From: Candidatus Latescibacterota bacterium
GTDB lineage: Bacteria; Latescibacterota; UBA2968; UBA8231
Length of the DNA stretch: 64,000 nt
Assembly (NCBI GenBank): GCA_965206595.1
Contig: OZ242214.1
Location: 896,001-960,000 of the forward strand
Direction of reading: 5' to 3'
The position numbers and the translations under genes are program-made. The notes beneath the pieces were generated by a model. It ran no database searches and was not told the origin of the DNA. It saw only the letters and a list, made by a program, of their open reading frames with translations. Positions 1 through 64,000 of this stretch are shown here, piece by piece (the first letter of the stretch is position 1; each line of letters begins with the position of its first letter).

Positions 1-362
1 AAGTCGAGCTGCGGTTCGTCCTTGAAGCCGTACCCGTCCGACGACTTGACCCAGCCCCCCGGCCGCTCTCGCAGGGTCGACGTAAGGTTGACGCGGTGGT
101 CCATCGTTTCGGGACCTAAGGAGCCGTCGGTGGTCTCGATCAGGTGCGCCGAGCCGAAGCGGTCCTCGTCGAGGGGGGTCCAGGAAAGGGAGACGAACTC
201 GACGTCCCAGTTTTCGGGGAACTCGGGCTCGGGCAGGTCTTCGGGGCCGCCGAGTCGATAGACGTAGAGGGTGGCGCTCGTGTCGGCGACCAAGCCGGGA
301 CCGAGGGCGAGCAGAGCGCACAGGGAAAGGGCGCTAAACAGGTTGGCTTTTGATCGGTCCAT
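1..362 (-). CDS. 5' part of a secreted Family B paralogue (runs off the window edge)
   Basis: Not in the ORF track. ATG at 362 with AGGAGGT RBS; open frame to base 1: MDRSKANLFSALSLCALLALGPGLVA...LGPETMDHRVNLTSTLRERPGGW. This matches the P-x-x-D-x-x-x-N-L...R-GG N-terminal motif of the 6275, 41273 and 43230 proteins. Confidence 0.75.
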   Translation of the reverse strand, partial: MDRSKANLFSALSLCALLALGPGLVADTSATLYVYRLGGPEDLPEPEFPENWDVEFVSLSWTPLDEDRFGSAHLIETTDGSLGPETMDHRVNLTSTLRERPGGWVKSSDGYGFKDEPQLD

Positions 363-426
363 CGCGGGACCTCCTTTGATGCAGGGCCTTGCGTCAAACA
401 TATATGCTGACCGAGACGGCATGCGG

Positions 427-3405
427 CTATCTCAGGGCGGCGAAAAGGGTCAGGTAGGCGAGGCCGGCGGTCGTCGCCTTGCGCTCGGCGGCGACGACCT
501 CGAGGGAGCGGCGGTCGACGCGCAGTCCGAGTTGCATGGTCAGCTTGTACCCGAGGAACTCGCTGACGTTGGTGAGTTGGAGCGCCGCCGCTGTGCCCCG
601 GAAATCGCCCGAGATCGTCCCGGCCGGCAGCTCCTCCTCGCCGCCTCCCAGCTCCTCGAAGAAGCGCTGCTCCAGCCCGGCCTTGAGGCGGCTCCTCTTC
701 AGCACGGGGAACTCGACCAGGAAGAAGAAGATGCCGTCCCAGGAGCGCCGCTTTCCCTCGCTCAGACTGAACGGCGTCTCGCGCAGAAACTCGCTCTTGA
801 ACCTGGGCGACAGCTCGACCCGCCCGTACCTCTGCAGGTATTCGATTTTGTTGATGAGCCCGAAGAACCCCGACTCCCGGCGCCCGTTGCGCCCCTCCGG
901 TCCCAGGGGATCGAACACCGACAGGGTGTCGCCCACCGCGTCCAGGCTCACCTGCAGGTCGCTGTCGCGCTGTCTCCAGGTCTCCCACTTCAGGCGGCTC
1001 ATCGACCTCCAGGGCCGCCTGCCCGCCAGCTCCCAGTCGACGTAGAGGACGTTGATCCAGGTGTCCTTCGCGGCCAGCGGGTCGAGGACCGGCTCCATGC
1101 CGCCGCTGCTCGAGATGGGATTGCCCAGCACGGGACGCTTCATGCGCCACTGTACCAGGTTGTCGGGGATGGTGTCTTCCGCCTTCCTCAGCATCTCGAA
1201 GACGCGGACGCGCCCGGCTCGCGGCGTGCTCCTGTCCAGGATGAGCAGGCCGTAGCTGGTCCGGTTCCCGCGGCTCGACCTGCCCATCTCCTCCCGCAGC
1301 TGTCCGAGCTTCAATTCGATCTCGGGGGTGATCTCGACCCCGCCGAAGAGATTGTAGCCGAAGTGGTCCTTCTTGTAGGGGTAGTCCGGCTCGTCGTCGT
1401 TCTCGAACCGCTCGATCCAGCCGTTGTTGTTGAGGTCCATGCCGAAGAGGAACTGCGGCCTGTCGGAGCGGAAGCGCAGGAAGGGCTCGTCGTAATCGGG
1501 GAAGAAGTTCGGCCGCTCCGGCGTCGTGTTCTGGTTGAAGTCGGAGATGAAGTCCTGGTTCTCGTCGTACCCGGGAAAGACCTCGGGGTCCGCGACGCCG
1601 CCTAATTTAATGGAGGCCTGACGACTGGCCCGGATGGGGACCAGAGATCCCTGCCCCAAGCGGCGTTGATCGGGCTGGCGGTCGTTGTCGTCGTTGTCGT
1701 CGACGTAGTCGTAGAGCAGGTTGCTCGCCTCGGTGTCGTAGTTGGGCAGACCGCCGAGGTCCATGAGCAGGACGCTGGTCGTGTAGTCGTCGTCCATGCC
1801 GAACCCCTCGGCGAACAGGGACCAGGGCCCACCCCTCCAGGAGGCGTTGACCATCCACCCGATGGCGCGCTCGTGGCCGGGGAAGCCGGAGACGGCGCGA
1901 TGCTGCCTGCGGGTCACTCCTGGGTACTTGCGGTACTGATTGTTCAGGTTGACCTCGCCGTAGAAGTCGAAGCCGTGGAAATTCCGGATCTCGGCGGTGA
2001 CGCCGGCGATGTTGTTCGCCGTGGGCAGGCCGTAGTCGAACACGACCTCGCGCTGGTTGAGCCGGTTCTTGACGTTTCCGGCGGCGCGCGTCACCGTGCG
2101 GAACTGGGGGACCCCCTCCTCGTTGGTCTGCCGGTCCGAGGTCACGGCGATGGCGTAGTCGTTGGCGACGATGAGCCTGACCCGGAGGTTCTCGATCGCC
2201 GCGATCGCCTCCTCCGTCTCGGTCGGGGTCAGGCCCAACTCGGTTCCCAGCAAGGAGCGCAGCGTGAGGGGTTCCAGCTGCGCAACCCTTTCCTCAGCGA
2301 CGATCTGCGGCGGCAGTTCCAGCAGGTAGTTGAGGACGATCACGTCGCCGCCGTCGGCGGTGCGGAACCCCTCGATCAGCTTGCCCTCGCCGATCCCCAC
2401 CTCCCCGGTGACGAACTGAAGCCCCGGAATCGCCTCGAAGCCGATGTCGCTGCCGACTATGACGGTGTCGATCGGCACGATCGCAACCCCGTCGCCGGCG
2501 GGCACCTCGCGCATTAGAGTCGTAGTGATCTCTATGTCGCTGCGTATGAGAAGGCCCCCCCCTTCGCCGTCCTCCGGCGAGTCGTCGGAGATCCTGACGG
2601 CGAGGGTGTTCACCCCCCTCGAGGCCTGCTCGGGCGAGAGGAAGCCCTTCAGCGGGTTCCCCTGCAGGGTTTCGTAGGTGCCGCTGTTGTTGTGGCTGTT
2701 GACGAGGTTGAAACCGAGGGTGAGGGCGTCGTTGACGTCGAATTCAACCCGCCCCCCGGCGAGCGCGGTCGTATTTCTCACCCTGCCCGCCCCGGAGGCC
2801 AGCATCGGGAGGTTGATCCTCGAAAACAGGCCGGTGGCGCGGTAGCGGCCGCTCTGCATGCTCGTGACGACGCCGTTGAAGCCTGCCTTGCGCAGGGTCA
2901 TCGGGGTCAGCAGCGCCGAGATCTCGTCGCCGATCAGGATCGAGAAAGAGGTGTCGCCCCGGCGGTCGGAGCTGATCAGCAGGCGGCTGAACCAGCCTAT
3001 GTACTGCCCCTTGCGGACGACGTTGGAGCTCTGCGAAAGCAGCGGCTGGGTCTGGCGCCAGTCGTAGATCAGCCAGCCCCTTGAGGCGAGGTTGCCGTAG
3101 AGGTCGTAGAAGTAGTCCCCTTCCTGGCCGGGAGCGACGTAGCGCAGGTAGCTGTCGATCCCCCAGTTGGTGTACTGCCACTGGCGGCGGCCGTACTCGG
3201 CGAACTGGGTAGGCGGCATGTACCACCGGTGGACGGCCGGATCGAGGGTCTCGGCGTATATCGGCACCCCGGAGGACCGGAAGAACAGCTCCTCCCCGAG
3301 ACGGGAGCCGAGGCGGTTGCCGTACTCGACGGCGCCCAGCGGGGCAGCGGCCGCCAGATGGAGCAGGACCGCCCCTGTCAACCACGCCCTTGTCTTCGCC
3401 CGCAT
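427..3405 (-). CDS. Family A paralogue 1: ~990 aa secreted protein with Asp/Asn-rich Ca-binding-like cassette and beta-barrel-like C-terminus
   Basis: ATG 3405 after GAGG; signal peptide MRAKTRAWLTGAVLLHLAAAAPLGA; motifs EGDYFYDLYG, DDSPEDG, DYGLPT, YDYVDDNDDNDRQPD, FPGYDENQDFISDFNQN, DLNNNGWIERFEND. Confidence 0.85.
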   Translation of the reverse strand: MRAKTRAWLTGAVLLHLAAAAPLGAVEYGNRLGSRLGEELFFRSSGVPIYAETLDPAVHRWYMPPTQFAEYGRRQWQYTNWGIDSYLRYVAPGQEGDYFYDLYGNLASRGWLIYDWRQTQPLLSQSSNVVRKGQYIGWFSRLLISSDRRGDTSFSILIGDEISALLTPMTLRKAGFNGVVTSMQSGRYRATGLFSRINLPMLASGAGRVRNTTALAGGRVEFDVNDALTLGFNLVNSHNNSGTYETLQGNPLKGFLSPEQASRGVNTLAVRISDDSPEDGEGGGLLIRSDIEITTTLMREVPAGDGVAIVPIDTVIVGSDIGFEAIPGLQFVTGEVGIGEGKLIEGFRTADGGDVIVLNYLLELPPQIVAEERVAQLEPLTLRSLLGTELGLTPTETEEAIAAIENLRVRLIVANDYAIAVTSDRQTNEEGVPQFRTVTRAAGNVKNRLNQREVVFDYGLPTANNIAGVTAEIRNFHGFDFYGEVNLNNQYRKYPGVTRRQHRAVSGFPGHERAIGWMVNASWRGGPWSLFAEGFGMDDDYTTSVLLMDLGGLPNYDTEASNLLYDYVDDNDDNDRQPDQRRLGQGSLVPIRASRQASIKLGGVADPEVFPGYDENQDFISDFNQNTTPERPNFFPDYDEPFLRFRSDRPQFLFGMDLNNNGWIERFENDDEPDYPYKKDHFGYNLFGGVEITPEIELKLGQLREEMGRSSRGNRTSYGLLILDRSTPRAGRVRVFEMLRKAEDTIPDNLVQWRMKRPVLGNPISSSGGMEPVLDPLAAKDTWINVLYVDWELAGRRPWRSMSRLKWETWRQRDSDLQVSLDAVGDTLSVFDPLGPEGRNGRRESGFFGLINKIEYLQRYGRVELSPRFKSEFLRETPFSLSEGKRRSWDGIFFFLVEFPVLKRSRLKAGLEQRFFEELGGGEEELPAGTISGDFRGTAAALQLTNVSEFLGYKLTMQLGLRVDRRSLEVVAAERKATTAGLAYLTLFAALR

Positions 3406-3416
3406 CTTCTTCACCT

Positions 3417-6275
3417 CTACTGGCCCGCGTACACGGTGATGAAGCCGGTCGATTCGGTCGCCCCTGCCCTCGCCTTCTCGAACTCCCCGGCGGCGCGGTC
3501 GGCGAGCTGCACTCTCTCGGTGAAAAACCGCGCCAGCCGGAAGCCGATCTGGGTCGTCAACCGGTACCCCAGGTAATCCGAGGCGTTGGTCAGCTGGATG
3601 GCGCCGATGAGCGAGCGCAGGTCTCCGGTCTCGCCCACAGCCCCGAGCTCGAGCATCTCTTCCTCGTCGGCGAGCCGTTCGCTGAGCTGGGCGAGCTCCA
3701 GTCCCAGGGTCAGCGAGCTCCGCGCCAGCACCGGGAACTGGGTGACCAGCGTCGCAATCCCCGTCCACTGCTCCTGGCTCTTCTCCGCTTTCAGGAAGGC
3801 GTCGCGCCTGAGGAACTCGCTTTTGAACTTCGGCTGCACCGTCAGGCTTCCCAGGGTCCAGTTGAAGTCCGCCTTGTTCACGAGGCCGAAGAGGACGGGC
3901 GTGGCGCGCAGCGGTCTGCCGGACGGATCCCTGGGATCGCCGGCCCTGTTGTCGTAGAGCTCGTACTTGAGCTTGTTGGCGATGCGCAGGTTCGGTACCG
4001 CGGTGTAGTCGAGGCCGATCCAGGCGGTGTTGACCCAGGTGTCCTGGGCGGGGAGCACGTCCTCGACCAGGGGCGGGTGGCCTGCCACCTTGAAGGGAGA
4101 GACGTCGCGGCGGTCGTCGGCGATCGCGTCTTCGGCCAGCTTGAGCATGTCGAGGACGCGCACGCGTCCGAGGTTGGGGTAGTCCCTTTCGAAGCTGGCG
4201 ATCGCGTAGGTCGTCCGGTTGCTGCGCTCGTCGGAGATCATGCCCTCGTCGAGCCTGCCCAGGGTGATGCGGGCCTCGGGGGTCACCTGCATGCCGCCGA
4301 AGAGGTTGAAGCCCCGGCGGTCCTGCCTGTACGGGTAGTCGGGCAGCTCGTCGTTCTCGAAGCGGTCGACCCAGCCGTTGTTGTTCAGGTCGATTCCGAA
4401 AAGGAATTCCGGCCGCTCGACGTCGTGCCTGAGGAACGGCTCCTCGTAGTCGGGGACCGTGTTCGAAACCGCGTTGTTGTCGTTCTGGTTGAAGTCGCTG
4501 ATGAAGTCGTTGTTCTCGTCCCAGCCCGGGAAGACGTTGGTGTCGCTCAACTTCGAGCCGGATCTCACCCAGTCGGGGATGTCGTCCTGATCGTCGTTGT
4601 CGTCTACGAACTCGTAGGCGTGAATCGGCAGGTTGTCGTACTCGACGTTCCCCTCGGTATCGACGACGAAGCTTCGGGTGGAGTAGTCGCCGTCGATGGC
4701 GTACCCCTCGCCGTACAGAAAGAACGGGTACTCCTCCTTCGACACCGTCAGGTAGCGGGCGTCGGCGGTCCGGCGCGAGATCTCGTGGCCCTCATTGGCG
4801 GTGAACAGGGTGGCGTTCGGGTACTGAGAGTAGCGGAAGCTGCGGTCCCATTCCGCGTAGAAATCCACACCCCAGAGGTCGACTCCCTCGATCGTCGCTC
4901 CGGCCACGAGGTTGGCCGTCGGCAGGCCGTACTCGAACACGACCTTGCGGATGTTCGAGATGTCGGTGACGTTGCCGGCGGCCCTCGTCACCGGCAGCAG
5001 CGCCACCCCCCCCTCGAGGATCTCGCTGGTTATCGGAGGGGAGGGAACTCCCGCCACGGTCCGGCCGCGATACGAGCGCGCCCTGCCGGGCTGCTTGTTA
5101 GACCAGATCTCGACCTTGTAGTCGTTGGCGAGCACGTAGTCGAACTCGACCGAGACGATATGGGTCTCGTCGAGGCCGGTCTCCGCGGGAAGCTGGAACC
5201 CGGGGTCGGTGAAGTCGTAGTTCAGGATGATCGGCTCGTCGCCGTCCGCGGTCCGGAACCCCTCGCGCTCGAAACCACCGAGCACCAAAGGCCACTCGGT
5301 GCCTGGACGCACGACGTCCGCCAAGGTCCACACCCGCTCCTGTCCGGTCTCGAAATCCCGGGTGGTGATGCGCACGTCGTGCTCGAACAGGGCGGCCCCG
5401 GCGACGCGGTCGGCGGGCGAGTCGTCGCTGAGGATGACGGCGATCGCCGTCAGCGGCGTCCCGCTCTGGCCGGCGGTCAGGTTCCCGGCAACGAGGTCCC
5501 CGGTGAACAGCTCCAGCGCCGAGTTGGAGTTGCGGGCGTCGACGAAGGTGCCGCCGAGGGTTACGTGATCGCCGAGCACGACCTCCGCCCGTCCGCCGAA
5601 CATGCTGGTCGAGTTGGTCTGGCGGTCGGCCTGGGCCTGGGCGAGGATGATCGGGTTGCTGATGCGGGATCCGAGGATCGTCGCCGCGTACCGGTTCCCG
5701 GTAAAGTCGACCTGGACGCCGTCGAAAGCCGCCTTGGAGAAGGTCAGGGGAGTCAGGGTCGTGCGGATCTTGCTGCCCACCGTGACCGAGTAGGTCCGGT
5801 CTCCCTGCTTGTCCCTGGCGATCGTCGCGTTGCTGAACCAGCCGGCGAACTTGCCCCCCTTGAAGACGCTGCTGCCGTCGGAGAGCGGCTGTTCCTGGCG
5901 CCAGTCGTAGACGAGGAAGCCGCGGCTGGCGAGGTCGCCGAAGTAGTCGTAGAAGTAATCCCCTTCGACCGCGGTGTTGACGTAGCGCTGGTAATGCCGG
6001 CGCCCGTAGTTCGAGTACCGCGACTGGAGCCACCGGTACTCGTTGTAGAGCTCTTCCGGGATGTACCAGCGCTTCACCGTCGGATCCAGGGCCCCGAACA
6101 TCACCCCGCGTCCCCGGGGCTCGAAGCTCACCTCGCCTCCCCGCTGCACCTGGTGCCGGGAGCCGAGATCCCCGGTTTGTCCGAAGCCGGGTGCGAGCGG
6201 CGGCAGCAGGGCGCAGGCCGCGGTCCAGGCCAGGAATATCCGTCGCGCGCGCGCGCTTTGGTCGCGGGAAGGCAT
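3417..6275 (-). CDS. Family A paralogue 2 (~950 aa)
   Basis: ATG 6275 overlaps the upstream TGA (TGATG); signal peptide; same motif set (YEFVDDNDDQDDIPD, FPGWDENNDFISDFNQNDN); ends GFITVYAGQ. Confidence 0.85.
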   Translation of the reverse strand: MPSRDQSARARRIFLAWTAACALLPPLAPGFGQTGDLGSRHQVQRGGEVSFEPRGRGVMFGALDPTVKRWYIPEELYNEYRWLQSRYSNYGRRHYQRYVNTAVEGDYFYDYFGDLASRGFLVYDWRQEQPLSDGSSVFKGGKFAGWFSNATIARDKQGDRTYSVTVGSKIRTTLTPLTFSKAAFDGVQVDFTGNRYAATILGSRISNPIILAQAQADRQTNSTSMFGGRAEVVLGDHVTLGGTFVDARNSNSALELFTGDLVAGNLTAGQSGTPLTAIAVILSDDSPADRVAGAALFEHDVRITTRDFETGQERVWTLADVVRPGTEWPLVLGGFEREGFRTADGDEPIILNYDFTDPGFQLPAETGLDETHIVSVEFDYVLANDYKVEIWSNKQPGRARSYRGRTVAGVPSPPITSEILEGGVALLPVTRAAGNVTDISNIRKVVFEYGLPTANLVAGATIEGVDLWGVDFYAEWDRSFRYSQYPNATLFTANEGHEISRRTADARYLTVSKEEYPFFLYGEGYAIDGDYSTRSFVVDTEGNVEYDNLPIHAYEFVDDNDDQDDIPDWVRSGSKLSDTNVFPGWDENNDFISDFNQNDNNAVSNTVPDYEEPFLRHDVERPEFLFGIDLNNNGWVDRFENDELPDYPYRQDRRGFNLFGGMQVTPEARITLGRLDEGMISDERSNRTTYAIASFERDYPNLGRVRVLDMLKLAEDAIADDRRDVSPFKVAGHPPLVEDVLPAQDTWVNTAWIGLDYTAVPNLRIANKLKYELYDNRAGDPRDPSGRPLRATPVLFGLVNKADFNWTLGSLTVQPKFKSEFLRRDAFLKAEKSQEQWTGIATLVTQFPVLARSSLTLGLELAQLSERLADEEEMLELGAVGETGDLRSLIGAIQLTNASDYLGYRLTTQIGFRLARFFTERVQLADRAAGEFEKARAGATESTGFITVYAGQ

Positions 6276-8500
6276 CAGTACGCGACCCCCACAATGCCGA
6301 CCCGTTGCACACCCCCGGTCGAAGCGTCGAGTGACACGGTGAAGATGTAGTTGCCCGGCGGCACCGTTTCCCCGGCGTCGTTCAGGCCGTTCCACGGGTG
6401 CGCGAAGCGGCCGCTGGGATCCTCGCCGTCGTACAGGCTCGCCACCTTCCGTCCGGAGAGGTCGAACACCTCGACCCTCACCCGCCTCGGCTCGGCGATG
6501 TTGGTGATGTCGTAGTGGATCAGGGCGCCGTCGTTGACCCCGTCCCGGTTCGGCGTCAGCACCGCGGGGACCGCTTCGACGTTGATGAGAAGGTCCCGGG
6601 TTATCGGCACGGACACCGACAGGTTCCCCGGGTTGAGACTGCCAACCGGCAGCGAGTCGGGATCCTCGAGGCCGCCGTCCCCGAGGTCGGCCGCGTTTCC
6701 CGGAACGAGGTCCTGGCCGATGCCCGGGTGGGCGGCGTTCCGGGCGCGCCCGGTGAACAGGGTGCCGAAGCGCAGCACCGAGTTGTCGAAGCCGACCTTG
6801 ATCACCGCCCTTTCCTCCACCCTCGGGAAGGAGATGACCAAACCGTCATCCCGCACCTCCTCGATGGAGACCTCGTTGCGCGTGACCGGCAACGCGTCGA
6901 GCGCGGCCCCGGTGAAATCCGCCGCCTGCGGCGATCCGCCGCGCTCGATTTCGATCCATCCCACCGCGGGAGTCCGCGTCGGGGTGTCGATCTCGATGCG
7001 GTCGAAGCCGACGCCGTCGGCGGCCGGCTCGCAGAGAACGGCGTAGGTGAATCCGGTGCGCTCGCCCACAGCCGCGGCGCGGGGCAGAATCTCGGCGATC
7101 AGCCTGCCGGCGAAGGCGGGAGAGAGGGCTTCGAAGCTCAGCCCTCCGAGCCCGGTGGCGGCGTCGAACGAGTCGTTGGCGAACTCCACCATGAACTGGA
7201 AGTACCGCCGCGGACCTGGGGAAGAGATGGAGGTCCCCCCGCCGGCCTTTCCCAGGGACTCGGGATCGACGATTCCCGCGGCCGGGTACGGCGCCGACCA
7301 GGGGCTCCAGTTGGTCAGATCCTCCCGCAGATCCCCGCGCTCCGATCTGTCGACCTCTCTTCTGTAGTACTCCTGATCTATCTCGAGAGCGGCCCGCTGC
7401 TCGAGGGAGAGCTCGTTGTAGAACAGCAGCACGTCGCGGCCGTCGAGGTCGGGATTGTCGAGCACGGTTTCGACGATCTCCCGCAGCTCCTCGTCTTCGA
7501 TGGCGTCGGCGCGTTTCCACAGCGCTTCGATCGGGATGTCGACCTCGAAGATGTCCGCCTCGACGAGCTGCAGATCGATGCGCCCCGAGGGCTGCAGCCC
7601 CACCCGCGGGAACACCACAGTGGCCGGATCTACTCCCGTTCGGGTGCGGATTCGCATCTCCGACAGCAGCGGATCCCCCTGCTGTTCCTCGACCCAGCGG
7701 ATGTTCCCGAGAAGGGTCGGGATGCCGAAGTCGATGATGTTAGAGACGTAGGTCGCCTCGGGAACGAAGCCCTGCGCGAAGGCCTGGAACTCGGCGATCT
7801 CGAACTCGGTGTTGGTCAGCACCTTGAGCCTGAGGTGGCGGACGAAGCGCGGCTCGATCCTGAGGTCGACGACCGGCTCATCGTTCTTTTCCACTGCCTC
7901 GAGGGTCTCGAAAATCAGCACCCCGTTGCTCTCGCTCTCCGGGGCGCCGTCGTTCTCGAGGATCTCGAACGACTTGAGGAAGTCTTTTTGATTGGGGAAT
8001 CCAGGGGCCGCGTAGGCCGGGTCGGCGTTGCGCGGAAAGAACCTGATGCGGTTCAGGGCGAAAACGGCGCCGAGGTCGAACTGCATGATGAAGCCGCTCG
8101 CCCGCGTGCTTTCCCCGGCCCGTTCCGGACGGACTTCCAGGGCCGTCTCCCCGTCGTCGTCGATCATTTTCGGAAACTGCCCCTCCAGCGACCGCAGGCT
8201 GAGCGTCGGCGTCGCCAGCGACCCGCCCCTTTCGGGCGAGGTCAGGCCGATCATGATGTTGCGCTCCGTGTCGACCTGCTGCGGAAAGATCCAATCGGGC
8301 CGCTCCGCGGTGCCGAAGTCGATGACCCCGCCGGGGGCGTTGGTCTCCTCCGCGGTGGTGAGGCCGCGGATCACGGTCGGCGGAATGTCCCCTTCGTCGC
8401 CCCACTGGATGCCGCCGGGGCCTCCGATGACGATGGTTTCGACCTGTGCCTCGGCCGCCGGCAGGAGGGCTAGCAATGCGATGAGGAGGATCGCCGCCAT
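6275..8500 (-). CDS. Family B secreted protein (741 aa): discoidin/F5-8-like domain, WSPWS motif, FlgD-Ig/T9SS-type-B-like C-terminal domain
   Basis: ATG 8500 coupled to the upstream TGA; signal MAAILLIALLALLPAAEAQ; DLGAVFALNRIRFFP...FEIAEFQAF; C-term PAVLTPNRDGVND...VFDLSGRKV...WNGLNDAGETVPPGNY. Confidence 0.85.
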   Translation of the reverse strand: MAAILLIALLALLPAAEAQVETIVIGGPGGIQWGDEGDIPPTVIRGLTTAEETNAPGGVIDFGTAERPDWIFPQQVDTERNIMIGLTSPERGGSLATPTLSLRSLEGQFPKMIDDDGETALEVRPERAGESTRASGFIMQFDLGAVFALNRIRFFPRNADPAYAAPGFPNQKDFLKSFEILENDGAPESESNGVLIFETLEAVEKNDEPVVDLRIEPRFVRHLRLKVLTNTEFEIAEFQAFAQGFVPEATYVSNIIDFGIPTLLGNIRWVEEQQGDPLLSEMRIRTRTGVDPATVVFPRVGLQPSGRIDLQLVEADIFEVDIPIEALWKRADAIEDEELREIVETVLDNPDLDGRDVLLFYNELSLEQRAALEIDQEYYRREVDRSERGDLREDLTNWSPWSAPYPAAGIVDPESLGKAGGGTSISSPGPRRYFQFMVEFANDSFDAATGLGGLSFEALSPAFAGRLIAEILPRAAAVGERTGFTYAVLCEPAADGVGFDRIEIDTPTRTPAVGWIEIERGGSPQAADFTGAALDALPVTRNEVSIEEVRDDGLVISFPRVEERAVIKVGFDNSVLRFGTLFTGRARNAAHPGIGQDLVPGNAADLGDGGLEDPDSLPVGSLNPGNLSVSVPITRDLLINVEAVPAVLTPNRDGVNDGALIHYDITNIAEPRRVRVEVFDLSGRKVASLYDGEDPSGRFAHPWNGLNDAGETVPPGNYIFTVSLDASTGGVQRVGIVGVAY

Positions 8501-11355
8501 CACTTGATCCCCGCGTACACGGTGATGAAGCTGATCGTCTCCGACGTCCCCCTGCTCCTCTTCTCGAAAACCCCGCCCTCGTCCGCCTGCACCCGCTCGG
8601 CGAGGTTGCGGGCGAGCCGGAAGCCGATCTGGGTGGTCAGCCAGTATCCCTGGTAGGCTGAGTCCGTCGTCAGCTGCACGGCGAGATTGACCGAGGTCAC
8701 GTCGCCGGTCTCCCCCGCGGTTCCCGCGGCGATCATCTCCTCTTCGTCGACGGTCCTGTCGACGAACTGCGCCAGCTCGAGCCCGGTGGTGACCTCGCTC
8801 TGTTCGAGATACGGAAACCGGGCCAGCAGCGTCGCCAGCCCCATCCAGTGCTCCTGGTCGACGCCGATCACCTCTCCGAGCAGCGACTCGCGCACGAACG
8901 GCTGCCGGCGGAAGTACTCGAGCTTGGCCTTGGGCTCGACGCTCACCGCGCCGATCGAGAAGCCGTACTCGACCTTGTTGACGAAGCCGAGGAGGGTCGG
9001 CGAGGCGGTCAGGGAGCGGCCTTTCAGATCGGTGGGTTCCTCCTTCACGTGGTTGTAGATCTCGTACTTCAGCTTGTTGACGACCTTCAGGCGCGAGGCC
9101 GCGGTGTAGTCGAAGCCGACCCAGGCGGTGTTGATCCATGTGTCCGGGGCCGGCAGCAGATCCTCGATGACCGGCCTGGAGATGGCCCGGCGATAGGGGG
9201 AGGGGGCCAGGCGGTCGTCCGGTATCGTGTCGCTTGCCCGCTTCAGCATGTCGAAAACGCGCAGCCTCCCGAACCCGAGCCGCCTGTCCATGGTGAACAG
9301 GCCGTAGGTCGTTCTGCTGTCGCGGTCGTCGGAAAGCATGCGCTCCTGCGCCCGTCCCACCATGAGCCGGGTGTCCGGGGTCAGGTGGAGGCCGGCGAAT
9401 GCGTTGTACCCCCTGCGGTCCGTCTTGTACGGGAAGTCGGGCAGGGTGTCGTCCTCGAAGCGGTCGATCCAGGCGTTGTTGTTGAGGTCGATGCCGAAGA
9501 GGAACTCCGGCCGGTCGACGTCATGCCTGAGGAACGGCTCCTCGTAGTCGGGAAGGGTGTTGCGCAGTGTCCTGTTGTCGTTCTGGTTGAAGTCGGAGAT
9601 GAAGTCGTTGTTCTGGTCCCACCCCGGGTAGACGTCGGTGTCGCCGGCCTGGGAACCGGGCCGCACCCAGTCGGGAAGACGGTCCTGGTCGTCGTTGTCC
9701 TCTACGAACTCGTAGAGGTGGAGATCGGGGCGGTCGTAGTCGATGTCCCCGTTTTCGTCGACGACGAAGGCGCTCGTGGAGTAGTCGCCGTCGATTGCGT
9801 AGGCCTCGCCGTAGAGAAAGAAGGGATATCTCTGTTTGCGGGCCGTCACGTAGCGGGCGTCCGCGGTCCGCCGCGAGATCTCGTGACTCTCGTTGGCGCT
9901 GAAGAGCGCCGCGTTCGGGAACTGGGAATAGCGGAAATTGCGGTCCCATTCTGCGTAGAAGTCGATCCCCCCCCACACATCGGTACCCTCGACGGTTACC
10001 CCGGCGATCATGTTGGCGGTGGGCAGCCCGTAGTCGAAGGTGACCCGGCGGATATTCGTTATGTCGTGCACGTTGCCGCCGGCGCGGTCGACGAGGAGCA
10101 GGGCCGGGCGCTGGGCCTCGATGATCTCGCTGGTCAGGGGCGTATCGGGGGGGCCGTTCCGTCCCGTCTGCCGGTCCGACCAAAGCTCGATCCTGTAGTC
10201 GTTGGCCAGCACGTAGTCGAACTCGACGGCGAGGATGGTCGTCGGGTTGGGGCCGATGTAGTCCGGGTGGTTGAAGTCGTAGTTGAGCACGATCCGCTCG
10301 GCGCCGTCCGCGGCGAGGTAACCGCGGCGGGCCAGGCCGCCGAAGACGTCCGGCCAGCGGCCGCCGGGGCGCACCACCTGGTCGAGCCTCCACTCGCTGT
10401 CTTCGCCGGTCTCGAAATTGCGGCTGGTGATGCGAATGTCGTGGTCGAAGAGGGCGGCGCCGGCGGCGCCGTCTTCGGGCGAGTCGTCGCTGAGAACGAC
10501 CGCGACCGTCGTGACCGGGACGTTCGACTGGCCTTCGGTGAGGTTGCCTGCGGCGAGGTTCCCTCCGAACAGATCGAGGTTGGTGTTGGAGTTGCGGGCG
10601 TCGACGAGGGTAGCGCCGACGGCGATGAAGTCGCCGACCTGGGCGGTGACGCGGCCCGCGACGAGGCTCGTGGAGTTGGCGGTTCGCGCCGGTTCGATGG
10701 TAACGGAGGCGGCCGGGTCGCTGATCCGGGAGGCGAGGATGGTCGCCGCGTACTTGTCCGCTACGTAGTCGGCCTGCACGCCGTTGAAGGTCGGCTTCGA
10801 AAAGGACAGCGGCGTCAGGGTGGTGCGGATCTGGTTGCCCACGGTGACGGCGTAGCCGTTCTGCCCCTTGGCGTCGCCGCTGATGGTCAGCGAGCTGAAC
10901 CAGTTCTGGAACTGGCTCCCCTTGAAGATGGCGCTCCCCAGGGCGTTGGGCTGGTCCTGGCGCCAATCGTACACCAGCCAGCCGTGGCTGATGTAGTCGC
11001 CGTAGACGTCGTAGAAGTAGTCCCCCTCGATGGCGGTGTTGACGTAGCGCTCGTATCCCCGGGTCGCGTAGTTCGTGAACTCCCACTGGCGCCAGCGGTG
11101 CTCTTCGTACAGCTCCTGTGGAATGTACCAGTGCCGCAGGGTGGGATCGAGGGCGCCGAACAGCACCCCCGGACCGGTCGGCTCGAAGCTGACCTCGCCG
11201 TCCGCGGAGACCCCCAAGCGGGTGCCGTACTCCTGCGCATGCAGCGGGGCTGCCAGGAGGAAAGTGAGGAAGAGAGCGGAGTTTCCGAGTTTCAGGGCCG
11301 GTCTCCGTCGGCTGAACGACCTTGCGCTGTTGGCGGAGGTCCGGGTATTTACCAA
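8500..11355 (-). CDS. Family A paralogue 3 (~950 aa; start uncertain, frame open to 11448)
   Basis: Signal-like ...SALFLTFLLAAPLHAQEYGTRLG; YEFVEDNDDQDRLPD, YPGWDQNNDFISDFNQNDN; ends SFITVYAGIK. Confidence 0.85.
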   Translation of the reverse strand: MVNTRTSANSARSFSRRRPALKLGNSALFLTFLLAAPLHAQEYGTRLGVSADGEVSFEPTGPGVLFGALDPTLRHWYIPQELYEEHRWRQWEFTNYATRGYERYVNTAIEGDYFYDVYGDYISHGWLVYDWRQDQPNALGSAIFKGSQFQNWFSSLTISGDAKGQNGYAVTVGNQIRTTLTPLSFSKPTFNGVQADYVADKYAATILASRISDPAASVTIEPARTANSTSLVAGRVTAQVGDFIAVGATLVDARNSNTNLDLFGGNLAAGNLTEGQSNVPVTTVAVVLSDDSPEDGAAGAALFDHDIRITSRNFETGEDSEWRLDQVVRPGGRWPDVFGGLARRGYLAADGAERIVLNYDFNHPDYIGPNPTTILAVEFDYVLANDYRIELWSDRQTGRNGPPDTPLTSEIIEAQRPALLLVDRAGGNVHDITNIRRVTFDYGLPTANMIAGVTVEGTDVWGGIDFYAEWDRNFRYSQFPNAALFSANESHEISRRTADARYVTARKQRYPFFLYGEAYAIDGDYSTSAFVVDENGDIDYDRPDLHLYEFVEDNDDQDRLPDWVRPGSQAGDTDVYPGWDQNNDFISDFNQNDNRTLRNTLPDYEEPFLRHDVDRPEFLFGIDLNNNAWIDRFEDDTLPDFPYKTDRRGYNAFAGLHLTPDTRLMVGRAQERMLSDDRDSRTTYGLFTMDRRLGFGRLRVFDMLKRASDTIPDDRLAPSPYRRAISRPVIEDLLPAPDTWINTAWVGFDYTAASRLKVVNKLKYEIYNHVKEEPTDLKGRSLTASPTLLGFVNKVEYGFSIGAVSVEPKAKLEYFRRQPFVRESLLGEVIGVDQEHWMGLATLLARFPYLEQSEVTTGLELAQFVDRTVDEEEMIAAGTAGETGDVTSVNLAVQLTTDSAYQGYWLTTQIGFRLARNLAERVQADEGGVFEKRSRGTSETISFITVYAGIK

Positions 11356-11501
11356 AATCCCGAACAGACCTATGGGACTTGCAGACAGAATTACCGGATG
11401 ATCTGCCCGAACCGCATGAGGTAACATATTAATGAAAAACGTCCTCAAAATCGACCCGAAATCAACCTGGCGACCGATTTTCGGAAAACCAGCTTTACCT
11501 G

Positions 11502-11533
11502 TTGGTATTGATAAAATTTGGTATTGATAAAAT
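11502..11533. repeat. Perfect 16-bp tandem direct repeat (TTGGTATTGATAAAAT x2) in a divergent promoter region
   Basis: Read directly at 11502-11517 and 11518-11533, just before ATG 11535. Confidence 0.9.
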
Positions 11534-11534
11534 T

Positions 11535-13490
11535 ATGTCCGTCCTGAAGAAGCGGCGGCCGCGCCTGGCGGGAGCAGCCGGGGCGGCCGCGGGCATGTTT
11601 CTTTCGCAGTTGCCGGGTCCACTCGCTGCCGAGGTCAGGAAACCCCTGGCCTATCCGGCGGACGCGGTCGAGCCCCCCTGGGTCGACACCAGGCGGGACA
11701 TGCAGCTGGCAACCGCGGCCCGGTTCCGGGCTTTCGTCGGTTTCACCTTCACCGACCGCTGCAGGGAAAGCGGAATCGGGTTCGTCAACGTCACCACCGC
11801 GGACACCGGCAAGAACTACCGGGCGTCGCACTACGATCACGGCAACGGCGTCGCCGCGGCCGACGTCGATGGCGACGGTCTCGCCGACATCTACTTCAGC
11901 ACCCAGGTCGGGGCCAACGAGCTGTGGCGCAACCTCGGGGGCGGCAGGTTCGCCAACATCACCGCCACCTCCGGAACGAGCCTCGCCGAGGCGCTCGGGG
12001 TCGCCGCCTCTTTCGGCGATACCGACAACGACGGCGACCCGGACCTGTACGCGACCACGGTCCGGGGGGGCAATTTCCTGTTCGCCAACGATGGCGCCGG
12101 CAGGTTCACGGACGCCACCGCGGCCTCAGGCCTGGCCTACAGCGGTCATTCGTCGGCCTCGGTTTTCTTCGACTACGACAGGGACGGCCTGCTCGACCTG
12201 TTTCTCTGCAACGTCGGCGTGTACACGACCGAGGAGATCCTCGAGGCCCCGGCGGACGCGCTGGACCCGGGGAAGGGGGAACCCTACCAGTATTTCGCCG
12301 CCCACGCCGATGCCTTCGCCGGCCACCTCAAACCGGAGCGGACCGAGCTCAGCATCCTCTACCGCAACGAGGGGGGCAACCGCTTCTCCGACGTGTCGGA
12401 AGCGACCGGGCTGGTCGATACCAGCTGGTCGGGAGATGCCAGTCCGATCGATGCCAACGAGGACGGCTGGCCCGACCTGTACATCCTCGACATGCAGGGA
12501 AACGACGATTACTTCGAAAACGTCGGGGGGCAGAGATTCGTGCGCCGCAGCAGGGAGGTCTTCCCGAAGACCCCCTGGGGGTCCATGGGGGTCAAGGTGT
12601 TCGACTACGACAACGACGGCGATTTCGACCTCTTCGTCAGCGACATGCACTCCGACATGAGCGACGAAGTCGGGCCGGGCGACGAAAAGAAGAAGGCCGA
12701 TATCAAGTACTCGGACGAGTTCCTCGCCAGCGGCGGCCACAGCATCTTCGGGAACGCCTTTTACCGCAACGAGGGCGGGGGCAGCTACTTCGAGAACTCG
12801 GACGGGATCGGCGCCGAAAACTACTGGCCCTGGGGCTTGAGCACGGGAGATCTGAACGCCGACGGCTACGACGACGTATTCCTCGCCTCGAGCATGAACT
12901 ACCCCTTCCGATACGGGGTCAACACGCTGCTAGTGAACGACCTGGGAGAGGCCTTCCTCGACGCCGAGTACATCCTCGGGGTCGAGCCGCGGCGCGACAG
13001 CCGCACGACCAAGGCCTGGTTCCTGCTCGATTGCGGGGGAGCGGACAAGGAGCACGACCGCTGCGAGGGGCAGGACGGCCTCATCGAGATATGGGCGGCC
13101 CTGGGCTCGCGTTCCTCCGTGATTTTCGACATCGAAGGAGACGGCGACCTCGACATCGTCACCAACGAGTTCAACTCGGAGCCCCAGGTCTTCGTCAGCG
13201 ATCTATCCGAAAGGAAGCAGATCAACTACCTCGGGGTGAAGCTCGCCGCCGGCACGTCGAACCGGAGCGGCATCGGCGCCGTCGTCAGCGTAGAGGCCGG
13301 AGGCGCCAGCTACAGGAAGGCGAACGACGGCCAGTCGGGCTACCTGTCGCAGAGCGACCTGCCGCTCTACTTCGGCCTGGGGGCCGCCGCTTCCGTCGAC
13401 CGGATCGTCGTTCGCTGGCCCTCGGGGACGACGCAGACGGTTCCGGGGCCCCTGGCAATCAACCGGCTCATCGAGGTAACGGAGAAGTAG
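11535..13490 (+). CDS. CRTAC1-like protein (FG-GAP/VCBS repeats + ASPIC/UnbV C-terminal domain)
   Basis: Repeated DxDxDGxxDL motifs (ADVDGDGLADIY, FDYDRDGLLDLF, GDLNADGYDDVF); C-term GIGAVV...GYLSQSDLPLYFGLG...VRWPSG. Confidence 0.9.
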   Translation: MSVLKKRRPRLAGAAGAAAGMFLSQLPGPLAAEVRKPLAYPADAVEPPWVDTRRDMQLATAARFRAFVGFTFTDRCRESGIGFVNVTTADTGKNYRASHYDHGNGVAAADVDGDGLADIYFSTQVGANELWRNLGGGRFANITATSGTSLAEALGVAASFGDTDNDGDPDLYATTVRGGNFLFANDGAGRFTDATAASGLAYSGHSSASVFFDYDRDGLLDLFLCNVGVYTTEEILEAPADALDPGKGEPYQYFAAHADAFAGHLKPERTELSILYRNEGGNRFSDVSEATGLVDTSWSGDASPIDANEDGWPDLYILDMQGNDDYFENVGGQRFVRRSREVFPKTPWGSMGVKVFDYDNDGDFDLFVSDMHSDMSDEVGPGDEKKKADIKYSDEFLASGGHSIFGNAFYRNEGGGSYFENSDGIGAENYWPWGLSTGDLNADGYDDVFLASSMNYPFRYGVNTLLVNDLGEAFLDAEYILGVEPRRDSRTTKAWFLLDCGGADKEHDRCEGQDGLIEIWAALGSRSSVIFDIEGDGDLDIVTNEFNSEPQVFVSDLSERKQINYLGVKLAAGTSNRSGIGAVVSVEAGGASYRKANDGQSGYLSQSDLPLYFGLGAAASVDRIVVRWPSGTTQTVPGPLAINRLIEVTEK

Positions 13491-13577
13491 GGCCCCCCGC
13501 CCGGGGGTGCTCCGGCAGCGGGCCTCGCTGGCGGCGACTCCTTCGCGGCGTGTACGGGGCTCCGATTCGCCCGAGGG

Positions 13578-15530
13578 ATGGATACGGCAGACTGGGTCGT
13601 GAAAACGCCTTCCCCCTTCACCCTCCGGGGCCTATTAGCCGGCACTCTCCTGTCCCTCTTCGTCGGCATCGCGGCCCCCTACGGATTCATCGCCGTGCGC
13701 GGGTCGTGGTGGGGGTCGAACGCCTCCTCTCCCGGGGCGATCTTCCTGTTCTTCATCTTCACCTTTTTCGTCAACACCGCCCTCGGCCTGGTCAGGCGCC
13801 CCCTCGCTCTCGGCCGCGGCGACCTCGTCCTCGTCTACGCCATGATGGCCATGGCCATCACCGTGCCGACGCAGAATTTCCTCGTCTACATCATCCCGAC
13901 CATCTGCGTTCCCTACTACTCGGCCAGCGTCGAGAACAACTGGGAGTCGCTCATCCATCCCTGGGTCCCCGAGTGGATGGTTCTCCGGGACTTCGACGCG
14001 ATCAGAGGTCTGTACGAGGGACTGCCCGCGGGGCAGTCGATTCCGTGGGCTTCCTGGATCGTGCCGCTGGGGGCCTGGTTCTCCCTGTTCCTCGCCCTCA
14101 GTCTCATGATGATCTTCATGTCCGCCATCCTGCACCGGCAGTGGGCGGCCAACGAACGGCTGGCCTACCCGATGATGCAGCTGCCGAGGCAGATGATCGA
14201 GGAAGGGGAGGGCCCCGCCGGGCTGGTCCAGCCCTTTTTCAGAAACCCGGTAACCTGGGCAGGATTCGCGCTGCCGTTCGGCCTCTTCGGCCTCACGGGG
14301 CTGAACCACTACTTCCCGATCGTTCCAGACTACCCGTTCTGGCACGGCGGCATCGAGCTCTTCGAGGGGGTCGGACTGCCGCTGGCGGTGAGCTTCGCCT
14401 GGATCGGTTTCTTCTATCTCGTCGATCTCGGCATCGTCTTCAGCATCTGGTTCTTCTATCTGGCGGGAAAGGTCGAGGAAGGGGTTTTCAATTCCCTGGG
14501 GATCTCGAGCCGCGAGACCTTGAGCCAGTACGAGAACTACCAGACCGCGGACCTGTCGCATCAGGCGACCGGAGCGGTGATCGCCTTCGTCCTGATCGGG
14601 CTCTGGACCGCCCGCCCCCATCTGGCCGCGGTATGGCGCAAGGCGTGGCGGCCGGCTTCCGGGATCGACGACAGCGAGGAGCTCGTGCCCTACCGGGCCG
14701 CCCTGTTCGGATGGTTCGGCTGCCTGGCGTTCGTCCTCTTCTGGCTCTGGCAGTCCGGCCTGCCCGCCGCCGCCATACCCCTGTTCACCGGCATGGTGCT
14801 CATCTACTACATCATGATAACGCGGGTGGTGACCGCCGGAGGCATCCCCACCAGCCGCCCCCCGATCGTGGCCCCCTACGTCGTCATTTCGGGGATGGGC
14901 GCCTCCGTCCTCGGCACCAAAGGCTTGGTGTCGCTGGGATTCGCCATGGGCTGGCAGGCCGAGATGCGCCTGTTCCCGATGATTCCCTGTGCCAACGCCC
15001 TCAAGCTCGCCGAGATCGTCCCGGGGCCCAAGGGCAGGCTGTTCTGGGGGATGCTGATCGCCCTGCTCTGCAGCCTGGGCGCGGGAACCTGGCTGCTGCT
15101 GACCCTGGGCTACGAGCACGGGGGCATCAACATGGTCGGGCCGCTGCTGTCGAACGGGAACAACTGGCACTTTCTCAATCCGCAGCTGAACGACCCTCCC
15201 GAGGCCAACCTGCGCGGCTGGGTCTTCACCGGCATCGGCGCCGCGTTCGAGGGATTCCTCATGTGGGCCCAGCACCGCTGGTACTGGTGGCCGCTTCACC
15301 CCCTCGGATTCGCCATTGCCGTCGGCTTCATCACCTCCCACATCTGGTTCTCGGCGCTGCTGGCCTGGACGCTGAAGGCAGGGATTCTCAAGTACGGGGG
15401 CATCAGGCTGTTTTCCGGGATGAAACCGTTCTTTCTGGGCCTCGTCTTGGGGGAAGCGTCGAGCGCGGGATTCTGGCTCTGCGTCGACGCGGTCACCGGG
15501 GCAACGGGGAATCACATAACCGCCATGTGA
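13578..15530 (+). CDS. DUF6785/DUF6784-type polytopic membrane protein (putative transporter)
   Basis: 650 aa, many TM segments; motifs YYSASVENNW, RQWAANERLAYP, WWPLHPLGF, PFFLGLVLGE. Confidence 0.8.
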   Translation: MDTADWVVKTPSPFTLRGLLAGTLLSLFVGIAAPYGFIAVRGSWWGSNASSPGAIFLFFIFTFFVNTALGLVRRPLALGRGDLVLVYAMMAMAITVPTQNFLVYIIPTICVPYYSASVENNWESLIHPWVPEWMVLRDFDAIRGLYEGLPAGQSIPWASWIVPLGAWFSLFLALSLMMIFMSAILHRQWAANERLAYPMMQLPRQMIEEGEGPAGLVQPFFRNPVTWAGFALPFGLFGLTGLNHYFPIVPDYPFWHGGIELFEGVGLPLAVSFAWIGFFYLVDLGIVFSIWFFYLAGKVEEGVFNSLGISSRETLSQYENYQTADLSHQATGAVIAFVLIGLWTARPHLAAVWRKAWRPASGIDDSEELVPYRAALFGWFGCLAFVLFWLWQSGLPAAAIPLFTGMVLIYYIMITRVVTAGGIPTSRPPIVAPYVVISGMGASVLGTKGLVSLGFAMGWQAEMRLFPMIPCANALKLAEIVPGPKGRLFWGMLIALLCSLGAGTWLLLTLGYEHGGINMVGPLLSNGNNWHFLNPQLNDPPEANLRGWVFTGIGAAFEGFLMWAQHRWYWWPLHPLGFAIAVGFITSHIWFSALLAWTLKAGILKYGGIRLFSGMKPFFLGLVLGEASSAGFWLCVDAVTGATGNHITAM

Positions 15531-15736
15531 GCCCTTACACCGGGCTACCGGCCTGGCGTCTCTGTCCGCGTCCCGACCGGCTGGCGAGGAGGGCTGGGCG
15601 CGCCGGTGGAGGTCGCTCCTGGCGGAGCGACCATGCGCCGCGGCTACGGTCCGGGAGAAACTGTACTGCCCTGCCGGAAAGGGAAGATCCCTTCCCGAAA
15701 TCCGGATGCAGGCAAGCTCACGGCTGGAAAAAAGGC

Positions 15737-15844
15737 TTGAATTCTCCCTGCTCCATTTGTAAAATATGTGAGTTCAACAGGGAATACAGGGCCATTTCCC
15801 GGACGATCCGTCATCCACACCCAACGAAGAGGAGTTGCTGTATG
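15737..15844 (+). promoter_or_regulatory. Orphan sigma70-like promoter with RBS and ATG, facing the truncated oxidoreductase
   Basis: TTGAAT (15737-42), 17-bp spacer, TAAAAT (15760-65); AGGAG 15830-34; ATG 15842. Confidence 0.55.
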
Positions 15845-16529
15845 AAAAGGCGCCGCCGCCGCGGTTGCCGAGGCCCCTGGGGGTGCACTCCCAGAACACC
15901 CGCCGGTTGCCGGGAAACCAGTACGTCGCCTGCACGTGGCTCGGCGCCGGGTGGCTCCACTCGTACCCCTCCAGCCCTTCGGCGCAGGCCCACACCGCCT
16001 CCGGAAAGGGATCGTCGAGGACCATCATCACCAGGCTCATCAGGTGCGGCCCCATGGCCAGGGCGCCGCCCCAGGTGCTGGCGCGCACGAAGTCGACCTC
16101 GCCGAGCCGGCCCGAACGTACCAGGTCGCGGACCGCCGGATACTGGGGGAAGAACCTCAGCTGCGTGTTGACGACGACCCGGCAGCCGGTCCGCGCGCTC
16201 ACCTCGGCGATCTCCAGTGCTTCCATCGGCCACAGGGAGAGCGGCTTTTCGACGATGACCGCCTTCACCCCGGCTTCGGCGGCGGTGCTGATGCCGGCGA
16301 GGCGGTAGTCGGGCTGGGTTACCATGTGGAGCACGTCGGGGCGCTCCGCCTCGAGCATTTTCTCCAGGTCTCCGTAGCGCGCCGGTACCCCGTGCTCGTC
16401 GGCGTACGCCCGGCACTTGTTCTCGTCGAGGTCGCAGCAGGCGACGAGGGTCATGGAATCGATTTCGGGGTAGACGAGCGCGTGCTGGTGGGACTGGGAG
16501 CCGCACCCGAGGATGGCGGACCGGTACAT
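15774..16529 (-). pseudogene. Gfo/Idh/MocA oxidoreductase, apparently 3'-truncated
   Basis: AILGCG Rossmann start and IVEKP motif; only 251 aa, and the sequence after GLGNRGGGAF runs into the AT-richer promoter-like segment. Confidence 0.7.
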
Positions 16530-16937
16530 GCTTCAGTGTCTTTTTTTTCGGGTCCTGGCCATGGCGGCTCGATGCGGTTTGCGGAAACCCGGCAGTCCGG
16601 GGGCCCCGGGTATCGCGACCTTGCCGCGGGCTGTTGGTTCAAGGTCGGGAATATAGCTCAGCACCTTCCGGCCTGACATTCCTTCTTCGACCGGCGCCAA
16701 TGATGACGAAATTCCAGATGACTCCGTCGCGTCGAACGTCGTGAGGCCGCGAGGATGGGTCGAGATTGCGGAGACAACCTGCGGAAAGGAGTCTTGGTCC
16801 GGCTTGCGAGTGCCTGGAAAAGGAGATTGTGCGCCCACCCCTTGTTGGGTAATTTGGCCGCCCGCTCGAAAGCATCCAGGCTCCGCTTCGCCGCGGCCCC
16901 CACCTCGAACTATTGATACCCAAATGGAGAAAGCGTC

Positions 16938-18089
16938 ATGAGTTGGGAAGTGGTCGATCGCGTAAAAATATACCACGAGGCAGGGATGTACGCCCTTTGC
17001 CCCAACGTGGTTCGCACGCCGTCCGGAGACCTGATGGTATTCTTTCAAAGAGCCCCGCATCTGGGTTATCCGCACCACGGCAATCCTCTGTTCAACGTGC
17101 AGGCATGCCGCTCCCGGGACGAAGGACGGACGTGGAGCGAGGCAACCCTGGTGACGTCCGATCCGCTGGGAGGAATCATCGACCGCGGCGTTCACACCCT
17201 TTCCGACGGGAGCATCTTCATGCACTGCTCGTGCACGGAGCTGGTTCCAGCCGAAGGGTCGGAGGAGCCGGGGGGGCATGGGACCGAATGGATCTCGCGG
17301 CCGGGAAAGCCCTTCTGGGTCCGGTCCCGGGACGACGGCCACACCTGGACTGCCCCCAGGCGTTTCCCACCCGTGCCCGACGCTGTCTGGGGTCATCCGG
17401 CCGACCACTCGGGGGTCTGCAGGAGCGGCCTGATCGAGTTGCCGGACGGACGTCTGCTCGTTCCGAGCAAGGCGACCGACCGCCCCGACGGCTCCATGCC
17501 CTGTTTCGGCATGATGCGAGTCTCCCGGGACATGGGCGAGACGTGGGAGTACGGAGGAAGGATCGCCGTCGACCCCGTCGCCCACTTCAGCGAGCCGGCC
17601 ATACACCGCACTTCGAGCGGCCGCATTCTGGTGATTTTCCGCTGTCATGCCAACCAACCGATGGACGAGAGCCTGCCCCTGAGGGATCGCCAGTACAACG
17701 GCCGTTTTCAGGCCCTGGTCACCTCCGACGACGACGGCGAGACCTGGACACCGTGGCGGCGCTCGGTTCATGGATACCCCGCCCATATGCTCGGGCTCAG
17801 GGACGGGCGCATCTTTCTCACCGTCGGCACCCGCTGGGAGGGACAGTCTGGTTGTCTCGCCAGGGTGCTCGACCCCGAAGGGAGCGAGCTGGAGACTGCA
17901 CCGATCTACGAAACCGCGCCGGACCTGGAGACCACCCCGGATGCGATCATCCAGAGCGACTCGTTCAGCCATGACTGCGGCTACCCCTGGTCGGTGGAGC
18001 TCGAGGACGGACGGGTCCTGGTAGTCTACTGGCATCACTACCCGGACAACCACAGGGGCATCGAGGGGGCCATCGTTGCCGAGCGTTGA
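16938..18089 (+). CDS. Sialidase-like BNR/Asp-box beta-propeller protein
   Basis: Asp boxes SRDEGRTWS, SRDDGHTWT, SRDMGETWE, SDDDGETWT; FSEPA and DCGYP motifs; no signal peptide. Confidence 0.85.
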   Translation: MSWEVVDRVKIYHEAGMYALCPNVVRTPSGDLMVFFQRAPHLGYPHHGNPLFNVQACRSRDEGRTWSEATLVTSDPLGGIIDRGVHTLSDGSIFMHCSCTELVPAEGSEEPGGHGTEWISRPGKPFWVRSRDDGHTWTAPRRFPPVPDAVWGHPADHSGVCRSGLIELPDGRLLVPSKATDRPDGSMPCFGMMRVSRDMGETWEYGGRIAVDPVAHFSEPAIHRTSSGRILVIFRCHANQPMDESLPLRDRQYNGRFQALVTSDDDGETWTPWRRSVHGYPAHMLGLRDGRIFLTVGTRWEGQSGCLARVLDPEGSELETAPIYETAPDLETTPDAIIQSDSFSHDCGYPWSVELEDGRVLVVYWHHYPDNHRGIEGAIVAER

Positions 18090-19457
18090 ATGGCCATCAA
18101 GGCAAGGAGAATCCCGATGCTGCTTTCGCCATTGCACAAACGTGTTTCGTCGCTGGCCCTGTGTCTTGCGCTCTCGGGGTGTGCCGGCAGCTCCCCCATG
18201 ACAACTGCGAACCGGTCGGAGGTCGGCGCCTGGGAGATCGGAACTCCCATCGTCGCCTACTACCACGGACCCGGCGGCGGGGGGGGCAGGTGGGGTCCAT
18301 TGACCGACGGGATGGCGAGAAAGCTCGTCGACGGGGGGTTCAACCTGGTATGGGGGAGTTCAGTCGAAGATCTCGACGTCGCCCATGCGCACGGATTGCG
18401 GGTAGACCTCATCGCCTGGGGCCTGAGAGAGCCCGGCAGCCTCGACGACCCTGCAGGCAAGGCGAGGATCGACTCGGTCATCGACAGGGTCAAGGACCAT
18501 CCCGCCCTGTATTCCTACGCCATCACCGACGAGCCCAGCGCCGTCAGGTTTCCGGAATTTGCACGGCTCGTCGAATACATCCGCGAGCGCGACCCCGCCC
18601 ACCTGGCGCACATCAACCTGTTTCCCACCTACGCCAGCGCCGTCGCCCTAGGCACCTCCGGCGGCACCGTCGAGGCCTACCGGGAGCACCTGCGGCAGTA
18701 CGTCGATATCGTCAGGCCCGACCTGATCAGCTACGACCATTACAACTTCTACACGAACCACGACGGCAATCAGTATTTCATGAACCTCGCCCTCGTGCGC
18801 GAGGCGGCACTGTACGGGGGCATTCCCTTCATCAACGTTATACAGGCCGTTTCCCTGGGCGATTCCCACCGCATACCCGACGGCGACGAGAGCAGGTACC
18901 TGGCCTATACCACGCTTGCCTATGGCGGCCAGGGCATTTCTCATTTCGTGTACTGGCCCTACGGGGATTTCCATGGAGGCATTTCCGGATTCGAAGACAC
19001 GGAGTGGAACGCGGAGCGTGCCGAAGCCGACGCCGCGGCGCCGCTGACCCCGTTGGGAGAGGCCGTGCGGCGAATTCACCCCGAGTTCATCGCCGTCGCC
19101 GAGGAGCTGCAGCCGTTGACTTCGCTCGCCGTGTATCATTCCGGGCAAGCCCCCGCCGGGGGGATGGTGGAGGCGCTGCCGGCCGATGCTGCTTTTTCCG
19201 TAGATCCCCCTTTTGATCCGGAGCGGGACATGGGAGTGCTCTGGGGCTTCTTCGGGTCCGACGGCGAGACCACGCACGTCCTCGTGGTGAACCTGGACCA
19301 CGGCAAGGAGACCGCGGCCACGGTCGTCGGCCCGGGAGACATGGAGGAGTTCGACGCCCAGGCACGCAGGTGGCGCCCGGCCTCTGACGGGTCGCGCTCG
19401 CAGCTGGATCTGGTGGCCGGCGGCGGCAAGCTCCTGCGTCTGCAGGATGGCCCCTGA
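18090..19457 (+). CDS. Putative lipoprotein with glycoside-hydrolase-like TIM barrel
   Basis: Lipobox-like LALSGC; HPALYSYAITDEP, INLFP, SYDHY, YTTLAYGGQGISHF. Confidence 0.7.
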   Translation: MAIKARRIPMLLSPLHKRVSSLALCLALSGCAGSSPMTTANRSEVGAWEIGTPIVAYYHGPGGGGGRWGPLTDGMARKLVDGGFNLVWGSSVEDLDVAHAHGLRVDLIAWGLREPGSLDDPAGKARIDSVIDRVKDHPALYSYAITDEPSAVRFPEFARLVEYIRERDPAHLAHINLFPTYASAVALGTSGGTVEAYREHLRQYVDIVRPDLISYDHYNFYTNHDGNQYFMNLALVREAALYGGIPFINVIQAVSLGDSHRIPDGDESRYLAYTTLAYGGQGISHFVYWPYGDFHGGISGFEDTEWNAERAEADAAAPLTPLGEAVRRIHPEFIAVAEELQPLTSLAVYHSGQAPAGGMVEALPADAAFSVDPPFDPERDMGVLWGFFGSDGETTHVLVVNLDHGKETAATVVGPGDMEEFDAQARRWRPASDGSRSQLDLVAGGGKLLRLQDGP

Positions 19458-19701
19458 GCCTGGAGCAACCGGCGGGCGGCCATGGTCAGCAGCCGGCGCG
19501 CTCTGCTGCAAGTCTGGCACGAACCGGCCGGGGCTGGTGGCGGGTCTGATTCCCTGAGCCTCGTCTCCGCTGTGCCGGCCTCCCGTTGAACGCAGATGTT
19601 CAAGCTCGTGGTCGATGGGTTCGAGGGTTTCTTCAACGGCCGCGAAACGCTCTGCTGCCCCGGTCTCTGATATGGAAATGACTCACGGAGGTTCCAGGCA
19701 C

Positions 19702-20220
19702 ATGCTGAAGATTCTCAAAGTCAAAGTCGAGGAACTCACCCGGGAATCCTTCGCGCCTTTCGGGAAAGCGATCGCCGCCTTCGACGAGGCCAGGCCGGAA
19801 GTGCGGGTGGGCGCCCTCGTGGAGAACGCCTACGAAGTCACCGGAAACATCCCCGATCCGGTGCCTGAGAAGCTGGCGCTGAACGAAGGCCGCCTGCGAG
19901 CCCACTTCGCCTGCCACGACGACGCCGGCCAGTCCTTCTATCCGAGCCGGCACTGTCCGTCAGTGTTCTGGGTGGCGCCGGTGCAGCCGATGATCGAACC
20001 GGAAGATCTGCGGGCCTTCTACTCGGATGGAAGTCTGGGCGTGTGCATGAACCTGGGAGTCTGGCATACCATGCCGGTCTGCCTGAAAGGGGACGAGGTC
20101 TTCCTGACCGCCCGCGGCGACCAGGACTACCACGCCCACTCGATCGACGTGCACTTCGACGAAGACAGGGGGCTGGCCCTCGAGCCGGATATGGAAAATT
20201 TCCCCGGCTGGAAGGGCTGA
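19702..20220 (+). CDS. Ureidoglycolate lyase (AllA)-like cupin protein, paralogue 1
   Basis: LTRESFAPFG, H..AGQSFYP, LRAF...GV....GVWH motifs typical of the AllA-like fold; GGAGG upstream. Confidence 0.7.
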   Translation: MLKILKVKVEELTRESFAPFGKAIAAFDEARPEVRVGALVENAYEVTGNIPDPVPEKLALNEGRLRAHFACHDDAGQSFYPSRHCPSVFWVAPVQPMIEPEDLRAFYSDGSLGVCMNLGVWHTMPVCLKGDEVFLTARGDQDYHAHSIDVHFDEDRGLALEPDMENFPGWKG

Positions 20221-20234
20221 GCGGAAAGGACGGC

Positions 20235-20420
20235 ATGGAGAAGCTTCGCCTGGGGCTGGGATGCGGCGGCATCGGCGCCGCGCCTGTACGAATTGAGGGA
20301 GTGGACGGAGAGTCCTTGTTCGAGTCCGCCGTGGCGGGCAGAGCCGTGAAAATGAGCGAGGTGGAGAGCGGTCGAATCTGCGAGTACCAGGATCAAATCG
20401 CAGCGCCGGGGATCGGGTAA
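20235..20420 (+). pseudogene. Internally deleted Gfo/Idh/MocA oxidoreductase relic (61 aa)
   Basis: AAGGA RBS; begins MEKLRLGLGCGGIG (Rossmann start) and ends LFESAVAGRAVKMSEVESGRICEYQDQI (resembles a Gfo C-terminal tail). Confidence 0.55.
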
Positions 20421-20422
20421 TC

Positions 20423-21232
20423 GTGAAGCTCAAGCTGGCCTGCTCTGATTTCACCTATCCGGACCTGCCCCACGACCAGGCTCTCCAGTTGATCTCCATG
20501 CTGGGAATCAAGGGGGTGGACATCGGGCTGTTCGAGGACCGGTCCCACCTGAGACCATCGTCTGAATTCAAGAGCGTGCGCCGCTCGGCGCGCAAATTGA
20601 AGAAGAGACTGGACGACCGGGGTCTGGTTGCCGCCGACATATTCCTGCAACTGGCATTGGACTACGAATCGCATGCGGTCAACCACCCGCAGCCGCGACG
20701 TCGGCACCAGGCACGCGACGCCTTCCTCAAGGCGCTGGACTACACCGCCGAATGCCAGGGCAGGCATCTGACGGCTCTGCCCGGTGCGCACTTCGCGAAA
20801 GAGAGCCGGGGGGACTCGCTGGCCCGGGCGGCTGACGAACTGGCCTGGAGGGTGGAGCGGGCGAAGGAGTGCGGAATCACGTTCGCCATAGAGCCCCACA
20901 TCGGGTCTTTTGCGGATACGCCCAAACGCGCCGAAAGACTGGTGCACGACGTGCCGGGCCTGACCCTGACCCTGGACTACGCCCACATGTATCCGCGGGG
21001 CTATCCGGAGGCACAAATCGAGCGACTGATTCCATACTCCAGCCATTTTCACGCCCGGGGAGTCAACCGCCGCGGCACTTGTGGCCTGGAGGAGAACACG
21101 CTGGACTGGAAGCGCCTTTTCCGGGTAATGGACAAAGCCGGTTACCGAGGATGGATCGAGCTGGAGTACGGCGGCAACAACGTTACGGACACGGTCGCGT
21201 TTCGCGACTACTTCCGGACACTGTTGGGATGA
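20423..21232 (+). CDS. Sugar phosphate isomerase/epimerase (xylose isomerase-like TIM barrel)
   Basis: FAIEPH, LDYAH, HFHAR, GYRGWIELEY metal-binding motifs. Confidence 0.85.
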   Translation: MKLKLACSDFTYPDLPHDQALQLISMLGIKGVDIGLFEDRSHLRPSSEFKSVRRSARKLKKRLDDRGLVAADIFLQLALDYESHAVNHPQPRRRHQARDAFLKALDYTAECQGRHLTALPGAHFAKESRGDSLARAADELAWRVERAKECGITFAIEPHIGSFADTPKRAERLVHDVPGLTLTLDYAHMYPRGYPEAQIERLIPYSSHFHARGVNRRGTCGLEENTLDWKRLFRVMDKAGYRGWIELEYGGNNVTDTVAFRDYFRTLLG

Positions 21233-21292
21233 GTGCGCACGCGCCGGCTCGATGCCCCCCCAGGTGAACCGTCACCGAGAGGAGGAGAATTC

Positions 21293-21841
21293 ATGTGGAA
21301 ATCGGTCAAGATAAAAGTCGAACTCCTCAGGCCGGAGTACTTCGCCCCGTACGGGCATCTCATCACCAGCCTGGAGGAACGCAGGCCCGACATTGTAAAG
21401 GGCAACTACAGTTCGTACGAGAAGCACGCCTATGCGGAAATTTCTGCCGGAGAGCCGAAAGACGGACCGGAGTGGTATGCGGAGGGCAAGAACCGAATTC
21501 CCCTGTCAGAAGGCTTGAAGCGGGGCCATTTCGCCTACCACACCGATGCGGGACAATCCTTCTTCCCCGAGAACGGCAAACCGACGGTGTACATCGTCGG
21601 CGGCGTCGGGGAGCCGCTCAGGCCGGAGGAAATGCGCGCCTTTTACGGTGAGGGCAAGGTGGGGGTCTGCCTGCATCTGGGCGTCTGGCACACGATGCCG
21701 ATGTCCGTGGACGGCGAGGAGCTGTACACGACCATACGCGGGGATCAGGACTACCACGAACACTCGGTCGAGGTCGAGTTCGATCTGCAGCAGGGCCTGG
21801 TGATCGAGCCGGATCTGGACAACTTCGATCCGAACGCGTGA
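21293..21841 (+). CDS. Ureidoglycolate lyase (AllA)-like cupin protein, paralogue 2
   Basis: Strong GGAGGAG RBS; FAPYG, HTDAGQSFFP, GVWHTMP, RGDQDYH shared with the 19702 protein. Confidence 0.7.
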   Translation: MWKSVKIKVELLRPEYFAPYGHLITSLEERRPDIVKGNYSSYEKHAYAEISAGEPKDGPEWYAEGKNRIPLSEGLKRGHFAYHTDAGQSFFPENGKPTVYIVGGVGEPLRPEEMRAFYGEGKVGVCLHLGVWHTMPMSVDGEELYTTIRGDQDYHEHSVEVEFDLQQGLVIEPDLDNFDPNA

Positions 21842-21906
21842 CCGGGCCTCCCTGATGACGAATGAGGTGAGGACTTCGTGATTTTTTCGGCTTCGAATCA
21901 CTCTGG

Positions 21907-24450
21907 GTGAAAGGTCTGCAGCGGATCCGATCGCTCGCTGCACAGCTGGCCGGCCTCGTCCTGCTGGCCGCCGCGGCCGCGGTTGCCGACAGCCCCGGCG
22001 CGGCCGTCGACACGACCGGCGAGCACATGGCCCGTTGGCTCCAGCACCCGCAGCGGGTCGCTCGGGTTATACGGGCTGAGGTCCCCCCGGTCATCGACGG
22101 CGTCCTCGACGACGAAGCCTGGCTCGGCGCGCCCGTGCACGCCGGCTTCATCCAGCGCGACCCGGACGAGGGAAAGCCGGCCACCGAGCGCACGGAATTC
22201 AAGGTTGTCTACGACGACGAGGCGCTCTACATCGCCGGCATGTGCTACGACAGCCAGCCCGACCGCATCACCGCCCGCCTGGCCCGTCGCGACGAGTGGC
22301 GCGAAAGGGACATCTTCGAGGTGAGCCTGGACCCCCATCACGATCACCAGACGGGTGCGTTCTTTTTCGTCGGCCCTTCGGGCTGGGTGGGCGACGGGAT
22401 CTCTTACAACGACGGCGGCGGGGATTGGACCTGGGATGGGGTGTGGGAAGCGCGCACGAAGATTCGCGACGACGGCTGGTCCGTGGAGATGAAGATTCCC
22501 TACCACGACCTGCGGTTCGCCGAGAAGGAGTCCTACACGTGGGGGTTCAACGTGGTCCGCAGGATCTCGCGCCGGCAGGAAAGGGTCTACTGGACCCTCG
22601 TCCCGCGCGGCGTCAACGGCTGGATTTCCCGCTTCGGCCATCTCGAGGGGATCGAGCGGATCCGACCGCCGCGCCGTCTGGAACTCTTTCCCTTCGCCCT
22701 CGGCCGCAGCACCTTGTCGCCCGGCATCGACGGCGAACGAGACCGGCGCGACCTGCACTCGGCCCTCGGCGTCGACATGCGCTACGGCCTGACGTCCAAC
22801 ATCTCCGTGAACGCCACCGTGACCCCCGACTTCGGTCAGGTAGAGGCCGACCCGGCCGTTCTCAACCTGAGCGTCTTCGAGACCTTCCTTCAGGAGCGCC
22901 GGCCCTTCTTCCTGGAGGGGATCTCGATCTTCCAGACGCCCGGGCCGAACATCGCCGGCATCGAGGGACCGACCCGGCTGTTCCACTCCCGGCGCATCGG
23001 AAGGCAGCCGTCGCGCTTCGGCCTGCCTGCGGGTGCCGAGGAGATCGACAGGCCGGGCAGCACGACGATTCTCGGGGCCGTGAAGGTTTCGGGCAAAACG
23101 ACGGGCCGCACGGCCTTCGGAGTCCTGAACGCGGTCACCGCCAGGGAGCAGGCGCTCATCGAGGAGCGCCTCGCCGACGCCCGGACGGGTCTTGCGGACA
23201 CGGTACGCAGTCGCTACGAAGTCGAGCCTCTCACGAACTACTTCGCCGGCCGCGTGCAGCAGGACGTGCTGACCAACTCGACCCTCGGTGCCCAGCTCAC
23301 GGCGATGAACGGCGAGGGCTTCGATCCCGCATACGTCGGCGCCGGCGACGTCCACATGAAGTGGTGGGACAACGCCTACCGCGTCTACAGCCGCCTGGCG
23401 GTAAGCCGTGCCGGGCAGGCCGACGAGCGCGACACCGGCTGGGAGGGGACCCTCCACCTGTCCAAGCCCTACGGCTCCTTCGGCGGGCAGGCCTACGTCG
23501 ACGCTCGTTCGCCCCGCTTCGACGCCAACGACCTCGGTTACATGAACCGCAACGACCGCCTGCAGGCCGGCGCCAGGCTGTTCTACAACATCCTCGACCC
23601 GAACCGGTTTGCGCGCCGGTCCGTGTTCAGACTCGACGTCTGGCACCACTGGAACTTCGACGGCGACGAGCTGTCGCGCGGCATCGACTACTACATGCGG
23701 TACCACCTGCACAGCTACTGGGGGTTCTCGACCTATCTCGGCCGCGAGTTCGACGCCGACGCCGACGTGAACACCCGCGGCGGACCGGTCATGGTTCGTC
23801 CCGGCCGAGTCTCGGCGAGTCTCCGCGTGTGGAGCGACGACCGCAAGCCGGTGAGCGGCTGGTTGGGCACCAACGTGGTCTACGGCCAAGGCGGAGACAA
23901 CGTCAGAAAATGGATCGGCGTCCTCGTCGAGGCCCGGCCTGTGTCTGTCGTCGAAATCCAGGTCAATCCCAACTACCATAACCAGAAGAACCATGCCCAG
24001 TGGATCCGGAACGTCGACGACGACGGGGACGGCGAGGACGACCGCTTCGTGTTCGCTGAGCTCGAGAGCCGGGTCTTCGAGATCGTCGTGCGCGGCACCT
24101 ACGCCTTCACGCCGAGGTTGAGCCTGCAGCTGTACCTCAGCCCCTTCGCGACGACCGGCGACTACGGTGCCGTCAAGGAGCTCGCCAGGCCCCGTTCCTA
24201 CGAGTTCCTGCCCTACGGCGTGGAGGACAACCGCGATTTCAGGCGGAGGGCCCTGCGCTTCAACCTGGTCATGCGCTGGGAGTACAGGCCTGGCAGTACC
24301 CTGTTCTTCGTGTGGCAGCAGAACCGGGACCGCGACTTCGACGACGCTCGCGATCCCGACTTCAAGCCGCTGAGCTCCGTCGTTCGCTCCTTCACCGACG
24401 GCGGCGACAACATCGCACTGGTGAAGTTCAATCGCCGGTTCGGGCTGTAG
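21907..24450 (+). CDS. DUF5916-type outer-membrane protein with N-terminal CBM9/DOMON-like domain
   Basis: Signal peptide; PVIDGVLDDEAW, DGWSVEMKIPY, PDFGQVEADPAVLNL, ERRPFFLEG, LFHSRRIG, RWEYRPGSTLF. Confidence 0.85.
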   Translation: MKGLQRIRSLAAQLAGLVLLAAAAAVADSPGAAVDTTGEHMARWLQHPQRVARVIRAEVPPVIDGVLDDEAWLGAPVHAGFIQRDPDEGKPATERTEFKVVYDDEALYIAGMCYDSQPDRITARLARRDEWRERDIFEVSLDPHHDHQTGAFFFVGPSGWVGDGISYNDGGGDWTWDGVWEARTKIRDDGWSVEMKIPYHDLRFAEKESYTWGFNVVRRISRRQERVYWTLVPRGVNGWISRFGHLEGIERIRPPRRLELFPFALGRSTLSPGIDGERDRRDLHSALGVDMRYGLTSNISVNATVTPDFGQVEADPAVLNLSVFETFLQERRPFFLEGISIFQTPGPNIAGIEGPTRLFHSRRIGRQPSRFGLPAGAEEIDRPGSTTILGAVKVSGKTTGRTAFGVLNAVTAREQALIEERLADARTGLADTVRSRYEVEPLTNYFAGRVQQDVLTNSTLGAQLTAMNGEGFDPAYVGAGDVHMKWWDNAYRVYSRLAVSRAGQADERDTGWEGTLHLSKPYGSFGGQAYVDARSPRFDANDLGYMNRNDRLQAGARLFYNILDPNRFARRSVFRLDVWHHWNFDGDELSRGIDYYMRYHLHSYWGFSTYLGREFDADADVNTRGGPVMVRPGRVSASLRVWSDDRKPVSGWLGTNVVYGQGGDNVRKWIGVLVEARPVSVVEIQVNPNYHNQKNHAQWIRNVDDDGDGEDDRFVFAELESRVFEIVVRGTYAFTPRLSLQLYLSPFATTGDYGAVKELARPRSYEFLPYGVEDNRDFRRRALRFNLVMRWEYRPGSTLFFVWQQNRDRDFDDARDPDFKPLSSVVRSFTDGGDNIALVKFNRRFGL

Positions 24451-24841
24451 GAGATCGGGGTGAGGAGCCGGTCATCGAGAGGGCTGCAAGTGACATCGCA
24501 ACAGAAGTGCGACCGTCGAGGTAGACTGATCCCGTTCGTCGTGATCGTTACGGCCTTGCTGTTCCCCGCCTGCTCGAACAGACAAAGGACAAGGAAAGTT
24601 CAAGCGACGGCGGGGCGTCGCCTGCGTCCATCAACGGCTGCGATCCGGCTTCGGCCGTCGACCACCTCGGCAAGAGCGCATCCGTGGTGCGCTTCGGTGG
24701 TATGGCTGGATTCAACTACGATCCGCAATGCATTCGGGTCAGTGCGGGGGCGAGGGTTACCTTCGGCGGCGACTTCCGGTTCCATCCGCTGGCGCCGGGG
24801 CAGGTGGCCAAGCTGATGGAAAGACTGGAGGCGGGCCGAAA

Positions 24842-26134
24842 TTGAAAGTCGTCGATGTCCAACGCACCACCGTCGTGGTGCCGTTTACGCCCCGCCAGCA
24901 GCAGATAACGGCGCGCGAGGTCTACAACTGGAATATCCTCGAACTGTGCAGGGTCTCGACCGACACCGGGCACGTCGGGTGGGGGGAGACGGTCGTCCAT
25001 TACACCTGGGGCCGGGTAACGGACGGGGCCGTGGAGAAGGTCCTGGGGCAGAGCCCGGCCCGTCTGATGCATGACGACTCTCTCGGCTGTGGTCTCCAGA
25101 TGGCCCTCTTCGACGTGGTCGGCAGGATTCTCGAGGTGCCCGTCCACCAGCTGCTGGGCACCAAGGTCAGGGACTGGGTGCCGGTCTCCTGGTGGTCGAT
25201 CGATGCCTCCCCGTCCCAATGGGCGGAAGAGGCGCAGGAGGCCGTCGCCAACGGCTACACCAGCTTCAAGGTCAAGCCGCGACCCTGGTGGGACATCCTG
25301 GAGCAGGTGGAGGCCATCCACCAGGTCGTGCCCAGCCACTTCAGGCTGGACCTGGACCCGAACGGGACCTTCCAGACGGCCGCCGCGGCCATCCCCGTTC
25401 TCGAGAAACTCGAGCGCTACGACATCGTCGCCATGTTCGAGGAGCCCATCCCCCGGGACGACATTGCGGGCAACCGGCGGATTCGGCAGGCCATCAATCG
25501 TCCCCTCGCCATGCACTTCGGCTCACCTCCATACGTCACCGTCCTGCGCGAGGAGGTCTGTGACGGGTATGTACTGTGCGCCGGCGAGTCCGCGGTCATG
25601 CGGCAGGGCATGCTCAGCGCCGAAGCGAGAATGCCCCTCTGGCTGCAGCTGGTCGGCAACGGTCTGACCACCGTCTGGGCGGCCCATCTCGGGGCGGTTC
25701 TGACCCACGCCACCTGGCCGGCGATCACCTGTGTCAATCTGTTCACGCATCAGCTGCTCAAGGAGAAGATCGAGGTCGTTGGCGGGTACCGCGAAGTGCC
25801 CGCGGGTCCGGGGCTCGGAGTCGAAGTCGATGAAGACGCGGTGGAGGAATACCGCGTGCCCGAGGCCGAACTCGAACCCTTTCGAAAGAAGGGTCAACCA
25901 TACGACCATCCGGAGCCGCGGATCATCAACACCATCCTCTACCCGGATGGCAGCTGCGTCCACATGGCTCACGCGAACCAGGGCTATTCCTACTTCATGA
26001 AATCCGGAAACGGACCGGCACAGGTCGAAGGCGTGCGGCTCGAGCTCCGGCCCGACGACGGCTCGAAGGAGTGGTCGAGTCTCTTCGGGCGCGCCTGCGT
26101 CCGGCCGGTCCGCGACCGCTACCGAAGCCGGTGA
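24842..26134 (+). CDS. Mandelate racemase/muconate lactonizing (enolase superfamily) enzyme
   Basis: TTG start after GGAGG; GWGE, MALFD..G.....PVHQLLG, FKVK, LDPN, FEEP, PGLGVEVDE. Confidence 0.9.
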   Translation: MKVVDVQRTTVVVPFTPRQQQITAREVYNWNILELCRVSTDTGHVGWGETVVHYTWGRVTDGAVEKVLGQSPARLMHDDSLGCGLQMALFDVVGRILEVPVHQLLGTKVRDWVPVSWWSIDASPSQWAEEAQEAVANGYTSFKVKPRPWWDILEQVEAIHQVVPSHFRLDLDPNGTFQTAAAAIPVLEKLERYDIVAMFEEPIPRDDIAGNRRIRQAINRPLAMHFGSPPYVTVLREEVCDGYVLCAGESAVMRQGMLSAEARMPLWLQLVGNGLTTVWAAHLGAVLTHATWPAITCVNLFTHQLLKEKIEVVGGYREVPAGPGLGVEVDEDAVEEYRVPEAELEPFRKKGQPYDHPEPRIINTILYPDGSCVHMAHANQGYSYFMKSGNGPAQVEGVRLELRPDDGSKEWSSLFGRACVRPVRDRYRSR

Positions 26135-26144
26135 GGAGTCGCAC

Positions 26145-27923
26145 ATGCCGCTGAATCTGAATCACGCCGATCTGACCATAGACACCCCCTGCACGCCTCC
26201 GGCCTGGGCGCTGATGGAGCGCGAGCTGATTCGCGCCCAGACCCGTGCCTGCGAGGTTTTCTTCGCCAAGTACTTCGACGAGCGGGGATACCTGAAATGC
26301 ATCCCCCGCTGGGGTGGAAACGACGGCCCCGACGACGCCATCGAGAACCTCGTCCACTGGCCCACCCTCTACCTTCTCGGGGGCTCCGATTCACTCATGG
26401 AGATGTGCAAGCTGGCCTGGGAAGGGCACCTCCGTCAGTACACGGAGGCAAAGACCACCGAGGTGCCGTTCGCCCGGGACGGCATGTACTACAAGGAATT
26501 CCCGGTCATGTTCGACTGGGTTCACAACGCCGAGGGCCTGACGACGTTCAACCACCACGGCCTCTTCGATCCGTACGAGCGCAGCTTGCAGGACCGGGTC
26601 CGCCGTTTTGCCGGCTTCTACATGAACGAAGACCCGCAGGCTCCCAACTACGACCCGGAGCACAAGATCATCCGCAGTCTCTTCAACGGCAGTCGCGGGC
26701 CCCTGCTGCGCAAGGCGACGGCCATCGACTGGGCAGGCGATCCGCTCGAGGAGGTGGAGGGGCGGTTCGTCGCCCTGCACGGAGAGCGCAGTTTCGAGGA
26801 GATGCTAGAACATTTCGCGGACTACACCGACATCATCGGCGACCACCCGCAGAACATGGTGGCCACGGCGCTGGCGTTCAACGCCTACGCCCTGACCGGG
26901 GAGGCCAGGTACAGGGACTGGGTGCTCGAATACGTCGACGCCTGGTGCGACCGCACCAGGGAGAACGGCGGCGTCATCCCGTCCAACATCGGTCTCGACG
27001 GCACTATCGGCGGGGCCTGCGACGGCAAGTGGTACGGCGGCTGCTACGGCTGGGCTTTCACCGTGACCGTTCCTCCGTCCTACGAGCCGAGCCATCGAAA
27101 CTCGGTCTTCCGGAGCATCACCGGGTTCGGCAACGCCCTGTTGCTGACCGGGGACCAGCGCTACGTCGACGTCTGGCGGGGGATGCTCGACGAGATCAAG
27201 GCGAACAAGAAGGTCGTGGAGGGGCGGGAGATGTACCCGCACATGCACGGCGACGAAGGCTGGTACGCCTTCTCGCCGCAGCCGTATTCACACGGGGCGC
27301 TCGAGGTCTACTACTGGTCCATGGACCCGGCGGACCTGTCGCGGCTCTCGACCACCTCCGGTTGGACCGGCTTTCTCGAGGGCAGCAATGCGGATTTTCC
27401 GGTGACCGCCCTGGGCGAGGATTTCGAGACGCTGCGCCGCAGGATGGAGCATGTGCTCCAGGATCCCTCGACGCCGGACACCCGGCTCTCCGACAACACC
27501 AACCGGTACAATCCCGCCATCGTATCCAACCTCGTCCACCTGATGCTGGGCGGTCTTCCAACCGAACACAGCGGCCCGCTGCACTGCCGGGTGCGCTACT
27601 TCGACCCGGTCCGGCAGCGGGCCGGTCTGCCCGAGGATGTCGGCGCCCTGGTGGAGAAACTGGGGCCGGACTCGATGACGCTGCGGCTGGTCAATCTCAA
27701 CCAGAGCGAGGCGCGCGTTCTCGTCGTGCAGGGAGGAGCCTACGGAGAGCACCGTTTCGTTCGCGCCGCGGCCGGGGAGGACGAAGTGGAGCTCGATGGC
27801 TCCAGTTTCCGCGTGCGGTTGGCACCGGGAGCGGGGGCTTGCATGGAGATAGAAATGGAGCGCTACGCCAGGCAGCCAACTTTCGCCTTCCCGTGGGATT
27901 ACGGGACCGCGGCCCGCGAGTAG
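26145..27923 (+). CDS. Conserved hypothetical protein (possible alpha/alpha-toroid glycoside hydrolase/lyase-like)
   Basis: GAGGAG RBS; 592 aa coding-like frame; Trp/Tyr/Asp-rich motifs RWGGNDGPDDAIEN and DWVHNAEG. Confidence 0.7.
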   Translation: MPLNLNHADLTIDTPCTPPAWALMERELIRAQTRACEVFFAKYFDERGYLKCIPRWGGNDGPDDAIENLVHWPTLYLLGGSDSLMEMCKLAWEGHLRQYTEAKTTEVPFARDGMYYKEFPVMFDWVHNAEGLTTFNHHGLFDPYERSLQDRVRRFAGFYMNEDPQAPNYDPEHKIIRSLFNGSRGPLLRKATAIDWAGDPLEEVEGRFVALHGERSFEEMLEHFADYTDIIGDHPQNMVATALAFNAYALTGEARYRDWVLEYVDAWCDRTRENGGVIPSNIGLDGTIGGACDGKWYGGCYGWAFTVTVPPSYEPSHRNSVFRSITGFGNALLLTGDQRYVDVWRGMLDEIKANKKVVEGREMYPHMHGDEGWYAFSPQPYSHGALEVYYWSMDPADLSRLSTTSGWTGFLEGSNADFPVTALGEDFETLRRRMEHVLQDPSTPDTRLSDNTNRYNPAIVSNLVHLMLGGLPTEHSGPLHCRVRYFDPVRQRAGLPEDVGALVEKLGPDSMTLRLVNLNQSEARVLVVQGGAYGEHRFVRAAAGEDEVELDGSSFRVRLAPGAGACMEIEMERYARQPTFAFPWDYGTAARE

Positions 27924-28113
27924 GCACTGCGCGGGCTTGGTCCTTCGCGTACAAGTCCGAGTGCGCAACGACAGGGGTGGAGACGGGATTGAGGGAAAGA
28001 ATCGCAACGATGATGTTGTGGATCGAACGGCAATTTTTCTCTCGAATGCAGCGGCGGCCGAATTCACGCGGATTGCCCGCGCAGGTACAGGGTTCTCCGG
28101 GAAAGCATTGCCC

Positions 28114-30693
28114 ATGAGACCGCGGCGACTGCAGGTGGGGGTGCGGCACCTCCTTGCACTGGGGTCCACCATGTTGGGAGCGCTTTCCACCATGGCAGCT
28201 TCACAACCCTTCACGATCGCGGATCCCGAGTCAGGCGTTGCGCCTGTCGTCATCGCGCCGACCGCGTCAGCTCTCACCCGGACGAACGCGGAAGAGCTTG
28301 CCCGGATCATCGAGCGGATCTGCGGCCATCTCCCCGCCATCACGACGGAAGCGCCGGCGGAACGGGCCATCGTCGTCGGCACGGCAGCAGAGTTTCCGGA
28401 CACGCCTGGAGCGGGGGACCTGAAAGGCCAGGGCCCGGAGGCCTTTCTTTTCAAAAGCACGGCCGAGCGGCTCCACGTCGTCGGCAACAGCGACCTTGGT
28501 GTGCAGGTGGGGATCTTCACGCTGCTGCGAGAGTTGGGCTGTCGCTGGTTCTTCCCCCACGAGGCCTGGACGGTCATCCCCGAGCGGGAGACAGTGCGGA
28601 TCGAGCTCGACCGGACCGAGAGCCCGGACTTCGACTACCGGCGCATCTGGTACGGCTGGGGTGCGCGCACCGAAAAGCTCGCCGCCGACTATTCGGCGTG
28701 GAATCGGCACAACCGGATGCCCGGGTGGTTCGGCATCGCCTGCAGCCACGCGTGGGCCCAGTTCGCCCCGGGCAGCCTCCTCGAGGAGCACCCGGAGTAC
28801 TTCGCGCTCAGAGGCGGCACGCGACAGGGCCATCAGCCCTGCACGACCCATCCGGATGTGATCCGGCTGGCGACCGACCACGTGCTGAGAACCTTCGAAG
28901 AGGAGCCGCAGCGCAACATGGCGCCCTTCGATCCGAACGACAACGGCGAGTTCTGCGAAGGGGACCGCTGCCTGGCGGTCGGCACCGTCAGCGATCGCGT
29001 CTTTCTGTTTGCCAACACGGTTGCCGAGGGCCTTGCTGTCCGGTTCCCCGACAAGTACCTGGGACTGTTGGCCTACGCCTGGCACACCGATCCGCCGTCC
29101 TTCGCGCTGCACCCGAATGTCTACGTGCAGCTCACCAGGGGTCTGCGCCGGACGAAGATGACCTGGGAGGAGCAGATCGAGGCCTGGTCCGACAAGGCCG
29201 GTGCCTTCGGCGTCTACGACTACTTCTCCCTGCACGAGTGGGACGGCAGCATGCCGGGCAAGGCCAAGGGCGGCAACGTCGAATACCTGCGCAGGAACAT
29301 TCCCCACTACCACAGCCTCGGCGCCACTACCCTGGACGGGCAGTCGGGCTGCAACTGGGGTCCCAACGGTCTCGGCTATTACCTGACGGCACAGTTGACG
29401 TGGAATGTCGACGCCGACATCGACGCCGACGTCGACGACTTCTACGCCGCGGCATTCGCCGAGGCCGCGGCGCCGGTGCGGCGGTTCTACGAACGCTGGC
29501 AGGACAGCAACGAGATGAGCGAGAGAACGCTGGTGCTGGCGTACCGGGATCTGGATGCGGCACGCCGGCTGGCCGCAAGTCCCGGTGTCGAGGGGCGCCT
29601 GGATCATCTGATGATGTACCTGCACTGGCTGCGTCTCAAACACGAGTTCGCGATGGCGCGGGATCCGGAGGTGATCCTGCCGCTGGGCCGGGAGCTGATC
29701 CGGTACTCCCGGAGAATCATGGACACGGGCCTCATCCACTCCCAGGCGATCGTCCTCGGCTGGGATTTCTACAAGAGGATTCGCGGCGCCCACGGGTATG
29801 AGAAGGTCACCGAGTTGGAGGGCGTGACCGAGGAGATGGTGGAGAGCTGGAAAACGGAGAGGACCGACATCCCCGCACATGCGGAGATCGTCCGGCTCTT
29901 CGACGAGGGGCTGAAGATCTACGGCGACCGGGAAGTGCCGGAGGAGCTGCCGGCGCGGTGGTCGCGGGACCTCGTTCCGGTTTCGGTTCAGCCGTCGGAG
30001 CCGCTGCTGCAACTGCTGGATGGCCGCGCGGAGTCGCGGTTCTTTTTCGAGAAGGCCCTCCACTACTTTGCCGCCGAGGCCGGGGAATCGCTGGCGCTTC
30101 CCTTCATCGTCTTCCCGGATCATACCCTCGATGGCCATTGGACGCTCAGGAACGCGGAAACCGGCGAAGTTGTGGAGGAAGGTGACGTCCTCGAACAGCA
30201 GAATGAGAGCGCGGAAGTCAGGCTGCGGACTCCGCGCAAGGGCCTCTACGTGCTCGACCCGGGGGCCGGCTACAAGAAGGGCGGCCGGCTCGGATTCGGC
30301 CGTCGGCACATGGTGGTGGAGGCGTCCCCACGGAGCGAATTCACGACCCTGTACCCGGGGACTCCCCCCGAGGTCGAACCGCTGTTCTTCTTCGTGCCGC
30401 AAGACACCGAAATGTTCGTGCTTCGCGTCCACGCTTCCACCAGCCACGAAAGCGACGTTCGCTTTTTCGGACCGGACGGCAGGCTCGTTTCCGAACACCT
30501 CAGGCTGGTAACCGGCGCGGACCTTTCCCTGCCCGTTGATGTCCCGGTAACCGTGCCGGCAGGAGACCACGGGATCTGGGCCTTCACCATCAGCCGCAGT
30601 CCCCGTGCCACCGTCCAACTGCGCGGGGTTCCTCCCTATCTCGCCCGCCATCCGCATGAGCTGCTCATACCGGGGGATGCGCTCGTTCGCTGA
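28114..30693 (+). CDS. DUF4838-domain secreted protein
   Basis: AEEL...GPEAF...LGCRWFFP, HPEYFAL...QPCTTHPDV, LAYAWHTDPP, QLTWNVDAD motifs; start approximate. Confidence 0.75.
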   Translation: MRPRRLQVGVRHLLALGSTMLGALSTMAASQPFTIADPESGVAPVVIAPTASALTRTNAEELARIIERICGHLPAITTEAPAERAIVVGTAAEFPDTPGAGDLKGQGPEAFLFKSTAERLHVVGNSDLGVQVGIFTLLRELGCRWFFPHEAWTVIPERETVRIELDRTESPDFDYRRIWYGWGARTEKLAADYSAWNRHNRMPGWFGIACSHAWAQFAPGSLLEEHPEYFALRGGTRQGHQPCTTHPDVIRLATDHVLRTFEEEPQRNMAPFDPNDNGEFCEGDRCLAVGTVSDRVFLFANTVAEGLAVRFPDKYLGLLAYAWHTDPPSFALHPNVYVQLTRGLRRTKMTWEEQIEAWSDKAGAFGVYDYFSLHEWDGSMPGKAKGGNVEYLRRNIPHYHSLGATTLDGQSGCNWGPNGLGYYLTAQLTWNVDADIDADVDDFYAAAFAEAAAPVRRFYERWQDSNEMSERTLVLAYRDLDAARRLAASPGVEGRLDHLMMYLHWLRLKHEFAMARDPEVILPLGRELIRYSRRIMDTGLIHSQAIVLGWDFYKRIRGAHGYEKVTELEGVTEEMVESWKTERTDIPAHAEIVRLFDEGLKIYGDREVPEELPARWSRDLVPVSVQPSEPLLQLLDGRAESRFFFEKALHYFAAEAGESLALPFIVFPDHTLDGHWTLRNAETGEVVEEGDVLEQQNESAEVRLRTPRKGLYVLDPGAGYKKGGRLGFGRRHMVVEASPRSEFTTLYPGTPPEVEPLFFFVPQDTEMFVLRVHASTSHESDVRFFGPDGRLVSEHLRLVTGADLSLPVDVPVTVPAGDHGIWAFTISRSPRATVQLRGVPPYLARHPHELLIPGDALVR

Positions 30694-30870
30694 CCCCTCG
30701 GCAACCGAAGCGCCACCTACCGGCAAACCGATTCGGCGAGGCCTTGCCGCCGATGCCCCTACCCGAATGCGATGATGTGTTGGCGAAAGGCGGAGTGGAT
30801 TGGAGGGGAGGCCGATCGGCGTTCAACCGGGCCGGTTGATCCGGAGTCTCCGGAGGCAGTGGTCGAGAGG

Positions 30871-31578
30871 TCAACCGGACACGGAAAAGAGCCGGTTGTT
30901 GGCCGGCAATCTCAGTACGTGCGAATAGTGATGAATCTCCTCGCTTCCCACGTCAGTCGGCACCTCGAGGACGAACTCGGCGAAGTGCGGGGCATTGAAT
31001 GCGACGAAGGCCAGTGAGATCCCATCGGCTTGCCGTTCGCGCCGTGTACTCAGGTCGGGAAAGGCTACAGGTCCGGTATCCACCTGGTAGGCGCTCCGCT
31101 CGCGGTTGGTGTTCATCGACTTGACCGGGTACTCGATGATCGCCCGAAGCCCGGTCTCGTCGTTTGAGATTTCAGTCTGCGCGACGAGCGGATCGCCAGC
31201 GTAGGTCGCGGCGCAGATCGCCCGGCCATCCTCGAGCTCGACAACTTCGCCGCCTGCGACCAGGAGGTACTTCTGTCCACCGAAGAAGTCGCGCGACGGC
31301 ACGCAGCTCCTGTAGTGCTCGTGCGAGTGCGCCAGGCGCCGGAAGACGATGGATTGGTCCGGTCCGTAGATCGCCATGAAATCGTAGTTGGGCTCCTTGA
31401 AAAGATTCCGTTCGACAAAGACCTCCTCGCTCTTGCAGGAGCCGGTCTGGACGTAGTCTTCGCTCACGCCTGTGCTTTCGTCCGTGATCCGCGTGCGGGA
31501 TTCCACCCACATGCGTACTTCGTTGCCCGGTCCCTTGCCGAGCACGAACGAATGGCCGTAGTCCAGTGGTCTCATCAC
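30871..31578 (-). CDS. Hypothetical protein
   Basis: 235 aa coding-like frame with AAGGA upstream; no family recognised. Confidence 0.7.
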   Translation of the reverse strand: MMRPLDYGHSFVLGKGPGNEVRMWVESRTRITDESTGVSEDYVQTGSCKSEEVFVERNLFKEPNYDFMAIYGPDQSIVFRRLAHSHEHYRSCVPSRDFFGGQKYLLVAGGEVVELEDGRAICAATYAGDPLVAQTEISNDETGLRAIIEYPVKSMNTNRERSAYQVDTGPVAFPDLSTRRERQADGISLAFVAFNAPHFAEFVLEVPTDVGSEEIHHYSHVLRLPANNRLFSVSG

Positions 31579-31646
31579 ATGTCCTTATGGTTTTTGGAAC
31601 CGCTATGCAATTTCGGCCGGGAGGACGGTGTCGACGATTCCGCAGG

Positions 31647-32960
31647 TCAATATCCGACCCGCCGCTGCCACTGTGGCCAACTGACGGAATCGCGATCGAT
31701 TTCGGCCTTGAAGGGGATTTCGTACAGGTGTACGGCAAACGGCGCGAATGAATCAACGAACACGCCTTCCTCGACATCGAGCAGACGGTTCTCGAAGCGC
31801 ACGGCCGTGTGGTCCGCAAGACCGCTATCGGGCAGAGGCAGCGTGAAGCGGGCCTTAACCGGCTCGTCGAGGCCGTTGACGGCGATCAGGAAGTAACCGC
31901 TCGCTGTCTCCCGCAGGGACAGGTGCAGGGGGTTGTATGCCAGCTTCTCCGCATGCATGTCGGTTTTGATCTCGTCGACGTCGCCGGGGCCCTCGATGAT
32001 TTCCACCTCGAGTGGCTCGCTCACCTCCGGTGTCACCAGGTAAGGCGCGAGGGTGCGCAGTTCCGCGGTCAGGTCCGCCCACTGCGCCCAGTAGCCAGGC
32101 GACGATTCGTTCACCCACCACTCCTCGTCGCCGGTCCCGTAGTGGAAGCTGAAGTAGGCGACGCCGCTGATGCCGTGCGCGACGGCCATGTAGGTCATGC
32201 AGCGGACCTCCGTCATGGTCGGGGGCCGATCCCCTTCTCCCCCCTGAATCGGTGCCATCTGCACGTACATCCATCCGAGCTTGCCTTCTGTACCAGCACC
32301 GGCACCCTTGACGACGGCGTCGGAGAATTGTGCCATGTGGGTCAGCGGAAACAGTGGAACGGGATAGACGTCGTCGGAGTGGATGTCGGCCACATGCCGG
32401 TATTCGCGGTGGTCCTTCTCATATCCGTAGGCCAGGTTGAGCCACACCGGATGGTCGGGATCCAGCCTCCTGATCAACTCGTATGCCGGCAGAAGCTCTT
32501 CCGGCGGCATCGTGTAAGGCAGATCGAGATGCGGCTTGCCTTCGTCACCCGGTCCGGGGTTGCGGATATTCGGCTCGTCTTCCAGATCCCAAACCAGCAG
32601 GCCCGGAGCATCGCGACATGCCAGCACGATCTGTTCGACCTGCTCGAGGTTGCGGCAGATGCCGTTGCCCAGATGAACCGCCGCGTACATGCCGTTGGCG
32701 AAGGCGTCGTCGACGTCGGCGCGAAAGCTTTCGGGGTCGGCTCGGAGCCCGTGGGTGTTGACCATGTTGAAGCCTTGTTCTCCCGCCTCGGGCAGAGAGA
32801 AATGCCAGTGCGCCGCCCAGGCGATGCTGATCGGGAAGAAAGGCAACCCGTTCACGTAGAGGCCCTCGTCCCGGATTTCGACCCGCTCGACCGGTGGGGG
32901 TGGTTTTCCCCACGCGGAAACGCTCAATACCACGACAAGCCCCGCCCGCATGAGCACCAT
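31647..32960 (-). CDS. Secreted glycoside-hydrolase-like TIM-barrel protein
   Basis: AGGAGG RBS; VNGLPFFP, GFNMV, WDLEDEP, DPDHPVW, DVYP, RCMTYMAVAHGISGVAYF. Confidence 0.75.
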   Translation of the reverse strand: MVLMRAGLVVVLSVSAWGKPPPPVERVEIRDEGLYVNGLPFFPISIAWAAHWHFSLPEAGEQGFNMVNTHGLRADPESFRADVDDAFANGMYAAVHLGNGICRNLEQVEQIVLACRDAPGLLVWDLEDEPNIRNPGPGDEGKPHLDLPYTMPPEELLPAYELIRRLDPDHPVWLNLAYGYEKDHREYRHVADIHSDDVYPVPLFPLTHMAQFSDAVVKGAGAGTEGKLGWMYVQMAPIQGGEGDRPPTMTEVRCMTYMAVAHGISGVAYFSFHYGTGDEEWWVNESSPGYWAQWADLTAELRTLAPYLVTPEVSEPLEVEIIEGPGDVDEIKTDMHAEKLAYNPLHLSLRETASGYFLIAVNGLDEPVKARFTLPLPDSGLADHTAVRFENRLLDVEEGVFVDSFAPFAVHLYEIPFKAEIDRDSVSWPQWQRRVGY

Positions 32961-33153
32961 ATCCATGACCTCCTGCTCCAGGATTGCGAGAACTGCTGAT
33001 TGGCCATACTGACGTGTCCGATACTCACCCGATAGACGAAATCGTTGGCGGCGTCCCCTTTCCCCGAACCGGCCTGCTTGGGGCAGAGCCAAGTTTCATG
33101 CCGCGACACCGACATGCCTCGGCAGTCCGGGACGCAGGCTCGCCGGTACCCGC

Positions 33154-34800
33154 TCACGCCTTCGGTACCACGAAGACTTCCACTTCCTCGATGACGATGT
33201 CTCCATCTGCCTCCGGGTCGGCGGCGACCAGCTCGACCAGCAGCTCGTTCCAGCCCCAGACCGCCGGGGGAGCGCTAAGCGCCATCCAGCAGGTCGCAAA
33301 CGGAGGATCGGGGGCGGGCTGAAAGCTCTCGGCCACTTCCCGCGAATACCCCTGGCGCATTTGTGCTGAGACCATGTTTTGGTCGAGGGGCTCACGAAAA
33401 TCGACGCGCGCCTCGTTGTCGCGTATCCGCAGGTCGGCGGCGGGTATCGGGGTGCCGTTGACGGCCACCTTCAGGTGATCGCGGAGCGTCATGTGGGCGC
33501 AGCGGAAGAGCAGCATGGCGGCCTTGGCCTCGTGCAGATTTTCGCGAATGGAGAAGCGATAGACCCCCGCCGACGAAAGCGAAGTCCGGTGGAGAACGAC
33601 GCGCTGCGCCTTGACGGCACCCGTGGAGGTGCGGTCCCGCCCGAATCCCATGTACCCTCCCCAGGTGGCGTCGAATATGTAGTGCCGGCGAGCCTGGAGG
33701 ACCCGTTCGGGCTTCAGGTCGCAGGCATCGAACAGCGCAAAAGGGTAAAAGGGTGGGTGTGCGTCACCCCAGTCGTGGCCACCATGCATGTACTCGAAGT
33801 GGTTGTACAAAGAGACCCCGTCCGCCCCGGCTCCGTACATGTTCTGGGCGAGGGCGCGCCGGGTATCATGGGAAATAGGCTCCTGCTTGAGACGGCGGCG
33901 GGCCCCGACGCTGGTCCAGGGCATTATTCCGGGGTAGAGCATGCAGTCGAATGACCGGGTGAGCTCGGCGAACTCCTCGTAGGCGACGTTGAAATCGGCG
34001 TGCATGGTGTCCTGAGGCGAGATGTAGTCGACCGTCGCTCCGCGAATCCATTCCTCGACGTCGAGGCCCATGTTGCGGCATTCCTCCAGCGAGGAAAACA
34101 CGCGCGCCCCGAACACCCTCGGCTTGCCCGAGTGCCGGGAAGGTTCGTCGAGGGCGGCGCGGATCCGCCCCAGCATGCTGGTCATCAGATCGCGGCGGTC
34201 GTTCCCGGTGTCCGGTGGAAAGTAGCGGTGGTCGCGGTAGCAGAGCTCCACCCCGTCGACGGGGAAGCGCCGCGCCACTTCGGTCACCACCGAGACCATG
34301 AAGTCACGTACCTCGTCATGGGTAAAGTCCAGGGGCGTGCTCTCTCGATAATGTTCTCCCTCCGGCGGAGATTCCGCGATCAGGAACCGGGGGTTGTCGA
34401 CGATGAAGCCTGCCCCGGCCCCGACCCCCTGGGCCGTTGAGACGGCGCCGTGGTTGTCGTTGACGCGAAAACCGGCGAAGCACTCGATGCCGCGGCGGTG
34501 GCATTGATCGACGAGGATCTCGAAGGGCTGCACCCCGGAGTCGAGCAAGGGCAGGAATCGCCTGTGTTGTGGCCGCGCGTCGTACTCGAAAGCGTCTCCG
34601 CGCCAGTACACCGACCATCCCTGGGTATAAACCTCCTGGACGAACGTATCGATTTCGGCGGCCGCGACGGCGTCGATCCAACCTCTCAGATCCTCTTCGC
34701 GAACCGGATCCGGGAGGTACCGGGAGGCGACGCTGGAAGGGTCGCTGACGTACAGGATGCGGCGGCTGCCGCGCGGTTTCAAACCATCGGAACTCGTCAT
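33154..34800 (-). CDS. Glycosyl hydrolase-like family 10 (GHL10/DUF187-type) protein
   Basis: CHRRGIECFAGFRVNDNH, LDFTHDEVRD, DGVELCY, GLDVEEW, GADGVSLYN. Confidence 0.7.
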   Translation of the reverse strand: MTSSDGLKPRGSRRILYVSDPSSVASRYLPDPVREEDLRGWIDAVAAAEIDTFVQEVYTQGWSVYWRGDAFEYDARPQHRRFLPLLDSGVQPFEILVDQCHRRGIECFAGFRVNDNHGAVSTAQGVGAGAGFIVDNPRFLIAESPPEGEHYRESTPLDFTHDEVRDFMVSVVTEVARRFPVDGVELCYRDHRYFPPDTGNDRRDLMTSMLGRIRAALDEPSRHSGKPRVFGARVFSSLEECRNMGLDVEEWIRGATVDYISPQDTMHADFNVAYEEFAELTRSFDCMLYPGIMPWTSVGARRRLKQEPISHDTRRALAQNMYGAGADGVSLYNHFEYMHGGHDWGDAHPPFYPFALFDACDLKPERVLQARRHYIFDATWGGYMGFGRDRTSTGAVKAQRVVLHRTSLSSAGVYRFSIRENLHEAKAAMLLFRCAHMTLRDHLKVAVNGTPIPAADLRIRDNEARVDFREPLDQNMVSAQMRQGYSREVAESFQPAPDPPFATCWMALSAPPAVWGWNELLVELVAADPEADGDIVIEEVEVFVVPKA

Positions 34801-34847
34801 TCTTCCAACCTCCTAAGGGACAAATGATCCTGCTTGCGAAAAAGCTG

Positions 34848-36797
34848 TCAAAACGTCATCACCGGGTTGAAGCTTCCGCCCACCAGGTAGTCAATCCCGT
34901 ACCAGACGCCCGCAGTGACGAACTGGCCTAGAATAAGCCCCATGAAGAAGGGGCGGCTGTGCAGGTAGAGTTGGATTCCACCGTATTTCATCACCACGGA
35001 CTTGATGGCCCAGGCCAGGAAGACGCTGAAGAACATGGTGCCGAAAACGGCGCTGGTGGGAAAGCCCAGCGGGTGGATGGGCCACCAGGAAAAGCGCTGG
35101 CGGCCCAGCATCAGCAGGCCCATGACGGTGGCGCCGATGGCGGTGTAGCCCCAGTTCTGCCAGTGAGGACCCTCGATGGTCTCGAGTCGGGCGGCGGCGA
35201 TCTGGAAGGGGAGTTGGGCCGACCCGAGGAAAAACACGTCCGCGTTGACGCCGCCGTAACGGTAGCTCAACTCGAGGATCGCCCAGACCGAGCTGCACAG
35301 GGTCACCACGATCGCCACCAGCATTGCCCAGAAGATCAGGCGCATGCCCTTGCGTATGGTTTCGGCGGCGAGTTTCAGGGCATTTGCAGAGGAGGCCATG
35401 ACGAAGGTCAGAATATCGCTCGCCCACACGTAGGTGAAGGCGAAAGCCATGATGCCGGAAGCACCCAGGACACGAGTGCCGAAGCCGGCGGTGACGAAGT
35501 CGGAGGCGATCATCGGGGCGAAAATGAAGGCCAGCCCCCCTTCGGCGACCACGCGGGTGATGCCGATGAAGAGAACGAAGGCGAACAAAAGGTAGATCGG
35601 CGTAACCCAGCCCGGCAGCCCCGACTGCCACAACCAGACGCCGACGAAGAGCAGGCTGCCGATCAGCAGGAGTACGGCTGCCCGGTAGGAGAGGATCTCC
35701 TCCGAGTCGTCGACTTCGCTTGCAGAAGAAAGGGCCTTGCCGAAAACCTGGCGCAGGTGGCCGCGGGCCGTCCACAGGCCGAACAGGACGAGCATGATGA
35801 CGGCGCCGAAGCCCTGGTGCACGACGATGCTGCCGGTGTAGGCGCTGTAGTTGCCCAGGAGCGGATCGAATTCCTGAACGCCGAGCACGTTGAGGACGCC
35901 CTGCTCGACGGTGTTGAGCAGGTAGAAGAAGCAGAGGCCGAACGCTATCTCCCTGTTGATGAAGTAGGAGAAGCCGAGCATCTGGAAACTCACGTTCAGG
36001 GGCACGTGCACCGAGTCGCGGAAAAGCCCAATCGAGCCGCCGTACAGGGTGGCGGACGGGATGCTGGGGATGTAGTGATTGAGGCCGTTGAGGCTCTGGA
36101 GGATGGCGGGGACGGCGAAGCCCGCCCACATCACCGGATTCTTGAAGAAGGGCCTGATGATGCCAGGTCTCTCGTCGTCGTCCTGAATCATGGCGATGGG
36201 CAACTGCACCAGGGGATAGACGAGCCGCTCGCGCTCGACCCACTGCCTGCGCAGGATGACGGTGATGCAGATCATGGCCAGGTACACGGCGATGATGAAG
36301 GACAGCCAGTAAAGCAGGGGAGGCAGCCACATCCCCCACGGTATGCCGCGTCCGAGGGGACCCCCTTCGTAAAAACCCTTGACATCCGCGAATTCGGTGG
36401 AGGGCATGATCCAGTCGGGAATGTGTGGCAAAAGCAGTTCACCCCAGTTGTTTTCTGGAGTAGCGTAGTAGATGACACCGGTGATGTCGGGGAGCAGGAA
36501 GGCAGTGAATCCCCACTCTGGAATGGCGGTGGCGACGATCCACATGATATAGACGAGGGCGAGTTCGGCCCGACTCAACATCCAGGAACGGCGCAGCAGG
36601 CCCAGGAAGGGGTTGAAGAACAGAACCAGGAAGAAAAAGAGGATGATGGCGGCGGGGGTGTTGAAGTAGGAGGCGATGCGGGAGCCGTGGAGCACCATGT
36701 TGCAATAGGGCACCGCGCTGCCGATGGCCGCCGCTCCCAGGGCGCCGAGGATCAAGGCGCGACAGGTAGGTTTGAGGGAGGGGGTTTTCGTGTTCAG
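34848..36797 (-). CDS. DUF6785/DUF6784-type polytopic membrane protein, paralogue 2
   Basis: YYATPENNW, RRQWVERERLVYP, WWPIHPLGF, PFFMGLILGQ. The track start is TTG 36755; the frame extends to an in-frame CTG at 36797 preceded by GAGG. Confidence 0.8.
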   Translation of the reverse strand: MNTKTPSLKPTCRALILGALGAAAIGSAVPYCNMVLHGSRIASYFNTPAAIILFFFLVLFFNPFLGLLRRSWMLSRAELALVYIMWIVATAIPEWGFTAFLLPDITGVIYYATPENNWGELLLPHIPDWIMPSTEFADVKGFYEGGPLGRGIPWGMWLPPLLYWLSFIIAVYLAMICITVILRRQWVERERLVYPLVQLPIAMIQDDDERPGIIRPFFKNPVMWAGFAVPAILQSLNGLNHYIPSIPSATLYGGSIGLFRDSVHVPLNVSFQMLGFSYFINREIAFGLCFFYLLNTVEQGVLNVLGVQEFDPLLGNYSAYTGSIVVHQGFGAVIMLVLFGLWTARGHLRQVFGKALSSASEVDDSEEILSYRAAVLLLIGSLLFVGVWLWQSGLPGWVTPIYLLFAFVLFIGITRVVAEGGLAFIFAPMIASDFVTAGFGTRVLGASGIMAFAFTYVWASDILTFVMASSANALKLAAETIRKGMRLIFWAMLVAIVVTLCSSVWAILELSYRYGGVNADVFFLGSAQLPFQIAAARLETIEGPHWQNWGYTAIGATVMGLLMLGRQRFSWWPIHPLGFPTSAVFGTMFFSVFLAWAIKSVVMKYGGIQLYLHSRPFFMGLILGQFVTAGVWYGIDYLVGGSFNPVMTF

Positions 36798-36973
36798 GAC
36801 GGGCCTCGGGCAGGAAGGATGGCCGCGGAAGGGCGTGGAGGGTACCCGGATTGGTGGAAACTGTCAACGAATCCCCCCCTCGCCAGGGGGCGATTCTCAA
36901 AGAAGCTTCGATAATTGCCGTATCTCATTGTAGAATAACACATTACGAGTATATCCCGGTATGGAAATTGTTC

Positions 36974-37003
36974 TTGACACGCAAGCTTGGATTAACGTAT
37001 GGT
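36974..37003 (+). promoter_or_regulatory. Putative sigma70 promoter for the 37101 gene / locus 2
   Basis: TTGACA (36974-79), 18-bp spacer, TATGGT (36998-37003) in an AT-rich divergent intergenic region. Confidence 0.5.
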
Positions 37004-37100
37004 ATGATATACATCCCCTGCAGACTGCAGGTGTACACAAGTGTAGTAAATCGCACACTCTCTTGTAGTAACACACTTTCTCCCAAGGAGGATTGGAACC

Positions 37101-37976
37101 ATGCGAAAGCTACTTTTTCTGCCGCTGGCGGTGGCCATAATGGCCATACCGGCGTCTGCACACCAAGGCTCCGGCCCGTTTCTGGCCGTTCAGTTTCCCG
37201 ACGATGGGTTGCCCACGATCGATGGGGACATAGGCGAGTGGCAAGCGCTTCCCGATTATTTCCAGGTTCTGATCGAGGATGGTAATGGGCCCCCAGCCGA
37301 CTGGAACACTGAAATCGACAAGGCGGACCTGGACTTTGGTTATTGGGGGGGCTACAACGCCAGCAACGATAAGTTGTACGCGGCCGCCTGGGCGTTCGAC
37401 GACATTCACGTGAGAGATGACCCCGACGGCACGGACTGCGCCTGTAATGACGACAGCTACGAGTTCTTCACGGACGCCGATCACAGTGTCGACACTGGCG
37501 GGGACTACGGTATCGGCTGGTGGAATATCACGTGGCCTCCAGTGAATGGTGTGTCCCATGCTGGCGGCGGAGGACCCGGGTTCAATCATGATCCGGAGTA
37601 CTTGAATTACGCCGTCACTTTCGAGGGCGAGGAGTTCGGCGAGAGCACTTATTACTACGAAGTGGAATTCGCTCCTTTTGACGTATTGACGAAGGATGCC
37701 GACGGAAACGACAACGGCTCTGTCCAGTCCACGCTCGATCCGGGCGAGACCATCCATTGGGAGATGATCATGACGGACGACGACGCCGAATTGAGCGACC
37801 GAGCCGAGCAGTACCCCAATGGCCGGTGGAAGAACGACGGCTGGTGGTCCCTCGGAGTAGGAGCTGCCCACAGCGATACAGCTCCTGACTGGGAGCTGGA
37901 CACCGATGTCACCAGCGCCATGGCCACGGCGGTGGAGAGCAAGACCTGGGGCCGCTTGAAGTCCCGGTTTCGCTAG
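37101..37976 (+). CDS. Secreted acidic CBM9/DOMON-like protein with C-terminal TAVExxTWGxxK motif
   Basis: AAGGAGG RBS; signal peptide; PTIDGDIGEW, DDSYEFFTDADHS; ends ATAVESKTWGRLKSRFR. Confidence 0.8.
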   Translation: MRKLLFLPLAVAIMAIPASAHQGSGPFLAVQFPDDGLPTIDGDIGEWQALPDYFQVLIEDGNGPPADWNTEIDKADLDFGYWGGYNASNDKLYAAAWAFDDIHVRDDPDGTDCACNDDSYEFFTDADHSVDTGGDYGIGWWNITWPPVNGVSHAGGGGPGFNHDPEYLNYAVTFEGEEFGESTYYYEVEFAPFDVLTKDADGNDNGSVQSTLDPGETIHWEMIMTDDDAELSDRAEQYPNGRWKNDGWWSLGVGAAHSDTAPDWELDTDVTSAMATAVESKTWGRLKSRFR

Positions 37977-37982
37977 TCTTCG

Positions 37983-38022
37983 GATTGAGGCCGATCAATA
38001 CGATCAGGCGCAATCTTTTTTT
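37983..38022 (+). terminator. Possible intrinsic terminator 1 (imperfect hairpin + T run)
   Basis: GATTGAGGCCGATC-aatac-GATCAGGCGCAATC followed by TTTTTTT. Confidence 0.5.
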
Positions 38023-38032
38023 GAGGATACTG

Positions 38033-38072
38033 AACGAGGGAGGGGTTGCATTACCTCCCTCGTTTTTCTTTT
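38033..38072 (+). terminator. Intrinsic terminator 2
   Basis: Perfect 11-bp stem AACGAGGGAGG / CCTCCCTCGTT followed by TTTCTTTT. Confidence 0.7.
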
Positions 38073-38103
38073 CACGCCCTGACAGAGAGTCGGGAGACCT
38101 CAT

Positions 38104-41100
38104 ATGTACGGATCTCCCTCAATGACGAGGGCACCCCTCTGGGCCGCGATCCTGCTGCTCTGGTCGAATCCGGGTTTTTCCCAGGAACAGCCGGGTTACC
38201 GGATCGATATCCAGAAGCGGCAGATCACCGTCAACACGGACAAGCAGTGGGGCCAGTGGCTCCTGGGGGATCTGGAGCAACCGCTCGATTCGGTCAGCCA
38301 GGACGTCCTGGAAGTGCGGATGAAGAACGGCGGCCGGGATGCCCTGATCGTCCCCCGCGAGTTCCGCAGGCAGGTGGACGCGCTGACCGATGCGCCCGGC
38401 TTCAGCCACGTCATCGACGCCAAGGACAAGGCGCAGTTCATCTCCGTCTTCGAGGAAGGGGGACCGCGCGCGCCCGGCGGCATCAAGAACGCCGGCTCCA
38501 ACCTGGCGCTGGCAGACGGTGCCATCGACCGGGGTGACGACCGGTTAGAGACCTACTGGGAGCCGGACCTGGACGAGCCGTCGTTCAAGTGGTGGATCGA
38601 ATTCGACATGGGCCGGTTGGTTTCGGCCGAAAAGATCATCCTGCGCTTCGTCGACGAAGAGCTGGGGGATCCGTTCCTGCAGTTCCGGGTTCTGGTCTCT
38701 ACCGGATTGCTCAAGTTTGACAGCAGTGTGCGGCCCCTGGACTACCGCACCGTCGGCGGCACCACCCGGGGGATTCGGGATCAGCGGGAGTTCACGTTCG
38801 ACCTCGAACCGGACGTGAAGGCCGACCCTGATTTCACCGGAACGCCCTTGCAGTACGTCCGCATCGTGGTGACCGACAGCAACCTGGACCGGGCCGAGGA
38901 AGTAACCCGGGAAGTTTATGAGAATGACCTGTCGCCGGAGAGCCGGGGGAGAATCGAGTACTATCTCAAGAGCTTTGACGGCGACGTGGTTCTAACGACG
39001 AGGGAAGCGTACGAGACCATCGAGACAGAAGAGCCCGACCGCCTGGGTCCGGTGCGCTACTATCGCAGGGAACGTCCGCGCCTGGCGGACGTGGAAGTTA
39101 TCACCGCAGGCGACAATATAGCTCTCGGGATTTTTGAAAGGGGTGGCAAACTCACCTACCAGGGCACGTCGCCGGGTATCCTGGCCAATGCTTTCAACGG
39201 CAGCTTCCTGGACGAATGGCGTGCCAGACTGGTCATGCAACCTGGACAATCCGGGACAAGCGACGGTGGCGGGGGGCCGCTCATCATCGATCTGGGGGCC
39301 TTGTTCTGGGTGGACGCCTTCCGCATCCTGGGCGACCCGACAGAGGCCCAATACCCACTCTGGGGGTGGACGGTCCGGGTTTCAGACGGTTCCACCGCCT
39401 CGGACGGTACCCCGATCTGGAACATGGTCTCGCCGCCTGAACGGGAACGCAACGCGACCACGAACAGGTTCATCTATGCGGAGGACCGTTTCGAACCGCT
39501 TCGAACCCGTTTCATCGAATTCGTCCACCTCGACGGCTCCAACACGGCGACGCCCACGCATGTCGGCGTGCGCGCAATGCAGGTGTTCGGCGAGGGCCGT
39601 GTCGCCGGGGTGGTTCTCACCTCCCCCCTGATCGAGTTCAAGGACAGGAGTAACCGGCGCCAGGCGCACGCCCTGACCCGGGTGGAATGGGTCGGCGAGA
39701 CCCCGCCCGGGACCCGTATCGAAGTCCGCACCCAGACCGGCAACGAGGTCATTCCGAAATGGCGGTTCTTCCTCACCAATGGAACAGAGGTGACCCGCGA
39801 CAACTACTGGAACAGGAGGACGAAACCAAAAGACAGAGGCGATTCCCTCGCGACCTTTTCCCAGGGGGTGGATTGGAGCGCCTGGAGCAGGGCCTACGAG
39901 CATTCCGGGGACCGATTTATTTCGCCCTCGCCGCGTCGGTTCCTCAGACTGCAGGCTACGCTGGATTCAGACCGGCCGGATGCCGTCGCCACCCTGGACT
40001 CGATCATCGTCCACTTCACCGATCCCTTCGCCAGCCAGGTCCTGGCGGAGGTAACCCCCCAGATCGATGTCGCCAGTGGCGTGCCGGACACCTTCTCCGT
40101 CTTCGTGCGGCCGATCTTCCGAGCCGACGAGCCGGATACCAGCACCCGTTTCGACGAAATACGGGTGCTGGCTTCGCATCGAACGGAAATGGAATTGATA
40201 GAGGTGCGTGTAGGCGGACAGGACGCGCTCCTGGCAGGCGAAGAAGCCGAAGTTGAAGAATTCGGAGACGATGGCCAGGGTGGTTTCGTCAATTCAGCGG
40301 GAGATCGCCTCGAGATCCTCTCGACCCGTGCCGACACCTTGTGGATAAGGCTGCCGGGCTTCGTGGACTACGACGCCGGCAGCCCCCCGGTTTACTACCG
40401 CATCGCAGTGGCGCGGGATGAAGCCCCGCTCGACAAATCCGGTGGCGTGCTCACCGAGGCGGCTTGGAGCCGGTTGCCGACGGAGCCGCTCAACGAGCAG
40501 GGCCGCATCGACTATTTCGAGGTCACGGCGACCGATCCCGAGACGGGCGCCCAGACTCTGCGCCTGGTGAATGAGGGCGACTACAACGAACTTCCCTTTG
40601 AATCCCAGGGGCCGGTGCGCTACTATCGCGCACTTTTCGATGGCGAAGAGGTGGCAATTGGCAACGACGGAGAGTCCTTGACCCGGACCAGCTACAACCA
40701 GCTGTCCAGCAGCCAGAAAGGGCCGGTCTTGCGCGAAGGCGAGGTGGTGGAGCTGCGCTTCCGTTCCCGCATCTTCGTGAGCGGCACGACCTTCTCCGCC
40801 GAGGTGGCCAACTCGAAGGAAGCTGACACGAGGATCCCCGAACTCTGGCAGAAAGCGGACCCCGGCAACGCCATGGAGGAGATCGACGGTCAAGGGACGG
40901 CCGTCATTACCCCCATAGGCGACCAGCCGGCGCTGTCCGCTCTGGAGATCGGGCCGAATCCCTTCACTCCCAACGGCGACGGCATCAACGACCGGGTGAG
41001 GCTCCTGCTTTCGGTGTCGAATGTCGATGCGCCCCGCCGGATCGAAGCCCGGTTCTTCACCCTGGCCGGCGTCGAGGTCGCCGTGGTTTCGAGTATGGCA

Positions 41101-41256
41101 GCGGGCGGAGAACGGGTGCTGGAATGGCATGGTCGCAGCGGTCGCGACAACGCCGGGGAGCTCGTGGCGCCCGGGCTCTATCTGTGCCGCGTTCACGTGG
41201 ACAGCGACGCGGGCTCTGGAAACACGCTGGTCCGCCTCGTCAGCCTGGCATTTTGA
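38104..41256 (+). CDS. Family B secreted protein (1050 aa): two discoidin-like domains, internal repeats, WSAWS, FlgD-Ig/T9SS-like CTD
   Basis: Signal peptide; WWIEFDMGRLVSAEKI and IIDLGALFWVDAFRI; SPSPRRFL; PNPFTPNGDGIND...PGLY. Confidence 0.85.
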   Translation: MYGSPSMTRAPLWAAILLLWSNPGFSQEQPGYRIDIQKRQITVNTDKQWGQWLLGDLEQPLDSVSQDVLEVRMKNGGRDALIVPREFRRQVDALTDAPGFSHVIDAKDKAQFISVFEEGGPRAPGGIKNAGSNLALADGAIDRGDDRLETYWEPDLDEPSFKWWIEFDMGRLVSAEKIILRFVDEELGDPFLQFRVLVSTGLLKFDSSVRPLDYRTVGGTTRGIRDQREFTFDLEPDVKADPDFTGTPLQYVRIVVTDSNLDRAEEVTREVYENDLSPESRGRIEYYLKSFDGDVVLTTREAYETIETEEPDRLGPVRYYRRERPRLADVEVITAGDNIALGIFERGGKLTYQGTSPGILANAFNGSFLDEWRARLVMQPGQSGTSDGGGGPLIIDLGALFWVDAFRILGDPTEAQYPLWGWTVRVSDGSTASDGTPIWNMVSPPERERNATTNRFIYAEDRFEPLRTRFIEFVHLDGSNTATPTHVGVRAMQVFGEGRVAGVVLTSPLIEFKDRSNRRQAHALTRVEWVGETPPGTRIEVRTQTGNEVIPKWRFFLTNGTEVTRDNYWNRRTKPKDRGDSLATFSQGVDWSAWSRAYEHSGDRFISPSPRRFLRLQATLDSDRPDAVATLDSIIVHFTDPFASQVLAEVTPQIDVASGVPDTFSVFVRPIFRADEPDTSTRFDEIRVLASHRTEMELIEVRVGGQDALLAGEEAEVEEFGDDGQGGFVNSAGDRLEILSTRADTLWIRLPGFVDYDAGSPPVYYRIAVARDEAPLDKSGGVLTEAAWSRLPTEPLNEQGRIDYFEVTATDPETGAQTLRLVNEGDYNELPFESQGPVRYYRALFDGEEVAIGNDGESLTRTSYNQLSSSQKGPVLREGEVVELRFRSRIFVSGTTFSAEVANSKEADTRIPELWQKADPGNAMEEIDGQGTAVITPIGDQPALSALEIGPNPFTPNGDGINDRVRLLLSVSNVDAPRRIEARFFTLAGVEVAVVSSMAAGGERVLEWHGRSGRDNAGELVAPGLYLCRVHVDSDAGSGNTLVRLVSLAF

Positions 41257-41272
41257 GAAGGAATCCACCACC

Positions 41273-43267
41273 ATGCGTGCCAGGGGTTTCGTCTACGGGT
41301 TGGCCGGCCTTCTCATCGGCCTCGCCGCCTCCACAAGCGTGCATTCGCGCAGCATGCTGGTGATCGGTGAACGCGACAATCCGTGGTCATCCGACCCCGG
41401 AATGTCGGTGGAGCACCGCACCTGGGGCGAGGCCAGGGCTGAAAGAGAGGAGGGCCTCTACCCGGACTACAACGAGACAGCCCTGGGAATCATCAATCTG
41501 GACACTTCCGCGACACACGTGATGCCGATCAGGGTGACCCCGGACTTCAATCTTTCCCTGGGCTATGAGGAGCGGGGAGGCTGGCAGCGAGAGCGGGTTT
41601 TTCAGCGCGTCCCGGGGTATTTCGAACGGGCTTTGGATGGAGACATCACCACCGTCTACAATTACCGGGGCGATTTCGGGGGCCCGGAGGGAACACCCCA
41701 GCCGACCGTGGACCTGGGAGGCATTTTCCCCATCAACCGGATCGTCTTCTACACCCACCCGGACTCCAGCGAAAAGTACGCCGATGTTTTCAGACTGTAC
41801 GTCGACGGGGCGCTGGTCCGCGAGGAGCTGGACAACAAGAAGGACAGCGTGGAAGTCACCTTTCCAATGCGGCACGGGCAAGTCGTCGCCATAGAGCCCA
41901 TAATCCGAAGAAACAAGGCTGGCATCTCGATCCCTCCCAAAACCTGGCAGCTCGCCGAGTTCGAGATCTACGGCGACGGCTACGTGCCCAAAGCCTCCTA
42001 TATCTCCGAGATCATCGACATTGAGCAGGTGGCGCCCCTGGGGTCCGGGGAGCAGGCCAGCTGGGGCCGGCTATACTGGACCGGCACCCGGGACCCGGGT
42101 GCCCGGACCGTCATCCGCACCCGCACCGGCCGCGCCGGGGACACGCCCAACAACGGCGATTTTCCCGACCCCAGTGTCTATTCCGTGTTCACCGGGCGGG
42201 GTGACGAATTGTCGACTTTGACGGTTGACGGCGAGCCATTGACCCTGGCCGACTACAGCAGTCTGGACTATGCCCCCCAGCAAGCTGCCATCACCTACGA
42301 TATCGAAAACTGGAGCTTCTGGTCGACGCCCTACGATTTCGACAAGGGCGCCGAGGGGGTGCCCGTGGTTTCGCCGGGGCCGCGGCGCTATATCCAGTTT
42401 CGCATCGACTTCTTTCCCACGATCACCGACGGCAGTCGCCTGGAGGCGATCGGGTTCGACTTTTCCAAGCCGCCCAGCGCCAGCAGGGCCGTCGCCGAGA
42501 TCTTCCCGAAGGAGGTGCCGGCGGCGGTCGACACCACCTTCACCTACACCCTCCTGCCCGAACTGGCAGACACCGATCGCGGCTTCGACAGCCTGGAGAT
42601 CGAGACATTCGTGGAGCCTTCGGCGGTGCGCCTGGTTCGGATTGACGGTGCGGGCACTGAAAAGATCATCTGCGAACCGTGCCTTCTTCACCCGGACGAC
42701 ACCCACCCGAACGCCGAGATCATGGACGATCGTCTCGTCGTGCACTTCGACACTCTCAAGGGAGTCGCCGATGCCGGGAAGCGGGTGCAGGTGGTGTTCG
42801 ACGCCTCCGTGGTGAAGTTCGGCACGGAGTTCAAGGGCCGCATATTCATCGATGGCAGCGACGAAGTGCGACAGCTTGTGGACGGCGGGGATGCCATCGA
42901 TCGCTACAGCGCAGGCGGGGTCGTGGTGACCATCCCCTTGAGCGAGGAGCTGATCAGTCAGGTGCGGGTGCAGCCGAGCCCGTTCACGCCCAACGGGGAT
43001 GGGATCAACGACGAGATTAAGCTCTCCTATGCGCTGCTCAACCTGACCGACGCAGCTGCCGCCGACGTGGCCATCTACGATCTGACCGGCCGCCGGGTGA
43101 GGCAGCTGCGAAGCGAATCGCTGGTCAGCGGCATTCACGGTGAGAATTGGAACGGGCGCGACGATGATGGCAGGCTCGCCCCTCCGGGAATTTACATCTA
43201 CCGGATATCGATCGAGACGGACGAGAGGAATGAAGACCATAGCGGCATCGTCTACGTGGCCTACTAG
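41273..43267 (+). CDS. Family B secreted protein (664 aa)
   Basis: AAGGA RBS; signal MRARGFVYGLAGLLIGLAASTSVHS; DLGGIFPINRIVFY...WQLAEFEIYG; WSFWS; SPGPRRYIQF; PSPFTPNGDGIND. Confidence 0.85.
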   Translation: MRARGFVYGLAGLLIGLAASTSVHSRSMLVIGERDNPWSSDPGMSVEHRTWGEARAEREEGLYPDYNETALGIINLDTSATHVMPIRVTPDFNLSLGYEERGGWQRERVFQRVPGYFERALDGDITTVYNYRGDFGGPEGTPQPTVDLGGIFPINRIVFYTHPDSSEKYADVFRLYVDGALVREELDNKKDSVEVTFPMRHGQVVAIEPIIRRNKAGISIPPKTWQLAEFEIYGDGYVPKASYISEIIDIEQVAPLGSGEQASWGRLYWTGTRDPGARTVIRTRTGRAGDTPNNGDFPDPSVYSVFTGRGDELSTLTVDGEPLTLADYSSLDYAPQQAAITYDIENWSFWSTPYDFDKGAEGVPVVSPGPRRYIQFRIDFFPTITDGSRLEAIGFDFSKPPSASRAVAEIFPKEVPAAVDTTFTYTLLPELADTDRGFDSLEIETFVEPSAVRLVRIDGAGTEKIICEPCLLHPDDTHPNAEIMDDRLVVHFDTLKGVADAGKRVQVVFDASVVKFGTEFKGRIFIDGSDEVRQLVDGGDAIDRYSAGGVVVTIPLSEELISQVRVQPSPFTPNGDGINDEIKLSYALLNLTDAAAADVAIYDLTGRRVRQLRSESLVSGIHGENWNGRDDDGRLAPPGIYIYRISIETDERNEDHSGIVYVAY

Positions 43268-45071
43268 GAGCTCGTGGCGGACTCCCCGTCACCGCAGTAT
43301 CGCGGGCTGCTGCTTCATCGGGGTGACCGTTTTCTTCGTCCACGGGAGCCTGGCGCTGGACACCCTCGTCGGCGGCGGAGTGGAGAACACCTGGTCCGAT
43401 TTCGGCACTGCCCCCGGGAACGTCATCGATTTCGCAACGGAGCCCGGCTGGATCGCGCCCATCCAGATCGACCCCGAGGTCAACCTCATCGAGCAGATCC
43501 GCGCCAGGGGGGGAACAGTGGATATCGATTCTCCGAACAGTCCGGTCCGCAGGACCCAGGGCGACCAGGTGCTGCAGGATGCCCTGGACAACATCATGAA
43601 CGGCTCGGTTTCCGAGGTGTACGACCGCAAGATCGCCAACTCGACCTTCGGGGAGCACATCGACATCGATCTGGGTGCTCCCCTCGGCATGGATCGCATC
43701 GTCTTCTATCCCAGCTCCCTCTTTCCCCGGGAGTTTCTGAGGGCCTTCTACATCCAGGTCAACGACGGCAAGAGCAATCTCGCCGAGTCCGGCAACCCCG
43801 AATGGAACACGATCGGCAGATTCCACGAACGGCAGAATACCAGGACCCGGGCCGAGATGCGGATACCGCTCCAGTTCGTCCGCTACCTGCGCCTGACATC
43901 CCAGTACCACGGGGGATTCGAGATCGACGAGATCGAGCTTTACGGTCGCGGCTACGTGTCGGACGGCAGCTACCTGTCCAATCCCTTCGACCTGGGGGAG
44001 CAGGGCTCACTGTGGGGCCGGATAAACTGGTCTGCCGCGGCCATCGGCGATCCCTTTCGTTCCGGCATTACCGTGCGCACCCGAAGCGGCCGGGATGCGC
44101 AGGATTGGAGCCCCTGGTCGGAGCCTTATCGGCTGGCCGAAGACCGCGGTATCCAGATCACCTCACCGGCCCCCCGTCGGTTCTTTCAATTCGAGATCCG
44201 CTTTGCCAGCGAGGACCTGGAGGCGGCACACAAGGTCGATTCCCTCTCCTTCGAGCACTCGCCGCCGGTCGCCCAGGAACTCGTCGCGGAGATTTTCCCG
44301 CGTCAGGCGCAAATCGGCGAGGGCAAGGAATTCGTCTATGCCGTGCGGGCCTTCGGGCCTTCCGACAGGGGCTTCGACACCTTCGAGGTCCGGACCTCGG
44401 CCCCCATCGAGCGCCTCGAAGAGATTAAGATCCTCAGTCAGGAGGGGGATCTGCTCCTGAACAAACAGGGTGCAGATGCGGACGAACACCTGGTGTCCCC
44501 GCATCCTTTCAAGGTGCGTTTTCCCCCCATCACGGAAGATGGTTCCGTGCTGAAACTCCGCTTCGTCACATCGGTTCTGCGCTACGGCATCGTCTTCGAC
44601 GGATGGGGGTTGAACGAGGGATCCGACGAGTTGCCGCAGCCTGCGGTTCCCGGCAACGCCGTGGATCTCAGCGGCGACTTTCCCGGGCTGAACCTCCTGG
44701 ATGAAGACAAGCGCTCGAACCTGACCGTTCTCACCGACATCGAGGGGGTGGCTCTTGTGGACGCCGTGGAGGCTGTGCCCAACCCCTTCACCCCCAACGG
44801 CGACGGCATCAACGACAGCGCCGAGATCCGCTCCGACGTCTTCAAGCTCACCAAGGCGACGCCAGTCGAGGTCGTCGTCTACGATCTTTCCGGCCGCCGC
44901 ATCGCCGTCCTGTTCGCGGGCGAGATCGAGAGCGGCCGCCACTCCGTACCGTGGGACGGCACCTACGCTGACGATCGGCTCGTGCCGCCCGGACTCTATC
45001 TGCTCAAGCTCGAGGTAAAAGCGGACGTCAAATCAGAAGAGGTCCTGGGAACGGTCGTCGTCGTCTATTGA
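43230..45071 (+). CDS. Family B secreted protein (~610 aa, minimal form; start uncertain)
   Basis: DLGAPLGMDRIVFYP...RYLRL...FEIDEIELYG; RTRSGRDAQDWSPWS; SPAPRRFFQF; PNPFTPNGDGIND...YDLSGRRI...VPPGLY. Confidence 0.85.
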   Translation: MKTIAASSTWPTRSSWRTPRHRSIAGCCFIGVTVFFVHGSLALDTLVGGGVENTWSDFGTAPGNVIDFATEPGWIAPIQIDPEVNLIEQIRARGGTVDIDSPNSPVRRTQGDQVLQDALDNIMNGSVSEVYDRKIANSTFGEHIDIDLGAPLGMDRIVFYPSSLFPREFLRAFYIQVNDGKSNLAESGNPEWNTIGRFHERQNTRTRAEMRIPLQFVRYLRLTSQYHGGFEIDEIELYGRGYVSDGSYLSNPFDLGEQGSLWGRINWSAAAIGDPFRSGITVRTRSGRDAQDWSPWSEPYRLAEDRGIQITSPAPRRFFQFEIRFASEDLEAAHKVDSLSFEHSPPVAQELVAEIFPRQAQIGEGKEFVYAVRAFGPSDRGFDTFEVRTSAPIERLEEIKILSQEGDLLLNKQGADADEHLVSPHPFKVRFPPITEDGSVLKLRFVTSVLRYGIVFDGWGLNEGSDELPQPAVPGNAVDLSGDFPGLNLLDEDKRSNLTVLTDIEGVALVDAVEAVPNPFTPNGDGINDSAEIRSDVFKLTKATPVEVVVYDLSGRRIAVLFAGEIESGRHSVPWDGTYADDRLVPPGLYLLKLEVKADVKSEEVLGTVVVVY

Positions 45072-45135
45072 CGAAAACCTCCATCGCCGGTCGTGCACAG
45101 CAGAGTTTGTTAGGGTATCCAGAGGAGGGTTTGTA

Positions 45136-47856
45136 GTGAAAAGACCGGCTTTTTCCAACCGTGCTGCTCTGTTCGCCTTGACCGTCATCGCGGGTTCCGT
45201 TCCCGTTCTCGCGCAGCAGGACTATGGCTCGCGCCTGGGCACGCGCAAGGCGGACGTCTGGAGCTACCAACCCCAGGGGACCAGTGTGCTCACGGGCACT
45301 CTCGATCCGGCCATGCGCAAATGGTACGTGCCTGGCGAGCTCTACCAGGAATTCCGCTGGCGCCAGTGGGAGTACACCAACTACGCCCGCGAACCCTTCC
45401 AACGCTACGTCGACATCAATCTCGAGGGCGACTATTTCTACGATCTCTACGGCAATTACATCTCCAAAGGCTGGCTTATCTACAACCACAGCCAGAATCA
45501 ACCCCGGGCCCAGTTGGGAAATTCACTCTTCAAGGACGACAGGTTCAAAAATTGGTTCTCCGGTGTCCTGATCGCATCCGACCACAAGGGCCAGTACCAC
45601 ACGTCGTTGAGCATCGGGAGCTCACTGCGCACCGTTCTCACGCCGATGACCTTTTCCAAGCCCGACTTCGACGGTCTGCAATGGGACTTCGCCTCCGACA
45701 AGTACGAAGCCACCGTCCTCTATTCCCGCATCAACCTGCCTGGCGGCGAGAAGACCCCGACGGCTATCGAGCTGACCAACAACACCACCCTGTTCGGCGG
45801 CCGGGTGACCGCCCAGGTGGGGGATTTCATCAAGCTCGGCGCCAATTTGGTCAACGCGCATCAGTCCCACACCGACCTGGAGAGTTTCGAAGGCAGTCTC
45901 ATCAAGGGGGAATTGACCCAGGATCAGAACGGGTCCCCGGTCGAGTGGGTCGAGCTCATCCTGAGGGACGACTCGCCGGAAGACGGCGAGGGAGGGACCT
46001 CCTTTTTCGAGGGAGGCTCCGATCTCGTCATCACCTACATCGACGGAGAGCAGGAGACCGCCAGGCAGATCGGTTTCGAACCGGTGGTCCAGGGAGGGTT
46101 CGAGCGCACCGGCTTCAGGGCCGCGGACGGCAGTGAAGAGATCAGCGTGAGATACGATTTCGACAGCACCGGCCCCGCAGGTTTCGTGGACAATGCCCGC
46201 GGAGACAAATCGGAGATCGAACGGGTCCGCTTTCAACTGCCGGTCGGCAACGACTACCAGGTCTGGGTGAATTCCAATCGCCAGACCACCCATTTGGGCG
46301 GGGGGAGCGCGACTGCCGATCAGACCACGCCCCTGCTCGTGGCCCGGGCCGAGGGCAACGTCCAGGACAACTCCAACCTGCGCCTGCTCAGCTTCGATTA
46401 CGGCCTGCCAACGGGTACCCAGGTCGTCGGCGCTACTATCGAGATGACGGATGTGTTCGGCGTCAGCGTCTATGGCGAGTACGACGTGTCCTACAACTAC
46501 AGGATGTACCCCAACGCCAACCTGATAACCCATGACTCCTTCTCCGGCGTCAGGGGTGATCGCCGCGCCGACGCCTGGATGGTGAACCTTTCCAAACAGG
46601 CCTACCCATTTTTCCTCTTTGGTGAGGCCTTCAGCATGGATCACGATTACTCCACCAGCACGGTCACCACGAGCACCACGCCGCGGACGGGGTTCGTCGA
46701 CTACGGGAACCCGCGCTTCTTCTATGAATTCGTCGACGACAACGACGACCAGGACCGGATCCCCGACCTCGCGCGCAAAGGAGCGGGCAACGGCGACTTC
46801 GACATATTCCCCGGATGGGACGAAAACAACGACTTCATCTCCGACTTCAACCAGAACGACAACCGCCGCAGCGCACGACGCAACGAGTTTCCGGACTACG
46901 AAGAGCCCTTTCTCCGCTTCAATGTCGATCGACCGGAGTTCCTCTTCGGTCCCGACATGAACAACAACGGCTGGATCGACAGGTTCGAGAACGACAACGA
47001 GCCCGATTATCCCTACCGGCGGGATCACCGCGGCTACAACGTATATGCCGGCGCCAACATCACCCCGGAAATTCGAGCGATCGTCGGCCGCATGGACGAG
47101 CGCCTCCTCTCGGAAGACCGGCACAACGAGACCAACTACCTGCTCGCCACTTTCGACCGGGACTATCCGGGGTTCGGTCGTCTGCGCGTTTACGACATGG
47201 TCAAGCGCGCCCAGGACAACATTCGCGAGAACCTGCTGCAGTGGGCTTACCAGACCGCCGAGTCCGAAGGGCAACCAGTCAACATCACCGACCCCCTCCT
47301 GCTCGAGGACGGCTGGCACAACAGCCTGTGGTTGAATTTCGACTACACCGGGGTGCGGAGCCTGCGTTTCATCAACAAGGTCAAGTACGACCTGACCCAC
47401 ACCCAGCTCGGCAAGGAGGATCGCAGAATTCGCGGCCAGCTGCAGAACGAGCATTTCTTCGGCGTCATCAGCAAGGTCGGCTACGAGTTCAGCCTGGGCC
47501 GGATGAAACTGGAGCCGCGATGGAAGAGCGAGTACCGGAACCAGACGCGCGATCATGCCGCGGTCGGTGAGCGCGAAGAGCTCACGGAGCTGTTCTCCGT
47601 GCTCGCTCGCTTCCCCATCCTGAGGAGCTCCTATGTCGAGGCGGGGGTGGAGTACATCCAGTTCAGGGATCTGCGGCAGGATCTCAACGATCTGAACAAT
47701 CGGGTCCTCGCCGTGCAGTTCACCAACACCAGGGATTATCTGGGCTACAAACTGAGCACCCAGATGGGGGTCAAGTTCGACCGGCGCGACCCCGAAAACG
47801 GGCCGGCCAGGAGCCTGCAGAGCAGCTTCATCAGCGTTTTCGCCGGGCTGGAGTGA
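45136..47856 (+). CDS. Family A paralogue 4 (906 aa)
   Basis: AGGAGG RBS, GTG start, signal peptide; EGDYFYDLYG, DDSPEDGEGG, YEFVDDNDDQDRIPD, FPGWDENNDFISDFNQNDN; ends SFISVFAGLE. Confidence 0.9.
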   Translation: MKRPAFSNRAALFALTVIAGSVPVLAQQDYGSRLGTRKADVWSYQPQGTSVLTGTLDPAMRKWYVPGELYQEFRWRQWEYTNYAREPFQRYVDINLEGDYFYDLYGNYISKGWLIYNHSQNQPRAQLGNSLFKDDRFKNWFSGVLIASDHKGQYHTSLSIGSSLRTVLTPMTFSKPDFDGLQWDFASDKYEATVLYSRINLPGGEKTPTAIELTNNTTLFGGRVTAQVGDFIKLGANLVNAHQSHTDLESFEGSLIKGELTQDQNGSPVEWVELILRDDSPEDGEGGTSFFEGGSDLVITYIDGEQETARQIGFEPVVQGGFERTGFRAADGSEEISVRYDFDSTGPAGFVDNARGDKSEIERVRFQLPVGNDYQVWVNSNRQTTHLGGGSATADQTTPLLVARAEGNVQDNSNLRLLSFDYGLPTGTQVVGATIEMTDVFGVSVYGEYDVSYNYRMYPNANLITHDSFSGVRGDRRADAWMVNLSKQAYPFFLFGEAFSMDHDYSTSTVTTSTTPRTGFVDYGNPRFFYEFVDDNDDQDRIPDLARKGAGNGDFDIFPGWDENNDFISDFNQNDNRRSARRNEFPDYEEPFLRFNVDRPEFLFGPDMNNNGWIDRFENDNEPDYPYRRDHRGYNVYAGANITPEIRAIVGRMDERLLSEDRHNETNYLLATFDRDYPGFGRLRVYDMVKRAQDNIRENLLQWAYQTAESEGQPVNITDPLLLEDGWHNSLWLNFDYTGVRSLRFINKVKYDLTHTQLGKEDRRIRGQLQNEHFFGVISKVGYEFSLGRMKLEPRWKSEYRNQTRDHAAVGEREELTELFSVLARFPILRSSYVEAGVEYIQFRDLRQDLNDLNNRVLAVQFTNTRDYLGYKLSTQMGVKFDRRDPENGPARSLQSSFISVFAGLE

Positions 47857-47868
47857 ATTGAGGGATAT

Positions 47869-50169
47869 TTGATTCGAAGAATAGTTCCGGGTTGTCTCCT
47901 CTTCGTCGTCGCCTGCGCCGACACCCCTCCCGGCGAACAGGCCGACGCCCCCTCGGCGGTCATTGCCCGGGTCGTTGAGGAGTCCATCGACAGGCGCGAA
48001 GTCGAGGAGTTCGCCGCTTCGCTGTTGCCGGGATTGCGCACTGAGAAGGGCGGGGATGCCGCCCGACGCGACTACCTGCAGACGCTCATCGACGAAAAGC
48101 TGCTGGTGCTCGAAGCCCGCCGTCGGGGAATCGACACCACCAGCGCGTTTCAGGCCGGCTACCAGTACGCGGTTCGAAGGCACGTAGTCGATCAGTACGA
48201 GAGACGCCACCTCCACCCTCTCGTCAGCATCACCGGGCAGGAGGTGCGGGCGCGTCTCGCCAGGGACGGACTCGACCGCGAGAGGCTCCTGAGCTGGATA
48301 GTTGTGGAGACCGAAGAGCAGGCCGCCCGTCTTCGCCGGCGCCTGGAAGAGGGGGCCGATTTCGCCGAGCTGGCGCGGCTCCACTCGATCGATGAGCGGT
48401 TTGTCGACACGGGTGGGGAAGTCGGTTTTGTCGACGGATCCGTGGCTGGCCGGGCGGGTATTCCCGTCGAGCTTTTCCGCGAGCTGGAATCGGGCGAAGT
48501 CTCGGAGCCGCTGCCATCGCGCGGAGCTTATCTCCTGGTCCGCTTTACCCGGGAGCGGGAAGAGATCTCACCCAGGAACCGCCGCATGGCGCGCGCCGAT
48601 CTCGGGAAGGAGAAACTGGCGGTCGAAAGGCGGGCGCTGGTCGAGGAATTGGCCTACGAATCAGGCCTTTCGCTGAAACCGGAGGGACTGGCGATCCTGG
48701 TGGGCAAGGAGCCTGGTGGAACGTCGCGGCCACAGCTCACGCCTGCCGAGGCGGCCGCCACGCTCTTTACCTACGAAGGGGGAGAAATAACCGTCGGTGA
48801 CTACGACTGGGCGTTTCGCCATCTCGGACGCAAGCCCGGGCTTGGGGACAGTGTCGCCGTGGTGGAGGCCGCCCGGGTCTGGGTACTGCCCGACATCATG
48901 ATCTGGGAGGCGGCTCGGAAGCTGGCCTATCACGAGACCCCCTCAGTGCTCGAATGGAAAAAACGCAAGGAAGTCGAGCTCCTGCTGATGGCTCTGCGCC
49001 GGACGGTCCGCGACCAGGTGGAGGTCAGCGAGGAGGATGCCAGGCAGTTCTATCTCGATCACTCCGGCCTGTTCGTCGAGTCCTCCCAGATCTGGATCCA
49101 GGAGATTCTCGTGGATGATCCGGACGCGGCCACCGTCGTGCGTCAACGGTTGGAGTCGGGAGAACCGTTCGAGGACCTGGCACATCTGACCGAGCGATCG
49201 GGTACCGAGGACGGGAATCTGCACTTGCACGGGCATCAGCGGGCCCGGTACGGGGAGCTGGTGGACCGGGCGCTCGCCGCGGATGTGGGTCAGTTCGTCG
49301 GTCCAGTGCAAGTCCCGCAGGGCTATTCCGTCTTCCGTGTGCAGGACAGGAGGGTGGGCCAATTGCAACCTTTCGCCGCGGCTGAAAGAAGGGCGACGGC
49401 CTCCCTTCGGGTGATGAGAGAGGAAGAGCTGTTCAACAGCCTGGTCGCCGAAGTGCGGGAGAAGTATGCGGATCGGGTGCGAATCTTCGAGCCGGAACTC
49501 GGCGCCATACAGCTTCCCGAGGATGACTTGAGGCAGCTGGCAGCGCGGGACAGCGTCTACGACCTGGGCATCGCCCACGCTCAGAAGGGCCGCACAGCGG
49601 AGGCTATCGAGGCTTTTCGGACGGCCATCCGCATCGATTCGACGTTTCTCTCTTCCTACCATGACCTCGCGCTCGCGCACGCGGCCGAGGGAGACTTCGA
49701 GGCCGCGTACGCCGAAATGGAAAACGCCCTTCGCGTGGGCGGGGAAGGATCCGCCTACACGTACCGCCTGTTGGCCTTTTTCCATTCCAATCAGGGACGC
49801 TACGAAGAGGCGGAAAAAGCCCTGTGGCAGGCCACCGAAGTCGATTCGAACGGCGAGGAAGCGCATTACGAGCTCGGAGTCCTGTACAACAGACAAGGTC
49901 GTCCCGGGGAGGCTGAAAGTTCGTTCATGCAGGCTTTGAGGCTCGATCCAGCTTACAAGGAAGTGTGGAATGAGCTCGGCGGACTCTATACGAACGCAGG
50001 ACGCCATGACGAAGCGGACAGGGCCTTGAGGCGGGCCCTTGAAATCGATTCGGGCTATGCGCAGGCCTACTACAATCTGTCCCAACTGCGCTCGGCGCAG
50101 GGCCAGGCGGAGGAGGCAACGGCCCTGCTAAAGCGTTTCGAGAGCCTGTCCGGCAGCCCGGCAAAGTAA
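47869..50169 (+). CDS. SurA/PpiC-type peptidyl-prolyl isomerase lipoprotein with C-terminal TPRs
   Basis: Lipobox-like FVVAC; LIDEKLL, GADFAELARLHSID...GGEVGF, a second rotamase-like unit, then TPR helices (YELGVLY, WNELGGLY, AYYNLS). Confidence 0.85.
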   Translation: MIRRIVPGCLLFVVACADTPPGEQADAPSAVIARVVEESIDRREVEEFAASLLPGLRTEKGGDAARRDYLQTLIDEKLLVLEARRRGIDTTSAFQAGYQYAVRRHVVDQYERRHLHPLVSITGQEVRARLARDGLDRERLLSWIVVETEEQAARLRRRLEEGADFAELARLHSIDERFVDTGGEVGFVDGSVAGRAGIPVELFRELESGEVSEPLPSRGAYLLVRFTREREEISPRNRRMARADLGKEKLAVERRALVEELAYESGLSLKPEGLAILVGKEPGGTSRPQLTPAEAAATLFTYEGGEITVGDYDWAFRHLGRKPGLGDSVAVVEAARVWVLPDIMIWEAARKLAYHETPSVLEWKKRKEVELLLMALRRTVRDQVEVSEEDARQFYLDHSGLFVESSQIWIQEILVDDPDAATVVRQRLESGEPFEDLAHLTERSGTEDGNLHLHGHQRARYGELVDRALAADVGQFVGPVQVPQGYSVFRVQDRRVGQLQPFAAAERRATASLRVMREEELFNSLVAEVREKYADRVRIFEPELGAIQLPEDDLRQLAARDSVYDLGIAHAQKGRTAEAIEAFRTAIRIDSTFLSSYHDLALAHAAEGDFEAAYAEMENALRVGGEGSAYTYRLLAFFHSNQGRYEEAEKALWQATEVDSNGEEAHYELGVLYNRQGRPGEAESSFMQALRLDPAYKEVWNELGGLYTNAGRHDEADRALRRALEIDSGYAQAYYNLSQLRSAQGQAEEATALLKRFESLSGSPAK

Positions 50170-50187
50170 AAAACGGAGGATCGTGCC

Positions 50188-50580
50188 ATGAGAGTGCTGA
50201 TTTTCCTGACCGTGCTGCTCTCGTCGTTCGTTTTTTCCGACTGTGGCGGAAGAAAGTTGGTCGACAGCGGTGGAGGGGGTGACGACGAAATCCTGTTTTT
50301 GAACGAAACCCCCGAGAACGTCTACCGGATCACGGTGGTGGGTACCACTGCGGACTTCACCCTCCGAGCATCTTCCCGCAAGGCCGTAAAGGTTCCGGTG
50401 GAAGAAGACCATCCTGGCTTCAACGTCAATATCGAGAAGATCGAGGGCGAGGTCGGTGAGGCGCGAAAAACGCTGTTCGGCGTCAAGCCGGGTGAAACGG
50501 TTCGCATTTCCTTCGAGGCGGGCACCACGAGCGGAGGGGAGCTGGGTGCGGGTCTGGTTTCCATCGAGGTCGTGTTCTGA
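50188..50580 (+). CDS. Small putative lipoprotein
   Basis: GGAGG RBS; hydrophobic N-terminus ending FVFSDC; beta-rich body. Confidence 0.7.
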   Translation: MRVLIFLTVLLSSFVFSDCGGRKLVDSGGGGDDEILFLNETPENVYRITVVGTTADFTLRASSRKAVKVPVEEDHPGFNVNIEKIEGEVGEARKTLFGVKPGETVRISFEAGTTSGGELGAGLVSIEVVF

Positions 50581-50593
50581 CAAAGCGGCACTA

Positions 50594-52882
50594 GTGCCGA
50601 GGGACACTGACAACACACACTCCGCGAACCTGGTCGTCCGACTGACCAGGAGGGCGAAACGGCTTTACCAGGAGTGCTCGCGCCGAACGTGGTGCGGTGC
50701 CGTGCTGCTGTTCTCGTTCGCCCTCCTCTGGCGCGCGCTCTACCTCTACCAGATGGCGGCTCGGAGTCCATTCTTCGATGCCCCCATGGTGGATGCACAG
50801 ACCTATTCCCAGCAAGCGGAACAGCTCGCCGCGACGTTCAGCCTGGGAGACGGGCCGTTCACATGGCCGCCGCTCTATCCCGCCTTCCTGGGCATTCTCT
50901 ACTGGCTCTTCGGGGCTGATTTTTACGCCTGCCGCCTGATCCAGTTCAGCCTGGGCGCGCTCAGCGTCGTACTCCTCTACCTGATCGGCCGGCGGGTATT
51001 TTCCCCGGGCATCGGTCTGGCCGCCGGGGCCGTGGCCGCGGTGTACGGACCGCTGATCTACTTCGAGGGGGAACTTCTGCCCCCGGTGCTGGCCATTATG
51101 CTCAATTCGAGCCTCGTACTCTTTCTCCTTCGCGCAGGTACCGTCAGACATCCCTGGTCCTGTCTTGCTGCCGGACTCCTGCTGGGCGTGGCCGGCCTCG
51201 CCGTTGCCCATGTGTTCCTCTTCGGCCTGGGGGTGGCCGGATGGATTTTCCGGCGCAGAGATATGGGGCTGCCTGCCCGGCTCGGCCGCGTCCTGTTGCT
51301 GGCCCTGGGGATGCTTCTCGTCATCGGCGGCACGACGTGGCGAAACTACCACAAGGGTGGCGACCTGGTCCTGCTCTCCTCGGACTCGGGCTTGAATTTT
51401 TATCTGGGCAACAACCCGGATCAGGCGCGAACGGTCAGGTTGGGACCGGGCGCGGAGTGGGATGAGCTGGTCCGGCAGCCGGTCCGGCAGGGACTGGAAA
51501 AACCCTCGGAACAATCGGCCTATTTCTGGCGGGCGGCGGCCTCGTTCGTCAGAGAGGAGCCGGCAGCCTGTCTGCGGTCTCTGGCCACGAAAGCGTTCGA
51601 CTTCTGGCAGGGAGGCGAAATCGGGCGTCACACCGATATCTATTTTGCCCGCGCCCATTCCGCGTTGCTGGCCGGGCTGGTGTGGCATCACTGGCTCGCC
51701 TTCCCGTTCGGCATCGTTGGCCCGTTGGCGCTGGTCGGACTGCTGCTGGCCATCGTCGAAAGACGAGCGGGTCTGATCGTATTGTTTGTCCTGTGTTATG
51801 CAGGAGCGGTCGTCGCCTTCTCGGTGACCGCCCGCTACCGTCTCCCCGCGGTGCCGATGTTGATCCTGCTGGCCTGCTACGCGGGCGCGTGGTTGAAGGA
51901 CCAGGTGTCGGCCAGGCAGTGGCGGAACGTGTTGCCGGCGGCAGGTCTCCTCCTCCTTGTCGCGTGGCCGCTGAACGCAAGAGCCATCACGCTGGCGGAC
52001 GACGCCCAGGACCGGTATTACGCCGGACTGGCCTACGCCCGCAAAGGTATGCCGGCGAGGGCGACCTTGGAGCTGCGAAGAGCCCTCGACTTGGATGAAG
52101 GTCACTACGATGCACGCCTGAAGTTGGGTGAGCTCCTGGTCGATCTCGACAACCCCGCTGAGGCTCGAGAACAATTCCGGCTGCTGGCACAACGTTTTCC
52201 GCTGCGGGCGGATCCCCGGCGCAATCTGGCCAATCTCTATCTCGAGGAGAAGAGAATCGAAGAGGCCGTGGTCCTCTTCGAGGAGATCGTCGACCTGGAA
52301 CCGACAGCTGCCCGCTCACACTTTGGCTTGGCCGGGGCCCTGCGTCTGGCGGGACGCCTGGAGGCAGCCAGGGACTCCTACCTGAAGGCCGTGGAACTGG
52401 ACCCCGATCATTTTGAAGCCGGGTATCATCTGGCAGTCCTCTACCAGCAGGAGGGACGGTGGCGGGAAGCGGAGCACGTGTACCTGCTGCTCCTGCAGCA
52501 GCAGCCCGGGCATGACGACGTGCGCAACAATCTGGGATACAGCTACCTGAGACGGCGGGAATTCCCGGCGGCTGCTGCGGAGTTTTCCCATGTTCTCGAC
52601 AGCAACCCGGATCACGTGCTTGCTCGCCGGAATCTGGCCATTGCCTACGAAGGGCTGGAACGCAACCGCGAGGCGGTGCGGGAGTACGAGCGTCTCATCC
52701 AGCAGGGGGAAGAGATCGAGGTGTACAATCATCTGAGCCGTCTCTACGGCAAGATGGGGCAACCGGAAAAAGCCGAGGAGGCACGGCAGAAGCACCGGAT
52801 GGTGCTGCGGCGCGAGGAAATTTTCGGAGAGTTGCGCGAGCTCGCAGAGCAGATGTTCCAGGGAGCTCCAGGAGCCCGATGA
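50594..52882 (+). CDS. GT-C (ArnT/PMT-like, family 39-like) membrane glycosyltransferase with C-terminal TPRs
   Basis: DAQTY, PPLYPAFL, GLNFYLGNNP, RYRLP motifs, many TM helices, then TPRs; start approximate. Confidence 0.85.
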   Translation: MPRDTDNTHSANLVVRLTRRAKRLYQECSRRTWCGAVLLFSFALLWRALYLYQMAARSPFFDAPMVDAQTYSQQAEQLAATFSLGDGPFTWPPLYPAFLGILYWLFGADFYACRLIQFSLGALSVVLLYLIGRRVFSPGIGLAAGAVAAVYGPLIYFEGELLPPVLAIMLNSSLVLFLLRAGTVRHPWSCLAAGLLLGVAGLAVAHVFLFGLGVAGWIFRRRDMGLPARLGRVLLLALGMLLVIGGTTWRNYHKGGDLVLLSSDSGLNFYLGNNPDQARTVRLGPGAEWDELVRQPVRQGLEKPSEQSAYFWRAAASFVREEPAACLRSLATKAFDFWQGGEIGRHTDIYFARAHSALLAGLVWHHWLAFPFGIVGPLALVGLLLAIVERRAGLIVLFVLCYAGAVVAFSVTARYRLPAVPMLILLACYAGAWLKDQVSARQWRNVLPAAGLLLLVAWPLNARAITLADDAQDRYYAGLAYARKGMPARATLELRRALDLDEGHYDARLKLGELLVDLDNPAEAREQFRLLAQRFPLRADPRRNLANLYLEEKRIEEAVVLFEEIVDLEPTAARSHFGLAGALRLAGRLEAARDSYLKAVELDPDHFEAGYHLAVLYQQEGRWREAEHVYLLLLQQQPGHDDVRNNLGYSYLRRREFPAAAAEFSHVLDSNPDHVLARRNLAIAYEGLERNREAVREYERLIQQGEEIEVYNHLSRLYGKMGQPEKAEEARQKHRMVLRREEIFGELRELAEQMFQGAPGAR

Positions 52883-53010
52883 AACTGAATCGCTCCGGTT
52901 CAGGGATTCCTTCCTCAGGGATGGCGCCGGAAGCCAGATCGCCGGGTGCGCGAAGGAAGATGTCCCTTGACAGCGCAGACAGGTGGAAACCCTGCAACAG
53001 GCAGTTGACA

Positions 53011-54588
53011 ATGAAAGCTACCGCCCGTTTGGCACACAGACTCTTTACCGGATTGTTGGGACTTGCCCTGAGCACAGGCCTGCAGGCCCAAGCCAAGCCT
53101 CAGCGAACAACCCAGGAAATTGCGGCCCTCAAGAAACAGTACTGCGGTGGCTGCCATTTCCCCCCTCCGGCGAATCTAATGCCTAAAAAAGACTGGCCCA
53201 GAGTGATTAAAGCCATGCAGGACCTGACCATAGAGCGCGATGGCCGCCCTTTCTTCCCCGACGATGTGCTCAGGGATCTTACCGCTTTCTACTACGACAG
53301 TGCTCCGGCCGAGCTGCCCAGGCTGCCCTATTTCGACAACACTGACAGTCCAGTTGCTTTCCACATGAGAGAGATCGGCGAGAAATCGGTGTTGCCATCG
53401 GTGATCAAAATCAGCAGCACCGATTTGAACAGCGACGACAAATTGGAATTTCTGCTGTGTGACGGAGAGAGCAATCAGGTAAACCTGTTGCAACAGGTCG
53501 AGGGCCAATGGCAGGAATCGAAACTGGCGGATGTGGCTATTCCAGTGAACACCGAGGTGGTGGACTATGACGCGGATGGCGACAAGGATATCCTGGTGGC
53601 GGCGTTGGGTTATTACCCCCCATCAGACGAGCTGGCCGGCAGGGTGGTGGTATTGGAACAGACCAGGCTCGATCAATTTGAGAAAAAGATCCTTCTGGAG
53701 GGGGTGGGTCGCATCACCGATGTTCGCAGCGCTGATATAGACAAGGACGGCGACCTGGATATTGCCGTGGCAATTTTCGGCGGCAATACTGTGGGAGAAC
53801 TGGCCTGGCTGGAAAATCGCGGCGAGGGCCAGTATCAAAAACATACCATGGTGAATACTCGCGGCGGCTTGAACCTCACGCCCACAGACCTCAACGGCGA
53901 TGACATGGTGGACTTTGTCAGTTTTGTCTCCCAGGAGTATGAGGCCATAATCGGCATCGTCAATCTGGGCGATGGCAAGTTTAAATCCGACACCTTGACT
54001 CAAGCCCCGCATCCCATGTTCGGCTCCACCGGCATGAGCCTGGCCGACCTGGACAGTGACGGCGATCAGGATATCGTCTTTACCAACGGCGACAACTACG
54101 ATCTGCAGTGGGACCCCAAACCGTATCACGGGGTGCAGTGGCTGGAAAATCTCGGCAGCTTGAAGTTGACGGGAGCCGCCGGCGCCGGCTCCGAGGGCGA
54201 GGTGTTCTACGCTATTCAGTATCACGAAATCGGCCGCTTTTACGGTGCCGTGGATGCGGTGGTTGGAGATTTGGACAAGGATGGGGATATGGACATTGTC
54301 GCCAGCAGCTGGTCCAATTACTGGGAGGATCCCAGGCGCCAGAGCCTGATCTGGTTTGAAAATGACGGCTCGCAGAGGTTCAAGCGCCACAATATTGCCA
54401 AGCGTCCGCAAAGTGTAGTTTCACTGGACCTGCGTGATATCAACAATGACGAGCGGCTGGATATTATTGCCGGGGTATTCCGGGTAGACCTGCTGATGAA
54501 TGTGTTGAGGGATCCGAAAAATGGTTTGGGTGAGGAAACAGGCCCCAAAACACGGGTGATTGTCTTGGAAAACAAACCAGCGAGATAA
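53011..54588 (+). CDS. Secreted FG-GAP/VCBS repeat protein with N-terminal c-type heme motif
   Basis: Signal peptide; YCGGCH(FPP); repeats DYDADGDKDI, DIDKDGDLDI, DLNGDDMVDF, DLDSDGDQDI, DLDKDGDMDI. Confidence 0.85.
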   Translation: MKATARLAHRLFTGLLGLALSTGLQAQAKPQRTTQEIAALKKQYCGGCHFPPPANLMPKKDWPRVIKAMQDLTIERDGRPFFPDDVLRDLTAFYYDSAPAELPRLPYFDNTDSPVAFHMREIGEKSVLPSVIKISSTDLNSDDKLEFLLCDGESNQVNLLQQVEGQWQESKLADVAIPVNTEVVDYDADGDKDILVAALGYYPPSDELAGRVVVLEQTRLDQFEKKILLEGVGRITDVRSADIDKDGDLDIAVAIFGGNTVGELAWLENRGEGQYQKHTMVNTRGGLNLTPTDLNGDDMVDFVSFVSQEYEAIIGIVNLGDGKFKSDTLTQAPHPMFGSTGMSLADLDSDGDQDIVFTNGDNYDLQWDPKPYHGVQWLENLGSLKLTGAAGAGSEGEVFYAIQYHEIGRFYGAVDAVVGDLDKDGDMDIVASSWSNYWEDPRRQSLIWFENDGSQRFKRHNIAKRPQSVVSLDLRDINNDERLDIIAGVFRVDLLMNVLRDPKNGLGEETGPKTRVIVLENKPAR

Positions 54589-54671
54589 AGAAGAAGAAGA
54601 AGAAGGCGGGAATATCTGGAGCACGCCAGCTCGCATCATCGGCGCTGTCCACTGCACGATGTGGCCGCGCA

Positions 54672-56063
54672 TCAGTCGAACAAGGCGGAGGGCAGGGGCT
54701 CTACGAGGGGCATGATCCAATCTTTATGTTTGAAAGTCCGGGTCTTGGCCAGCAAATCAATTTCGGGATCTATGAGAAATTGGGACTTTCTTCCGTTCAG
54801 CCTGAGGCGTGATTCCACCGTTACAGCTATCCGTCCCAACTTATGCAGCTCGAGGTATCTTTCCCCGATGTAATGCGCCGCTTGCAGGATTTTATCAGGG
54901 TCTGTGGCCATAACCTCAATTTGTAATGGTGTAAACATATCACGGGTCCTGACCAACAACTTTTTGTTTCTTTCCTTGTCGTGAATATAGAAATCCAGTT
55001 TATATCTTTTGATGCTTGAGCGCATCCCCCAACTGAATACTATCCCTTCTTCGGTCCAATGGGCATTGCCATCTATCAAATGATGGCGGAGGGGAATGAG
55101 TAATTGCAATATTACACATATGCTGATAAAGGAAATGGTTAACTGCTGCCGCTTGTTCAGGTTACTGCCCGGAGTCCATTCCGGTGTTTCAGGATTGAAA
55201 TTTGCGAAGGCTTTCTTCCTGAATTTTTCAAAAATGTCCCGAGGCCAGGATGGAGGCAGCAGAATCAGCGTTGTTACAAGCATGAACAGGGCGAAGAAGC
55301 CGACATTGGTGATGAAGAAATTCATTATGTGAAACAAAAACAATGAGATAATTCCCAGCTTTCGAAAAGGCCGAAAAACCAGCATGGGGACGAGGAACAG
55401 ATCAAGAAGGAGGCCACCGTAGGCCGTCCCGTATATAAACCAGGGATCCTGGCAAAATTGTCCAAAAAAGGGAAGGTGGGTTCTCGATGAGAAGAGACCT
55501 TTGGTGACAAAACCCCTCAACCAGTCCTCATTTAACTTTGTTATTCCTCCAAACAGATAAGGCATGGCGATCTGAAATCGCAATATCCAGACAGTCCACG
55601 CCGGAACCGTTGCAGAGCAATGACTTCGACCTCTCCAGGCGTCGTATGAAAATTTGTTGCCTGCGGGAACGAAGATCAGGATCAGACTGATCCACCAGGC
55701 CAGATAGAAGTAGGTGTCCCAGATAATCTGATTTATGAGCAAAAAGTAGGTCAATCCCAGGAAGAACAGGGAACAGCTCAAGGTATAGCGATAGCCTATA
55801 CAGATAGAGAGAGCCAGCAGTATAAGTAGCACAAAAAACAGATACATGTATGGACCAGGTAGTGGGTCGACCCATGCGAAACCTATATAGTGGAAATGAA
55901 ACTGAGGATCGATCCAGTTTGCTTTAATGTCGAACTGGTCCAGAAAAAGGACAAAAGTCAAAATCATCATTAAACTGTAGACTATGCGAAAACAAATCAG
56001 GGAGGATATATCAACCGGTTTGAAAAACCAGGCAAAATCAATTTTCATTTTATGGGAATTCAT
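54672..56063 (-). CDS. HTTM-domain, vitamin K-dependent gamma-carboxylase-like membrane protein
   Basis: SLICFRI, FHFHY.GF.W, RFQIAMPYLFGGITKLNEDWL, WTEEG..FSW.M, PD.ILQ.AH, LNGR..Q.LIDP..DL; visibly AT-rich. Confidence 0.85.
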   Translation of the reverse strand: MNSHKMKIDFAWFFKPVDISSLICFRIVYSLMMILTFVLFLDQFDIKANWIDPQFHFHYIGFAWVDPLPGPYMYLFFVLLILLALSICIGYRYTLSCSLFFLGLTYFLLINQIIWDTYFYLAWWISLILIFVPAGNKFSYDAWRGRSHCSATVPAWTVWILRFQIAMPYLFGGITKLNEDWLRGFVTKGLFSSRTHLPFFGQFCQDPWFIYGTAYGGLLLDLFLVPMLVFRPFRKLGIISLFLFHIMNFFITNVGFFALFMLVTTLILLPPSWPRDIFEKFRKKAFANFNPETPEWTPGSNLNKRQQLTISFISICVILQLLIPLRHHLIDGNAHWTEEGIVFSWGMRSSIKRYKLDFYIHDKERNKKLLVRTRDMFTPLQIEVMATDPDKILQAAHYIGERYLELHKLGRIAVTVESRLRLNGRKSQFLIDPEIDLLAKTRTFKHKDWIMPLVEPLPSALFD

Positions 56064-56404
56064 CGCTCAGAAGCTCCTTCGCACGCGCTCGGAAGGACCC
56101 CCAGGCAGAGGGGCCGTCGAAATCGTCCTTTTATGTGCACGAGTCCTGCGGCGCTGCCCCGCTGTCCCCCCTTGCGCTGTAGCGCGATGGGGCCGGGCGG
56201 GTAAGCGGCGTTCCGGAGCGGACAGTTGGCATCTCTCCAACGCACAACACCTGATGGATCCACTTCGAGAAATACGTCTCCGTCTCGTGCATGCAGGTTT
56301 GTATCATTTGCGTAAACCTCCCGGACAGGGTTGGTGTGATCGCTCTATTATAGATTAGGTTATAGGCCAAGTCCACGGTTTTCAGGCCGGTTCGTAAGGT
56401 TCAC

Positions 56405-58024
56405 GTAACCGTTCAGTCCCCCCTGCAGTAGTTTGAGCATATAAAGAAATACCTAAGCGGGTTTTCGGGTTCGTCGGTATTTTCGGGATTGGTTGTGTGT
56501 TGGAGATTTCCCTGGATACGGCGACCCCATGAAGAGACCTCCTGAGAGTACGATTTCCGAAGGCGACCTGCGCCAGCGCATTGTCCAGCTTGAGCAGATC
56601 GTGGAACAACAGACGGCGCGCATTGGGGAGCTGGAGCGGGAATTGGCCCGCCGCAAAGGGCGCTCCCGCCGCGGTGCCCGGGCCGCCTCGTCGCAATCGG
56701 GCGCTTCCTCCTCGCCGCGCACCGACACCTCCCGTCGCCGGTCCTCGGGGCGCTCGCCGGGCGGACAGCCCGGGCACGAAGGACCCGGCCGCTCGTGGGT
56801 ATCGGTCGAGCAGGTGGACGAACGGATCCCGGTCAAGCCCAGCCATTGCCACGGATGCGGGCACCGGTTGACGGGAGACGATCCTCATCCGCAGCGTCAC
56901 CAGGAAGTCGTCCTCCCGCCGCTGCGGGCCGAGGTCATCGAGTATCAGTTGCACACCCTGCGCCGCGCTCACTGCGACCGCCTGACCGCAGCCGGTTGGC
57001 CCGAGGGCGTGTCGCGCCACACCTTCGGTCCCAGCGTGCAAGCCTGGGTCGGCCTGCTGGCCGGGGCCTACCGGCTGAGCAAGCGCAACATCCGGGCGTT
57101 GTTGTCCGACGCCTTCGGCCTCGAGGTGTCGCTGGGTACGGTCAGCCGACTGGAACGGGAGGTGGCCGCGGCCCTGGCGGCTCCGGTCGAGGAGGCGCGC
57201 GCCTTCGTTCGCCGACAGGGCCTCGTCAACGTCGACGAGACCGGCTGGCGCCAGCGCCGCGCCAAGGCCTGGTTGTGGACCGCGGTGACGGCCGGCGTCA
57301 CCGTGTTCGCCATTCGCCCAAGCCGGGGACGGGACGGGGTCGATGAGGTGCTGGGTGCGGACAACCGGGCGGTGGTCGGCTCCGATCGCTATTCGGCCTA
57401 CGCGCATCTGCCGCTACGACGCCGGCACGTGTGCTGGGCTCATCTGCGGCGCGCCTTCGAGGAGTTCGTGGCCCGGGGCGGAGAGGCCGGGCGCGTCGGT
57501 CAACACCTGTTGGACCGCAGCGAGCAGCTGTTTACCTGGTGGCATCAAGTCCGCGACGGCACCCTGTCCCGCGCCCGCTTCCAGGACTATATCGACGATT
57601 TGTGTCTGCGCTTTCGTTTTCATTTGTGCTATGGTCAGCAGTTCGCCGACGCCAAGACGGCGGCCACCTGCGCCAATCTCCTCGACCTCGGGCCGGCCCT
57701 GTGGACCTTCGCACGCCGGCCCGGCGTCGAGCCGACCAACAACGAAGCCGAACGAGCCCTTCGCCATGGCGTGTTGTGGCGTCACACCAGCTTCGGTACC
57801 CACAGTGCCGAAGGCAGCCGTTTCGTAGAGCGCCTGCTCACGGTACGCGATACCCTGCGCCAGCAGCAGCGCAACGTCCTCGACTATCTCAGGATGGCCT
57901 GTGACGCGGCCGTGTCTCAGCAGCCGGCGCCCTCGCTGCTGCCTTCAACCCACTCCGCCATTCGTTAATATTCTGCTACCATTCCGCCCCCGGCCCCAAC
58001 CTGCCAGGGGAACTGAACGGTTAC
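56405..58024 (+). mobile_element. IS66-family element, single-ORF (ISBst12-like) type, copy 1
   Basis: Termini GTAACCGTTCAGT / ACTGAACGGTTAC; 8-bp target duplication AGGTTCAC at 56397-56404 and 58025-58032. Confidence 0.95.
56529..57968 (+). CDS. IS66-family transposase
   Basis: PGGQPGHEG, VDETGW, SDRYSAY, CWAHLRR, PTNNEAERALR. Confidence 0.92.
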   Translation: MKRPPESTISEGDLRQRIVQLEQIVEQQTARIGELERELARRKGRSRRGARAASSQSGASSSPRTDTSRRRSSGRSPGGQPGHEGPGRSWVSVEQVDERIPVKPSHCHGCGHRLTGDDPHPQRHQEVVLPPLRAEVIEYQLHTLRRAHCDRLTAAGWPEGVSRHTFGPSVQAWVGLLAGAYRLSKRNIRALLSDAFGLEVSLGTVSRLEREVAAALAAPVEEARAFVRRQGLVNVDETGWRQRRAKAWLWTAVTAGVTVFAIRPSRGRDGVDEVLGADNRAVVGSDRYSAYAHLPLRRRHVCWAHLRRAFEEFVARGGEAGRVGQHLLDRSEQLFTWWHQVRDGTLSRARFQDYIDDLCLRFRFHLCYGQQFADAKTAATCANLLDLGPALWTFARRPGVEPTNNEAERALRHGVLWRHTSFGTHSAEGSRFVERLLTVRDTLRQQQRNVLDYLRMACDAAVSQQPAPSLLPSTHSAIR

Positions 58025-58519
58025 AGGTTCACTACCCGCTTCGGCGACTGTAAATCCTCGCCGGTGTCCCGGCCCACGGATAACGTGAAAACTTCCGGCG
58101 CCGAGACGGGATGGATCGCCGCCCGACAATTGCATGGGATTCCCGGGATCCCACACCAGGTCCTGCCTTGCACCTCTCGCGGGTGTCCAAATGCGGAGGT
58201 GCTGGAGGAAGGCGGCATAGTCGGATGAGCCGGATCAGGATGACAGTCCCGCCAACCTGCTTCCGCATCGACTCCCAGCGGATGGAGTGCACGTGCCGGG
58301 CGTAACCCGCGACCTTCGCGATCCGAACCGGGCGATTTGTCATGTCGCCGATTGGGCGGTCCTCCCTCATCCCCGGCAGCGACCGTCAGCGCTGACTTTT
58401 CATGGCTGCTTCGAAACAGCCCGGGGGGTGTTCGATGTCGAAGGCGGTTGGAGGCAACGCGTGAGCCCGGGTCAGGCGAATGGCTCCCATCCGGGAATTC
58501 CACCCCGGCGAGTGCCGGC

Positions 58520-58774
58520 ATGACCGCAATAGTGTACCTCCTCTTCTTCTTTTCGGGGGCCGCCGGCCTGATCTACCAGGTCATCTGGGTCCGCCAGTTC
58601 GGCAACGTCTTCGGCAACAACGTCTACTCCGCCTCCCTCGTGATCGCGGTGTTCATGTGCGGGCTCGGGCTCGGCAGCTACCTGGCCGGTAACCGCTGCC
58701 TGCTCCCGGCAGCCTGCAACCGAGAAATCCTCAGTCACCCTCCTTGCTCGCTTGTCAACCCTAACGTTGCATAA
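58520..58774 (+). pseudogene. 5' fragment of a fused MFS/spermidine synthase-like membrane protein gene
   Basis: MTAIVYLLFFFSGAAGLIYQVIWVRQFGNVFG...AVFMCGLGLGSYLAG; similarity stops near 58690. Confidence 0.75.
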
Positions 58775-59241
58775 ATCAGCTTGAAGGAGGTGGTTGTGAT
58801 CAGGCCGCATCCTTCAGTGTATCGAGAAAATGCAACAGATCTTTTTCGATTTTTGGATTCGAGTTCATGGTCAGGGTCAACTCGCCCTTGGGCTGAGTGA
58901 GACGCCCGGCGCGATGCAGGAAGCGCTGACGCAAGGTTCCCAGGGTCTGGAAGGTCCACGCCGCCGGACGTTTGGCACGCGAATAGTTGGATCGCGCCTG
59001 CGCCAGCATCTGCATTTCGCGCCCCAGGTTGTGGGCCATCATCGCACCCAAAGTAACCATTCGGTTTCCGAGCAGCCGTCGGGTGGGGATCAGATCCAGC
59101 CCGGCCTGTTGCTTGGCCTCGGCGAAGATCCCTTCCTGAGCGCCGCGGCCATAGTGGAAGAGGAGCACGCTACGTGCCGAGCTCGGCTTGTTGGTAACCA
59201 CAACGCGGTACTCGTGATCGAATGCTCGGGGTTCGAACAGT

Positions 59242-60828
59242 GTAACCGTTCAGTCTCCCTGCAGTAGTTTGCGCATGTAAAGAAATACCTAAGCGGGTTT
59301 TCGGGTTCGTCGGTATTTTCGGATTGGTTGTGTGTTGCAGATTCTCCGGATACGAGCAACCCCATGAAGAGACCCCCTGAGGGTGCGATTTCCGAAGGCG
59401 ACTTGCGTCAGCGCATTGTCCAGCTCGAGCGGATCGTGGAACAACAGACGTCCCGCATCGCCGAGCTGGAGCAGGAATTGGCCCGTCGCAAGGGGCGATC
59501 CCGCCGTGGCGCTCAAACCTCCTCGTCGGGTTCCTCCACGCGGCGTACCGATGCCTCCGGCCGTCGCCGGTCCTCGGGGCGCTCGCCGGGCGGACAGCCC
59601 GGGCACGAAGGACCCGGCCGCTCGTGGGTATCGGTCGAGCAGGTGGACGAACGGATCCCGGTCAAGCCCAGCCATTGCCACGGATGCGGGCACCGGTTGA
59701 CGGGAGACGATCCTCATCCGCAGCGTCACCAGGAAGTCGTCCTCCCGCCGCTGCGGGCCGAGGTCATCGAGTATCAGTTGCACACCCTGCGCCGCGCTCA
59801 CTGCGACCGCCTGACCGCAGCCGGTTGGCCCGAGGGCGTGTCGCGCCACACCTTCGGTCCCAGCGTGCAAGCCTGGGTCGGCCTGCTGGCCGGGGCCTAC
59901 CGGCTGAGCAAGCGCAACATCCGGGCGTTGTTGTCCGACGCCTTCGGCCTCGAGGTGTCGCTGGGTACGGTCAGCCGACTGGAACGGGAGGTGGCCGCGG
60001 CCCTGGCGGCTCCGGTCGAGGAGGCGCGCGCCTTCGTTCGCCGACAGGGCCTCGTCAACGTCGACGAGACCGGCTGGCGCCAGCGCCGCGCCAAGGCTTG
60101 GTTGTGGACCGCGGTGACGGACGGCGTCACCGTGTTCTCCGTCCGCAAAAGACGCAACCGCGACGGCGTCGATGAGATGCTGGGTCGCGATCGCTATTCG
60201 GCCTACGCGCATCTGCCGCTGCGACGCCGGCACGTGTGCTGGGCTCATCTGCGGCGCGCCTTCGAGGAGTTCGTGGCCCGGGGCGGAGAGGCCGAGCGCG
60301 TCGGTCACCACCTGTTGGACCGCAGCGAGCAGCTGTTTACCCGGTGGCATCAAGTCCGCGACGGCACCCTGTCCCGCGCCCGCTTCCAGGACTATATCGA
60401 CGATTTGTGTCTGCGCTTTCGTTTTCATTTGTGCTATGGGCAGCGGTTCGCCGACGCCAAGACGGCGGCCACCTGCGCCAATCTCCTCGACCTCGGGCCG
60501 GCCCTGTGGACCTTCGCACGCCGGCCCGGCGTCGAGCCGACCAACAACGAAGCCGAACGAGCCCTTCGCCATGGCGTGTTGTGGCGTCACACCAGCTTCG
60601 GTACCCACAGTGCCGAAGGCAGCCGTTTCGTAGAGCGCCTGCTCACGGTACGCGATACCCTGCGCCAGCAGCAGCGCAACGTCCTCGACTATCTCAGGAT
60701 GGCCTGTGACGCGGCCGTGTCTCAGCAGCCGGCGCCCTCGCTGCTGCCTTCAACCCACTCCGCCATTCGTTAATATTCTGCTACCATTCCGCCCCCGGCC
60801 CCAACCTGCCAGGGAACTGAACGGTTAC
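59242..60828 (+). mobile_element. IS66-family element (ISBst12-like), copy 2, nested in the IS1380
   Basis: Same GTAACCGTTCAGT termini; target duplication TCGAACAG at 59233-59240 and 60829-60836, with one extra T at 59241. Confidence 0.95.
59364..60773 (+). CDS. IS66-family transposase, with a short in-frame deletion relative to copy 1
   Basis: Near-identical to 56529-57968, but DEMLGRDRYSAY replaces DEVLGADNRAVVGSDRYSAY. Confidence 0.85.
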   Translation: MKRPPEGAISEGDLRQRIVQLERIVEQQTSRIAELEQELARRKGRSRRGAQTSSSGSSTRRTDASGRRRSSGRSPGGQPGHEGPGRSWVSVEQVDERIPVKPSHCHGCGHRLTGDDPHPQRHQEVVLPPLRAEVIEYQLHTLRRAHCDRLTAAGWPEGVSRHTFGPSVQAWVGLLAGAYRLSKRNIRALLSDAFGLEVSLGTVSRLEREVAAALAAPVEEARAFVRRQGLVNVDETGWRQRRAKAWLWTAVTDGVTVFSVRKRRNRDGVDEMLGRDRYSAYAHLPLRRRHVCWAHLRRAFEEFVARGGEAERVGHHLLDRSEQLFTRWHQVRDGTLSRARFQDYIDDLCLRFRFHLCYGQRFADAKTAATCANLLDLGPALWTFARRPGVEPTNNEAERALRHGVLWRHTSFGTHSAEGSRFVERLLTVRDTLRQQQRNVLDYLRMACDAAVSQQPAPSLLPSTHSAIR

Positions 60829-62078
60829 TCGAACAGATCCAGTTGCAGTGCTTCCTTGGTCTGGCGCTGTACCCTACGGCGCACGAAGAGAAACCGGTAC
60901 GAGGCCGGCCAGCTTTTGGGTTTCCAGTCCCTCTCGAAATAGGAGCATTGCTCATCGAGATAGCACCAGCGCTGGCGCGCCTCGATTTTGTCCTTGAGTA
61001 GCGCAAAGCGTTCGCAAGGGACACTGATCGTGCATCCGACGCCATACAGGTCCATGAGGGTAAGCGTGTGGTGGCTGAAGAAGGCGCTGTCCAGTCGGGA
61101 CTCGAGCACGGGGTGCGCCAGTTCGTCGCGCACGCGATCGAAAACGTTCATCATGAATTCATGAGCGTCCTTGCTGTCATGGACGTTGCCGGGCCGGTGA
61201 AGGACATCGAAGAATTGACCGGTTTGGGCCACCGTGCAAAACAGGTTGTAGTAGCTGCGCGCCCCTTTTTTCTTGGGATGGTAGCCGACCGCGGTACCTT
61301 CGGCATGACCACAAGTGGAGGACACCGAGCCGTCGAAGTCGAGGGTCAGGCGAGGACAGCGTTCGCGCCGGAGCGCTTGCACCACCAAGGTCGAAGACAG
61401 GTGGCGCACTTTTTCGACACTGGAAGGGCCCATTTTCGCCAGCGTGCGACTGACGGTGGCCACATCTGGAAGGCGACGTACGCCCAACAAGCGCAAGACC
61501 ACGGGATCGTCCCGGTAATAATCGACGTCGCGCAGCCGCCGGAAGCCCAGCAGCAGATGCAAGATGAGCCACATTACAATGAGATGGGGACCAAAGATCG
61601 CTGAGCTCTTGGCGGGGAAGCATGGCTTCAGTCGAGCCTTGAGATCCAGGCGCTGGAAGAGGAGTTGAAAAACAATCGTTCCGGCAAAGGAGGTAAGCTG
61701 TTGATCCTCGAAGCGAAGACGCGGGAGCTTGTGAAAACGGGCTAAAATGGCTTGGTTGCTACACTTCACTTGCGGTGTCCTCCTGGAAGGGGTCGATAAA
61801 TGTCTTGGTCGACATCATCAATACCCCATTTTCAGAGACGCCGCAAGTGAAGTGTGGCAGTTCAGAGATGAAAAATGCCCTGTTTTTATGCAACCAGAGG
61901 GTGAACCAAACGGAATGATTCCTCACCCCAGCGGCTTAACCCGTGGTATCAATCTGACATGCTTCCGAGTTTCCGGGCTAAACACTTGAGGACCTGGATG
62001 TCCTTCTCTCTGGTATTTTCTCTACTATATTATACCAGATTTTCTTTAAATTCGCGGATTAGTTTACTAAAGTTGCGC

Positions 62079-62738
62079 TTGCGTAGTTATCTATATAATT
62101 CCCATGCAATCTTCCTCGGCCTGCTCACTGCCATGAGTGCCACTGGCGAGACTCCTTCTTTCGAGAACGACTACGGCCGCGCCGATATCGGCAAGCCGTG
62201 GGAGTCGATGGTAGACGGTCAGGGCCTCTCTGGATGGCACGCCAGTGAAGGTCCTTTTACGCCTTCCGTATGGCGCCGCGAGGGAGACGCAATCATCGCC
62301 GACACAAAAGCGGCCAGCCGCGGGCGGCTCGTCCAGGGAGATGGGACGTGGGCTGCCTATGAATTCAAGGTACAGGCCACCATAGAGAAGGGATGGGCCG
62401 GTCCGCAGCTCGTGTTCGGAATCTCGGACGACGGCATTTCGTCGCACTTCCTGACATATCTGACCGGTTGGAAGACCATGGTCATTGTCCGCCGCAACGA
62501 GGAGACTCGTGAGGACGTCAAACTCGATGTCGTCGACTTCGTTATGGAGCCTGGTCGGGAATATGACCTTGTCCTCAAGGTCCGGGATCACTCGGTGACG
62601 AGCTACGTCGACGGTGTTCTGATCAATCGGTTGACGCTGCCGGGGGCGCCGCGCGGTGCCGTTGGGCTGGCTGTCTGGGGTAACGACTCTGTCGTTCTGT
62701 TCCGCGACCCGAAGATCAGGCACTACTACAAGCGATAA
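62079..62738 (+). CDS. DUF1080 (3-keto-disaccharide hydrolase-like) domain protein
   Basis: WESMVDGQGLSGW, W..EGDAI, YVDG, GAVGL, FRDPKIR; start uncertain (TTG 62079 or ATG 62133). Confidence 0.7.
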   Translation: MRSYLYNSHAIFLGLLTAMSATGETPSFENDYGRADIGKPWESMVDGQGLSGWHASEGPFTPSVWRREGDAIIADTKAASRGRLVQGDGTWAAYEFKVQATIEKGWAGPQLVFGISDDGISSHFLTYLTGWKTMVIVRRNEETREDVKLDVVDFVMEPGREYDLVLKVRDHSVTSYVDGVLINRLTLPGAPRGAVGLAVWGNDSVVLFRDPKIRHYYKR

Positions 62739-62766
62739 CCGCCACCACCACTGACCAGGAGGCACC

Positions 62767-62832
62767 ATGGAAGACTGCATATTTTGTCAGGTGACTTCAG
62801 GGAATGCGGAATTGCTCGCCAAACTGACATGA
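62767..62832 (+). pseudogene. HIT-family protein 5' relic (21 aa)
   Basis: AGGAGG RBS then MEDCIFCQV..., the usual HIT N-terminus, with a stop after 21 codons. Confidence 0.55.
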
Positions 62833-62882
62833 TGAATCACGTCACCTAACAGCACAAACTTGAACACTCGCTACAAGAACGA

Positions 62883-64000
62883 TCACTGATTCAGGATACG
62901 GACATCAGCCAGAAGCGTTTCGGAATCCGAAGCAAGGGCTTCGACGCGCCCTGACAGTCCGTCTCTTTTGCCCTCGAGCAGCCTGCCGTAGGCCTCGGCC
63001 CACCGCGCGTGCAGTTGCCAGTAAGGCTGGCGGTACGGCGCCATGATCTTGACGATTTCCGCATCGCGGTGGTCTTCCCACATGGCAGGCTCCACCTCGC
63101 CCATGCGCTTGCCGATCCGATCAAGCTGTGATCTGATGCCGGCATAAGGTTCGCACCCGGCCAGCAGGGTCTCGAGCAGTTCGCCTGCCTGGCGCGCGTT
63201 TTCCCCACCCAGTTCCAAGCCTCCCTCCTGCTGCAGGGCGTTCCTGGCAATTTCCTGCAAATGAAGCACTTGCGAAATATCCAATTCCCAACTTTTCGCC
63301 GTTGATATATCCGGCGTCATAACCCGCAAGGACTCTTCGATGCGATTGGCGCGGATGGCATCGGCTTCAGCCCGGCATTGCTGTGCAGAACCGATCATAT
63401 AGATATGCCCGTCACCCGGTAACAACGACACCTGCGATTTATCCGTAGCGTCCTTCAAGCTTCTCAGGTCCAGGACCTTTCGATCCTGCCAAGCAGCGGG
63501 AAGCTCCAAGGTCGCGGATTCGGAAGCGCTGACATTCTTGTTGACGACCACGAGATAATGGACGTCTCGCCTGGGCGCATGCAGCACGCCAACGATCACC
63601 CGATCTTCATTGTCCGTTCTTACCACGGTTTCGAAGTCCACCTCGGCGTCGAGCAGACGCCTGCCGATCGGTATCAGCAGTTCGCCAAGTCGAGAGATTT
63701 CCTCAAGGAGATTGTTTAGTGGATTGCACCATTGGTCGGCGAGCGTTTCGGCGCGATCCCAGTTGAAGTTGTAATAGATGATGCCCCGTGCCCCGCCGGC
63801 GATGGACCCGTAGGTCATGAGTCGAAGCTGGGCAAGGTTGGGAAGAATGGCACCCGGACGCCATTGCCGCGAGCGCGAATCACCGAATGTCTGCAGAACA
63901 ATCCAATGGCGCTTGTTATTCGATTCCTTGGCTACTTTATAGCACCATTCATACAAGTAGTCTGGGCTCTTGCCGAATCCCAGAGGGTAATTGTCGCTGA
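62883..64000 (-). CDS. 3' part of a glycoside-hydrolase-like protein (begins beyond the window)
   Basis: Frame open to the window end (SDNYPLGF...); WIVLQTF, LRLMTYGSIAGGARGIIYY resemble the 31647 and 18090 proteins. Confidence 0.75.
   Translation of the reverse strand, partial: SDNYPLGFGKSPDYLYEWCYKVAKESNNKRHWIVLQTFGDSRSRQWRPGAILPNLAQLRLMTYGSIAGGARGIIYYNFNWDRAETLADQWCNPLNNLLEEISRLGELLIPIGRRLLDAEVDFETVVRTDNEDRVIVGVLHAPRRDVHYLVVVNKNVSASESATLELPAAWQDRKVLDLRSLKDATDKSQVSLLPGDGHIYMIGSAQQCRAEADAIRANRIEESLRVMTPDISTAKSWELDISQVLHLQEIARNALQQEGGLELGGENARQAGELLETLLAGCEPYAGIRSQLDRIGKRMGEVEPAMWEDHRDAEIVKIMAPYRQPYWQLHARWAEAYGRLLEGKRDGLSGRVEALASDSETLLADVRILNQ

Follow-up and report, generated by a model that had tools for sequence, protein, structure and literature searches.

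The window analysed here, a 64-kb stretch of Latescibacterota DNA, holds two loci built from two paralogous gene families, which we label A, an unnamed family of large predicted outer-membrane barrels, and B, a family of secreted proteins predicted to combine a discoidin/CBM32 domain with a C-terminal domain (CTD). A check of the reading frames upheld the four A and five B genes that had been recognized in an earlier sequence-only reading, as well as the order that it gave for each locus. Locus 1 lies on the minus strand and reads A1-B1-A2-A3-B2. The start of A1 (8500..11295; subtype alpha, without a Pfam or NCBIfam match) is uncertain, being either a CTG at 11295 with GGAG upstream or an ATG at 11427. 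A TGATG overlap joins A1 to B1 (6275..8500; subtype s1, 741 aa, with a signal peptide and a CHU_C/FlgD-like CTD) and another joins B1 to A2 (3417..6275; subtype alpha, 952 aa). These are followed by A3 (427..3405; subtype beta, 992 aa) and by the 5' part of B2 (1..362; subtype s2), the rest of which lies outside the window. Translational coupling by TGATG, which had been proposed for locus 1, holds for two of the four junctions but not for A2/A3 and A3/B2, where there is no overlap. Beyond the window start comes the remainder of B2 and then a sixth B gene, a long one.

Locus 2 lies on the plus strand in the order B3-B4-B5-A4. B3 (38104..41256) belongs to the long subtype L and encodes 1050 aa with weak F5/8 and CHU_C matches, both below the cut-off; B4 (41273..43267; subtype s2, 664 aa) matches CHU_C with 41.2 bits. 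B5 (43230..45071; subtype s1, 613 aa) has a CBM32/discoidin domain and a T9SS-like CTD in its structural model, and its start at 43230 overlaps the end of B4, as is also seen in the closest homologue, P0271. A4 (45136..47856; subtype gamma, 906 aa) is a barrel in its model. Two genes absent from the earlier account are further members of the A-B cassette: H (37101..37976, plus strand), a secreted CBM9-like protein upstream of the locus 2 B genes, for which other family members weakly match CBM9_1, and P (47869..50169, plus strand), a parvulin-type peptidyl-prolyl isomerase (PPIase) with a TPR tail that directly follows A4.

Predicted structures of the A and B proteins

The A1-A4 proteins share 35-58% full-length pairwise identity and have signal-peptide-like N-termini. 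The earlier statement that A could not be assigned to a named family was borne out, as Pfam and NCBIfam returned no family for any of the four window proteins and the A4 sequence had no match in the PDB at E 10. A confident model of A4 likewise agrees with the proposal that A is an outer-membrane barrel rather than a soluble protein. The model contains 23 long strands and a probable 24th, as counted from the secondary-structure string, with two large inserts, of which one is a beta domain (mature residues 220-397) and the other a conserved segment rich in Asp and Asn (476-604); its first 70 residues are of low confidence. No plug or TonB box was recognizable in A by Pfam or in the model, in which these first 70 residues are poorly resolved. 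The nearest folds to A4 found with Foldseek and VIA were MtrB, LptD, FimD and Deinococcus SlpA, with TM-scores of 0.18-0.25 over the query, an rmsd of 6-10 Å in VIA and 6-13% identity, while TonB-dependent receptors, which are barrels of 22 strands that a folded N-terminal plug closes, reached a TM-score of only about 0.2. Judged by its model, A appears close to no solved barrel among the fold matches listed, which does not of itself prove a new fold. PF21620 (SlpA_C) matched weakly and below the cut-off in two of six distant A proteins and was absent from all four in the window, and a Pfam scan of the window and distant A proteins gave no SLH match. In the ESM Atlas all 30 listed matches were uncharacterized, the nearest named cluster (DUF6029 at 0.88) being a lead only. 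A profile search recovered 1027 representatives of A at E ≤ 0.001 and 346 at 1e-30; named homologues belong to Candidatus Latescibacterota, and the labels attached to homologues are Latescibacterota, Handelsmanbacteria or Gemmatimonadota MAGs together with single Pirellulaceae and Omnitrophota labels. A quick tree divides A into group I (alpha, beta and gamma), which holds all of the window proteins, and group II (a, b and c).

Best local alignments among the five window B proteins show 26-37% identity, and all five N-termini are, as judged by eye, of the basic-hydrophobic-AxA type and signal-peptide-like. The description of B as a discoidin protein with a T9SS-like CTD was supported in part, by the B5 model and by matches to CHU_C (PF13585), but discoidin Pfam scores remained below the cut-off. 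CHU_C was passed by three of the four complete window B proteins (B3 fell short with 19.4 against 27 bits) and the TIGR04131 cut-off by none of these four. The B5 model comprises a split beta-sandwich with an inserted CBM32/discoidin domain, an Ig-like domain and a T9SS-like CTD, this one model being the source of the predicted discoidin fold. The modelled CTD superposes on PorU, but FlgD and a domain inside C5a peptidase are hit by the CTD profile as well. Foldseek searches of B5 against the PDB and viral models returned generic multi-sandwich matches only (TM-scores up to 0.23), and likeness of the first B domain to phage tails is limited to 4 of the 50 listed VIA rows and one weak PHROG match (E 0.002). 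Four subtypes, L, s1, s2 and II, were delineated in a tree of 57 B proteins. Prediction of a complex between A4 (25-880) and the B5 CTD (440-570) scored 0.00 twice and the controls were unfolded, so that this provides evidence neither way.

Expansion, linkage and distribution of the cassettes

A profile search of the source genome detected 33 A open frames, which were counted as 32 genes because one gene is split over two frames. B is represented by 60 frames including fragments, 57 of which were used in the tree, giving about 57-60 genes. Approximately 90 genes of one 7-Mb genome fall in the two families. Clustering of A with B exceeds chance: B occurs within 6 kb at 14 of the 15 A clusters, against a mean of 1.4 and a maximum of 9 in 500 circular shifts, and the control set of 19 TonB-dependent receptor genes had no B nearby. 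Not every B gene is so placed, 35 of the 60 frames being within 15 kb of an A gene and 25 farther from any. Within the same distance of 15 kb, P is found at 9 and H at 8 of the 15 A clusters. Subtype order is also maintained, with alpha directly before beta at six of the seven beta genes of the genome and the three group II clusters each reading B-a-b-c and then a TPR gene. Neighbours of the A clusters include sulfatase, BNR, glycoside-hydrolase-like and oxidoreductase genes, as determined from 32 neighbours that were picked by hand, eight of which had no match, and without a background control. PF00593 matched 20 other places in the genome, none of which was an A gene, and the genome already holds 19 ordinary TonB-dependent receptor genes.

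Linkage of A and B was also evident in other genomes, as had been anticipated, since B was present in all 80 loci around relatives of A4, with P in 61 of them and H in 64; the genomes concerned are related to one another, and the loci cannot be counted as independent. Subtypes L, s1 and s2 were all present in 59 of the 80 loci and in 52 of the 58 with full flanks, as assigned by best hit. An inner-membrane gene, DUF6785, lies near 6 of the 15 A clusters, a weak enrichment (p about 0.04). We rejected DUF6785 as a component because it is found in 51/51 A-lacking genomes of families f2-f4 and is absent from 13/13 A-bearing f10 genomes. The position of SprA 5 kb from one A cluster was taken as coincidence, there being lptF/G-like genes (a label given by eye) in between. 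Contigs from four sponge metatranscriptome runs of one study match scattered pieces of the B3-P region at a depth of 2-5, with H at approximately 30; many derive from related strains and there was no silent control, so that these matches are not proof of transcription.

Presence of the families, together with that of the motor-associated genes U and X described below, was surveyed in 151 genomes of the phylum using thresholds set by us for each family. A was scored in 95 genomes, B in 93, U in 93, X in 85, SprA in 150 and DUF6785 in 137. The expected co-occurrence of A and B was apparent, as every B-positive genome was A-positive. The same applied to every U-positive genome and, with one borderline exception, to X. 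One genome (G003) was scored as B-negative, yet has a divergent B adjoining X. The 56 A-negative genomes consist of 51 in three families of the same class as the source genome, four in family f8 and one that is 67% complete, and because most belong to three related families they reflect few independent losses rather than 56. The A-B-U-X system is optional beside SprA.

A motor operon and the secretion background

Loci of distant relatives extend the cassette into an operon of the form B-X-A(1-3)-TPR-ExbB-ExbD-ExbD(-U), where X is a small PorV/PorP-like gene, T a giant TPR protein and U a protein with a TonB-like anchor and a DUF4159 head. The operon survey comprised earlier loci and 20 stretches from 19 genomes that were picked because they matched X strongly. 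The arrangement B-X-A(1-3)-T occurs in six genomes (G001, G003, G006, G015, G017 and G032); five run on into ExbB-ExbD-ExbD, and G006 and G017 also into U. In six genomes, drawn from four distant families, X is flanked directly by B and A; it is 340-410 aa long with weak PorV/PorQ family scores and, for one copy, a PorP score. Among 30 X loci, five were B-X-A and 15 were X-T. A second form, X-T-ExbB-ExbD-U, is found in 10 of 12 genomes of the same family as the source genome and in G009. The single X of the source genome lies at 222 kb and belongs to an operon H-X-T-exbB-exbD-U (222-229 kb) outside the window; T is a TPR protein of 1089 aa, and the motor genes match PF01618 (ExbB/TolQ) with 83.5 bits and PF02472 (ExbD/TolR) with 102.1 bits.

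U consists of a membrane anchor containing a His residue, a linker and DUF4159. The His is conserved in 9 of 10 aligned proteins, and the residue four positions before it is Ser in three and Ala in six. DUF4159 was the sole match in both of the U proteins scanned, with no match to TonB_C, TolA or vWA. Paralogues of U occur at all three group II A clusters of the source genome, U adjoins A in six of eight G003 stretches, and a gamma-type barrel resembling A4 is found upstream of the motor operon, on the same strand, in G061 and G089. The 64-kb window contains no motor genes, and none of the 80 loci around A4 relatives has U, X or T, and thus the link of window-type cassettes to the motor is an indirect one. 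A role as a general T9SS motor was rejected, as 51/51 genomes of the SprA-bearing families f2-f4 have neither U nor X.

A search for T9SS core genes, which the earlier reading had suggested, was positive in the source genome for SprA, PorU and PorV, all over their cut-offs, but detected no GldLM motor. PorU adjoins PorV, and there are further PorV-family genes over the cut-off, while no PorP-family gene in the genome exceeds it. GldL and GldM had no match and GldK was below the cut-off in this 92.9% complete genome, from which divergent forms could escape detection; GldN also had no match, with an uninformative control. In PMC9143113 and PMC10994853, type-B cargo is described as using PorP-like carriers.

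Proposed function and comparison with known systems

We propose that B proteins are lectins displayed by the T9SS on motor-gated A barrels and that these serve uptake, a function like that of SusC/SusD performed by unrelated parts; we give this reading a probability of about 40%. A and B likely form the variable, outward-facing part of a machine for the proton-powered capture and import of nutrients. In such a scheme the low-copy carrier X would take B through SprA across the outer membrane, after which B would dock on its matching A barrel, with three B subtypes to each cassette, and the parvulin PPIase P may help to fold the cassette proteins. ExbB and ExbD would then exert a pull on the periplasmic face of A, transmitted by U and the TPR protein, that could open A or free ligand bound by B. 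For the window cassettes the motor operon at 222-229 kb of the source genome would act in trans. Uptake is favoured because copies of A increase as would be expected for a substrate-specific receptor, in some cases alongside U but not B, amid catabolic genes. Of the two roles suggested for A in the sequence-only reading, a SprF analogue or a non-SusC uptake pore, we infer that the latter is the better candidate. Several observations weigh against a motor-gated uptake machine: window-type cassettes have no motor gene alongside them, A shows no recognizable plug or TonB box, the genome encodes ordinary TonB-dependent receptors as well, few independent losses underlie the common distribution of A, B, U and X, the catabolic neighbours were chosen by hand, and 25 of 60 B genes are not within 15 kb of an A gene. 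A bolder form of this proposal, which we regard as rather doubtful in its entirety, is that Latescibacterota energize the outer membrane by a third route, in which ExbB/ExbD, a DUF4159-headed arm and a giant TPR scaffold would gate barrels of approximately 24 strands, each capped by a ring of three T9SS-exported lectins joined via a phage-tail-like domain, as an independently evolved and massively multiplied counterpart of SusC/SusD.

Other functions may be envisaged for the same components. It is possible, if on balance unlikely, that A is a surface dock rather than a pore, with B handed from X/SprA to A as an adhesive or protective coat and ExbBD-U-TPR replacing the GldLM motor. About 57-60 B genes share one X, such that another anchor would be needed if X recycles, and every A subtype is preceded by B or another A in most loci. 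Bacteroidota type-B cargo is described as remaining on barrels (PMC9143113), and according to PMC10994853 release of cargo from SprA needs energy, while GldL and GldM were not found here. A dock, however, does not account for the multiplication of A far from B in G003 and G060, where it pairs with U, nor for the lack of U and X from f2-f4 genomes with SprA, and a 24-stranded lumen would be superfluous for a mere anchor. An improbable alternative is that B proteins are surface adhesins moved along the cell, as in the Agl-Glt system of Myxococcus or for SprB of Flavobacterium, A being their outer-membrane platform. The motor operon and its barrels, which we take to resemble the Agl-Glt parts list, provide one ExbB, two ExbD, a TonB-like arm, TPR proteins, three ordered barrel subtypes and an adhesin-like cargo, and PMC12204202 suggests gliding for vWA-headed transducers encoded downstream of TPR-tolQ-tolR-tolR. 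Nevertheless, 32 barrel paralogues beside varied catabolic genes would be unusual for a motility machine, and no Glt, Gld or Spr model matched A.

Two further possibilities concern export of B. That A is a dedicated export pore for B, acting in parallel to SprA and energized by the ExbBD-U motor, seems slightly more improbable again, even though A is in a size class near to LptD, FimD and MtrB, which pass large cargo, and a PPIase, a TPR protein and a PorV-like barrel are reminiscent of the SprA-PPI-SprE-PorV set of parts (PMC10994853). The genome already has SprA, PorV and PorU, the tail of B is T9SS-like, some genomes show expansion of A without B, and a 24-stranded barrel would look narrow for a folded multidomain B protein. 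We consider it very improbable that A is a SprF/PorP analogue carrying B through SprA. The tight linkage of A and B and the lack of a PorP-family gene over the cut-off would fit such a carrier, but A, at about 900 aa, is three times the size of PorP/SprF and has no match to the 292 positions of the PorP-family profile, and in distant relatives the position between B and A is occupied by X, a PorV/PorP-like gene in its own right that has the same distribution. This branch of the earlier interpretation is accordingly weakened, and A is probably not the SprF analogue.

If motor-gated uptake through A is correct, a new class of barrel would be added to those known, and the Ton and T9SS systems, which have been studied apart, would be joined. 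It would also give a concrete target for DUF4159 and for the recently proposed non-TonB force transducers, and a handle on which nutrients Latescibacterota import. According to PMC4454575, members of the phylum occur widely, are uncultured and are predicted to subsist on complex organic polymers, and their outer-membrane uptake is assigned to non-specific porins; a text search of this paper gave no description of A or B. No published description of A or B was found in the openly available literature that was searched, and a literature search for DUF4159 returned the Pfam database article alone.

Several known systems share parts of this arrangement. A resembles PorP/SprF in being encoded beside type-B-like CTD cargo (14 of 15 clusters; 80 of 80 related loci) but, unlike these proteins of about 300 aa (TIGR03519), is 906-992 aa long and has no NCBIfam match. 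With respect to T9SS type-B systems in general, the TIGR04131 and TIGR03519 cut-offs were missed, GldK/L/M/N were not found and an ExbBD motor is attached. In comparison with PG1035-PorP-PorE and SprB-SprF (PMC9143113), expansion alongside the cargo is seen for the 900-aa A and not for the PorP-like X. A also differs from MtrB, LptD, FimD and SlpA, as it has no SLH, haem-protein, usher or LPS context. The vWA-headed transducers of Williams-Jones et al. 2025 (PMC12204202) are, in the passages concerned, encoded in the same order of TPR, tolQ/exbB, two tolR/exbD and an anchored transducer and share the conserved His and a non-TonB head; the head of U, however, is DUF4159, these passages name no large barrel or T9SS cargo, and the terms DUF4159 and Latescibact- are absent from the main text.

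Considered together, this combination on an unnamed barrel family may represent a new kind of system, with a putative role in uptake. The SusC/SusD loci of Bacteroidota, which are polysaccharide utilization loci, hold many paralogous pairs of a large barrel and a surface-binding protein that are found among catabolic genes and are served by a Ton motor in trans. The system proposed here is similar to SusC/SusD with ExbB-ExbD-TonB in its many pairs of barrel and predicted binding-protein paralogues, its catabolic neighbours and its Ton-type motor. It differs in that A matches neither TonB-dependent receptors nor their plug and has 23-24 strands in the model, that B is a CTD-bearing discoidin protein and not a lipoprotein like SusD, and that the transducer U ends in DUF4159 in place of TonB_C.

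Other genes of the window

Directly 3' of P, the gene for a parvulin-type isomerase with a TPR tail, lies a membrane glycosyltransferase-like gene with TPRs and a PMT_2 match (window 50456-52882, +). Genes that by appearance resemble it flank other clusters of A, the unnamed family of predicted outer-membrane barrels, and this gene may have a role in glycosylation of either A or B, the secreted discoidin-like proteins. Two DUF6785/DUF6784 membrane proteins (window 13578-15530, +, and 34848-36755, -) were rejected as components of the A/B system on the basis of distribution; their family has 43 matches in the genome. A DUF5916 and CBM9-like outer-membrane protein is encoded amid sugar-catabolic genes (window 21907-24450, +). 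GC content is lower (0.49 in window 54001-56000) around an HTTM/vitamin K-dependent carboxylase-like gene (window 54672-56063, -), which adjoins IS66 and DDE transposase remnants (window 56493-61769).

Family members across the genome

The profile of H, the secreted CBM9-like family, matches 71 frames, namely window 37101-37976 (+) and 70 more. A short tail, TAVE...WG.(I/L)K, is common to the C-termini of H-like proteins; it is not a T9SS CTD and is possibly another sorting signal.

A beta-type A gene in two frames (G000:C1 6373605-6376434) adjoins a B gene whose end is aberrant (6371583-6373604), and these may be either pseudogenes or assembly errors. Two nearly identical A-IIb genes lie side by side (G000:C1 3746753-3752677), reflecting either recent tandem duplication or an assembly artefact.

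At every group II A cluster of this genome lies a member of a fourth family, C, whose T9SS tail is type-A-like (G000:C1 3757803-3759884, 3832294-3834357, 4970754-4972736 and 6505204-6507159). In another genome of the phylum, G060 (L115-L119), group II barrels occur by the dozen (126 profile matches), many standing alone amid catabolic genes.

Energization of secretion

SprA was found in 150 of the 151 Latescibacterota genomes sampled, including families without U, the TonB-like anchor of the motor operon, yet no GldLM motor was found in this genome. Two genes upstream of the motor operon (G000:C1 215516-218462, L120), one FlgT-like and the other encoding a PD40 propeller, recall TolB/PorE.
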